A stretch of 64,000 nucleotides of DNA from Octopus vulgaris (Eukaryota), in assembly GCA_951406725.2 (NCBI GenBank), contig OX597840.1:37448001-37512000 (forward strand), read 5' to 3'. A program made the translations under genes and the position numbers. The notes under the pieces are model-generated. The model saw nothing but the letters and a program-made list of their open reading frames with translations, made no database searches and had not been told where the DNA came from. The stretch's first letter is position 1. Each line of letters starts with the position of its first letter. Below, in pieces: positions 1-64,000 of this stretch.

Positions 1-159
1 ATACAGAGAAAGAATGAAAAAAATCTTGTAGGCATCAGTGGTCCAGCATGGCGAATGATCTATCTATCTTTCTTTCTTTCATTGTAGATAGATAGATAGA
101 TAGATAAGCTGATTGTGAGTAAATACTTGTGACTTTGCTGGAGTTTTTCTTTTGCTTTT

Positions 160-214
160 CTTTATTAAAATACTGCGTAATGAAATCGGTTCATTCTTTT
201 TGAATAACCCTGTA
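160..214 (-). mobile_element. Probable Tc1/mariner terminal inverted repeat end (solo fragment)
   Basis: The reverse complement starts TA-CAGGGTTATTCAAAAAG, a Tc1/mariner-like terminus after TA. No partner end was found in the window. Confidence 0.4.
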
Positions 215-984
215 TACTGCAAAATATTACAAAGAACACAGAGAGTGGTGCATCATCAAATGTTTCATTTCATTTTACAATAGGCCATACAGCATAGTGT
301 ATGACCAGTATGTAAAACGGAAAGGAAAGTTTGATGTAATGTGTCTGCATTATTTGTAATAGTTTGGAATTTACTCTCCTGATAAAATTCATAATCATCA
401 GAAGAATTCCAGCGGGATAGCTCATACTAAGCAATCATTGATGATTAATACATCCTGAAGGGGCTAGCCGAAAGTTGGAACATACCTGAGAGCTATTACG
501 GTGATTTATCCTATATATGTACCTCTATCCTTTTATACCTTAAAGCTATTACGGTAATTTATGCTATATACACACCTTATAAACAAATACAGACACATAC
601 CTACATATATACCTATCTATATGCATAGGGGAGTGTAAATACAATGAGAAATACAATATAAACGACTCAAGATGAACAAAGTTTAACAAATATATTAGAT
701 TGATAGTTTAAAAGAAAGAGAAAATTTTAACATACACACAAACACACAAAAACACACACATATAATTTTCTAATTTTATCTTCACCATAAAAATTTATCT
801 AAGTGATCCCACAACCCCTTTTATGCCCCTATTGGTAGAAAATACATTTGTGGTTTTCTAGTGTAGAAACACTGACGTAGATATGAATCTTGTTACACTT
901 TTTCATGGAATTTATATACACTGTATGTGTGTGTATAGAATTTATAGTCACTTATGCTATGTTATACGTAACATAAACTAATAT

Positions 985-1333
985 GGAGGTGCAATGAGCC
1001 AGTGGTTAGGGTAGCTGAATCACGGTCATAGGATCGCGGTTTCGATTCTCAAATCGGGCGTTGTGAGTGTTTATTGAGCTACACGTGACTCCGGCTGCGT
1101 ATGGTGGTGAACCCTCCTGTTTTCTTCCACCACTGTTTTCTCTCACTCTTTCTTCCTGTTTCTGTTGTACCTGTATTGCCGCAGTGTGTGTCACGCTGAA
1201 TCTCTCCGAGAACTACGTTGAGGGCGCACGTATCTGTGGAGTGCTCAGCCACTTCCACATTAATTTCACGAGCAGGTTGTTCCGTTGATCGGATCAACTG
1301 AAACCCTCGTCGTCGTAACCGACGGAGTGCCAC
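985..1333 (+). mobile_element. tRNA-derived SINE, family A
   Basis: A-box-like TGAGCCAGTGGTTAGG and B-box-like GGTTTCGATTC. The 3' body (TGTGGAGTGCTCAGCCACTT...GTTCCGTT) recurs at 23922-24225 and the head recurs at 52010-52095. Confidence 0.85.
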
Positions 1334-1404
1334 GATATAAACCAACAGTCATATCAATTTAATTTTTATGGCCGTATGGGCTATTTGTTCGATGATATTA
1401 TTGC

Positions 1405-1685
1405 TGACTAAATACACGGTAGAGAGAGCTAAGCTTCAACAGATGCTGTATCATATGTATAAAAGAGAATTTGTCAATGTTTTGATTGCTATTATTATTG
1501 TTAATTAGATAGAGGAGAGCGAAAATTGAGCATCGAGAGAAGTTGTATGAGACGCATGAAACACAATTTGATTAATCGCTGTTTGATAACACTATTGATG
1601 ATTAGATATACGATATGGGAAGCTGAGCATCAAGAGATGTTCCATTAGTCATATAAAAGACAATTTGATTAAGTATTGTTTCCTT
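1405..1685. repeat. Diverged tandem repeat, about 95 bp unit, 3 copies
   Basis: Recurring TGAGCATCRAGAGA...ACAATTTGATTAA near 1528 and 1624, with a more decayed copy near 1430. Confidence 0.6.
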
Positions 1686-1944
1686 GAAGACAGTTTTTCT
1701 GTTGAATCTCAGAAAATGGCAAACCAAAATACCTGCAGGACGTTTACTGAGTTTAATTAGATACGGAAGAAGAAAGGAAACCTTTTGACTTGTAATCTCT
1801 TAGAGTGAACTAATCTTTCTGTTTTTTTTTTGTGAATGGGAAGAAAATATTTTTTTAATTTTATAACACAGCAACAAAAATACAATGGAACACACCGACG
1901 CTGGTTCTTCCTTAGAAACTGAAAGCGAAGTTCTTCAGATGTTT

Positions 1945-1947
1945 GTG

Positions 1948-1989
<42 letters not shown>

Positions 1990-2045
1990 CATACATACAT
2001 ACATACATACATACATACATACATACATACATACATACATAATAG

Positions 2046-2092
<47 letters not shown>

Positions 2093-2720
2093 GATACATA
2101 TATATATATACACATACACACACACATATATATAGATACATATATATATATACACATACACACACACATATATATAGATACATATATATATACACATACA
2201 CACACACATATATATAGATACATATATATATACACATACACACACACATATATATAGATACATATATATATATACACATACACACACACATATATAGATA
2301 CATATATATATACACATACACACACACATATATATAGATACATATATATATATACACATACACACACATATATATAGATACATATATATATATACACATA
2401 CACACACACATATATATAGATACATATATATATATACACATACACACACACATATATATAGATATATATATATACACATACACACACACATATATATAGA
2501 TACATATATATATATACACATACACACACACATATATATAGATACATATATATATATACACATACACACACACATATATATAGATACATATATATATATA
2601 CACATACACACACACATATATATATATACATATATATATATACACATACACACACATATATATATATATATATATAGATGGATAGATGCGCATATACATA
2701 TATACATCATACATACATAT
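1945..2720. repeat. Compound micro/minisatellite
   Basis: (TA)n and (TACA)n, then about 15 copies of a roughly 40 bp unit TAGATACA(TA)nCACATA(CA)n(TA)n. Confidence 0.95.
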
Positions 2721-3652
2721 TTAGTCACGTTTACACCTGCACACAGCACATGCATGCACACTCTCACAAATTAAACTGAATTCATTCAGAAATTCAGAAA
2801 TAATTCTATTGCACAGGTTACGATAAAATTAAGGCAGAACAGAATGGATGACATCAGGTGAATAGTGCAACAAATTAAATATATATAACCACACATACAC
2901 AACACATGTATTATAGAGGATATACGAATGTTTGCTGGTATTTCAGTGATTCTATTTGTATTTTTTTTCCTATTCATTCTCTCCGTTTTTTGAACAAATA
3001 ATAGTTTCTTATCTTAAAAAGAGAGTAAAGCTTCACTTTACAAAGTGACACACGCGATATTTTATAAAAGTCGTTTACATTTATGTAGTTCCATGTACAT
3101 ATTTTGGTTACTTCGAATCCGTATTGCAGTATTTAAGCTGATTATCTGGCCAACGCATGTATACAACGTATCTATGTATGTATGTATCTATTTATCTATC
3201 TACCTACCTATATATATATATATATACACACACACACATATACGCTTGATTTTTACTTGTGTGTATTAGTAAGTGTACATATGTCACGTTGCACATGACT
3301 ATATGTGAGTAACTGAGTGCTGAACATATATTTATTCAAGCACACATTGATATATATGTATGTATGTGTATGTATGTATATATATGTATATATGTATATA
3401 TATATATTTATGTATATGTATATATATATGCATATATATATACATATGTGTGTATATATACATATGTATGTGTGCATATATACATATATATGTATATATA
3501 TATACATATATATGTATATATATATACATATATATCTATATTTATATATATATATGTATGTATGCATATATACATATGTATATATAGATATATATGTATG
3601 TATCTATATATACATACACACATACATATGTATATGTATATATGTATATATG

Positions 3653-3691
<39 letters not shown>

Positions 3692-3694
<3 letters not shown>

Positions 3695-3890
3695 TGTGTG
3701 TAAGAGAACTCACAACAAAAAAGCCAAAGACGAAGACAGGTGGTGTAGAAAACAAACAGATGTATTAGTTTAACGCTCGGGAAGTGAAAAAATCTTTAAA
3801 GTTTCGAGCCTACGCTCTTCCACAGAAAGGAACACAAAAAGAAACAAGGAGAGAAAGTAAAGAATGTGTAGTGGCTAGCGATCTATCGCA
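3692..3890 (-). mobile_element. Short (TA)n-associated element with a hammerhead-like motif (PLE pLTR-like)
   Basis: Minus strand 3829-3794 reads CTTT-CTGTGGA-A-GAGC-GTAG-GCTC-GAAA-CTT-T-AAAG. The tail GAGCGT..TAATAC..TTTGTT is shared with the 12931-13140 element, and the 3' end abuts (TA)n. Confidence 0.65.
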
Positions 3891-4864
3891 TATATGTATA
3901 TTTATATATATGTACATACATACACACACGCACATGGTTTGCGTATTTAGTTGGAATATTAAATTCATAGTTACACTAGCTGTCACTAAACTTTCAAATG
4001 TAAGCAGGTCTCTCCATTTAATATTAGCCATAAATATCCGTGGGATTAGAATAAGAGACTTCATGCATAATTAAGGAAAATACTCAGTCACCGACTTGTA
4101 GCATGTACAGCTACGACTTCCTTCTCTGTACACGAACATCTCATACATATAGAAGTAATATTTACATCTGTTGTAACATACAGTGTTAGCTAAAATCTGT
4201 AGATATATTCCATAGTATATTAAGGCAATGAAACAAAATATGTGAATATTTTAGTAATTATTGAAAGATCCATTTACTTTTCTTATGTATGTACCCGCAC
4301 ACGTGTAGACATACTTATGTGTGTACGTATAAGTGTGTTTATGTATGTAGGTTGTTAGACATGTATATATAAGTGTGTGTGTGTGTGTGTGCATGCCTCT
4401 ATGTAGATAGGTATGAAGGTAAGTAGACAAATAAGTATGTATTTATGCAGGTAAGTACGAAGGCAGTTACGTATGTATATAGGTAAGTAGGTATGTTGGA
4501 AGGTAGGTATATCTGTATATATGTAGGTAGGTAAGTAGACAACTAGATACGTATTTATGCAGGTAGGTAGGAAGGCAGGTTGGTACTTATAAATGTAAGT
4601 AGGTACGTTGGAAGGTAAGTAAGTCTGTATGTCTGTATGTAGGCAAGTATTTAGGAAGAAATTGTGGGTAGTTAGATAGGTAGGTATGTATATATTTATG
4701 TATGTATATACGTATGTATGTATATAATTATTCAGTTTTATTTCAAGATTTCGTGCCAATAGACCAAGAGTCAGATTCTAAAGAATATCCAAGGTTTCTT
4801 CATTGGAAATTCAACAACATCAACAAGATATTTTTGTGTGTGTGTATGTATATATGTATATATA

Positions 4865-5010
4865 CTTTATTTAAAGCAGCAGAAAATTCAACAAAACCTG
4901 TTACAGGTTTTGTTGAATTTTCTGCTGCTGTAAATAAAGCATATTACTCTACCACTGGTATTTGAGGACTCTTTTCTCCACCTTGTTTCACATTTATGTG
5001 TTTACTCCGG
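4865..5010. mobile_element. Palindromic element plus unique tail, embedded in TA-rich repeat
   Basis: 37 bp arms (4865-4901 and 4903-4939) with 1 mismatch and a 1 nt spacer, followed by a 70 bp tail and (TA)n. Confidence 0.7.
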
Positions 5011-5180
5011 TATATATATATATATATATATATGCATATTTGTATGTTTTGTTTTATGTATGTATTCTCATGCATAAATTCCTATGTCTAGACATATTCT
5101 GCGTTTATATATGTATGCATTTATGTACGAATGTATGTATGTATGTCATTCAGTTTTATTTCAAGATTTCTTTGCAATAC

Positions 5181-5230
<50 letters not shown>

Positions 5231-5897
5231 CAGGTTTCTAACCTAGATCCAAGTTTCCTTCATTGGAATTTCATCAACAACAAGGTGTTTTTGTATGTAT
5301 GTATGGATGGATGGATGGATGTGTGTACGTTTACGTTGTCATTCATCCGGAACAATGAATCCGTAAATGTGTACGTTTCATTTGAAAGATCGATATAGAA
5401 ATACGTATGTTTGAATCTATATACAAATTGTATGTACGTGCATAGCAAAGGCTAAACTTGTTATATACAATTTAAATATTGCTGTAAACAAGATGGAGAA
5501 TACGAAGAGAGAGAAACATTATGAATAGAAAGAAAATTAAGAATTATTTGAGCTGAGATACCTTATTTCCACCTACATGTTATCGATTTTCGGGCGAAGC
5601 TCGGATGGATGAAAACACGAAGTAATAATTTGTGAAGTTTCTCAGATTCAAATATTAAATTTATATACTTATGTGTTTGTGTGTGTGAGAGAGAGAGGGG
5701 GGAAAGGGAGAGAGAGACAGAGAGAGATAGAGTAGGTAAGTAGAGAAATAGATATGTATTTATGTAGGCAGGTAGGAAGGATAGGCTGGTAGGTATCTTC
5801 TATATATTCCGTCACTTACAAACTCATTCAATTAACAAAGAGTTAATTTGAGCGAATAACTCTATCCTCATGGAGGAAAAGTCTGCAAATGCATTTG

Positions 5898-6269
5898 CTC
5901 TTTTCTCCTCTAGGCACAATGTCTGGAATTTTTGGGGAGGGGGCCAGTCGATTGGATCGACACCAGTACGTAACTGGTACTTAATTCATTGACCCCGAAA
6001 GGATGAAAGGCAAAGTCGACCTCGGCGGAATTTGAACTCAAAACGTAACGGCAGAGGAAATACCTATTTATTTACTACCCACAAGGGGCTAAACACAGGG
6101 AGGACAAACAAGGACAGACAAACGGATTTAGTCGATTATATTGACCCCAGTGCGTAACTGGTACTTATTTAATCGACCCCGAAAGGATGAAAGGCAAAGT
6201 CAACCTGCGGACGAAATACCACAAAGCATTTCGATCGGTATGCTAACGTCTCTGCCGGTTCGCCGCCTT
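5898..6269 (-). mobile_element. tRNA-derived SINE family B, dimeric form
   Basis: Two copies of the core GTYGACTTTGCCTTTCATCCTTTCGGGGTC..AAGTACCAG. The architecture and junction match 49597-49962. Confidence 0.9.
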
Positions 6270-6913
6270 TGCAGATGTATTTATTGAAGTGGAGCCTATC
6301 AGCAACAGCAACAACAAAACCAAATCCATCCTCAAGCAAACGTCTGTTATTTAATTTATTTAACCAAACAACAAAATCGAACTGTGAAATCAATGCAAAC
6401 TGTGCGGATATGACCGCAGTATGTCGAGAGCCGTAACTTGATACCTCAGAGTATTTGATATCACAGCATTGGCCACTTCTACTGAACAGACGCGCTACCA
6501 CCATATTTAGATTCATTGAACTATTTCAGGAATGTTCACAGTTAACAATCCTTTAATTGTTTTTGGCATCCAAACTATGAGATTTATAAAAAAAAAAATT
6601 ATGTTTTACTTTGTCACTGCTTATCTCGTAACTTCTCTCTTCTTACCTCACTCTCTCTCTCTCTCTCTATTTCCCTCACTCTGTTTCTCTATCCTCTTAT
6701 CTTAATTTCATCTGCACTCTTTGTCGCCTTCGGCTGTCTCTCACTCTCTCTCTCTCCCAGAAAATATATGTAATTAAATACACATACATATATATAGATA
6801 TATATACAGAGAGATAGATAGATATGCATTAACATATGTATATACTTACATACGTACATACACACGCAAATACATAAACGTGTATATATATACACACATA
6901 CACACACACACAT

Positions 6914-6970
<57 letters not shown>

Positions 6971-7838
6971 CGTCTCCTGTGCTATCACTGTTATACTCAT
7001 TCTCTTTCTTTCAACTTTAGTTCTTTCTCCTTTCTCTTTCTCACCCGATCACCCTTTCTCTCTTCTTCTCTCTTTCTCTCTCACTCCTTCTCTAACTCTC
7101 TCTCCCTCTCACACTCATTCTCTCTCTTCCTCTTCCTCTACTTATATTGCACACCATTCCAAATTCTGTTTGATTTACGCAGCGTGTCACATGTCAAAAC
7201 TTATTAAGGTACATAATAACAAGAACAACACCAACAACAATAACACAAAACAAACACCAACAACAATAACAATAATAATATGCATAACATTATTAATGAG
7301 AAAAATAATGAGATGCAAAAAATGTCGCAATCAAAGAAAACCGAAGCAGTTTAAAGAAGATGTGAACGTAAATACACGATGGTCCTATAATTTAGTCAAC
7401 TATTTTGTAGTCGCCATTTTAACTTTACATGGTTGTTTTTTTTTTTTTCTCTTGTCGCTGAATCTGCCAAAAATTATAACAGAAACCATGTCAACAATTG
7501 CCACCAAAGTACAGAGACACGAACGACAGCAAATTATTACTAAAAACATGAACATCATCACCATAGCCACTTCTGCCTCAATCACAAGGATACTTGCCGA
7601 AGGCACATCAAACTAAATCATGGGTTTGCAAATCATCTAGTTGTAATAATCACAGAGATATATCTGATGAAATATGAAAATATTCCACTGGGCTATCTCT
7701 AATAAACTTAGTGACATTTCTTGCAATTACCTTGAAAAAAAAAAGAATTTTTCATTAGTTCCCCTCGTATTTTTTAAGAAAATTATCAGCGCAAATAATA
7801 TTTCGTCCACATAATGGCTTTCATATAAATTAACTCTC

Positions 7839-8057
7839 AGGCGGCGAGCTGGCAGAATCGTTAACACGCTGGGCGAAAGGCTTAGCGGTATTTCGTCTGT
7901 ATTTACATTCTGAATTCAAATTCCGTCGAGGTCGACTTTCCCTTTCATTTTTTCGGGGTCGATAAATTACGTACCGGTTGCGTACTGATGTCGATCCAAT
8001 CGACTGGGCCCCTCACCCAACATTTCGGGCTCGTGCCTAGGGTAGAAAAAAAAAAAA
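7839..8057 (+). mobile_element. tRNA-derived SINE family B (Meta/Sauria-like central domain)
   Basis: Head GGCGGCGAGCTGGCAGAATCGTT, B box GAATTCAAATTCC, central GTCGACTTT.CCTTTCAT..TTCGGGGTCGATAAAT motif and an A tail. More than 12 related copies occur in the window. Confidence 0.9.
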
Positions 8058-8066
8058 ATTGACTCT

Positions 8067-8300
8067 AGGGTGGTGAGCTGGCAGAATCGTTTCCACGCCA
8101 GGCGAAATGTTTAGCGGTATTTCGTCTACCGTTACGTTCTGAGTTCAAATTCCGCCGAGATCGATTTTGCCGTTCTTCGTTTCGGGGTCGATTAAATAAG
8201 TACCAGTTACGCACTGGGGTCAATGTAATCGACTTAATCCTCATGTCTGTCCTTGTTTCTCCTCCATATGTTTAGCCCCCTGTAGGCAATAAAGAAATAA
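8067..8300 (+). mobile_element. SINE family B with alternative 3' tail
   Basis: Same head and core. The tail TGTCTGTCCTTGTTT..TTTAGCCCC.TGT is that of the left monomer of the dimeric copies. The flank ATATAAATTAACTCT is duplicated. Confidence 0.9.
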
Positions 8301-9096
8301 ATATAAATTAACTCTGTCAATCCGCATTTACTCTGTAGTGAGATTTGCTTAAATGTCATTTCTGTGCAAGCAGTTATGAAAATCTCACACGGAGAACAAG
8401 AGAAAATACCACAAGTAGACAACCGATCACCTATTAGCTTCGTAGTCAAGTCTGTTTATGACTCATTGTTAATAGTATTCCCCGTAGCTGTTGTTTACTT
8501 TTGATTTTAATCGAGAAACAAAAGCGATTTTGCGATGAAACGTGCGTTTGATAAACCCAGCACTTGGCCTTGTAAAAGAGCAATGCGTAGACTCTTTGCA
8601 GTTCAGGAAATCATTGATTTTTCTTTTTTTTTTCGGACGAAGAGTTTACGCTTATGCAGGCAATGAGTGTGACTGGTGGTGCTTGTCAAATTGGTCAAAG
8701 TAATGAGGAAAGCAGCGATACAACAGTTGAGAGACAGGTCTGTTATTGATATTGTCCTGAATTCTTTTGCGATTCTGTCCTTTAGTTTTCTAGCAATTGA
8801 TATATATGCAACAATTTTGACTTTTGCCTAGTAGCCCCGCTAAAAAGTACAGTTAGATAAAAGGGCCCTGGCCTGAGAGGGTTATATCGGCATTTAACTA
8901 TATGGAAGTCCACCACGGCGCACTTGTGCCGAGTGGACGCAGGAGTAAGTGCATGGGTCAACACAATGAGTATTCAATGTTTTAGACATTGTGGAAGTCC
9001 ATAAAGTGAAGACCAGTATGGTTCCAGGCAAAATGTCGATATTGTTTACATTCAGATCAACCTCAATTAAGGAGACGTAAATTGCTTGGAAATATT

Positions 9097-9297
9097 TTTG
9101 GCACAAGGCCAGCAATTTTGGGAAGAGATCAAGTTCGACTACATCGACCCCAGGGCTCAACTGGTGCTTACTTTATCGATACCGAGAGGATGAAAGACAA
9201 AGTCAACCTCGGCGGGATTTGAACTCAGAACGTAAAAAAAGTGGACGAAATGCCGCATAGCGTTTCACTCGGCATGCTACCGATTCTGGCATCCTGC
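9097..9297 (-). mobile_element. SINE family B
   Basis: Reverse-complement match to family B (GGATGAAAGACAAAGTCAACCTCGGCGGGATTTGAACTCAGAACGTAA on +). Confidence 0.85.
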
Positions 9298-9639
9298 AGT
9301 CTTTATGAGCAATAAATTGCTCGTACTTCTACAATACACAAAATATTTTAGGTTTCTTTTTAATACAATCCCTAATAAAATTAATTATAAAAATACAATA
9401 TATTGAAATGCAGTGCAATCTGTCAGCGTATTTAGGGAAATGTAAGGTTCCACATCGGATGCGATATCGTAAGATGTGCGATTTGAGGGAGACTTGGCTG
9501 CTCTTTCTAACAACATGTTGTGACTCTTTCATTGGCTTGATGCAGTTTTTCTTTTTTTCTTTTTCGCAGTCTGCGGGGGATATTTCAATGCGATGTTGGC
9601 ATCTGGTGATAATGATGCTCAGGCCGGTGAGAGTGAAGG

Positions 9640-10660
9640 TGTTGCTGCTGTTGACGATGATGATGATGACCATAGGAACTCTGATAATGGCGTAGATGAT
9701 GATGATGATGACAAGGGTGGTGGTGTTGGTGAGGGGATTAGTAGCGTGTCACTTCAAAGTGATGTTGCTGATGATGATAGTCGCGGTGACGTCAATAAGT
9801 GTAGTAGTAGTAGTGGTAGTGGTGGTAGTAGTAGTAGTGGTGGTAGTGAAAGCAGCATTTAGTTTTGAGATAAGAATTAACGCTGTGGTGATGTTGGCCT
9901 ATATATAAAAAGTAGTAGAGGTTGTAGTAGTGGTGGTGGTGGTGGTGGTGGTTGTGGCTGTTGCGTCGAGGATAATAGCAGAAGTAATGCTCTAAGTAAT
10001 GAAGACGATGGTGGCGGTAGTAGTAGTGGATTTAGTGGTTTGGGATGTAGTTGTTGAGGTCATGGTAGCAGTGTATGTAGTTGTGGTGGTAGTGGTAATA
10101 ATTGTTGTAGTAGGTGTAATACTGGGGATGATAGTGATGGTGATGGCGCTGCTGATGGTGATAATGGTGGTGGGGATGATGGTGATGGTAGTGGTGTGAT
10201 GGTGGTGGTAGTGGTGTTTGCGGTTGTAGCGGTAGTGGTGGTGGTGGTGGTTTGTGGTTGTAGTGGTGGTGGTGGTGGTATGGTGGTTGTTTGTGGTTTT
10301 GGTGGCGGTGGTGGTGGTTTGTGGTTGTAGTGGTTGTGGTGGTGGTGATGGTGGTGGTTGTTTGTGGTTGTGGTGGTTGTTTGTGGGTGGTGGTAGTGGT
10401 GATGGTGGTTTGTGGTTGTAGTGGTGGTGGTGGTGGTGCCGATGGTTGTTTGTGGTTGTAGTGGTGGTGGTGCCGATGGTTGTTTGTGGTTGTAGTGGTG
10501 GTGGTGCCGATGGTTGTTTGTGGTTGTAGTGGTGGTGGTGGTGGTGCCGATGGTTGTTTGTGGTTGTAGTGGTGGTGGTGGTGGTGCCGATGGTTGTTTG
10601 TGGTTGTAGTGGTGGTGATGATGATGCTCATGGTGTTGATGGCGGCGGTGGTGGCATTGG
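9640..10660. repeat. (GAT)n/(GTA)n/(GGT)n low-complexity tract with an internal minisatellite
   Basis: About 5 copies of (GGT)nGCCGATGGTTGTTTGTGGTTGTAGT at 10420-10615. Confidence 0.9.
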
Positions 10661-11173
10661 CATCACAGGCGGTGGGCAGCAGAGTGGTGGTGGTCGCGGG
10701 TGGGGAATGGTTTAAATCGGAGAGTTAAATCGGTGTCTGCTACCATTCATGTTAGCCATACCAATGAAAATAGACATGTCGTCACGATGGTCGTTCGTCG
10801 GTGGCGGCGGTGGTGAGGAGGAGGTAGTGGGTTGTCGTGCGGGGTGAGGGTCGCGGTGTCGGCGGCGGTCTTAGATCAGCGTTGTTCAAAGAATGAAGAC
10901 ATGAGACGAGAGAATGGAACCTAATGATGTAAGTTGGTTGAGTAAAAGAAAGAGAGGTAGGTGAGAGAGAGAGAGAGAGAGAGACAGAGAAAGGAGAAGA
11001 GAGAGAGAGTGAGGAGGGAGAAGAAGGAGAGAGAGAGAGTGCAGCGTCAGTCGGAGGCAGAATTGACTAATTAGGCGTTGTATCACATGAAAGCCTCACA
11101 CACACGCACACATGCACACGCACACACACACATATACACATACGTACATGAGAGAATGTGTGTCTGTTCATTG

Positions 11174-11217
<44 letters not shown>

Positions 11218-11400
11218 GTACATATATGTATGTATATATATATGTGTGTATGTATATGTATATATATATATAAGTACGTGTACATATACATATATACATA
11301 CATACACACACACACGCATATAGATATATATATATATACATACATGCACACATAAATCTATCTTTCAGTCTATCCATAAATCACTGAATCTTTTAATCTA

Positions 11401-11436
<36 letters not shown>

Positions 11437-12708
11437 GCAATCTTAAATCTCTGAGTGTATATATGTATATATATATATACGCATATGAATACATAAATAT
11501 ATTTATATATGCATACACAGACACGCACACACATACACACGCATACACACACTCTTATATATATGCACAAAGCCATATATGAACGAATGTGGCAACGAGA
11601 TTTCCTTGTTTCATGCTAATCTCATCTTTTATTCTCTTTCTTTGGTTCTGTCTTCTGGCATTGAGTACTCACTCAGACAGACGAGAAAGAAATATGGTAA
11701 TTTGCAGGAATTGAAGATTCGCGAATCATGAAGTAAGATAATGTGATGCCTTTTCCTCAAAGTAAAGGTTACGCGGCTCTGAAGGAAATTTATAAGAAAG
11801 ATTTCTATCACTAGTACCACGTAAATTGCACCATCTTGATAAATGTCTTATTTCCTTCGGTAGAATAATGGTATTTTCACTGATTTGAAGTTTTTGCATA
11901 AGGCTAGCAACTTCAGAGGAGGGGCCCTAGTCAGTTCTGCGAAAGAATGAAGGGTGAATTGGAATTTGATCACAGAACGTAAAAAACGGGTGAAAAGACG
12001 CTAAGCATTTGGCCCAGCCCTGCTAACACTTCTACCCGACCCCTTGATACTTTCATTATCGAACGCCAGGGGAAGAAAGGTAAAGTGAAACAAAATTTGA
12101 AATAAATCGAAATGGATGATATCCATTGGCTTTCATATTTTTTGTCTTCGTAATTTAGCGATTCTAGTTACGATACGAGGTCGATGATTTAAGCATCTTA
12201 AAAATGGTTTTGCGTTCAATTCTTACCACATTTAGCTTTACCGTACATCCTTTCGAAGGTCAATAAAATGAAATATAAGTTAAATATTTTACTCCTTTCA
12301 GTCTTGAAGGATTTTAATCGCAGAAACGGACCCTAGGACTTATATTTTCTAAGCCTGGCACTTATTCTATCGGTTCTTTTGCTGAACTCCTAAATCGCAA
12401 GGATGTTACTACGTTTCGTTTTTCTCTAACAACAGGAAAACGAGAGAAAAATTATGCAACCAGCTTCAGGATACGTTGAGGACATAAACACGTAAATGAC
12501 ACCTAAACCATTTGCATACTGCACTTCACATTTCAATCCAGGACGCACATTATTTGCATTGAGTAAACTAATTTGCATAACGTTCGTTTGTTCGTTCGTT
12601 TGTTGCAGGTAGTACTAAATAATTAATATTTATGTTCAACGCAGAGTGCAATAGAAAATTAAAATAGCTTGAAATATAGTTTTGAAATGATTGCTTTTGG
12701 AAAATTAA

Positions 12709-12880
12709 GCAGTGGCTGTGTGGTAAGAGGTTTGGTTTCCAGCCACGCGGAGTTTCGGGTAGAGTCCCACTGCGTGTCACCTTGGGTATGCGTCTTCAAA
12801 TATAGCTTCGGGCTGACCAAAGCTTTGTGGGTCGATTTGGCTGACAGGAAACTAAAAGCCTGTCGTCGTATGTATGTATG

Positions 12881-12936
<56 letters not shown>

Positions 12937-13402
12937 TAATCCAAACAAGAAAGCACAAAAAAACACAATAACGCAAGGACGTGGAACAAATATAGTATTA
13001 TTGGACGCTCAAGAAAGAAGGAAAGGAGGAGGGTTTAACGTTTCGAGCGGAGCTCTTCGTCGGAAACATAGGAGAAGGAAAGATCCAGAGAAGGAAAGAC
13101 AGAGGAAAAAAATCGCCAACGGTCCACAGGAGGAGATACAGATAGATAGATAGATAGAAATATGCATACATACACACACACATACACACATACATACATA
13201 CATACATATTTAATTGTGTCTGCGTTTGTCCGCCACTGCCGCTTAACAAACGGTGCTAGTGTGTTTACGTTCCTGCAACTTAGTGGTTCGATTTAAGGGA
13301 CTGCCAGAATAAATACGAGGCTTAAGAAATATATAAGTTTAAAATTTCTAAGGCAGTGCCCCAACATGGACGCAGTCTATGGACTGAAACAAGTAAAAGA
13401 GA
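12709..13402 (+). mobile_element. tRNA-derived SINE family C (CORE-like CCTTGGG motif, internal microsatellite), interrupted by a nested element
   Basis: Head GTGGCTGTGTGGTAAG and tail GACTGAAACAAGTAAAAGAG. Related copies lie at 16414, 20141, 33488, 34565 and 52907. Confidence 0.85.
12931..13140 (-). mobile_element. Short (TA)n-inserted element with a hammerhead-like motif, nested in SINE C
   Basis: Minus strand 13067-13033 reads GTTT-CCGACGA-A-GAGC-TCC-GCTC-GAAA-CGT-T-AAAC. The 3' part recurs at 52770-52868, and both copies end at (TA)n. Confidence 0.75.
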
Positions 13403-13591
13403 AATGCTAAGCGTAAATCAACATTCTTATTCCGTTGGTATAGAGGAAACCAAACTAAATTATTCTTAAATGTGTCACAGTTTGCCCAAGAGTCATCAGA
13501 TTAGGAGTACCCTGAACTGTTTAGATAACAAGCCCGTCTTTTAATTGTGCCATTGGCAAACACCACATATGCAATTTATGGTGGCCGTTCA

Positions 13592-13810
13592 TAGATAAGT
13601 TCTAGTTTGTGCTTGATTTAAATAGTAACTTTATATAAATATTAGCCATTGATTGATCCGTTGGAACACTTCCCTTCGAAGCCGACTGAGTTCCACTTAT
13701 TTACAGGTAAGTTGTAGTTGTATCTGATTTAAATAGTAACTTTCTGCGAATATTCTTTATTGCTTGATCAGTTCGAAGAGTGCTCGTCGAAACCGACAAA
13801 GATCCACTTC
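13592..13810. repeat. Diverged tandem duplication, about 113 bp
   Basis: AG.TAAGTT.TAGTT....TGATTTAAATAGTAACTTT...CGAA.CCGAC...TCCACTT occurs twice. Confidence 0.75.
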
Positions 13811-14064
13811 CAACCAGAAATGATAAGATATATTTAGACACATGTTGAAAAGGAATTGAAGAGTGTTGGCTTAATACTATCTTTTGGCGATTGTTTCTCC
13901 GCTAATAATTAGTTATTAAGGATAGGAAACTGTGAAAAATGGACTCCCTTTGCTCATGATGGAATTACAGGGGGAGGTGGGGGTCACTTAGTGAAACATG
14001 GTGAAAAATTAATGATAATACGTGTATGTGAGTGTATGTGTGTCTGTGGAGTGCGGAAGAGAAT

Positions 14065-14096
<32 letters not shown>

Positions 14097-14110
14097 GAGA
14101 GAGAGTGAGA

Positions 14111-14153
<43 letters not shown>

Positions 14154-14635
14154 CGGTGGTCAATTATGGTAGAGTTCTGTAGCTGGCTCAGATGGCGATC
14201 AGTAGCCTGATCAGATATCTATACTATATATTTGCGTTGTGCTTCTGTTCACACCTAGAAAGATGTCTGAGTGGAAACCCTGTGGGGACTGAAAGCGTTC
14301 AGACGGCGGATATGGGGTGGCGAGGAGGATGAGAAAGCAGTGTAGACGAGAGGAAGAGACTGTCAGACGGACGTTTACACTATGAGGAAGACGTGGTGAG
14401 AAACGTATCACACACACACACACACTTAGACACATATACACACACCTGCATATACGCACACAAGTATGTGTAAGCGTGCGCTTGAGGTTATATATATACA
14501 CACACACATACAAACACATATATATATATATGCATGTATGTTCACACATCTATATATGCATGCATATTTAATCTATATGCAAGAATATACAAATAGATAT
14601 ATTCAAATTGGATGCGTGTATATATCAATGATTGT

Positions 14636-14681
<46 letters not shown>

Positions 14682-14831
14682 AGTGTGTGTGTGTATATAT
14701 ATATATATGTGTGTGTGTGTGTATATATATATATATGTGTGTGTGTATATATATATGTATGTATATATATATATATATATGTATGTATATATATATATAT
14801 ATATGTGTGTATATATATATATATATATGTG

Positions 14832-14862
<31 letters not shown>

Positions 14863-14887
14863 GTGTGTGTATGTATATATATATGTG

Positions 14888-14955
<68 letters not shown>

Positions 14956-15265
14956 CATATATATATATGTGTGTGTGTGTGTATATATATATAGATAAAT
15001 AGATAGATAGATAGATGTGTGTCTCCGTGTGTCCATGTGTATGTGTGTATGCGTGAGGGTGCATGTCAGTGTGTGCTTTGAAAATCAGAATTAGTGATGC
15101 GAGTCCTTACTATTCGGTGTGGAGCGTATTTATGTCACACATCATTTGAATTCGGTGTTGAAACGTTGGAGAGTTATAATATAGATTTACACGGTCGCGA
15201 TTACCAAACAAATAACCTTACATACATTTGTGCATACATACATACATTCATGCATTACATTACAA

Positions 15266-15318
<53 letters not shown>

Positions 15319-15601
15319 TTAACAATTGAGGATAAAATCTTTAAAAGAAATTATACGTATATATATATATACGTATATATGGATACATATACGTATATAT
15401 ATATATATATATATATATACGTATATATGGATACATATATACATATACGTATATATATATATATATACATATACGTATATATATATATATATATACATAT
15501 ATACATATATTTGTATATGTATACAGGCACACATGCATATATATATACGTACGTAAATTTATACATACGTATATGTATGTATGTATGTATGTATGTATCT
15601 A

Positions 15602-15639
<38 letters not shown>

Positions 15640-15959
15640 CTTATATACATGTATATACACATGCATACAAACCTAATGTATGCATACATGATTACATACA
15701 TACATATTTTCATGCGTGCACACATTCAAGCATGCTTGCATACACAAATACAAGCGTGCATACAAGAATATACGCATCTGTCCATCTACATGCGCGTAGC
15801 TGTGTCTATAAACATAAGCATACTATTAAATTGGTCCAATTATGTTTGTGGCATATTTGGCCTGTCAAAAACAATTTTGTCTACGGTTTGCCTTGGTGTA
15901 AATTATTCTGGCTTTAACAATCATATAAGAACCCTTATTAGTAAGCCTGTGGATGCACT

Positions 15960-16170
15960 TCTAGCTTCGTTGATATCATCAGTTCCAGGTACTGTAAAGG
16001 AGACAATCCTTAAATGAATTTGGAATTATATATTCTCAACTTGTCTTCTGGGGAAGTCATAGCTGTTGTTAAAGTCTCTCGAAAGCTTTGCTGAAATCGA
16101 GAATATATCCAGGCTGGAACCGTCCGAAGAGCATTCAGAAGGCCATCAACGTACCGCAGGATCTATATCA
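15960..16170 (-). mobile_element. Decayed LINE reverse transcriptase fragment (CR1/L2-type)
   Basis: The minus strand gives ILRYVDGLLNAL and, after a frameshift, YILDFSKAFER, matching the non-LTR RT motif (I/Y)LDFSKAFD. Confidence 0.6.
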
Positions 16171-16413
16171 GATAATCTTCTAGACTCACACCACCGCCAC
16201 CACGACCACCACCAATAAGTCGAAGACGTTAAGCGTTGTGAAATGTTTGGTCCCTCCTCATTGTACTAAATATCATTCTCGACAGCTCAAAGAAGTTTAG
16301 GTGTGTTCCTTCGACCTTCCAGAAATAAGACAAACCATACCACCCCATCATAGAACATCCTGCCATCATATAGAAGGAAAAATTGAATGAAATGGGCCAA
16401 GATATAAAAAAAA

Positions 16414-16834
16414 CGTGGTTGTGAGCTACGACGTTTGTTTCCCAATCTCGTGTTTGCGAGTTCAGTTCCACTACGTGGCACACTGGGCAAGTGCCTTCTA
16501 CTACAGCCGCGCACCAAACAAAGCCTTGTGAGTGGATTTGGTAGACGTAAACTGAATGAAGATCGTCGTATATATATATATTTATATTTGTGTGTGTGTA
16601 TGTGCGTGCATGTGTGTGCATTTGTCTTCGCTTCCGTGTTTACCCGCACCACCACTTGACAGCCGGTGTTTGTGTGCTTACGACCTCATAACTTAATGGT
16701 TCAGCAAAAGAGACCGATAGAAAAACTACCAGGCTTAGAAAACGCATTGGTGTCTATTCTTTCGACTAAAATTCCTCAAGTTGCTGCCCCATGATGGCCG
16801 CAGTCTAATGAATGACACAATTAAAAGATAAAAG
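16414..16834 (+). mobile_element. SINE family C
   Basis: CCACTACGTGGCACACTGGGCAAGTGCCTTCTACTA, an internal (TA)/(TG) tract, and tail ATGGCCGCAGTCTAATGA..TAAAAGA. Confidence 0.9.
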
Positions 16835-16879
16835 CTAATCACGAGGCCGAAATTCCTATGATCATCAGACAGTACAATC

Positions 16880-17290
16880 AGGAAAGACTTCTTAGAAATA
16901 GCAGCCAAATTATAACCTTTCAGATCTTTCAGCAAGAAGGACCTGTTAAATATTGTAATCGTCTATACATTAATAGACTGGATAGTCACGATTGGAATAT
17001 ATAAGTCTGCCCAGTCGGAGCAAAATTTGTATTAGGCACCTACAACAGTGACAGTAGCAGCTGCACTATTCGGTGTCATTTTGGTCAGTTTGCTTACTAG
17101 AAATAGCAGCTAAATCACTCTGAAAATCTGCCTGTTTTGCTTTGTATAAGTAAAGACGGAGACATGAGGTAAAGTAGTGCCACAAACGCACTAAATATAG
17201 AACATTCTCGACTGGAATTCTCTTGATAATAGTTTAGCTTAATCAGAGTTATGTGAACTTAGTTATAACAACAACACATTACAACAACAA
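16880..17290 (+). repeat. Two adjacent copies of old interspersed repeat family D
   Basis: Motif TAGAAATAGCAGC.AAAT at about 16893 and 17098, with (CAA)-rich ends. The motif also occurs at 44030, 49508, 55160 and, reversed, at 9490 and 46855. Confidence 0.6.
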
Positions 17291-18379
17291 GAAGAGCAAT
17301 ATCGACAGCGAAAGTATTTCTCTAGAGAAGAGTATTATTAAAATCAGAAAATCACTAATATTCCCTAATTAACTGAAGATAGAAGATAAAATGTCGATTA
17401 GATTTCGTCTCCATTTGTCACAAAATGAATACTAAATCTTGTTTATCTAAATATAGAGAAATATGGAAAATTGAATTGCAACGACTATAATGAAGCTAAA
17501 ATTGTAGAAAATGGCTATTTAATATTCAGACAGAAGAATCTCAAATAAAAGTATTCTAGACCACTATTTGGAGACGTTTCACCAATAAATGGAATCTTTT
17601 CGACTTATAATAATCAATAGATTAACGCGAAATACGAAAGTAAATCAGAGAAACATCATTTCATTTCAAGCAAAATCTTCCATCTTATGAGTAACCATCC
17701 ATTTGTATGCTAAGTAAAATTGATATTGGCTTTTCTTATGGTTTAACACAGATGTAAATAGATGAATACATGAACTCTGTAGCATGTCAGAGGCTGGTGA
17801 TGGGTTTCCTCTCTATTTGTGTTTCACTATTTGCGATCTTTCAGGCAATCGTAAAACTAAAGTAATGGCCTTAATATGGTTTATCTTCAGATTGAATATC
17901 TCCGAACTTCACTGTCAAATACAGGTAAGAAGAAGAAGATAAAACAAAGAAATTCTAAGGAACTTAAGTTCTACAGAGGTAAGTTTGACAATTTTTTCAC
18001 AGTGTGTTTACAGAATAGTGACAGCAGGACTGGAAAAGCCATAACATGGTTTCTCTGGGATTTTCCGCTTCACTCGAAGGTATGGCAATTTGGCCATAAA
18101 ATAAATACGGGTTTTCGCACCAAGGAACGGGAACGTCATAACTTCTTTTTCCAGTGGCGATGGTAAAATAGTTTTTAAAATATGAATAAACATATGTCGA
18201 AAACATATTCATCCTGTTGTTTTAATTATAACTAAATTTATTACTGTTGCAGTCTGACATTTCAGTGGAAGTCTTTGAGATGCCGCTCTTATCTAGAATA
18301 GATTCTCCAAGACTCAAGGCAGTGAAATGAGGAGTCAGGTGTTGGAGATTGTAACTTGGATATGCGCCGTTAAAATGCT

Positions 18380-18930
18380 ATTCTCCCAAAATCTCATTTC
18401 AAACTGACTGTTGCTGAGTTGGATGTTCCAACACATCTGTGGATCTGTCTCTAGAGAGAGAGAGGATATCTGTGATGGTCAAACTGAAGTCTTGTCGGCT
18501 TCCCGCAAGAATGTCCATGTTGCACAACAGTTGATTCTCCAAGCGTGTTGCTTGCTTGTGCCGCAAAATATGCAACAACATATCCCTCATAAATACCATG
18601 TCCTCAATCAAAGTATACCAATCAAGTTTCTGCTTGATCTTTTGAGATCCCAAAGGTATTTTTAGTATGATACAGCAAAGGAGACGGCAAGCAAAGTAGG
18701 ACAATCATCGAAGCGCTGTTTCACTCTGTTCTGAATTTTAACGCATTCGTCATACGAGACATCAATTAAATGAAGGCTTTCATGACTGCGTGGTGTGGAT
18801 CAACAATCCTGAGCAACCTCGGAGTGCGCCCAACAGTGGCGAGGATTTTGAACGGGCTGACTCTACTTAGTAAAGCGAAGGCTTTCGGGAAGTCATCGAG
18901 AGCAATGCTGAGGGATTATCTATGTTTCTC
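18380..18930 (-). mobile_element. Heavily decayed CR1/L2-type LINE RT remnant
   Basis: Ordered degenerate RT motifs on the minus strand: SIALDDFPKAF (cf. ALDISKAFD), SEVAQDC (cf. SGVPQGS), an FIND-like segment, RFDDCPTL (cf. FADDSTL) and SLTITDILS (cf. GLTITEDLS). Many stops and indels. Confidence 0.55.
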
Positions 18931-20140
18931 TACATTTTTCCTATTGTTGTCAAAGGGGAAAGATCATTGTGGGGAGTTCTAACCACAGGCCACATCGAGG
19001 ACGGAGATGCCCACTGCAACTTTATCCAGTCCACTTAGGATGATATAATCAAAGCCTATGAAAGAGATTTCTTTGTAGTTCCTGTAATCACTTTTATCTC
19101 TTCTGATATTGTAGAGAGCAACAATTATTGCAGTGTCTCACATCATCTGGTTCTGGAATAAAACTGAATCTTTAATCTATTATTTCATATACATCATTGT
19201 AATGTCATTTAGACGTTTGAAGAAGATTCCTTGAAGGAGAAGCATTGTTGGGTCGTGTTTAAGGTATCTGTTCGTTTTATGCCCTAACCTTTGATCTGCT
19301 CATCATTGCTCACTCGAAAATACTTCGTTCATTTGAAGGGAAATAACATGTTAAAGGCTTTCACAGAACTTCCAAGAACAGTGTGTATGGTGACAATGTC
19401 ATTCCCTAACAACTCAAAGTAAGATAGCTTGTAAACATGGTTATAAAGGGGATTGCAGAAAGATGATATACGGGGTAAAAGGAATTTGGCAAATGGTTGT
19501 ATCTAGGGTTGTGTGATTGGTGATACATAAAATATGAATGACGGAAAGAAGGAAGACACATCAGTCAGATGATGCTGTATAGCGTCAGCACAAATGCAAT
19601 GAAATTATAATGTTGATCTCGAGGGTGTTAATTAAAGGAGTAACTAAACCTAACAAACTAATTAGCGACTCTTGCGATACTGTCAATTACAATTTCGTAC
19701 ACTTCTCATCAAATGTGCTACGATCATTTTTGCTCGGACTTTCATTTAGATAATGGACATTTCATTATAGTTTCTAACCGTATTTTGATGATCTTTGTAT
19801 GAAGGTAGACGTGGAAGTTGGGAGATTTGACAGATATTTCCATAATTTCGAATCTTCCAATAAAATTTCTATCGTTTATTGTTGTTGTCATCGTTGTCTA
19901 ACCCGACGTATTCAAGAAAGAACATACGGGTATCTCCCGAAAAAACAAATCCAACCAATGACTACATTATATTTTGTCTTGCTTTTGATTCTCAGAGGTT
20001 ATATCCTTCTACGTAAACAGTTTGCTCATTATTTAACATCGTAGCGTGTGATTTAAAGTAGAAATCACTTCGCTTTCTAATGCATCCAAACCTGCGATTT
20101 AGGAGGCTGCACCGTCTTTTTGCTTCTGATATAGCATATA

Positions 20141-20325
20141 CTCTTTTACTTGTTTCAGTTATTTGACTGTGGCCATGCTAGAGCACAGCCTTTAGTCGAG
20201 CAAATCAACCCCAGGACTTATTCTTTGTAAGCCTAGTACTTATTCTATCGGTCTCTTTTTGCCGAACTGCTAAGTTACGGTGGCGTAAACACACCAGCAT
20301 CGGTTGTGAAGCGATGTTGGGGGGA

Positions 20326-20368
<43 letters not shown>

Positions 20369-20533
20369 GACGGGATTCTTTCGGTTTCCGTCCTACCAAA
20401 TTCACTCACAAGGCTTTGGTCGGCCCGAGGCTATAGTAGAAGACACCTGCCCAAGATGCCACGTAGCGGGACTGAACCCAGAACCATGTGATTCGTAAGC
20501 AAGCTACTTACCACACAGCCACTCCCACACCTA
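20141..20533 (-). mobile_element. SINE family C, full length
   Basis: Complete reverse-complement copy with tRNA head, CTTGGGCAGGTGTCTTCTACTATAGCCTCGGGCCG, internal (CA)n and tail. Confidence 0.95.
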
Positions 20534-20563
20534 TGTTTTGTTTCTTTATATCTTTATTTCATA

Positions 20564-20617
<54 letters not shown>

Positions 20618-21216
20618 ACAACACACATTCCATTTAGTTATGTAATCCAAGAATACGAATTTAAGAACTCAATGCTACTTACAGAACTGTTGCAAAAAGA
20701 AAAGAAAAAAGATGACGGAAATAATGTAATTTCTATTTAATTGATGAATATTCAAAATAAAATTTTGTCCACGGCAAGATTATTATTAAATATTTAAAGA
20801 GATGCTAGCATTAATAGGAAATTCCATTTAAGAGAATGGTCGTTTCCTCATTTCATCAGTTCCATTGCAAATGTAAGGAATTATAATGACAAATGACTTT
20901 TCGAATACTCGATAATACTGTAAATAGCATTGCCGGATTAAAGAGTGTGTGCGTGTAGAGAGAGAGAGTTGCGGTTCTAAGACGACACCGTTTATTGATG
21001 CGAATAATTCGAAGACTCTCGTAGATTAAGACAACTGATATTTAGAAATAATAATTAGATTCAGCCAGAGACAAAAAAAATAAAAAAAAAGGAAAAAAAA
21101 CAACAAAAAATTAGAAAAGAATTCATAGAGTGAAAATTTCATCACGAAAATTCTTGAATAATTTAAAACGTTATTTGGAAAAACTGATTGTTGAGGAGCC
21201 GATGCATACAAACGTA

Positions 21217-21253
<37 letters not shown>

Positions 21254-21399
21254 TTTCTCTCTCTCTTCCCTCCCCTCTCTCTTTTTTTCTCCTCTCTTTC
21301 TCTCTCGTGCTATCGTTGCATAATGGAATAGATTATTGCCGTTTGTTTAGAGATCCGATTACTTTTGGTAATTGCAATGTCACTATCCTCATATTCTTC

Positions 21400-22140
21400 A
21401 TTGTCATCGTGCTGACGTCGTGCTCATCATCGCAATCATCATCATCATCATCATCATCATAATAATAATCATCGTCATCATCGTCATCATCATCATCAAC
21501 ACCATCATCATCATCATCATCCTCACCATCATCATAATCATCATCATCACCATCATCATCATAATAATCGTCATCATCATCATCATCATCATCATAACCA
21601 TCATCATTTTTTTTTGTCATCGTAAGCAGTACCAGCACCACATCGCCACCTTGAAAACTAAGATGATGATCGTCATAGCCATCATCGTCATCATCGCCAT
21701 CATCGTCGCCATCCTGTTTTATATTATTATTATCGATATCATAATAACATGTTTATTAACACTATCATGGATGTCACATTTATCATTTTCGCCAATTTCC
21801 CAAATTCGCTCTTTTCCTCCTTTCCTTCATCCGTCCACGCATCCACCCGTCCATCCACCCGTCCCTCTAACCCTGTATCTATGAAGTCATTTACGCATAT
21901 ATCCGACCCTCTATCTACTCATCCACCCTACTAACCGAACTCACATCTCTTCATCCATCCCCCTTTCCTACCTCCCTTCCTCCCTCGCTTCCCCTTCCCT
22001 TTCTCCATCCTTCCGTGACTATATTTCTCCCCTTCATCCCTTTTTCGCACCTTTCCCCCTCTCCATCAATCAGTCATCCTTCATCCGCGCATCCCTCTTC
22101 CCCTCTACCACCAACCACCCACCCATCCATTTATTCACCA
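21400..22140. repeat. (CAT)n microsatellite followed by a C/T-rich low-complexity tract
   Basis: Directly visible in the sequence. Confidence 0.9.
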
Positions 22141-23921
22141 AATATGTCAGGTGCAAACGATTAGGTACATGCGCATTGGTTTTGTACAGGAAAGAATATT
22201 AGTCTTTTGTTTTTTTTTTTTTTATCATTTTAGCTTCTCCCAGTTTCACCCTTAATCAGTTATTTTACTTTCTACCCTACTTCTTTTCTAACAAAAAAAT
22301 TAAGGGCACCATGACTACAGGAAATTTTCAATTTATCACCAGAAAGTAACGGTCGACATTAATTAGTATTTTTACGGTGCTGCCGCCATTCGTTACTGCT
22401 GTAAATCACATCACTTCGAGCCAACAAGGGTTCAACCACATAGTCGTTTGACCTTCCAGAAAGAGAAACAGTAATCTCACTCAAATTACCTTCTATTGAT
22501 TTAAAATATGAGGAAATAACCGAATCAGTTTACTTGTACCCGGTTATAGAAAATAAACAATAAAAGAATAATTGAGAAAATTTGAAATATCTTTTGTGTT
22601 AAGTCTCTTCCAATTTGAGTTTTTGAGCATGCAAGCACGATTCAGAGCAGGCAACCATATTTGACTATAATCCTGGGAGACATAAAAGCAGACGATCAAA
22701 TTGTTTTGCTTTGGCTACTGGAAACAATGACTTTCTTTTACGTGCCAATTGGCAAGCATGAAAGAGAAAACCATTTGGCTACCCACATGGGGATCTCCAA
22801 GAATATAGACACGTGGAATCGCACTCGTTAAAGCCTGCACGCACGATCAAAAAGTTAAAAAGAGAGGGCATAATGGAAAATATATCCCTAGATACATAAA
22901 GTCCGAAAGAATGTGTGATGTTCTCGGCTAGAAAACATGGTGGCTGAAAACTAGAAGGGAGATACTCACAAGAGTTCCGCCCGAAGGTTCAATAGTCTTT
23001 TAGGATATCTGGTTTGCACGATTCCTTATGTGTTCGGGTAAATCACAGACGTAGGGCTTCTCATGTAGGTTCAATATCCTTCCTCATCGAACCCCCATTG
23101 TATTTGCATATAGATTACACTGTTAACAACAAGGGTAACGAAACTGGCGATGAATGGCGAGCGTCTGTGAACGATATAACTCAAGGTGTGACGTTTTTCA
23201 GTAGCGGAGCCATTACATAACAGAAGATAAAGCTAAACTAGCGACACCATGTGGTGATTCCATTGTATATCAACTGAGAAATTTCTCATTGTATGTCCTT
23301 CATTCATTCACTCTCTCTCTCTTTTCTGTCGCTCGATCAAACCATCGTTCATTGTAACTCTTTCCCACGTTCTCCCGTTATCTTGAAAACTTTCGCTATT
23401 CAATTACTGAGATGAATAGTGGATATACACAATTATTTTGAGAGAAAACAATGAAGTGTATATCTTTTGATAATGTTCTTTTTCTAAAGTATTCGAGACA
23501 TGAGATGGTGTGAAATGTGCACAGTTAGCATTGAAGGAACGGCTTAAGGAGTGGAGAACGGAGGGAAGTAAAGTCTTTGTTATCGACTTATCATCTTTCG
23601 TACCATGAGAGATGTTATCGGTTATTTTAAAATTTACTCGAGGAAATAAACAAATTTCATCTATGGAAGAATATCGTAGACATAATGTTTCCGAATTATA
23701 CTGCGGTTATATAGCTGCATTTTGTATAAATTTAACAAAGCTTAATAAGGTGTTATTTACAAACCTGAGACAAGTGCGTTCCAATGGATAAAAGCTGATG
23801 GCGTAAGAAAACGTTCGATTCACTGGCGTCAACACCATTTTGATAATCGCCAGTGTTAGGTGATCTAATGTATCGTTTTCTTGTTCTCCATTGAGGACGG
23901 TTACCCCTGAGGAAAAAAAAA

Positions 23922-24225
23922 GAACGGCACTTCGCCGATAAGTGATGCAGTTCATCCAACGAACGGAACAGCCTGCTTGTGAAATTATCGTGCAAGTGGC
24001 TGAGCACTCCACAGACACTCGTGTCCTTAACGTGGTTCTTGGGGGAAATTCAGCGAGATATAGAGATAAGGCTGGCCCTTTGAAATACAGGTAAAACTCA
24101 TCTTTGCCACCAGAGTGAACAGGATCAGCGAGAAGCGACTTGCTCAAGGATACAAAGCGCTTCTGGGTATCGAACTCTCGACCTGACGATAGTTAGCCGA
24201 ACACCCTGAAGCACTAAGCCACGTG
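23922..24225 (-). mobile_element. tRNA-derived SINE sharing the family A 3' module but with a different head
   Basis: Minus strand: GTGGCTTAGTG (A box), GAGTTCGATACC (B box), TCCTTGAGCAAG, then TACCTGTATT...TGTGGAGTGCTCAGCCACTTGCAC as in 985-1333. Confidence 0.85.
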
Positions 24226-24912
24226 ATCATTTCATAGAAAACTGATTGTTATTTCGACAGGTATGAACTACCATAAAGTGGTTCGCTTTCTTGTATCAAA
24301 AGCGAAAGTTGGAGAGTTGACTGTTTTTCTTGCTTCCGGTGTGGCTTTATGTGTTCTTCATATGAAGAAGACACAGAAAACGTATTCAGAAATCTGTTAC
24401 ACAAAACTTTCGCGAATTTCTTAGAATTCTAAAGCGTATAAAACATAAATTAAGAGCAATATTTTTCAGAAAGATCAAAAATTGATTTTTAATCGACGAA
24501 ATAGAAAGAAAAAAAAAAAGGTGGGGAGGGAATGAAAATTCATAAAATTATTTTTGTAAATACTTATTGCCAGAAAGATAAAATTACGTACTCTACATCA
24601 CCTACGCCTAGAGTACATGACGGAGAGTTAGCAAATTTCAATTTTGAATGGCAGAGACTGGAAAATATTTCTCCAGAAAGAAAGATTATGGTGAAGAAAA
24701 AATAAATAAATAACATAAAACAAACAAACAAAAGAAAGAAGTTAGTTTCCGCTTCGAAGGAACCGCCAGCAGAAATACAGGAATCAGATATTGATAGCGG
24801 TGGTCGTCCTACCTACCGCCCCCCCCCCCCCGACATCCTACATCAGAAAGAAAACAGAAGAAATACGATAGGTAACGGCTTGGAACTCTTTGCTTTTGAA
24901 TATGTGGGTACA

Positions 24913-24977
<65 letters not shown>

Positions 24978-25336
24978 GTGTGTGTTTACGTAAGTATACA
25001 TGTAACTACGATGCATGGAAAGATGTTGGTTGGAAGGGAAAGAGTCTGGCAGGTAGGCCAGTGTATGTGGATGCGAGTAGGAATTCAAGAGAAGAGTGTA
25101 CGTATATATATACATACACACACACACACATATATATACATACATACTTCCATCGATACGTACATAGTACTTGCATGTGCGTTATATCATAATCCCCCCC
25201 ACACACATAAACATATATATTTACACATATATAAAGATATAATATTAATTTATGTATATGTGTTGCTATATATAAGTATATGCACGTGCACACAAATACA
25301 CATACATATATATTCATATACATGTGTATACATATA

Positions 25337-25384
<48 letters not shown>

Positions 25385-25394
25385 CCTGTGTGTG

Positions 25395-25440
<46 letters not shown>

Positions 25441-26639
25441 ATTTCTATGTATGTATATATAATACTTCATACAAAATATTCATAAGCAAAGTGAAGCATA
25501 TATATATATATATAAACAAAACAAAGGAAAATATATCTTTCAAAATCATTTCGCTATGAGAATATTTCGTCAGCGTACATAATTTTCAGTAATTTGGTCA
25601 ACCAGGTAAAAATTGAAGGAAAAACACTGGAATGATTGTGCATACACGCCCGTACTCTCACCCTCTCTTACACACACACATGCTCACATCACGCACACAC
25701 ACTTATATATACACACATATATAGATAGATATGTGTATGTATATAATTATCTTTTTACTCCAATTCTCTCGGTTTTCTTTGATCTCGATACATATATATA
25801 TATATATATATATATACCTACCCGTTTCTCCCACCGAACCCCGCCACGTATGTACACCGACGTAGCGAAAAGTGTTGGTACATTTCTCTCCGCTTCTCTT
25901 TATGCATATATATGTAAGTATTGTTATCAAGGTACGCAGGCATTCAACACCTATTTACTCAGCCTTCCATTGGCATTTCACCAGACCAACTGCACAATGA
26001 TTGAACGTTCAAGGAAACGGATGTCATTATTTCTTATTTTCCATTTAGTCCACCTGCAGAGTTACAAAACCGAAACACTCATTACATGTGTATATTTACT
26101 TATAAACATTTATCTATCCATCTCTTTATCCATATATTTATCATTCTATCTACCTATCTATCTACCTGTCTATCTACCTATCTCCCTATCTATCTATCTA
26201 CCTATCTCCCTATATATCTATCTACCTATCTATGCATCTATCTATTTATCATTCTATCTACCTATCTAACTACCTATCTATCTATCTATCTACCCATCTG
26301 TCTGTCTGTCTGTCTGTATATCTATCTGTCTATCTGACTGTCTGTCAATTTGTCTATCTATCATCTACCTCTTTGTCTGTCTATTTATCTATCTATCTAT
26401 CTATTTAACTCTCTATCTATCCAGCCATTGATCAACCTACCTACCTACAAACACACATACATACGTAAGCCTAACGGCTTGAAAGTGCTCTCATGCTGTA
26501 TTTAAAATCGTGCGAAACAGATTTCATTTAACCAGATGCTCATCAGAACATCGCCTCAGGAGATACTTCCGCATTGACTAATGCATCACAACCAAATTTA
26601 AAGTACCCCACCCACGATGGATCAAAACGTTATCTATAC

Positions 26640-26684
<45 letters not shown>

Positions 26685-27904
26685 CATATGTGGGAACAGG
26701 ACGTCACAAAAAGTATACAACAAAAAAGTTCGAGGCACGAGTACATGGAACATAAATTACTCTTTCGGACAACGAAAGGCGCAGATTGGAAACTAAAGAA
26801 ACAAATATATATATATATATTTGTGTGTATGTGTGATGAAACGTTTTCGTGTGTATGTATGAATGTATGCATATGCGTGTATGCGTAAAGCTAGATGCTA
26901 GGAAGAGTGAGAGTGAAAGTCAAGAGGGAAGGATCTCACCTGTCCTCAAGAAAGACCATTTTGGCAAACTAACGCAATCATAGAATCGGGGAAGAATATA
27001 TTAGGAATTAGAAGTAAAAGCACCTCTTTCACTCTCTCTCTCTCTCTCTCCACCCACACGCACTCACATACACACACTGACATACAGGTGTGCATTTGGG
27101 CGAGTACATGTCAGGTAAATACACATATAATTTTATACAACAGTGTTTATACCTATGTGTGTGTATATATGTATAGGTAAATGTATATGCATACAGAGAG
27201 ACACACTGACACACATTTATAAAACTTGCTCCTGTATAAGATGTAACCTGGTATTAATAGCATTCCTTTCTCCTGCACTCATCGTTATCATCATCATCAT
27301 TATCATCATCCTCTTCGTCGTCGTCGTTATTATTGTTGCTAATAATGCAATAATTATTAACGTAATTTTTTTTATCGCCGTCGTTGTCATCATCATCATC
27401 ATAATCATCCATCTTGTTATTTTTTCTTTCTCCTGTGTTTTTGTTTTTGCTTCCTAAGCACGTAAGAGCTTTCCATAATGCCAGGATCTTTGGCTCCAGG
27501 TGTTCTCCATTTTCTTTGATGCCTCTCCACCCCTCGAGGCACCAACGATCAACATTTATATCTGTCATCAAACATCATTTTTTTTCATGCCTCCTCAGTC
27601 TTCTTTCTCCTCCCTCCTCCTCCTCCTCTTCTTCCTTTACTCCTACTTCCACTCGGCACTACTTTACTGTTGAACTCTCACACACAAACCTCTTAGAATC
27701 TTAACAGTTACAATATCACAACGATGAACTAGTTACTGCTGCCGATGGTGTCGGCATCGGTTGGAGGTAATGATGATGATGATGATGATAATGAGCAATG
27801 ACTTGTTGATGCTGAATGCGATTGCTGTTGTTGTTCTTGATATACTTCTTCTCATCATCATCATCATGATCATGATCATCATCATCGTCGTCGTCATCAT
27901 CATT

Positions 27905-28050
27905 ACTATTATTAGTTTTAGTTTTGCTTTAATCTATACAAGTTGCACCGACGTCTCACCCAGAGACCCCAAAAGGTGCAACAGTGTTTTGCATGTGAAA
28001 ATATTAACAAGTAGGGTGCCACGCAGTTAAAAACTCTGAAGTAAAAGCAA
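27905..28050 (-). mobile_element. Possible 3' UTR remnant of a (TAA)n-associated non-LTR element
   Basis: Minus strand GGTCTCTGGGTGAGAC...AAAACTAATAATAG runs into TAA/TGA repeats. The assignment is from recall only. Confidence 0.3.
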
Positions 28051-28235
28051 AACAGAGTCATGTTGCATTAGCAATAATAATAATACAGATTATTATTATT
28101 ATTATTGTTATTATATTTATTGTTATTATTATTATTATTGTTATTATTATTATTATTGTTATCATTGTTATTATTATTATTATTGTTATAATTATTATTG
28201 TTATTATTATTATTATTGTTATTATTATTATTATT

Positions 28236-28640
28236 AAGGCGGTGAACTGGCAGATTTGCACGCAGGAAAAAAATGATTACCGGCATTTCATCCGTCTTTA
28301 CGTTCGGAGTTCAAATTCTGCCGAGGTCGACTTTGCTTTGCATTCTTTCGTAGTAGATAAAATAAGTACCAGTAAAACACTGGGGTAGATGTAATCAACT
28401 CATCCCCTCCCTCCAAAGTGCTACCGTTGTGGCAAAATTTGACACCATTATTAAGGCGGTGAGCTGGCAGATTCGTTAGCACTCGGTGAAAAATGCCTAC
28501 CGGAATTTCGTCCGTCGTCTTTCAGTTGCCATTTATCTTTCGGAGTCGATAAAATAAAATGTCAGTCAAGAGATTAGGTCGATGAAATTCGACAAACCCT
28601 TTTCCCCCAAATTCCAGGTAGTATTGTGCATGTAGTAGAC
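28236..28640 (+). mobile_element. Two head-to-tail SINE family B copies in an (ATT)n tract
   Basis: Both start ATTATTAAGGCGGTGA.CTGGCAGATT (28236 and 28452). The second has an internal deletion. Confidence 0.85.
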
Positions 28641-28929
28641 GCGATTATTAATATTGTTATGAAGAGTGATTGGAAGGTGGTGATGATGATGACGACGACG
28701 AGGAGGAAGAGGAGGATGATGACGACGAGGATTACAATGATGATGACCCGTATCGCCGTCATCATTGTCATCGTCGTTATTGCCACGAAGTTCTTGAACT
28801 AAATGGAAATCCTGACGTCTATTTTCGATGTGATAAATACACCTGTTTCACGCGCACCATTCCATTTCATATCGTTGCAAAAATAGTGTTTTCTTATATT
28901 TGCACAAACCCAACAATTTTGAGGATGCA

Positions 28930-29080
28930 AGTCGGTTTCAGTACTTGGTACGTTATTTTATCGAACACTAAATAACGAAAGGCAAAGTTAACCTCGGAAA
29001 GAATTTGAGCTTAGAATGGAAAAATGGAAGGAATGGCACTAAACATTCAATCCGGTGCGTTAAAGATTCTGCCAACTCGT
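28930..29080 (-). mobile_element. SINE family B, degenerate
   Basis: GAAAGGCAAAGTTAACCTCGGAAAGAATTTGAGCTTAGAA...GATTCTGCCAACTCG on +. Confidence 0.7.
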
Positions 29081-29809
29081 GACAAAGAACATAACGTATG
29101 AAACAAACGGGTTTTCACTACCAAGTCCCCAAAACCCGCCGGACGTTAAATGCAGTACGACCCTCGACACTGGAAATACATTCTCTCTCAAAATAAAAAA
29201 AAACAGAGCGATGATACAACACACGGACAGACTAACAGACAGACAGTGGAAGAACTTGGCCTGTAGTTGTCAGGTTCCACATCTGATGCAAATAGGATGA
29301 AAGGAATCGAAATAAACCAATCAAGTGGAAGATTGTAAGTAACATAGTTCGGTGAGTCGCACTTTCCAAGTCAGGTTGCTGCTGCCGATGCTACCGCTGC
29401 TGCTCCGACTGCTGGTTTTGCTTTTACTGGATGTTGTTTTTGTATACCTTGCAATTTTTTTTTGTATTTGATGTCGTTTTTTCTTCGGTGTTGAGTGTTG
29501 CTTTTATTTTTTAGTAGAAATTGTCGATGTTGTTGTTGTTGTTGTGTGTTTTATTTAGTTCTTTGTTTATTGCTGTAGCTGTCCCCGTTGATCTTGTTTA
29601 TGTTGTTCTCGTTGTTGCTGCTGTTGTTATTGTGTTTTGTAGTTTGTTGTTGCTGTTGTTATATCAGAGGATATGGTTGAGAAAACATTTATTGTGAAAC
29701 GCGCAGCGGGCTGGGGCGTGGGGTGGGCTTCGGTTTAAAGGAAGAAAGGAATTTTTCAATATTATCTTTAAAAAAGATATATATATAAATATATATATAT
29801 ATTGATGGC

Positions 29810-31600
29810 AACAGAGAAAGCGAAGGAGGGAGCAAATGAAAAGAAGTAGAGCTCGAGAGAGAGAGAGAGAGAGAAGGACAAAGAGAGAGAGAGAGAGAAG
29901 GACACAGAGAGAGATAGAGAAGGAAAAAAGGGAAGGACAAAGAGAGAGAGAGAAGGAAAAAAGGGAAGGACAAAGAGAGAGAGAGAAGAAAAAAAGGGAA
30001 GGACAAAGAGAGAGAGAGAGAGGGAAAGAAGGACAAAGAGAGAGAGAGAAAGAAGGACAAAGAGAGAGTGAGAGAGAGAGAGGAGAGAAATTTGAGAGGG
30101 ATGAAATGAGAGATATAAAAGTATGAAGGAGAAAGAAAAATGAGGTGGGATAGAAGAAGTGGGTGGGGTGGGGAGAAAAAAATTTTTATTAAAGGATAAA
30201 AATGAAATTAATTTCGTAAGTGAACCGAACGAAACCCCAAATGAACCAAAACGAACTGAAAGAAAGAATATAAAGAGAATTAGAAGGAAGTAGGAGAGAA
30301 GGAGAAAGGGAAAGAAAATGCAAAGGAAGAAGGCGAGGAAAAGGAGCAATGGAGGGAAGTACAGAAGAGTGAGAAGAAAAAAAATGAAAGAAAAATAAAT
30401 AAGATTGAAATAAATTGTGACTGAAGGTAAATGAAATAAAAGGGGAAATAGCAATGAAAGAGAAAGGAAGAAAAAAGCAATAGAAAAAAAGAGTATACAA
30501 AAGTCGGAATGAAGTATATGATAAAAGAACAAGAAGGAAGGAAATGTGGGAAAGAGTTTTAATGAAGATTGACAAAGAAAGGTAAATATAGAATGGAAGG
30601 AATGAAAGAAGAGAAAAAGGAGGAAATGAATAAATGATGAAGTTAGAATGAAGAGGAGTGGATAAAAGAGACTGAAGAAAGAGAAGGGGCAGAATGAAAT
30701 GGGAGAAAAATAGAATAAGTACCGGGAAGAACGGAGAAAACATTCAAAGGAAGGAGAGAAAAATGAGAAAAAAAATTGAAATAGGCTGAGAATGAATAGA
30801 AAAATTAAGGAAGAAGACGAAGCGGAGAAATAAAGGAAGGCGGGGGTGGAGGGGGAGTGAAAAGAAAGAAGGAAATTCAAAAAGACGGGAAAAATATAAA
30901 GGATAGAAGAAGTAAAAGAAGAAATGAAGAAAAAAATATATGGCGAAAAATATCAAGGATAGAAGAAGAAGTAAAAGAAGGAATGAAGAAAAAATATATG
31001 GCAAAAGATTGTGAAAAATGTAGAGAAGATGGCGCCATAAAAATGGAAGAAAAGGATTCGAAGAAGAATTGCAATGAAGTGAGGAGAAGTCAAAATGGCG
31101 AGTCTCTTTGAGACTTGAAATAAGAAGCGCAACGTTTAGAAATATAATTCTTGGTTTAGTTTTTTAAAGAATATAAATATAACAAGGAAAATATGGTTTT
31201 TTTTTCAAGAACGAAATCAAAAGAAAAAGAAAAAAAAAGGACAAAAAGCAAATAAGAAGAAACGTTTGAGGATTTTTGTTCAAATGTAAAGGAAAGAAAA
31301 AAGTAAAAATAAATGGAGAAATAAATAAATAAATAAATGGGTGGAAAACATGGAAAATGGGACGACGACGACAATAGCAAGAAGAACAATATCAGAGAGC
31401 TAAGACCAGAAACAGCTGAAGGAGAAGAAGAAGAAGAAAAAAAAGAAGAAGAAGAAGGAAGAGAGGAAAAAGAAGAAAAAGAAGGAGAAGAAAAAGAGAA
31501 AACAGAAGAAGGAGAGGAAAAAGGAGAAGAAGAAAAATGAGAATGAGAAGAAGAAGAAGAAAGAGAAGAAGAAGAAGTGGGGGATAGAACATCAATGAAA
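29810..31600. repeat. Purine-rich (A/G) tract of about 1.8 kb with internal minisatellites
   Basis: Almost pure purine on +. GAAGGACAAA(GA)n units at 29870-30070 and a tandem duplication of about 56 bp at 30890-31005. Confidence 0.9.
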
Positions 31601-31639
31601 AACGATAAGAAAAGACGCTCGCTCCGAAAAGTGTTTTGC

Positions 31640-31742
31640 AATGGCGAATGCGGTTAAGACGCTTGCTTTGCAATCACGAGGTTACAGGTTCAATCCCATT
31701 GGGCGGAATGTGGAGGCCGGAAACTGAAAGAAGCTCGTAATA
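31640..31742 (+). mobile_element. Internally deleted SINE family C-related copy
   Basis: tRNA-like head (TGGCGAATGCGGTTAAG...GGTTCAATCCC) fused to GGAAACTGAAAGAAGCTCGT and a microsatellite. Confidence 0.65.
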
Positions 31743-31762
31743 TACACAGGCACACACACATA

Positions 31763-31798
<36 letters not shown>

Positions 31799-31820
31799 TG
31801 TATATACATATACATATGTA

Positions 31821-31863
<43 letters not shown>

Positions 31864-32066
31864 ATGTACATCAGTATATACTAATGTGCGTAATGTACGT
31901 ATGTTTATATGTATGTATATGTATATACATATAAACATATATGCATGCATATTCTATATTCACATATATAAATGTGTATATATATGTCTAAATATATCTT
32001 TATAAATGTATGTGAATATATGTATAATATACATATATATATATCATATATATAATAGATATGCTA

Positions 32067-32121
<55 letters not shown>

Positions 32122-32807
32122 AATATATAATGCTACGCACATATACGCATAATCTGTGTATATGAGTTTAGTGTGTGTGTATGTGCGTGTGTCTGTTTTT
32201 AGATATTTCTTTATGTGCGTATAGAAATAGAATGACACATGGATAGAGATCGCGGAATACAGTGATACGCTTAATCATAGATATGGATACGGTCATAAGA
32301 TACCAAAATGCATATAAGAGATATATACTATAGGAATGAGAGAGAGAGAGAGAAAGAGGGAGAGAGTTAAATAGAGATTGGAGGTGGGGAGAGGGTGACG
32401 TGACGTGATAAAAATATCAGCTTTAAAGACTATAAAAGAGATATAAAATGAGATATATTGCCGTACGGATAAAGAACTGCACAGAAAAAGAGGATAAAGC
32501 GATGGAGTTTAAAGACTTCAACAAGGAAATTATCAAAGAGGAATTCGTATTTAAAGATGGAAAGATGAGTCGAAACGTATGAATGTGTGTGTGTGTGTGT
32601 GTGTAAGTGGGGGGTGCATGCGTATTTGTGCTTGTCTATGGGTTGCAATTATACATATATATATGCATATACATATATATGCACACACACACACGTATAT
32701 ATATATATGTACATACACATATATGTTGGTGTATAATAATATCGGAAAAGATGTAAAAAAATGATTAAATGGCAGCCACTCATAAGGTGTCAATATCTTC
32801 TGTCATA

Positions 32808-32841
<34 letters not shown>

Positions 32842-33151
32842 ATACAGACACATACACATACACAAACACACACATATATATATGCAAACATACGCACACA
32901 CATATATACATATACATATATATATATATATACATACATATATTTACACATATGTTTATATACACACCAACCATCACACACACACACACACACACATACA
33001 CACACACATATACACACAAACACACACACACCTACACATACACACACACATATATACACACACACACATATATATACACACACACACACATATATACACA
33101 CACACACATATATACACACACACACATATATATACACACACACACATATAT

Positions 33152-33202
<51 letters not shown>

Positions 33203-33487
33203 CCTTCTCTGTATATTGCAAACGTATTTTTTCTCCTCCGAAATGACGAGTACTTCATACTCGCGGCTCCGATGAAACGATAGGATGTTATTTCGGACTC
33301 AACCAACAGTTTTTTGCATCGAGGACCGGAAACAGCTGTAAGCTAATGAACTTCATAATACAATCTTTTCCGGTGTTGTCTCGTTTTCACATTACTGCTC
33401 TAATTTAACATTTTGTTCTAAAACATTCTTTTTTTAATTAGAGCAGTAATACCCCAGTGGAATATAAATACTATTTATTTTCTTCTT

Positions 33488-33743
33488 ACTCCTTTACTTG
33501 TTTCAGTCATTTGACTGTGGCCATGCTGGTGCACCGCATTTAGTCAAGCTAAATGACCCCAGACCATATTCTTTGTAAGCCTAATACTTATCCTATTTGT
33601 TTCTTTAGCCGAACTGCTGAGATACGGGGACGTAAACACACCACCATCGGTTGTCAAGCGATGTTTGGGGGACAAACACAGACACACAAACATATACACA
33701 CACATACATATATATATATATATGATATACATATATGATATAC

Positions 33744-33776
<33 letters not shown>

Positions 33777-33900
33777 CATATATGGTCGGTCCGAGGCTAT
33801 AGTAGAAGACACTTGCCCAAGGTGCCACGCAGTGGGACTGAACCCGGAACCATGTGGTAGGTGAGCAAGCTAGTTACCACACAGCCACTCCTACGCCTAT
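33488..33900 (-). mobile_element. SINE family C
   Basis: Reverse-complement copy with a small deletion next to its internal microsatellite. Confidence 0.95.
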
Positions 33901-34564
33901 AATTTTTGCATCGTGGATCGGAAACAGCTGGAAGCTAATGAAGTTCATTATATAATATTTTCCGGTGTTGTTTCGTATTCAGATTACTGCTCTATACTTA
34001 TTTAACACTTTGTTCTAAAACATTCTAAAGCATAAATACATATAAATACATTAGCTTTACATGAAATTTGCCTACTTTTATTTTTAAAAAATGCTTCTGT
34101 ATTTCTTCCTGTAACTTCTTCCTTCGATATTTTCTTTCTTCTCTCTCATCCAAAACTCTCCTTCACATCTCTTGCGTTCTTTGAATCATTAAAATTTTGA
34201 TACTCAGTTGAAACACAATCTTTAAAACATTTTCACCCCTTTCAGAATGACTATCAACTTAAATGGACAGAATGAAATTTATCTAATTCCTTCATTGTTA
34301 CTTAAACAGCAATTTCTTATCGTTAATTTTCGAAAACAATTGATTTAGTTTTCGTTCGTCATTAGAAGGGAGTGATTCCAATTTATTGACTCATGGTTCC
34401 CGCCTCATACATTCCTTCTCCAAAATGAAATGAGTTCGGCAACATTTTCTCTGAGATTCTCATCGCACTTGAGTACTAACGGATTTTAGGAGTTTCTTCA
34501 GGACCGAAAAGGATCTGTTTTTTACAGGAAATACTTGGGGAACAGCATATCTTTTATTTTGTAT

Positions 34565-34792
34565 TTCTTACTTGCTTCAGACATTAAACCACAGCCATGC
34601 TGGGGCACCATCGTGAAGAATTTTTTTTTAGTCGAATGAATCGATTGCAATGTTTAATTTTGAAAAAGACTTGTTACTTATTCAGCTGGTGTAAGAGGGC
34701 CTAACCGCTACGTTATAGGACGTAAACACCCAACAACAGTTGTCAAGAAGTTATGGGGAACAACCATAAATACAAACATACACACGCGTATG

Positions 34793-34830
<38 letters not shown>

Positions 34831-34968
34831 ACGGGCTTCTTTCAGTTTCCTGGTACCAAATCCACTCACAAGGCTTTGATCGGCCCGTGGCCATAGTAGA
34901 AGGCACTTGCGCAAGGAAACACGTGGTTGTGAAATAAACTTCTTACCCCACAGTCACGTCTGCGTCTG
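34565..34968 (-). mobile_element. SINE family C, older copy
   Basis: GACGGGCTTCTTTCAGTTTCC..CCAAATCCACTCACAAGGCTTTG on +, with both head and tail recognisable. Confidence 0.85.
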
Positions 34969-35525
34969 TATAAATAACGCTGTTAGATGCATTAATAATT
35001 AAATACTTCGCACTTAATCTAATGTGAGTTTCCTTAAATCATGTCCGCACAGAAAACACAGCACACATAAAAGCAGGCATACACACAAATACACACATAT
35101 ACACTCACACATACACAACACACAAACATAGACACGCACGACTTTTGGCATTGGATACCTGCCACACAAAAGCAACAACTTCAAGTGCTCAGTCGATCGT
35201 AATCCAATTCCTGTTGAAAAAGTCTGATTTTCATTTTGTTGAAATGCTAAATATATTTTGCCTTACAAATGCTGATTCCGTTTTTTCAAACGAAAACTGT
35301 TTTATGTAACAAAAGACAGGCACGTCCCCATACATACATACACACATACATACGTATGAACGAAAGATTGTATATACACGTACGCACACAAGCCTACTCC
35401 CAAACATATATATACACACACACACATGTATATATATATATATATATATATATATTAAGCATACACATTAAAATACATATATTCACCCCGCCACACATAT
35501 TTGCTTACGCATATATGTATATGTA

Positions 35526-35570
<45 letters not shown>

Positions 35571-36085
35571 TTATATATATATGAGGGCTCCTGTATACTG
35601 TCCGTCTATGAAATTCCTCTCAGATATTATTGGTGTAATAGAGTGTAAGGTAGGAAGCACTTGCACTGTGCCTCATACATACATACAAGTATGCATAGAT
35701 ACGTACATACATTAGATATATATATATTACATATATTTATATATGTGTAAATACATTTTTTATATGTATTCATGTACATTATATATATATATATATATAT
35801 AAATATGTATATGTATATATATACATGTATATAGACATACATAGATTTGTATGTATATATACATGTATATACACATACAAATATTTATATGTACATATAT
35901 TGATATATATATATATGTATACATAGATACCTATATTTATATATACATATATATAAACATATCTATAGACATACATACAAAAATTTATATTTATATACAT
36001 ACATAAATTTATGTCTATATATATATGTATATATATATATATATATACATATATTTATATTTATATACATACATAAATTTAAGTC

Positions 36086-36117
<32 letters not shown>

Positions 36118-36133
36118 TACATAAATTTATGTC

Positions 36134-36167
<34 letters not shown>

Positions 36168-36317
36168 TACATACATATATTTATATCTATCTATCTATCT
36201 ATCTCTCTCTCTATATATATATACATACATATATTTATATCTATCTATCTATCTATCTCTCTATATATATATATACATACATACATATATATCTATCTAT
36301 CTCTCTCTCTCTCTCTG

Positions 36318-36364
<47 letters not shown>

Positions 36365-36945
36365 CATATATGTATATCTATCTATCTATCTATCTATATA
36401 TATATTTATATATATACCTACAAGCACACACACACACACACACACACTCACACATATCACCTATCACTTATTATTGCTGGAATTGCTTATCTATAATTTT
36501 TGTTTGCTTTTTGTCTTCTTTTTTCCGTTGTTTTTTTTTTTTTATATTTCCTGATATTTCGGTCGCAATGTGGAGATCAGAGATTGTGACACACCAAACA
36601 TGAAAGTGTCTCTCGGTAAAAACATACAAATCAAAGCAGCCACTCGGAGTAAGCGCTTATTTGATTTCTACACATATATATTTTTTTTGCGTTCCTGTTA
36701 TTTGAACAAAAAAAAGAACCCAAAGAGAATAGCAAAATGAACAGAGCAAATATATGTTTGGTGTTGTATAATGTGTATATATTTGTTATAGTATAATGTG
36801 CGGTGTGTATATTTGTAAATATACGTTGTTTTGTTACTTTGATGGAGACTCATTTTTCAGACAGACACACAGACACACCTAGACACTCTGGTTCACACAC
36901 ATAGACACAAGCACACGCATTCACACTTAGATACAACGTTCACAT

Positions 36946-37017
<72 letters not shown>

Positions 37018-38779
37018 GCACACACATAAACACTTATACACAAGTGACTAGACACACACATATATACACACAAGCATACTGATACATACTTAGACATGCT
37101 CAAACACACACATACACACACACACACACACACAAACAAACAGTATTATGAGCAAATGGTCGCACACATATACTCATCCGCACACGCGTACACACTTCAA
37201 CGCAAATGCTCACGCACATATAAATATCTACACATACATGCAGAAACACACATACAGACAGACACACACATACGTACACAGAGTCTTGCAGAGAAGAGAG
37301 TGATAGAGATGGTTTGAGGATGAGAGCGAGAGAGAGAGTGAGTGAGAGAGAGAGTTAAAGAGAGTAGGTAAGAAAGACAAAGAGAGTGTTACCCATGCCA
37401 TAGAGTGCGAAGCACGGAGTCACTTTAATGTGTGCACTTTGTTTTATGTGTATGGATGTATGCGTTGCAGAATGCATGTACGAACGGAAGAATGCCTGTT
37501 GTGTTGGTGTACAGAGGAATTTGTTTTTACTTTTTGTGTAGGAGGTTCTGTGCTCCAAGTTCTGTGCTGAATTGGTTCTGTGCGTGTATATGGATGTCTG
37601 TATATGGATGTAATCATATAAACGTCTGCAGAGGAAGATGTTTCCGTAATATTGTTTGTATGTATTGCAAGCAATGTGCTGTGCGTGGGGTGTTGGTTTA
37701 ATATGTGTCTGCTACATACTGGGGTCTGAAACATTGGGTGTATGTAGAAGAATCTGAGAATGTATGTTGCTATTTTGCGTGTGTGCCCGTATGTTGAAAT
37801 GTGTGTATAAATAGCAAAAGCTGCATTTTGAAGTCTGTGTGCGAGTAAAGGAAACGTGTGTAGAGTTAATTCCACATAGATGTATGGAGGTGTATATTTT
37901 CCAAGTGGTTGTACCGAAGAATGTGCGTGTTGATTGCTGAAGAGTGGAACGGTGCACATAAACATAGAATAAAGGTATGAGTGTATAATGATTTGTAGAA
38001 GGGTCAGTGTTTATAAAATAATTCGTAGCTTAAAAGAGACTGTGAGTGAGGGATATATGTGCAGAAACTGTCATTAGAGTTTCCCACCACCCTTTCCGTC
38101 TCCACAATTATTTCTCTATCTTTATTTATATTTCTCACTTTCTTCCTTATTACATCCACCCTACACACACACACACACACACACATAGCTTCTCTATATC
38201 TTCCTCTTTCTCATTCTTTCACTCTCTGTTATAGCGAACGATGTTTCGGATATTATTTCTTCATCGGATTTCGCACATGCTCCATTTATACATTCTTTTC
38301 TTAAAATAGCTTACTAAACGGAGATAGACAGCATCATAATTAATCCTGTATCATTAAGTCCCATCCATGTTCAAATCTTGTCGTGATATCCTTTGTTTTT
38401 CCTCGTTCTAGGGTTGATAAATTCTACAACTACTAATTCTTTGGCTCAGTTAAATCAACTGTCTTTCCTAAGTAATCGCATTACTGATTACTCTTGTTGA
38501 TACTGGAGAACAATATCTGGGTACGGGCTTGTACCTATGGTGATCAGGTCAACCCTGGATCACTGGGAATCCTTGGTTGGGCCTAAATGGGTTTTTTTTT
38601 CTCTATCATGCCGACTGGCTCACTCATTTTATCACACACTTCGCATACAACATATACTTTCATCGCCTTTGAATGTATTTTATGTAAACCGTCACACAAA
38701 TTATACATTATCTTTGAGATGTCCCTCGTTGTCTATATTCCTGAGGATAATTAAAAAAAGAAAATATTCAACATATTTC

Positions 38780-38938
38780 TCTAACTCCAAATTCTGCCGA
38801 AGTTGAATTTAACTTTCATTCTATCGGGATCGATGACATAAGTTTCTGGGCCGATAAATTAAGTACCAGTGAAACACTCAGGACGATGTAATCGACTAGT
38901 ACCCTCCCGAAATTTCAGGCATTGTGCTTATAGTACAA

Positions 38939-38971
<33 letters not shown>

Positions 38972-39175
38972 GGCAGAATTGTTAGAGCGCCGGAAGAAAT
39001 ACATCGTTTTATTTTGTCGGGCTTTTCCCGTTTTGAGTTCAACTCCCTCTAAAGTCCTCGTTGCTTGTCACTATTTCAAGGGCCCATGCATAAAAGTATT
39101 AGCTACGTAAATGCTTCAATATATACGCTAAAACCACTCGTTTCAAATTTACTGGCATTTTGCTGAAATTACAAG
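38780..39175 (+). mobile_element. Two degenerate SINE family B copies separated by (ATT)n
   Basis: GATAAATTAAGTACCAG and AATTTCAGGCATTGTGC motifs. A second head, TGGCAGAATTGTTAG, starts at 38971. Confidence 0.7.
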
Positions 39176-39269
39176 CAAGAATTTAAATTTATATCATCAT
39201 CATCATCATCATTATTACTATTGTTGTTGTTTTCGACACGACCACCACCATCATCATCATCATTATTTA

Positions 39270-39760
39270 TTAGTTCTAAACTCTGGACTTTATGGAAAGC
39301 GTGTTTGGCAAGATTTCCCGATCTTTCTTACCATCTTTCGTAACACCAAGCATCCTTTTAAAGTCTGGGATTATTCCTGTGCCAATATTTTACGGCCTCG
39401 AATTCCCATTTCGTTTCTGATATTTCAATTTCTTTATAGCTGAATAATTTTTCAGTTTTCTTTACGGAACTATCAACGCCATTCCCTCATAAACACATCC
39501 ATTAGCGAGAACCACTTTCTGTCGTTTATAACAACCCTGGTCGATTCACACTTACCTCTTAATATTTACTTGTATTACCAAGACAATCCTGCAATTTTCT
39601 TATGCTCTACAGTCTCTTAGAAATATATATTCCAATCTTCCTGCTAGGTCCCACAACGCCTTATATGTCTGTCTTCGAGTAGGAGTTAGCAGTAAACCTG
39701 TCATAACGATATATTCGCCCAGTGTGTTACAGATTCTCTTCAAGCAGTTTTCAAAAACAA
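39270..39760 (-). mobile_element. Decayed R4/Dong-type non-LTR retrotransposon 3' end (restriction-like endonuclease region)
   Basis: Minus strand, in order: RICNTLGEYIV (zinc-knuckle-like), NRP..VINDRK..SLMDV (cf. NRPDIV..D....LIDV), KKTEKLFSYKEIEISETKW (cf. KE.EKLSKYKDLEIEI.RMW) and TLSIK, followed by TAA/TGA repeats. Confidence 0.7.
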
Positions 39761-39789
39761 TTAATTATTCGCATTTTTATTCGTAATAA

Positions 39790-39992
39790 GAATGGCAGAG
39801 TCGTTTGCACGTCGAACAAAATGTTTTGCAGCATTTAATCAATCCTTAAGTTCTGAATTCAAATTCCACGGAGGCTTGTAATGCGTTTCATCGTCTTAAG
39901 GACGAGAAATAAGAGCCAGTTCAGTACAGGGGTCAATACAATCAACTATCACCTCTCCCACAAAATTTCAGGCATAGTGCTTTGTGTAGAAA
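39790..39992 (+). mobile_element. SINE family B, degenerate
   Basis: TGGCAGAGTCGTT head, TTCTGAATTCAAATTCC, and tail AAATTTCAGGCATAGTGC. Confidence 0.75.
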
Positions 39993-40359
39993 TTATTATT
40001 ATTATTGAGTGAGAGAACTGTGCATGCCATCAAAGTGATACTGGAGTTTAAATATATGAAGCCCAATATAACTATCATGACTACCCGTCATCAGGCACAG
40101 GCATCACAACCTTACCCGCGCGACAAATTGTTCTCATATTAAGATAAACAGCGCATCATCCTTGCAGGTGGGACCCAGTTAGAATTTTCTTCAAGTCGAT
40201 TAGCACATTTCGCTCAAATAAGACCCTGTATATGAGTTTTTACGGATGTTGAATGAAACAGACGTTTCCAGCGATGAATTATTCAAACGCCAAAGAATTC
40301 CTCAAGCAATTCTGCCAGATCATCATCATCATCGTCGTCGTTATTATTATTCGTTTCAT

Positions 40360-40530
40360 GTGGCGAGCTTTCAGAATCGTTAATACGTCGGGAAAAATGT
40401 TCAGTCCCTTTTCGCCCGTTTTTACGTTCTGAGTTCAAATTCCGCCGAAGTCGATATCGCCTTTCACCTTTTCAGGGTCTATATACCATGCACCAGTTGA
40501 ACACTGCTGGCCTTGTGCCAAAGTGTGAAA
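40360..40530 (+). mobile_element. SINE family B, internally deleted
   Basis: GGCGAGCTTTCAGAATCGTT...TTACGTTCTGAGTTCAAATTCCGCCGAAGTCGA. Confidence 0.8.
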
Positions 40531-41109
40531 CCATCCTTCTTCTAATTATTATTATTATTAGTAGTAGTAGAGGTAGTAGTCGTAGTAGCAGTAATAGTAG
40601 TAGTAGTAGCATCAACAGTAGTAGCGGTGGTTGCAGCAGTAGTAGTAGTAGTAGTAGTAATATTAATATATATTTTAAAGAACAAAAATCCATTCTCTAC
40701 ATTCTAGGAAAATCTTTATTTTAACAACATGATTCCCTCATCCCACGCCAGCCCCCACCCGCTCGCCACCATCACATCACGAAAAGGAACCAAAGAAAAA
40801 GCAAACAAATTGAACACCAACTAAAATCCATTACTAAACGTCAATGGAAGAGTGAAATAGAGAGAGAGAAAGGGGTAGAGAGACAGAGAGAGACAAAGAC
40901 AGGAGCCGAAAGAGATAGAGAGAGAGAAAGAGAGTGTGAGAGAGTGATGGAAAGAGAGAAAAAGATAGAAGTTTCGAATATCAATGAGCAGGTTATCTAA
41001 GCAATAAAATTAATGCCCTCCAATCTCTGGGATATTAATATATATATATATTTTCAGTTACACGATTTAGGTTGCTACTTCAAAGAATGAGCAGCTATTG
41101 AAGAAAAAA

Positions 41110-41467
41110 GGCCAATAATAATAATAATAATAATAACAATAATAATAATAATGATAATAATGATAATAAAAATAACAATAATAATAATAATAATGATAAT
41201 AATAATAAGAAGAAGAATAACAATAATAATAACAACAATAATAATAACAACAATAATAACAACAACAATAATAATAATAATAATAATAATAATAGTAGTA
41301 GCAGTAGTAGATAATAATAATAATAAATGATAATAATATTAATAATAATAATAATAATAATAATTACAACAACAATAATAATAAATGATAATAACAATAT
41401 TATTAATAGTAATAATAAATGATAATAATAATATTAATAAGAATAACAACGAAAACAACAACCATAA

Positions 41468-41499
<32 letters not shown>

Positions 41500-41525
41500 A
41501 TAATAATAGTGATAGTAATAATGGT
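41110..41525. repeat. (AAT)n/(AAC)n/(ACT)n microsatellite
   Basis: Directly visible in the sequence. Confidence 0.95.
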
Positions 41526-41927
41526 GTAAGGTTATAATAATACGAAGGAAGAAAAGAAATATTAAGAATATAAAAATTCAACAAAAGCCACGTATTATGA
41601 AAACATTGTGTCGTGGTGTAGTTTATTTCTCTGCCACTATACTATACATAATGATCTAATGTGCGTGTGGGTGTGTTTGCGTGTGTGGGTGTGTGTGTGT
41701 ATTTCCTTTTGTTCCACATTCGTTGTATTTCTAGAATACGTCGGAAAGCCTTGTTCTTCTCATTCAGGGTATATTTTATTATATTAAACAAAACATTACG
41801 TCCGCACGTATATTATTCGCCACCGCACAGTCATCTCTCTACACATTTACAACTTTAAATATACACACGTGTGTGTGTGTTTGCGTGTGTGTCTGTGTGT
41901 CTCAGTGTGAAAGCGCGCGCCTTTATG

Positions 41928-41985
<58 letters not shown>

Positions 41986-42029
41986 AGACGAGTCTGTGTT
42001 AGTCTCTAACCTTCTTAAAATTATTTTTG

Positions 42030-42061
<32 letters not shown>

Positions 42062-43023
42062 CTTATATAAGAAGAGCCCGTGTTAGTCTCTAACCTTCTT
42101 AAAGATATTTTTTGCTCACGTTTCCTTAGTAGATCTGTATATCTAATTTTGAATACGGACTTTCGAAGCACCATTAATGTTCCAAAAGCCCTCTCGGCTC
42201 CATGGTCTAAACAATAAAACAACAGAGGTGAGGTGTTGCTGCCTTTTACATTCAGCAGCAAATGAACACGAGAATGATGCCCTGAATGGTAAAATCATCA
42301 TCGCCGCTTATAACATTGTTTAATATTTAATTCCACGTTACTTTCCTAATTTATATTATCACTGCTTGAGCTTATATTTGGATATTAATTAATATTCCAT
42401 ACCGTTTCTTTTTTTATTTTTCTGATGTTTTGTGAATTTCGGCACGGAATGGTGGTTTAATCAAGAAATTCTTTAATATCTTTTTCAGTTCGTTTGTTTC
42501 ATTAAGTTTTCTCTCATATTATTATATTAAAGTATTGCGCTTCGTTTTGAGAAATAAATTTCCTGAAGCCATTATCACCCAAACTTACTAATTAAATATA
42601 GGAATCTAAAACATGATGTATGTATTCTAACAATAAGATTTCATTTCTAAAATTCCTGCGAAGCATTCTACAGGATTCATAATCGTATATTATAAAACAA
42701 GTATTTACTCGTGTTAATTATATATAACACCCCGAAGATATCAGGTGGAAATCTCTAGAAACATCGATGATTGATTTAAGAATTCGAATGTCTCACAGAC
42801 ATTGCAACAGACCCAAATGGGAATGGAGAAAATACCCTAATAAAAAGAAAGGTAGAACAGAACACCATTGACTTCCCTACACATCACACAATTGCTACCC
42901 CCCCCCCCACACACACACACGCACCTATTGTACACAGACGCATATACACACACGCATATACATATATTTATATGTGCATATGTATGCATGCATTTATGAA
43001 TATTTATATATAAATGTATACAA

Positions 43024-43061
<38 letters not shown>

Positions 43062-44262
43062 ATCAATGTAAACAAATACGTATATATATATATTTATATA
43101 TATCAATATAAACAAATGTGTGTGTCTATATATATAAATGTGTACAAAATGTATATATATAAATGTATATATATATGTATGTATATATATATATATATAT
43201 ATAAATGTATACAAATATGTGTGTGTATATATATATATATATATATACAAATATGTATATATATATATATCATTGTATACATTTATGTGTGTGTATATGT
43301 ATATATATATATATATAAATGTATACATTTATGTGTGTATATATATATATATATGCGTGTGTGTGTGTGTATATACATACATACATATATACGAATAGAT
43401 ATGTGTGTGTGTGTGTATGTATGCATGTACCCACGCCACGGTGTTACGTTTTCCCAGCAAAATCTTTCGTGTTTCCTTTCTCTCTATGTCGTTAGGTTTA
43501 ATGCTTTTCCTGTTTTGTGGATAACTAAAGAATGTTTTATGAGATTTTCAAATATAACATTGTATTTTCGGAAAATAGAATCTTCACAAACACAGAATAG
43601 ACGAATGAACTGCTGAATTAAAAGCATAGAATATGTATTGTACACGGCGAATCAATAATATAACCTAGATATCACTAGATAAATCCCTCCAGAATATACG
43701 AAGGGAGATTTTTTTTCTCTCAAAATATGAAAATTATGTTTAACATACACCATGAAGAAAAGGGGCTTTGATAATTGGAATACACGCACGCAGACACACA
43801 CACACACACACACACACACATAAACACACACATAAACATACACACACACACACGCACGCACGCACGTATTAACACAGCCATGAAAAAATAAATGATAAAT
43901 AAATAATGGACATCCTTTTGAGATAATGTATTGAACTGTTTGCGTTTACGATGAAAAAAGGATTTTCTGATAACATTTGTTTTTGAAAATAACCTTCAAC
44001 GTAGGAGTTGTGTGGTTGTGGATCAACTTGCTAGAAATAGCAACAAAATATCCTCAAACCTGTTTACAGAACAGTGGGACTCTATGAGGAAGCTAGATTT
44101 ACATTTACAAAATAAATAAATAAACGATGAGGATTGTGTTATCAATCAGGGTGCATCTAGAGCAAGGGGGCAGCTGCAGCAACAACAACATCTAATATTG
44201 TATAAATTCCTGAAAGCATAGAATTGGAATCGAATGGGATCTTATATCAAAAACCTTAGCAA

Positions 44263-45146
44263 TACGAGGCCTGATCAATAAGTATCCGTTCTGTTGCCAT
44301 AGTAACAAAGCTGGGGCATGCAGAATGAAGCACCTTAGCAAAGATTGAACTTGATCTCTATTGAGCATGCTCAGGAAGTTTTAACGTTCCAGCTCGCTTC
44401 AGCTGTTTACAGCAGTGCTTGGGAAAATCGTGTATAGCGTGTGATTGTTGCATTGACCATGACAACGAAAGTTGTCATGGCTATACCTGCTCAGAGACCT
44501 ATGCAGAGTTGCAGAAGGTCTATGGCGAGGAGTTTATGAGATGCACACAAGTGTAAGAGTGGTTCAGATGTTTCCACCATTGCCGAAAAATCTCGACAGT
44601 GACGAACGTTCTGGGAGACCCGCAACCAGCAGAACTGCGAAAAACACCGCAGATGTGCTTGCAGCTGTGAGTGGAAATGGTCGAATCACCATCCGTGAGA
44701 GTTATCAGAGAATGTGCAGATTAGTTACGGTTCTGTTCAGTCCATTATCACTGAAGATTTGGGTATGAGACGCGTGCCTACTAAGTTTCGCCCAAACTGT
44801 TTTCAGCTGACCAGAAAGATGCACGGATTTAAGTTGATTGTGTCAAGAACGATAAAAACTATTTGAAAACTCTGCGTAGACTTGTGAGCAGCTATTGCCA
44901 AGCTTTTGGGAAAATTCAGTGCAAGCTCTGTGCTCAATTTTCTCTGTCATGGTCAATGCGCCGATCACATGCTACACACCTTCCTTCCAAGTACTGCTGA
45001 AAACAGCAGAAGTGAGTTAGCATGTTAAAACTTAGTCCAGAGACACAGCATTGGTAAAAGTCCGTCTGTACCAACCGGCTTTACTCTGCATGTTTTAGCT
45101 TCGTTACTATAGCAACAGTCTAGTTACTTATTGATCAGACTAAGTA
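44263..45146 (+). mobile_element. Non-autonomous mariner element with long inverted termini and an N-terminal transposase pseudogene
   Basis: TA-flanked ends TACGAGGCCTGATCAATAAGTA and TACTTATTGATCAGACTAAGTA, with more than 200 bp of imperfect inverted repeat. The interior translates, with frameshifts, to TCSETYAELQKVYGEE..EWF..DERSGRPATSRT..RITIRE..SYGSVQSIITEDLGMRRV, a mariner HTH region. Confidence 0.9.
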
Positions 45147-45238
45147 TATTTGTGAAAACGAATCCTTTTCGTAGTAATGTGCTCATTTTGACAAATGCAT
45201 TGTGAATGGCATCTCTTCCATATAAGGACGCGCATATG

Positions 45239-45270
<32 letters not shown>

Positions 45271-45582
45271 GGTTTTCATATACATCGATGCTAAACTGTG
45301 GTCTACGCCATTTTAAACGAGTTGGCAGCAGAATTTGTTGACCGAAGATTAACGCGGATCCGTCACGAATTTGTACGGTATTTGTATTGAATAAACAACT
45401 CGCTCGTCACCAATAATTTATAGAGAACTCGTCTTTCCAACTACAGGGAAGTGTGGACATTATATATGCGTGTGTCTGTGTGTTTATGCAGGTATATGTA
45501 TATATGTGTGTGTGTGTGAAACTCTTTCTTCCCATCTCTATGGAAGTGTAGACATCATGTATATGTCTGTGTGTTTATGTAG

Positions 45583-45627
<45 letters not shown>

Positions 45628-47229
45628 CATATACATACATATTATGTGTGTGTATGCTTGCGAGTGTGTGTATACGTGTGTCTGTCTGTATGTACGTATC
45701 TGTGTATCTCTGCGTGTTTGTGTGTATGTGTGTATCTTCTGTGGAGTATGGGAACCAATACGCTGGAATTATTAATATGGTTTTGCATGTAGTCTCAACT
45801 GTTTCAGCTGAGTTGTCTCCTCTTCTGTAAATGCCTGCTTTCCATTTCTGTAACCGCCGAGGACGATGAAACAAACGTAAACGAGTTAACAGCAAAATAT
45901 GTTCGACAAAATATCTTTTGGCTGGTTTGACATTGCATGGCCACGTTTGAAGGAGGAGAGGACTGAGACAGAAAGACAAAAAAAAAAAAAAAAAACGAAT
46001 AAATATTTTATAAAACTAATTTTTCTGAAAGACACAGCTAGAACGACAGAACTTTTTTCAGAGATACTTTACTTCCATATTTTTTTCTTCTCTTGCTAAA
46101 TATTGCTGAATCTAGTTGTCAATATGTGCAGCAGGTGTTGGAAATGGTTTGAAGATTCGAAGGAAGTTTCGAAAATCTATAAACTCTCAAGATATTACAC
46201 TTTGACATTTATTTCAATCGATAATGAAGCTAAAAGAACTAATAGGCGAAGTTTATACAGAATCTTGGTCTCACTTCGAAACAAAACATTTCTATAATTT
46301 ATATTTTTGAAATTATTTTTGTCAATGTTTCATGGCGTTGAAAACACTTCAGTGCAAGGTCTGACAGTTCGAACGTGTTTCTTCATAAATTTCTTTGATA
46401 AAATTAAAACGACAAAATCAGCAACAACTGTGAAATCTCACTGAAAATGAAAATTTTCCATCTTACAAAATCAAGAACATATTTGATAAAATATTCGTCA
46501 TTAAAGCTGGATGGCCATGTTTGACTTATGTCACTTCAATCTAAGCTATAAATTGAAATAAAAGAAAAACCTAAATGCTTGCTCTGTTGCAACGTGAGTG
46601 TAATCGAGTAAAAATCTCGGTTTTGGATTATCGTCTTAATCCAACATGTCTACTTAATCCAACATGTTTGTTAATAAAGTTTCCAATATCAACTGAAACT
46701 TCTTGTGTTGAATTGATAATATTTGGTCTAACGACAGCTATGATCGAGCCATTTCAGGAACAAAGAGAAGCCATCCGTGACCATCTCTCAAATTTGACAG
46801 GGATATTATATCATTGCAATTTTTGTGACCTACGCTGATATACTAAAATACTGGCCTGCTATTTCTAGCAGGTCCAGTACTCACTGAAGCTGTTTCGTTA
46901 CATGCTTTGGTCTCTCAGATCGACGCTGATATAAAGAATTTATTGTAATTTTGGCTTCTATTATCACTCATCCGATGACATGTAATAAAAGGAATATGAT
47001 TGAAAGATAGTTCAGCCACTGCGGCTTCGAAACCGGTGTTGGTTTGTTTATTCCCACCACCACCAATAAATTAGCAGTTCAGCAAAATAGTCGAAACGAA
47101 ATAATATGTAAGAATCACAATAACAAATAAGAACTGAAGTCGATTTGTTGGAAGAAAAGTTTCAACGCGGTGCCCAAGCATGGCCGCACTCCAATAATTG
47201 GAACGCTGTAACAACTGGGAACTGATGCG

Positions 47230-47363
47230 ACCTACTGGTAGTGTAACAATTTTCGGGCATGCGCAGGAAGGATGACGTTACTTACCACCAGAGGGACTGT
47301 GTCCACGTGGCATTGATTTTGGTGGGAAAAACAAAATCCGATGCTTTTTGAACCCACCTCGTA
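47230..47363 (-). mobile_element. Solo mariner-type terminus
   Basis: The reverse complement starts TACGAGGTGGGTTCAAAAAG, a TA-CGAGG start like that of the 44263 element. Confidence 0.5.
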
Positions 47364-48260
47364 AAAAATAAAAGATAAGTAAATTCTAGATCTGCCATTA
47401 TCTGGTGCTGCCAATCGTTGCAAAAATATGTCCATAACACCACGTGTAATGCGACAGAGTTATGAAAGGAGAGAAATCCTATACGATTATAAATACCTGT
47501 CTTTGAGGAACGAGGAGGGACGGAAACGCAACGCCATAGTTATTCTTTTCCCTGGGTGCACATTTAATACGATGATGAAAATAACGAATTACCTTATGTC
47601 CGGTTTATAAAACAGATGGATATAAAAACTATTAAAAAATCTGGAAATGACAGTTCGAGGAGATACGCAAGCAATTTTAAATTGTATTTCATTAAAAATA
47701 TATTAAGTTCCTCTTATTGGGAAAAAAAAAGAATGATTTATTTCGTCAGCGAGTCAGTGTTGCAATTGGTTAACTGTTCAGGAAATCTGATTTCCGGTTT
47801 AATTGTTGATTATTCTAACTTCCGTTAGTTTCGATAGATTCGTTGTAATCGTATTCATTAGTCGATTGAACTCTTTGTTATTCTTTTTTTAATTTTTATT
47901 ACTATGTCATTAAGCTGATGGCTAAAAATCTCAACTCGCTTAACACCTTCGACATATTCACACACACTAATGTGATCTAAATAGCGTCAGCCATTTTCTA
48001 TAGAGCAACATCGTGAATATAAAGTCTTCACAGAGTGGAAGGAGTTACTTTTGCCTTAAGGAATGAAGAAATGAAAGGCTTCGAGTAGGGACCGTTCAAT
48101 TGAAGGGAGAGATATAAATAATTCCTATTCAATTACCGCTGAAGTGAGACTTTGACAGTGAAGAAAACTTTTATTTTTTAAGATGTTTGAGTATGAGCAT
48201 GCGCAGCATAGGCCCTCTCCTCTCTCTTTCTCTCTCTCATATATCAATCATACACGTACA

Positions 48261-48308
<48 letters not shown>

Positions 48309-48783
48309 TATTTGTATATATTTATTTACACACACAGGTATGTATAAAATGAGATGAAACAAACAAGAGAAATATACCTCAATCCATCTATCTGTAGCTT
48401 CTTCTGTTCATTATCTCGCAATATAACTCTCCCCATATCTCTCGCTCACTCGCCCACACACACACTCTCTCTCTCTGTGTTCCTGCCACTATCTGTGACG
48501 CTTGACGTCTTATTGTCCACTGAGCAACAACCGTCTTTAGAAACACACACCGAAACATCCACGCAGAAAGCAGAATATAAACAAAAACTCCGGCCCTCAT
48601 CAACCTTCGCATCCAACCTCCGGGGGTTGGGCCTGCTTGTCTGCAATCGAACTCGATGGGCTTCAACAAGCTTCCAACCGACAGGATCACCCATCCCCAT
48701 GAAGTGAAGCTAAAAAGATATATGTTTTTATGTGTGTGTGTATTATATATATATATATATGCGTGTGTGTGTGTGTTTGTTCG

Positions 48784-48823
<40 letters not shown>

Positions 48824-48845
48824 TGAATATACAGAAATGCAATAA

Positions 48846-49040
48846 TGGTTTCAAATTTTGGTACAATGCCAGCAATTTCAGAAAAGTGGTTAAGACGGTT
48901 GTATCCTTCCAATACTCAAGCAGTACTTATTTTCTCAACCCTGAAAGGATAAAAGTCAAAACCGACCTCGGTGGAATTCGAACCATGAACATACAGACGT
49001 ACGAAATGACGCTAAGCATTTGTGCCCGGTTTGCTAACGA
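48846..49040 (-). mobile_element. SINE family B
   Basis: GAAAGGATAAAAGTCAAAACCGACCTCGGTGGAATTCGAAC...GCTAACGATTCTACCAAC on +. Confidence 0.8.
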
Positions 49041-49114
49041 TTCTACCAACACAGCGCCTTTGCTGAGTTACAAAATTAAGTTGCAGAAAACAGACTACAG
49101 CAACTGTTCCATAA

Positions 49115-49205
49115 TTAAATCCTTCTTGGTCTATATTAATGACCACCACCCGTGGTGCGTTCCAAATTTCCCTTATGGTGAATACAAGTATGTATAAAAA
49201 ATCTC
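49115..49205 (+). mobile_element. Short LINE RT fragment
   Basis: Translates to SFLVYIND (RT motif FL.YIND), followed by a possibly decayed YADD-like region. Confidence 0.4.
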
Positions 49206-49596
49206 ATTTACAGAAGAACGTATGGCTCTCCATAACTAAATCCTCACTTTTTAATGGAAACACCTATCGTGGAATTATCCACCGAATCGCACCTATGTCT
49301 TTGTTTACTGTTTCTGGGATGAGCTGTAGTATCAGCTATATGGTCACGGCTGGTAGGTATCTCATCGTGTCTTTATTCAACGGGAATACACATTGACGTA
49401 ATCAATAACAACAACAACAACAACAGCGATAAGAGCAACGGCAACAAAAATGATAAGAATAGGGACAGCGAAACAAATGGTGGCATTTGTAGGTGGTATC
49501 TTTAGCTACTAGAAATAACAGCTGAAACACTTGGAAACACGCCTTATCGCCATAGAACAAGAAAGGCAAACATCACCCACTTGATGATTTTGATAT

Positions 49597-49962
49597 ACGG
49601 CGAGCTGGCAGAAACGTCAGCACGCCGGCTGTTGTGAGTTCAAATTCCGCCGAGCTCGACTTTGCCTTTCATCATTTCGGGGTCGATAAATTAAGTACCA
49701 GTAACGCACTGGGGTCGATGTAATCGATTTAATCCGTTTGTCTGTCCTTGTTTCTCCACTCTATGTTTAGCCCCTTGTGGGTAGTAAAGAAATAGGTATT
49801 TCGCCCGTTGCAACGTTCTAAGTTCAAATTTCGCCGAGGTCGACTTTGCCTGTCATCCTTTCGGGGTCGCTGAAATAAGCACCAGTTATGCACTGAGGTC
49901 GATGTAATCGACTATTCCCCTCCCCCATTTATCAGGCTTTGTGCCTATAGTAGAACGGATAT
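49597..49962 (+). mobile_element. SINE family B, dimeric form
   Basis: Two cores joined by TTTAGCCCCTTGTGGGTAGTAAAGAAATAGGTATTTC, as in 5898-6269. Confidence 0.9.
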
Positions 49963-50489
49963 ACATATTTTAGTTAAGAACAAATTCTTCGTACTCAGAG
50001 CGTGAATGGCCTCGGTCATAAAGATAACTGTTTGATCTTCAATGCCTTCTGGTTAAATAGCAAGAACGACAATAACAACAGCAGCAACAACTAATGTTTC
50101 GAGTTTATGCGTCACATAAACAAAACCAAGAATTAATTCCAGATTCAATGACGTTCTGAGGAAGAAGTGTGGAATATGAGGCGTGCACAAAAGATTTTTT
50201 GAAAATATAATCTATGAAATCGTGAAATAAAGATTTTATCACGTTTTAGTTTTAGAAAGAAAACAGAAATGAAAGAAAGAAAATTTCTTTCTTTGACATC
50301 ATCATAGAAAGAAAACTATACACTTAGCAAAACGTAGCTTGCATTTGTGCATATGTGTATATATGTCTATATATGTGTATAGATATATACGTACATAGAC
50401 ACACACAAACGCTGCAATACATAATTATATACAACTATCCATAAATCTACACATACACACACATACTCTCACACTTATGTTCAAGAATA

Positions 50490-50555
<66 letters not shown>

Positions 50556-50959
50556 TGTATGTATGTATGTATGTATGTATGTATGTATGTATGTATGTAT
50601 GTATGTATGTATGTATGTATGTATGTAGGTATGTGTGTATGTGTTTCGAAATGTTCGTGCGTCTGAGAGTGATGTAGATCGGTGTGTAGGTCTGAATGGA
50701 TATACGTAATAACAACATTATCACGTTGAACTTGGGGAAAGAAAAACCACAAATAGAAGCAGCATAAATAATGTTAACGTCAGAATGTCGGAGGCTTTAG
50801 TATAATTGACAGAAAGGGAGGATAGAGCAGAAATCTTCAAAAAAGATGGATGCCATGCATTCCTAGGAATTTACACACACACAAACACCTATATATATAT
50901 ATATATATATACATATATTCTGTTTATCTATATGTATACTATATACTAATAAATATATC

Positions 50960-50993
<34 letters not shown>

Positions 50994-51096
50994 ATATATA
51001 AATATAAAAGTATATATACATGCATATGGACATATATATATATACATATATATGTATGATTTTTTATATATACACATACATATATTTATATGTATG

Positions 51097-51127
<31 letters not shown>

Positions 51128-51275
51128 GTTTATTCTGTTTATCTGTACGTATATTATATACCTCTCTATATATCTTTGTATATGCGTGTGTATTTGTATG
51201 TATATATATATATAAACACACGCGTGCACATATATATGTATGTATTTGTATATACAATATCTCTCTCTCCCTCAC

Positions 51276-51322
<47 letters not shown>

Positions 51323-52009
51323 GAAAAATAGATTGAGATATATGTGATATATACTCACACAAACACACTTCCATACGTATAACGGAAATGGAAAAACCGC
51401 TTACCAATCAATATGAAGTATGCTTTCTTAATGATTAACAAAGAGTAACGTTTTGTTTTTCATCCAAGCTCATGGTTTGTCGCTTGTCCTAAACCCGTTG
51501 CTTCTCAGTTGTAATTAGTGCAAATTGAAGGCAAAAGTCATTATGTACAGACATGAATCTTTATAGCACTAATAGAGCACCAATGTTTATTGCATGATTG
51601 AGAATCTTCTGTTGTTTCAAGAAGCGACAGAGCATTCATTATTAGCTCGGTTTCTCCATATAAATTCGTGTGACGACGCCATGATGATCAAGCAATTTTT
51701 CCTCGAATTTTCATATGAATATTATGTTTCTCAGATCAGCGTGAAAGTATAGATTCTGTCTTGTGACAAAGCACTTTCGTTTCCTTTTCTATAACTCAAG
51801 CTAAAACTGTATTTCATAATTAACCTTTATCACCGATTTTTATCATAAAAACGAATTCAGTTATAAGTCTTCTCATCTGACACTTGTAAATACATTGAAG
51901 CAAGAAGATATTTCTTTTACATTTGTCCTAAAATATATTAAGATAATAAATGATGTTCAGAACTAGTTTTAGCACGCTAACAAACGCGTGTATGTATGTA
52001 TATGTGTTT

Positions 52010-52095
52010 GGCAGTGTAATGGCCTAGTGGACTCGCGGCCATAGGATCGCAGTTTCGATTCCCAAACCGGGCGTTGTGAGTGTTTATTGAGCAAG
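52010..52095 (+). mobile_element. SINE family A head only
   Basis: CATAGGATCGCAGTTTCGATTCCCAAACCGGGCGTTGTGAGTGTTTATTGAGC is nearly identical to 1027-1079. Confidence 0.85.
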
Positions 52096-52769
52096 AACAC
52101 AAGCAGGGACGGTCATGTATACACATATATGTAGAAACATAATAAATAGGGTAATAAGAAATTATTATCACCAGTGGCCTAGCACAAAAGACGAATTAGT
52201 CATTAGACTATATGTTATTCATATAGAAATACAATAAGAGGCTTTCAAATAGGAAACCGTTGTGCTAGAAAGAGCAGTAGAAATCTCGAGATGGTAAACG
52301 TTTTTAATTTTCAATCCTTTCGAGAATTTATCCTTTTTTGTGGTTTTTGAGATTTCTACTGCTCATATATGTACAAATATATAAGTGTGAGTGTGTATAT
52401 AGGTCTGCATTTGTTTATATTTCATATGCGATAGATCGATAAAGGAATGTCGAGAATATAAGTAAAGCGTTGAAACCTTAAAGCTTAAAACATAAAAATC
52501 GTGTATTCGATCGGGTTCCATAAAACTCATGAGGGACTTTCCCTTAGGTTGATCGCAATTGCAATGCTGAACAATGGCGTCGCTAGGGTTCATTGTGGGG
52601 GTCACATAGGTGACGATCCGCATCGGACAAAGTGTTTAGGGATGCGGCATTTTTGAGTCTGCTGCGTAAATATGTATGGGAGTAAGGGAAAACAGCTTGG
52701 TGGTGACGCAATAGCTGTATCGGGCGGCACACACTCTAAATAACCCTAAAATGGTAAAACCTGTGAAAA

Positions 52770-52864
52770 GTTCTTCCCTTCTTTCCTGAGCGTCCAATAA
52801 TACTTTATTTGTTCCACGTCATCGCGTTGTTGTGTTTTTTTTTGCGTTTTCTTGTTTGGAATAA

Positions 52865-52868
<4 letters not shown>
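52770..52868 (+). mobile_element. 3' part of the (TA)n-associated element seen at 12931-13140
   Basis: TGAGCGTCCAATAATACT.TATTTGTTCCACGTC...TTCTTGTTTGGA, followed by (TA)n. Confidence 0.85.
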
Positions 52869-52906
<38 letters not shown>

Positions 52907-52909
<3 letters not shown>

Positions 52910-53090
52910 TGCAGGAGTAGCTGTGTGGTAAGTAGCTTGCTTACCAACCACATGGTTCTGGGTTCAGTCCCACTGAAAAAGAGCCCGATAAAATAAGTAC
53001 TAGGCTTACGAAGAATAAGTCCTGCGGTCGCTTTTCCGACTAAAGGTGGTGCTTGAGCATGGCCGCTGTCAAGTACAAGGATAAAAGAAT
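52907..53090 (+). mobile_element. SINE family C with the middle deleted
   Basis: The head GGAGTAGCTGTGTGGTAAGTAGCTTGC..GGTTCAGTCCCACTG is fused directly to the tail AAAAGAG.CCGATA.AATAAGTACTAGGC. Confidence 0.9.
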
Positions 53091-53267
53091 ATATTCTCAT
53101 CATCCACTGATACAGTTTGTATAATTTCTCCATTATATATGTATGTATATTATATATATATATATATATATACAGAGAGAGAAAGCGAGAGAAAGAGACA
53201 TGGATATATATATATATGTATATGTATATATATATATGTATGTGTGTGTATGTGTGTGTGTGTGTGT

Positions 53268-53340
<73 letters not shown>

Positions 53341-54314
53341 TAGATAGTATTCGGTCGTTCGTAAAGAAAGACAATCCACCTTTTACCGCCGCTCCCTCGG
53401 TTTTTCTCAGCCGTTGTCTCTATGGATTATACATCGTTTTTTGTCTTTTCATAACTGTAGTATAAAATGATGGTTTGCAAATTTGACTGCAGCATCAAAT
53501 CATGGGTGGATGGATAGATACACAACGCATTTGAACAGGTAGACGAAAGGTTACGTAGACAGGTGATACGTGATGATAACCCCCCCAACGACGGAAATAG
53601 CAATGATTTGTTGATAAACAAATACAAGGTCAATTACAGCAAGATACCTTTTCATTTGTTCTTTCTATCGCGTTTGCTACGTCTGGTTTAGTTTAACATG
53701 TAAGCAATTACAATACGTCCATGTACTTATATAATCTTAAAGATCGGCTAATAGACTTTTCGGTATAGACTTGTTAGCAAGTCAAACATTATAATTGACA
53801 ATCAACAAATTTATTTCCAGGCCGTTCGTCTGTGAATACTAAATATATTTTACTGTGTTAGACGTTGAATATTTCGTGTTAGATTCACTACAGGCAAGAT
53901 TAGATGTACATCTTAAGATAATTTACATTGCAAATGTTTGTATTAATGCAATTTTCCTTCGTTGTATGAGAAATGTCTTCGTTTTTCAGCAGAAATTCCC
54001 CAGATGACGAAAAAGAACAGTATGTATGTACGTATGTGTATAATGCATGTATGTATATATGTACATACATATACATACATACATGTGTGTGTATGTGTGT
54101 GGTGTGTTGTACTTGTATGTATAAAACGGAAATCTATTTAATATCAAATACATACAAAACACACTTATTCGGTTCTCTGTTGAGCAGAGACAGAATCATT
54201 TATGTTATACTAACTCGCCAATATACACACACACACACGCCTCTTCACTAGGAATTATTATTACTATTATTATTACCATTATCATCGTCATTATCATTAT
54301 TATTACTGTTAGTA

Positions 54315-54367
<53 letters not shown>

Positions 54368-57300
54368 TGTGGTGGTGGTAACAGTTGCTGTTGTTGTTGT
54401 AGGTGTTGGCAGTGTAGATATTCGTGCTGAAGATAGCATCAGAAAGTGGATGGAAATGATTTCGGAGTCCAATGAATTTCTGCTCCTTTCTAAGACGAAA
54501 ATAATAGAAAATTGCCCGCGGAATTATTGAGGATGAGGGCGAAGGTGCGGACTGTGATTTGATTAGAATACAATCTTTGCGAAACCATTTGTACGTATGC
54601 GTGTGCCTAGAGAGAAGGTACTCTATGGCCCAACGTTTAAGAAGTTCGTTTTGCAGCTACCTTGTCCTGACTCCGATCCCAGATACCTCAGGATAACATA
54701 TTGGACATTTTGTGATTGAAATTGAGGGGGTGGAAGCTGGATAGCCCCGCCAAGCGCTTATTCTACCATAGAATTAACGGTAGACATGCCTGTGGTGTTC
54801 CACAGCCCCCAACGCGTTAAATCAGGAGCAAATCATAGGATCGGACAAGTGAATCCTTCAAGCCGACCGACGGAGAATTTCGAAATTCAATTAAATATGG
54901 CAAAGATTTCGCACCAGGAATGAGGCTTCTGTTCAGTCCCACTGTGAGATACCTTGAGCAAACGTTTTTTAATATAAACTGGTTGCCCGTTTCTTCCGAT
55001 TCTACTAATTCGTAATCAACATATTAAATGGTTGACATTGAAAAAAGCTGGGATGTTTGAAACTAGAAAGTCTCTGGTAAATGATGTCCTGAAACAGGAT
55101 GACACCATAAATTCCAATAACATCGGACATAACACACCGACGGAACCCCTGCTGGGTTGCTAGATCTGCAAGAAATAGTCGCCAAATTCTGTCAAATTGC
55201 ACCTGAGTCTCATAAAGAAATGAAGGAAGGATCCATTGAACGATGCAACTCTAATATGAATGATGATCACGACAGAAGCGCCTTTAATTATAAGCATACT
55301 CGATAAGAGTTGAGAAATGCATCGCAACGACAGATCGACCTCCTACTGCTAAAAATGGAAATCAAATCTCTTTGACATCATATCGTAATATAGTACGATG
55401 AGAAGGAATTATTGAAGAACCTAGTCGTGAATTATTGATGGAATGGTCAAGGAGGGAAGGTTTACGATATTATGTCATCTCCAAGATGGTTGTTGCTGGA
55501 CCAAACAAAGACAGGTATTGAGCTTCCATAACGATTTTATAACCAGAATTCCCTCATTTCTCCTTTTCTCTCTCTAAGTACATACACACTCTCTCCTTTT
55601 CTGTAAGCACACAGATACCCTCTCTCGCGCACACACATTTTCTCTTCTTCCCTTTAAGCACTCACACACAGACTCTCTCTCTCTCCCGCTGCCATTATGG
55701 GGCAACCTCCAGCGAACAAAACACAAGTATCCTCTAGTGTTGTCACATAATTACTGTCTGTATAAAACCTAGGAAGGAAAGTCACAGCCATATTTAGCCT
55801 TAATTCAATGGTAGGGACACGATTTTAGAAATGACATATTTTGCTGGATGTTCGCAGATGGAACTGCTTTGTGATTATGGCTAATTGATTAGGGTTTATT
55901 TGGTACTGGAATAACAACAACAACAACAACAGAAAAATCAACAACAGTAGCTGCTGCAACAATATCAACAACATCAAGAAGAAAATTAAGAACTGTAACA
56001 ACTGGAGGTTCAACATTGGTAACAGCCACAAAAATATTTGTGTCTAATTTAAACCCGAGGCCAGATATTTGAGGCGGGCGGAGCTTTGTCGATACCATCC
56101 ATTTTGCATTTGATTGGGACTTCATCTGAATCGACAAAAGAACAGCGAAAGGAAAAGTTGACTACGATGGGATTTACCCACAAAGTGAGAGACAACTACG
56201 AATAGGTATTTGTGTGAAGCAGTAAATTTTCTTTCAATTCTCCTCAAAAATATGAAAAGCAATCTGAAGAAAAAATGTCCACCTCCTCACGAAACCTTCC
56301 AGGATCCTCACCATGACCAACACCAACGACGATGGAGACGTGGTCTTGGAATTACAAAACAAATTTGCCGCACCACTGCAGCCTGCAGTCATTGTCTTTC
56401 TCTTCTTAATTGTTGTTTAAACGAAATCTCACTGAAATAATAGTTTAACGATTCAGTTGGATAATCCTTTTGAAGAATTTAACGTCTGGGTATAAGAACA
56501 AACAAGATGGCGGCGGCGGTGGCGGTGGTGGCGGCGGTGGTTTGAAGCCTTTCAACTCTGGTTCTACGCTGTAAGAGGCGACGTGGGCCAAAAAACAACA
56601 ATGACAGTGAATACAACAACAACAACATCGACAACAACAACAAGGAAAACAACAACACTGAAAACATGACGACTGAATGAACGAAACCTTCCCAAAGCTG
56701 TAGAACAAGCAACAAAACCAAACTTGCTTTCAGCAATGATTGGTCCTTCAATAATCGACTGTAATAATATAAACTCGTTCTGTTATATTTTTATTTGTAC
56801 AGTCATCATTGTTCTTTGTTCCCTGATAGATGTGTTAAACAACGTTCGTGATTGTCTATTTGTTTTTACTTCTCCGCATCCTTCTTTTTTTCTTTTTTTC
56901 TTCCTCTATGGTCTTTTTTTCCCCTCATTTCTTCCCAATGATTTCTGGTTTTATCGTTTCTAAACTAAAGAACAACGAAAATATATTTCGTTTTTCTCTC
57001 TCACTCTTTCTCCATCTCTCGGTGTTTGGTTAAACTAGACTGGAAGTAATACGACGTTGGCCCAACTAATCTAACATCTCATTCCATTCTCTGATATGTT
57101 TTTCCTTTTTTTTTTTCTTCTCTCATATTGATTCCAATTCTTGCACCATTGTTAACCCCCATCCTACACATGACCCCCACCACATACAAAAAAGACAAAA
57201 AGAATTGTTGACATTGTCTCTGAGTTATTTTTATTATATTTTATAATTTTTCTCTCTATTTTATTGTATACTTTTATATATAATATTACTCTTCATTTTG

Positions 57301-57381
57301 TTTGTACATATAGCGAATAAGAATGGCTGTATTCGCGTATGCCTGTATGGTTGCACATGTGTGTATGTATGTGTGTATGAC

Positions 57382-57424
<43 letters not shown>

Positions 57425-57733
57425 ACATATATTTATACTTATGTTTATATCACTGTATATATATATATATATATACATATATATCCCTATATATATACAT
57501 AAATGTATATATCCCTATACACACACATACACACACACATATATATATATATATGTACTAGTTATGTATATTATTTCTTCATATGAATATACAAACTTAT
57601 GTATGTACATTTTGTATATAATTGTATAGCTATGTGTATATATATATGAATATACATTTCTTTATATGAATGTATATGCATGTATACCTACACACATACA
57701 TATATTTAAGTACATACATATATACCTATCTAT

Positions 57734-57809
<76 letters not shown>

Positions 57810-58438
57810 ACCTACATATATAAATGTAAACTTCTAAACATATGTGCGTTAGCATGTATGTAGATATAGATATATTATTCGTTTGCATTTGTGCGTATTA
57901 TATTTATGAGTGGAGCACAGCATTCCTCAATTTCTGTTTTCGCTAACCGATCACATATAAATATATAGGCGTACATGTGTGTGTGAATCTGTACGCGTGT
58001 TTGGGTGTTATTTATTTATTTACTTTTTCTGACCAATACACATATATCTAACTAATGTTTTGGTTAGAGCAGTAAACACTGCAACAATTTGTTCACTTTC
58101 CTACGTCTGAGCCATTTTTCTATTTCGTTCTCTATTTAACTACCATTACATTACATCACTCAATTAGAGAAATGTGCGGTTCTATATATATATATATATA
58201 TATATATATGTCGAGAGAGATAAATATATATGAATATACATGAATATATAGGTATAGTTATATATAAATATATATATATATGTATATATAACAATATGAG
58301 TATATATATTGTTATATATACTCATATATACTCATATTGTTATATATACATATATATATTTATATATGTGTGTGTGTGTATATATATATCGAGAGATATA
58401 CATATATATGAATATACATGAATATATAAGTATGGTTT

Positions 58439-58503
<65 letters not shown>

Positions 58504-58549
58504 ATTGAGAGCGAGACATATATGAATATACATGAATATATAAGCATAG

Positions 58550-58582
<33 letters not shown>

Positions 58583-59143
58583 TATACACATACAAACATG
58601 TATGGAGGTATATACTCACGCACACACAATTGTTTAAGACAGCATGAAAGTGAGAGAGAGACTTAGAAAGATAGAGGCGTATACATGGAGTAATAACATG
58701 AACAAAAGGTAGTTTTCGATTAGGGAATAATATGTATAGAATTGCACATGTGTCTGACGATACATGCTCATACTCATGTACATACATGCACGCGCGCAAG
58801 CAAGCACGCATATACAAACGCACGAAGTTATATATATATATATATGTATGCATAGAATCAGGAACTGAAAACAGAGGTATTTATAGTTTCGTTTATTTGG
58901 AATCAGTAACAGATTGGAAATGGTTCATGAATGGAGAGTTTCGTGCTAGGCGATTATCTGACTTTTGACAATCCAATATTTCTCAGACACACAGATGCAA
59001 GTACATAGAGAGGTGCTAGAGACAAAGATACAGAGAGACAGTTAGATGTGAGTGAGAGAAAAGCGTAATCGCGAAGAGAGATGTGTTTGTGGGTGTGTCT
59101 ATATATATATATGAATTGTCCACATTAATTTGATATATATATA

Positions 59144-59307
59144 TTGTTTTTGGATATGGTTTGCAAGATTCTTTATATGACTTCGTGTGTCGAAGCATAT
59201 TCTGTTGTGTCTGGGGAGAGTCATTTTCTTTTTGTGCCTCTTACCGGTGAGTGTGTTACATTATAAGGCACGAAAAGAAAATATTCTCCCCAGGCACAAC
59301 AGTATAT
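59144..59307. mobile_element. Hairpin element plus unique tail between (TA)n tracts
   Basis: Imperfect arms of about 38 bp (59202-59239 and 59266-59302) with a 26 nt spacer. Confidence 0.65.
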
Positions 59308-59316
59308 ATATATATC

Positions 59317-59601
59317 TTAATCTGGGTCGCTTTGTCGTATACGAGTAAACCCATTGATAGAGAAAGAATCACTAAATCGAGTCAGTGTTGATGCTGTGTA
59401 ATGCCTTTCAATGACTCTTGAGTCCACCCAAATATTTGCACATCGTATTGAATCATGCACAACCGTAATGACTGGCCGGAGGAGCATGTGACAGAGCATG
59501 AAATCTTTGACATGCTCTTTTAATTCTTCAACTGAAAGGCACACATTGCCACATGTTGCACATGTTCTGTTCTGAATAATATCTAAATCACAGTTTACCA
59601 T
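59317..59601 (-). mobile_element. Possible LINE (RTE-like) C-terminal zinc-finger remnant
   Basis: RTCATCGNVCLSVEELKEH is a C-x2-C-x12-H motif resembling the C-termini of some RTE ORFs. It lies among other TE fragments. Confidence 0.4.
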
Positions 59602-59864
59602 GGGTCGATTCGTGTAAGTTTACCTCGCGCGTTAACGAAAAGTTCTAAATCATTCTCTTTCTTGTGTTAGCCTATTATGTGGTGTGTTTATTCTCGGAGA
59701 ATTTATGGTGATAATAGTGTCTTTTGACACATCTATTTTTCAGTGCGTGCTGAGGTGCAAGCCAAGCCCTTGTTATATATATATATATATATATACTTAA
59801 GTGTGGGTATTAGTTTAATCGTGTGTTATTTTTGCTTATTTATTTCTCTACTCTCTAACTTACC

Positions 59865-60545
59865 AATGTCCGTCTCTGTATACACAGTATATTTTTTTTA
59901 ATGCTATACTGTACCACAAAGTATATCTATATCTATCAGTTTTTAAGCGAACATATACAACAGGCACCTGTCTTCATATATAATTGTATATTTTATGGTA
60001 TTCTTTGCCATGTAACTCTATCTATAAGATTACAATCAACACTATGTTTTAGAGAGAAGACTATCTCTCTCTCTCTACATATATTCTATGTACATTTTAT
60101 GCTTTACTGTACACAAGCTATCTGTAGATTTTATCCCACAGGCAAAAGTAGACATATGTCTCCATACATACAGTGTATATTCTATACTAAACTCTACCAT
60201 AATATATATGTATATCTATTGATTTCATTCAATACCACTTAATAGACACATCGCTCTCTCTCTCTCTCTCTATCTGTCTATCTATATATATACATATATA
60301 TACTGTGTATTTGTTATTTTATACTATACCAAAAGCTGTAGTTATATCTAGATTTTAACAATCACTGCGTAATAGCAACCTATCTAAAAAAGAAGTTTGT
60401 TGTGTCTTGCTCGATTTCCCATCAAGAATCTTAGAAACCAAATAAAACCAAGTAGATTTGAGATGTTTTATGCTAAAATGTAACGCAGTCCATATTAGTA
60501 TCTATACACTTTAACCAACACTATTTAATAGACAGATATCTCTTT
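59865..60545. repeat. Highly diverged tandem repeat, roughly 90-110 bp unit, about 6 copies
   Basis: Recurring ATTTTATGCT.TACTGTAC...TATCTATA.ATTT...ATAGACA motif. Confidence 0.55.
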
Positions 60546-60719
60546 AATGCTCTTAATTACAAATAAATTTTTTATCATGAACAACTAATCAATATTCAGT
60601 TAATTTTCCATTTTGGACTTCGCAAGTAATCTTGCACAAAGTGACCCGCAGTAGGACCGAACCCAAACGACTCGGTTGCAAAGTGAGCTACTGAACCACA
60701 CGGCAATGCCTGCACTTCT

Positions 60720-60859
60720 TAGACAGACTTATAACAGGAAAATTTATCTGTAAAATAATATGTGACAATTATTCGGTACCCAAGATAAAACTCTGATTTT
60801 CGGATGCCGAGGTGGAAATCCACGCCACCATCTCTTCGATTATCTGGCCATCTGAAAAA

Positions 60860-60862
<3 letters not shown>
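60720..60862 (-). mobile_element. (TA)n-abutting element with a decayed hammerhead-like motif
   Basis: Minus strand 60845-60783 reads AGATAA-TCGAAGA-GATG..GTGGATTTCCAC..CATC-C-GAAA-ATCAGAGT-T-TTATCT. Confidence 0.5.
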
Positions 60863-60897
<35 letters not shown>

Positions 60898-61516
60898 ATA
60901 TATATATATGTATAGATATTTTTCTAGATAACACTCACTGAATACAAAGTTGTAGTGGTCACGGTTGGAAAGTTTTTGGTCATAGAACTACTCTGAGTGT
61001 AAACAACAACGACATGAACAACGCTGCAACCACTATCACCACGAACAACAACAACACCTAAAACAGCAGCGACGGCAGCGACACTGAAAATAGAACGCTA
61101 AAAAAAATACCAAGAGCAGCAGATACGACGATGATAACGATGGCAGCAGCCGCTGCAGTCATAACTGCATCAACAACAATATTCATTATTAACCAAAGAT
61201 CTCATAGAAAAACTGATTGAAAATTAGATTCCAGTCTTAAACGTCAATATATTTCATTTGTCTTTTTGTTTTGGTTTTTCTAGTTGTATTTTTTTTTGTC
61301 TTGTCTTTCTAACTTCGCTTCTATTTTGGTTGGAAGTATTTCCAGTTGAGAAAAGCGAGATATTGTCACCGAATAAACTAAGCGACGTGTTAGCAGAGTG
61401 GTAAACGTGTCGAATAATAACTTAGCCATATCCCAGTTCAAATACCGTTTCCCCATCTTCTTGATATATACATACACATATATAACGAATAGACAACCGC
61501 CATATATATATATATA

Positions 61517-61770
61517 GAAGCTAGGATCACCAAGCATAGATTGGCATATTTCAGTCATATTATGCGGAGAAAATCCCTGGAGAAGGACATCATGCTCATA
61601 ATGGTCAGTGGCAAGGGAGGGAGAGGCTGACCAAGAACCCACTCGCTTGACACCATCAAGAGTGATACCGGAATGGACATAGCCAATCTGAAAGAAGCGG
61701 CCCAGGATAGAACTGACTGGAGGACACTGATCCAACGAGTGACCGAGAGTCGACTTTGACTGAGCGGATA
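61517..61770 (+). mobile_element. RTE-clade LINE 3' end, BovB-like
   Basis: Translates to EARITKHRLAYFSHIMRRKSLEKDIMLIMVSGKGGRG*PRTHSLDTIKSDTGMDIANLKEAAQDRTDWRTLIQRVTESRL, collinear with the BovB/RTE C-terminus (YFGHLMRR..SLEK..MLG...RGR.R.RWLD..DR..WR). It is 5'-truncated at (TA)n. Confidence 0.9.
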
Positions 61771-61836
61771 GAGAGAGAAAGAGATATATATAACAAATAA
61801 AAGGCAGGAGATGGAATATACGAGAATATATTATTA

Positions 61837-61940
61837 ATCACAACAGTTGTTTCGACACATCTAGCATCGACTCCTCTTGTGAAACACACAAAAAGGGGTT
61901 CAAGAACATCCGGTGTTGCAGATGTATCCCGTCGGGTGAT
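61837..61940 (-). ncRNA. Type I hammerhead ribozyme-like motif with extended helix II
   Basis: ATCAC-CCGACGG-GATACATCT-[insert]-AGATGTGTC-GAAA-CAACTGT-T-GTGAT: a 5 bp helix I, a 9 bp helix II and a near-palindromic helix III. The core deviates from CUGANGA at two positions. Confidence 0.65.
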
Positions 61941-61999
61941 AAATAAATATAAAAATTTCGTTAAAATTACTTTTCCATAATGCAACTTTCTGTTTTATA

Positions 62000-62400
62000 G
62001 GGAAAAACCCCGCCAGACGGAGGAAAATACCTCATATAGATAGAAGATCCAAAAACAAAATTGCAGAAGACAAAAAGCGAAGCGAACACGTAATCCAAGG
62101 AGAAAAGTATAGAAAATAACCGTTAACCGATATGGATGTATTAACGCCCTCGGGCAAGCTACAAATTGGTCGATTATCAATGCGGTTTACATCTCCTCGG
62201 TTGGCATTTAGATGTAAATGCTTGATATATCCAGTAGGTGAATCTTTGTCGCATTCTGCTATTGTTTATGCGATGCATAAGCTGCTCCAAATTAGCAAAG
62301 TTAGCGTAGGATACCTTCACGGTGTGCCGATTAAAAATATATGGTGGTTGTCTACTTCTTATACAGAGTTTGACCACTTCCTGTACCTACACCTTAGAAC
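62000..62400 (-). mobile_element. Penelope-like element ORF remnant
   Basis: IFNRHTVKVSYANFANLEQLM resembles the PLE RT-to-GIY-YIG linker motif IFNRNT.K.SYS...N as I recall it. It is on the same strand as, and upstream of, the hammerhead motif. Confidence 0.5.
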
Positions 62401-62559
62401 CATGATGGCATCTGATGTGGCCTTTTAAACCAGACACCCACATAGAATTTTGAAAAGTGTTTTGAAAAGACACTCACATAGATTGCATATCCGATTTGGA
62501 TCACCAAGAGCTGCAGTTAAGTTCTGATCTTTGTGGATCTTAAAATCTATATCTCAGTG

Positions 62560-62875
62560 ATTCGACAGGCTCGACTTGGAGAAATGGTGTATCTCTCCAG
62601 GCTGAGTCGATTCTTCTTGACATTGAGAAGTCACAGTTCCGGCACTACGGATGTGGTTAGAATGCCGTAGGAAAGGATGGCAAGAAAGATACTTCAAGCC
62701 ATGACAACTGTCAGAAGATTCAAGCGGAAGACTAAGAACAAGCTGGTTGGATAAAATTCATAGCCTCAGTCGGTCAGGCTTTGAAATTCAGCCAAAATTG
62801 TTGTGATGGTTACTTCTGATGGTTACTTATGGAGATGGTGCCTGGGGACTCTTCCTTCACGGTCTTACCAAGAAT
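62560..62875 (+). mobile_element. Decayed RTE-clade LINE 3' end, Expander/Rex3-like
   Basis: SLQAESILLDIEKSQFRHYG / VVRMP*ERMARKILQA..RR / LRTSWLDKIHSL, cf. LLLHIERSQLRWLGH..RMP..R.......RRPRGRPRTRW.D. Confidence 0.75.
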
Positions 62876-63742
62876 TATGGGCAGCAAAAATATATGGATG
62901 GATGAATGGCGAGAAAAAAAAATAATAATAATAAAAAGTAAATTTGAAATCGAATATATCCATAAACAATAGGAATAATCTAAAAGAAAAGGATTTTATA
63001 AACTGAGACCAACTGTAGAGCTTAGAAGCGGAAAGTGAAGTTGAGAATAATATTTGATTTGAATATAATACAAAAAGAAAAATTCAATATTTTATCGATT
63101 TGAATTTGAAACGGAAATTTTTGCTTAACTTCAACCGAGTTCAATTTGTGTGTTCAGTTTTTAATCCAGTGTTATTTCTGTACAGGGCAACACTGCCATG
63201 TTGCCGCCATTTTAATGCATTCAACCACCAACACATTAACTGCCACCGTTTTTGTCTAGTTCATTTGTTGTGCATGGTTGCTCGCTTGGGTGTCTTCTGC
63301 TGCTAGAATCGCAGAAATTATTGAAGCTAGGAAGAGTTGCAAGAATTTTAAACTAAAAATAAATGAAAAATAAGCTGAATAAATGAAAATAAATGAAAAA
63401 TAGGCAAAATCAAAATAAAGATGTTTATATTATTATTTATGTATTTCTCTTTTGTTTTACGTTTTAACTTTTTTTTGGAAGCAAGATATTGCAACACAAA
63501 CTGAATCGCTGCTTCTGCTGCTTCTACAAATATTCCTAAGCATTTCCAAAAGAAAAAAAAATGAAGAATATTGTGGAAAGTCTGCTTAGACGTCAGGCGG
63601 AATCATTTACTCGTAAATGCAACAGGATTAAATAAATCTTTCACAAACATACTAAATTCATACACACAAAAACATACCTACAAATTTACACACATTTATG
63701 TATTCATATATACATATGCATACATACATACATATATTTACA

Positions 63743-63961
63743 TACAGGACGTGTGCTAAGTTCCTGGTTTTAAGGGCATCGCAAAAGGCTTGGTTAGAGG
63801 CCCAACCTTCTGATTTCTTATACAGTGCCTAGAAAAACTGAAGGACCGCTGCAATATGTGTGTATCTGAGAGGACAATATATATTGAATAAATTCATAAC
63901 TAATTTATCCTCATGTATTATCTTTTACCTAAAGCTAGACACTTTTCATCGGCCCATCGTA
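63743..63961 (+). mobile_element. Mariner-derived MITE carrying the transposase C-terminus
   Basis: Decayed TIRs (TACAGGACGTGTGCTAAGTTCCTGG and CTAGACACTTTTCATCGGCCCATCGTA). The interior AWLEAQPSDF / LEKLKDRCNMCVSERTIYIE* matches the mariner ending L..RW.KC....G.Y.E. Confidence 0.75.
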
Positions 63962-64000
63962 TATATACACGTAAACGTATGTGTGCGTGTGAACACTTCA

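Follow-up and report, generated by a model that had tools for sequence, protein, structure and literature searches.

The four hammerhead motifs on the minus strand of the window, i.e. the whole stretch of 64,000 nucleotides analysed here, are best explained, with a probability of roughly 0.8, as 3' ends (pseudo-LTR tails) that carry a hammerhead and stem from two kinds of Penelope-like elements (PLEs) inserting at TA repeats, the motifs being predicted to cut slowly and as dimers only, and the family of the second element having C instead of U at core position 4 (C4) in about three quarters of its depth. Earlier work has described Hydra elements in an octopus as well as PLE tails that carry minimal hammerheads and sit in TA repeats; the C4 majority in the very abundant element-2 family is the new part. 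We found no earlier report of a C4 family in the literature, in which unseen supplements or Repbase/Dfam entries may cover it, and one supplement file of PMC4209133 contains 'CCGA' in two passages only, neither being a core.

The coordinates, helix I arms, cores, helix II, GAAA and cleavage triplets of all four motifs agree with those given in a preliminary description of this DNA. Motif 1 (3794..3829, minus strand) and motif 2 (13033..13067, minus strand) are minimal type I hammerheads with the cores CUGUGGA (A6U) and CCGACGA (U4C), respectively, each followed by an extra A. Motif 1 has a 4-bp helix II and a palindrome broken by one change, while motif 2 has a GAGC/GCUC helix II, a perfect AACGUU palindrome and a predicted cut between 13037 and 13036. 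Motif 3 (60783..60845, minus strand; core UCGAAGA) and motif 4 (61837..61940, minus strand; core CCGACGG) are Hydra-type hammerheads with a near-palindromic helix III, helix II spanning 14 bp with 12 paired in motif 3, as read from the sequence, and 10 bp closing a 55-nt structured loop in motif 4. All four depart from the CUGANGA core at one or two positions, and their location on a single strand is not significant (p 0.125). As parsed, the unpaired nucleotide after A9 (between 9 and 10.1) is confined to motifs 1 and 2; this nucleotide and a bulged C before GAAA in motif 3 had been left out previously.

A first descriptor version without bulges gave only motif 4 and one spurious match. The loose descriptor, relaxed post hoc until all four motifs were admitted, gave 7 matches compared to 3.2 +/- 1.9 in 500 block-wise dinucleotide shuffles of the window (at least 7 in 30 of 500) and is by itself no better than chance. 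Two filters were taken from PMC4209133. A G10.1-C11.1 pair closes helix II in 4/4 motifs, in motif 3 by means of the bulged C, and in 0/3 of the other descriptor matches, so that exactly the four motifs remain (shuffle mean 0.28, at least 4 in 0/500); adding the near-palindromic A14-H17 filter retains 4/4 motifs (shuffle mean 0.044, at least 4 in 0/500), self-complementarity being 4/6, 6/6, 8/11 and 8/10 for motifs 1 to 4. None of the four motifs matched the Rfam hammerhead families at E up to 10, and a whole-window Rfam search showed no hammerhead among the 150 matches listed of 441. The C4 form escapes both Rfam and the standard CUGANGA descriptors, and counts of such motifs may therefore be low.

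Folding energies of motifs 1, 2 and 3 are no better than those of shuffled sequences (z -0.02, -0.93 and -0.11). A favourable fold is predicted for motif 4 (z -3.43), but it consists of competing hairpins, and the hammerhead lies 4.3 kcal/mol above it; in predicted dimers the hammerhead, i.e. active, fold was not obtained. C4 would likely slow cleavage. Motifs 1, 3 and 4 are likely dead copies, judged by the further core or palindrome changes in each; the earlier suggestion that individual copies may be dead thus fits these three, but not motif 2, whose C4 core represents the family majority.

Elements 1 and 2 are related to each other. Element 1 (3692..3895, minus strand; ~200 nt, 5' edge approximate) consists of a pyrimidine-rich leader, the hammerhead and a ~100-nt tail, beyond which a TA-rich array extends (3350-3691). 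Element 2 (12933..13135, minus strand; ~200 nt, 5' edge not fixed) is a copy of a very abundant family and ends at a (TA)n tract (12869-12932). Both elements align, sharing a GAGCGT..AA block in their tails, and their hammerheads lie ~100 nt before the (TA)n junction. A second copy of the element-2 3' tail without hammerhead (52773..52867, plus strand; 88% identity over 95 nt) terminates at (TA)20 (52868-52907), i.e. at the same junction, which strengthens the proposed (TA)n link. A covariance model built only from other contigs recovered motif 1 with 35.7 bits (rough E 3e-8), the next unrelated match reaching 11.5 bits; its match to motif 2 is circular and was not counted. A degenerate tail pattern found element 1 only, as expected by chance. 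The multi-family set proposed before needs correcting in that, since elements 1 and 2 align, there are two known kinds and not four unrelated families.

The claim that all four motifs adjoin (TA)n holds in part: a tract of at least 8 TA units follows motif 1 by 104 nt and motif 2 by 101 nt, and a tract at 60862-60919 lies 17 nt upstream of motif 3. Motif 4 has only about (TA)4, 46 nt downstream. As background, 16-22% of random 40-mers in this window lie within 110 nt of a TA tract. The proposed link to PLEs and (TA)n gains support from coding sequences, i.e. a Hydra ORF remnant upstream of motif 4 and, in the public contig L021, a motif-2 type hammerhead 3' of a Neptune-like ORF.

In motifs 3 and 4 the palindromic helix III is of the longer kind found in Hydra-clade PLEs, that of motif 3 being one change away from Penelope-3_HM (supplement S2, PMC8557442). 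A decayed piece of a Hydra-clade PLE ORF (62341-62237, minus strand) lies on the same strand as motif 4, 300-400 nt upstream. Searching the window with a profile built on 85 Hydra-type proteins gave only one significant match, the 35 residues of this piece (i-E 1.5e-4); the profile's seed protein was itself found with the same motif. The residues include an IFNRHTVKVSY block that precedes the linker, a motif also present in the Hydra alignment shown in PMC8557442. At the position of the CxCX5C linker, where the copy is decayed or deleted, two cysteines appear in some tblastn alignments, and the RT region with the RWK and DKT motifs is absent from this truncated copy. The ORF remnant alone as query found no relative, profile and tblastn searches near motif 4 recovered no GIY-YIG domain or endonuclease match, the 85-protein profile found no Hydra-type protein upstream of motif 3 in the window, and the Hydra motif had 0 matches in a viral scan. 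Because of the decayed ORF piece upstream, element 4 is likely a truncated coding element and not simply a non-autonomous mini-element.

We scanned metagenomes with the helix II-GAAACGTT half of motif 2, leaving core positions 3-7 unconstrained. CYGANGA occurred in 18/82 distinct contexts, 17/30 at low GC vs 1/52 at high GC, and a helix I of at least 2 bp in 15/18 of these vs 12/64 of the others, the loci in both comparisons being related and not independent. Helix I covariation in 17 CYGANGA loci from other contigs was 0.224 vs 0.128 +/- 0.030, reached in 2/500 shuffles. A viral scan with the same half gave a single match, without the core. In L021 the hammerhead motif follows the ORF by 681 nt, and the ORF has a linker and endonuclease similar to DreriNep1 by eye; Pfam recognised no domain in the proteins of L021 or a second locus, L106, and a PDB search with the L021 protein returned only Endonuclease II (E 0.65). 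Comparing the window with 24 loci including L021 by tblastx gave only low-complexity matches among the first 40 listed, the tails of elements 1 and 2 outside the hammerhead have no match among 106 fetched loci, and no ORF within the window connects these elements to Neptune. We do not class them as Neptune members.

The element-2 family is represented by 4,166 contigs in run X4, whose RNA status is a guess, 13,742 in X2 and 4,662 in X13; X22, a run of raw reads bearing the species label of X4, contributed no more than 8 reads out of 1,934 million letters, 7/8 being less than 90% alike. U at core position 4 accounts for 26.9% (X4), 27.7% (X2) and 24.0% (X13) of depth and C4 for ~72-76%. Since about three quarters of the family depth has C4, the CCGACGA core is inherited and not a product of decay. 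We rejected CpG decay as origin of C4, as decay goes from C to U, yet C is the majority; the three other listed CpG sites in motif 2 show 2-6% change. A role of A-to-I editing was dropped, as such editing cannot restore U on the sense strand. Inside motif 2 the only changes above 10% are U4 and a G-C to G-U wobble, the latter being the only type of helix change seen in the family, and no change of at least 5% in depth occurs at G5, A6, G8, A9 or G12-U17. Variable sites are not rarer in the motif (5/35) than in its flanks (9/65 and 4/33). Element 2 in the window has 5 private differences from the family majority. C4 also occurs in 2/17 distinct low-GC contexts from other contigs.

Several other readings have to be weighed against this explanation. 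That the low complexity and AT-richness of the window gave rise to some or all of the motifs by chance is highly improbable: the descriptor was tuned to admit them, with 3.2 matches expected by chance, and motif 3 has no second copy, ORF or model match, but either published filter left four motifs in 0/500 shuffles, family data exist for motif 2, and an ORF remnant lies beside motif 4. Only slightly better placed, and still very unlikely, are non-LTR retrozymes, in which the hammerhead processes tandem units into circular RNAs. Such elements originate from the pseudo-LTRs of PLEs, leaving behind dispersed monomers (10.64898/2026.07.22.740005), and the unit size would be similar. The term retrozyme-like had been used for these elements, but a tandem layout was looked for and none was seen, no motif lying within a tandem unit; all 7 of the listed element-2 joints are low-depth forward skips with 0 going back, and motifs 1 and 2 belong to the minimal PLE type. 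A much stronger candidate, at slightly less than even odds, sees elements 1 and 2 not as 5'-truncated tails but as discrete ~200-nt non-autonomous elements (solo pseudo-LTRs, SINE-like) trans-mobilised by a Neptune-type PLE, which refines our explanation and does not contradict it. Both elements measure ~200 nt, have their hammerhead in a matching position and are preceded by no trace of coding sequence, and the very high abundance suggests ~1e5 copies, a rough inference from summed depth divided by single-contig depth, depth not being copy number. On the other side, the 52773-52867 copy is 5'-truncated below the hammerhead, depth drops toward both ends of the aligned stretch, and the loose ends at 13112 form a mixture (agreement 0.56-0.6) with no common 5' end seen (13131-13170 skipped).

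It is also conceivable, while rather doubtful, that the C4 core is catalytically dead, the motif persisting as a folded signal for a PLE protein or hitch-hiking on a successful master copy. Minimal hammerheads are slow already, even as dimers (PMC4209133), U4C considerably lowers in vitro activity according to the part of PMC3088659 dealing with this change, the motif is no less variable than its flanks, and Naiad elements spread without canonical hammerheads. Against this, the same part of PMC3088659 describes a viroid with U4C that remains infectious, the family has kept the other core positions and the palindrome with changes above 10% restricted to U4 and the G-U wobble, and C4 recurs in contexts from other contigs.

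The hammerhead-bearing PLE tails we favour suggest a model according to which read-through transcription would supply the element RNA, in which helices I and II would fold locally and helix III would form only by pairing of the palindrome after GAAA with that of a second copy. Such dimer pairing would lead to slow cleavage after GUU; Lunse et al. in 2017 reportedly observed dimer cleavage of minimal hammerheads. The PLE reverse transcriptase-endonuclease may nick (TA)n and copy the RNA from ~100 nt past the hammerhead, short tails representing early stops of copying. As cutting would remove the 100-nt tail, genomic copies likely derive from uncut or re-ligated RNA, and a weaker C4 core would therefore cost little and, speculatively, may even help spread.

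The role of minimal hammerheads in PLEs has been called a mystery (PMC7761336). With C4 and U4 at about 3:1, the family provides a natural experiment: if the two forms were compared in age, copy number and cleavage, this would test whether spread is promoted, impeded or left unaffected by cutting. A more far-reaching reading, which we consider unlikely, is a ~200-nt TA-targeted 'hammerhead SINE' derived from a Neptune-type pseudo-LTR, present at ~1e5 copies in this animal lineage (likely octopus) and deliberately weakened by C4; Hydra-type families of this genome would have acquired U4C on their own, and it would follow that slow or partner-dependent cutting is selected in these elements, placing conditional cut sites in thousands of transcripts.

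Among known systems, Neptune 3' ends, as in L021, share the GAAGAGC..GCTCGAAACGTT hammerhead half with elements 1 and 2. Neptune-clade PLEs are described as biased toward (TA)n; elements 1 and 2 are without ORF. The Hydra clade, including Hydra-1_Obim of Octopus bimaculoides, has the IFNR-x-T-VKVSY block before the linker and, close to its 3' end, a hammerhead whose stem III is a palindrome of 3-4 bp, and it targets (TA)n (Craig et al. 2021, PMC8557442); the copy found here differs in being 5'-truncated and decayed with no recognisable GIY-YIG domain and in the 55-nt loop II of motif 4, and the Hydra hammerheads listed in supplement S2 are all U4 (PMC8557442). Non-LTR retrozymes (PMC7761336; 10.64898/2026.07.22.740005) are likewise short, non-coding and PLE-derived with a type I hammerhead, but are defined by tandem units and circular RNAs. 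The minimal hammerheads of metazoan PLEs have a consensus core, CUGANGA, of which a U3-A8 variant exists (Cervera and De la Pena 2014, PMC4209133) and share with our motifs the type I topology, the 4-6 bp helix I, G10.1-C11.1, the palindromic 15.2-16.2, the extra nucleotide after A9 (motifs 1 and 2 only) and the occurrence mostly as dispersed single copies of truncated PLEs; the C4 majority of an abundant family departs from the published CUGANGA and is classed as a variant. The same core change is found in a natural U4C viroid hammerhead which, going by the portion of Perreault et al. 2011 (PMC3088659) citing it, has reduced in vitro activity and is tolerated in vivo; that one is a canonical hammerhead with tertiary contacts, whereas here U4C resides in the minimal dimer-type motif of an abundant animal repeat.

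Re-reading of the sequence confirmed the four minus-strand hammerhead motifs of the preliminary description at 3794-3829, 13033-13067, 60783-60845 and 61837-61940 (motifs 1 to 4), with helices, cores and cleavage triplets all as claimed. The window is AT-rich, microsatellite-rich animal sequence, and a descriptor widened post hoc to take in all four motifs, permitting two core mismatches and one bulge, returned 7 sites vs 3.2 +/- 1.9 by shuffling; as at least 7 were reached in 30 of 500 shuffles, hammerhead topology alone is weak support. Cervera and De la Pena (PMC4209133) describe two features that emerged unprompted in minimal hammerheads, namely pairing of G10.1 with C11.1 and a palindromic stretch following GAAA. 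Filtering for these two features left exactly motifs 1-4, four sites being reached in 0/500 shuffles with either filter. Rfam gave no match for any of the four.

The elements represent two kinds, not four: element 1 (3692 to ~3895, minus strand) and element 2 (12933 to ~13135, minus strand) are alignable over the hammerhead and a downstream block. A copy of the element-2 tail at 52773-52867 (88% identity) lacks the hammerhead and shows the same junction, on (TA)20. A scan of public metagenome contigs for one half of motif 2, helix II-GAAACGTT, yielded 104 loci, which after removal of one contig-end match gave 103 rows and 82 distinct contexts. CYGANGA occupies the free core positions in 18 of these 82, 17 of the 18 being among the 30 low-GC contexts, and a helix I of at least 2 bp is present in 15/18 CYGANGA contexts vs 12/64 others. 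Excluding the high-GC one, helix I covariation in the remaining 17 scored 0.224 vs 0.128 (2/500 shuffles), the number of covarying helix I pairs being unexceptional (155/500 shuffles) and helix II being preset by the search pattern. The covariance model from these 17 contexts, run on the window, scored motif 1 with 35.7 bits and the next unrelated site with 11.5 bits, and missed motifs 3 and 4. In one metagenome locus (L021) the hammerhead motif lies 681 nt past the end of an ORF with a linker and endonuclease like those of the Neptune-type reference DreriNep1, as judged by eye, Pfam giving no confirmation. A low-GC repeat family of metagenome contigs (L037, L045, L087) has the core CCGACGA; L045 and L087 match motif 2 at 28/30 nt, and relatives with U at core position 4 (L044, L083) stand alongside.

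Part of the element-2 stretch is present in 21 of 24 listed runs, comprising four organism codes and one metagenome (small share). Four runs were mapped at an 80% identity threshold to the window copy, which carries C at core position 4 (C4). In the three contig runs, with 4,166, 13,742 and 4,662 contigs mapped, U accounts for just 26.9%, 27.7% and 24.0% of depth at this position, C thus being the majority base, although mapping to a C4 reference at this threshold may be biased towards C4. C4 was found in 2/17 low-GC contexts from other contigs of the metagenome scan. In the contig runs the other three listed CpG sites of the motif change in 2-6%, G5, A6, G8, A9 and G12-U17 show no change at 5% or more, and the outermost helix I pair changes from G-C to G-U in 10-18%. 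The C4 depth approximates that in the 5' flank, suggesting that the U4 share stems from sister families alike in the hammerhead only, a pattern which edge effects could mimic. Variable sites are not scarcer in the motif (5/35) than in the flanks (9/65 and 4/33). With just 5 private differences, the window copy is young. The ratio of summed to single-contig depth, though no true copy number, gives a rough estimate of ~1e5 family copies. At odds with the contig runs, the raw-read run X22, which carries the same label as X4, placed only 8 reads on 12930-13170; six of these have common changes at 12946 and 12949, which the contig runs show only rarely.

In a model drawn from the PLE (Penelope-like element) literature, helices I and II would fold in a read-through RNA, the palindromes of two RNA copies would pair to form helix III, permitting a slow predicted cut after GUU, and the PLE protein would copy the RNA into nicked (TA)n, starting in the tail ~100 nt beyond the hammerhead. 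Tail-retaining copies likely derive from RNA that was never cut or was joined again, and weaker cutting would thus not necessarily impede spread. According to PMC3088659, C replacing U4 reduces in vitro activity, yet is tolerated in a viroid. The folding predictions lend hammerhead activity no support: predicted folding energies of motifs 1-3 are no better than those of shuffled sequences, other hairpins are favoured over the hammerhead by 4.3 kcal/mol in motif 4, and predicted dimers did not yield the active fold. Loop II of motif 4 (61864-61918) holds a near-duplicate of the helix II 3' arm and an extra hairpin, giving a competing fold.

Of the four motifs, all claimed to adjoin (TA)n, motifs 1 and 2 do have a tract nearby, 104 and 101 nt downstream respectively; motif 3 has its tract on the 5' side, and the case for motif 4 is slight; 16-22% of random window positions lie equally near a TA tract. 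No retrozyme-like tandem layout was seen: the window contains no tandem unit with a motif, and none of 7 listed joints on element 2 goes backward. Two SINE-like families are abundant in the window, one at 5901-6265, 7827-8299, 9096-9291, 28235-28557, 49598-49955 and elsewhere, the second (12708-12858, 13215-13410, 16415-16841, 20127-20534, 33486-33900, 52904-53097) often beginning directly at a TA tract and flanking element 2, the second element-2 tail and motif 3. The stretch 44271-45138 has a decayed central part between inverted ends of ~200 nt that are 71% alike, and resembles an internally deleted mariner-type DNA transposon; a 110-nt palindromic, MITE-like element lies beside TA repeats at 59197-59307.

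Upstream of motif 4, the same strand encodes IFNRHTVKVSY, and the place and strand of this ORF remnant mean that element 4 is likely a 5'-truncated, decayed or internally deleted copy of a Hydra-clade PLE, ~550 nt long. A pattern search for this block retrieved a Hydra-type element in the metagenome locus L106; searches with the remnant by itself gave no relatives, and no endonuclease match turned up for element 4. A Hydra profile of the 85 lower-ranked of at least 120 homologues of the L106 protein gave a single significant six-frame match in the window (62341-62237, i-E 1.5e-4; next 0.39), in a partly circular test and spanning just 35 residues. The L106 element (430-2700) is a near-complete PLE, each end of which has a repeat containing a hammerhead; it sits in a bacterial metagenome-assembled genome and is likely animal contamination. 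Inverted 32-nt arms at 61481-61512 (plus strand) and 62332-62363, 81% complementary and 819 nt apart, enclose element 4; both end in TA, and the upper one, abutting the start of the Hydra homology, may be the end of another small element or a remnant of a PLE copy in inverted orientation. Hydra-clade PLEs target (TA)n, one family coming from Octopus bimaculoides, as stated in PMC8557442; motifs 3 and 4, the second kind, are like the hammerheads of these PLEs in their longer palindromic helix III.

What seems unreported is the C4 majority in an abundant animal family, for which we found no precedent in print. Lunse 2017 reportedly lists ~150,000 variants. The accessible parts of the literature, including PMC13282606, PMC6765202, PMC7761336 and 10.64898/2026.07.22.740005, describe no such family; Lunse 2017 may include one. 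Earlier publications already cover dispersed PLE tails with minimal hammerheads, the targeting of TA repeats and the presence of Hydra elements in an octopus.
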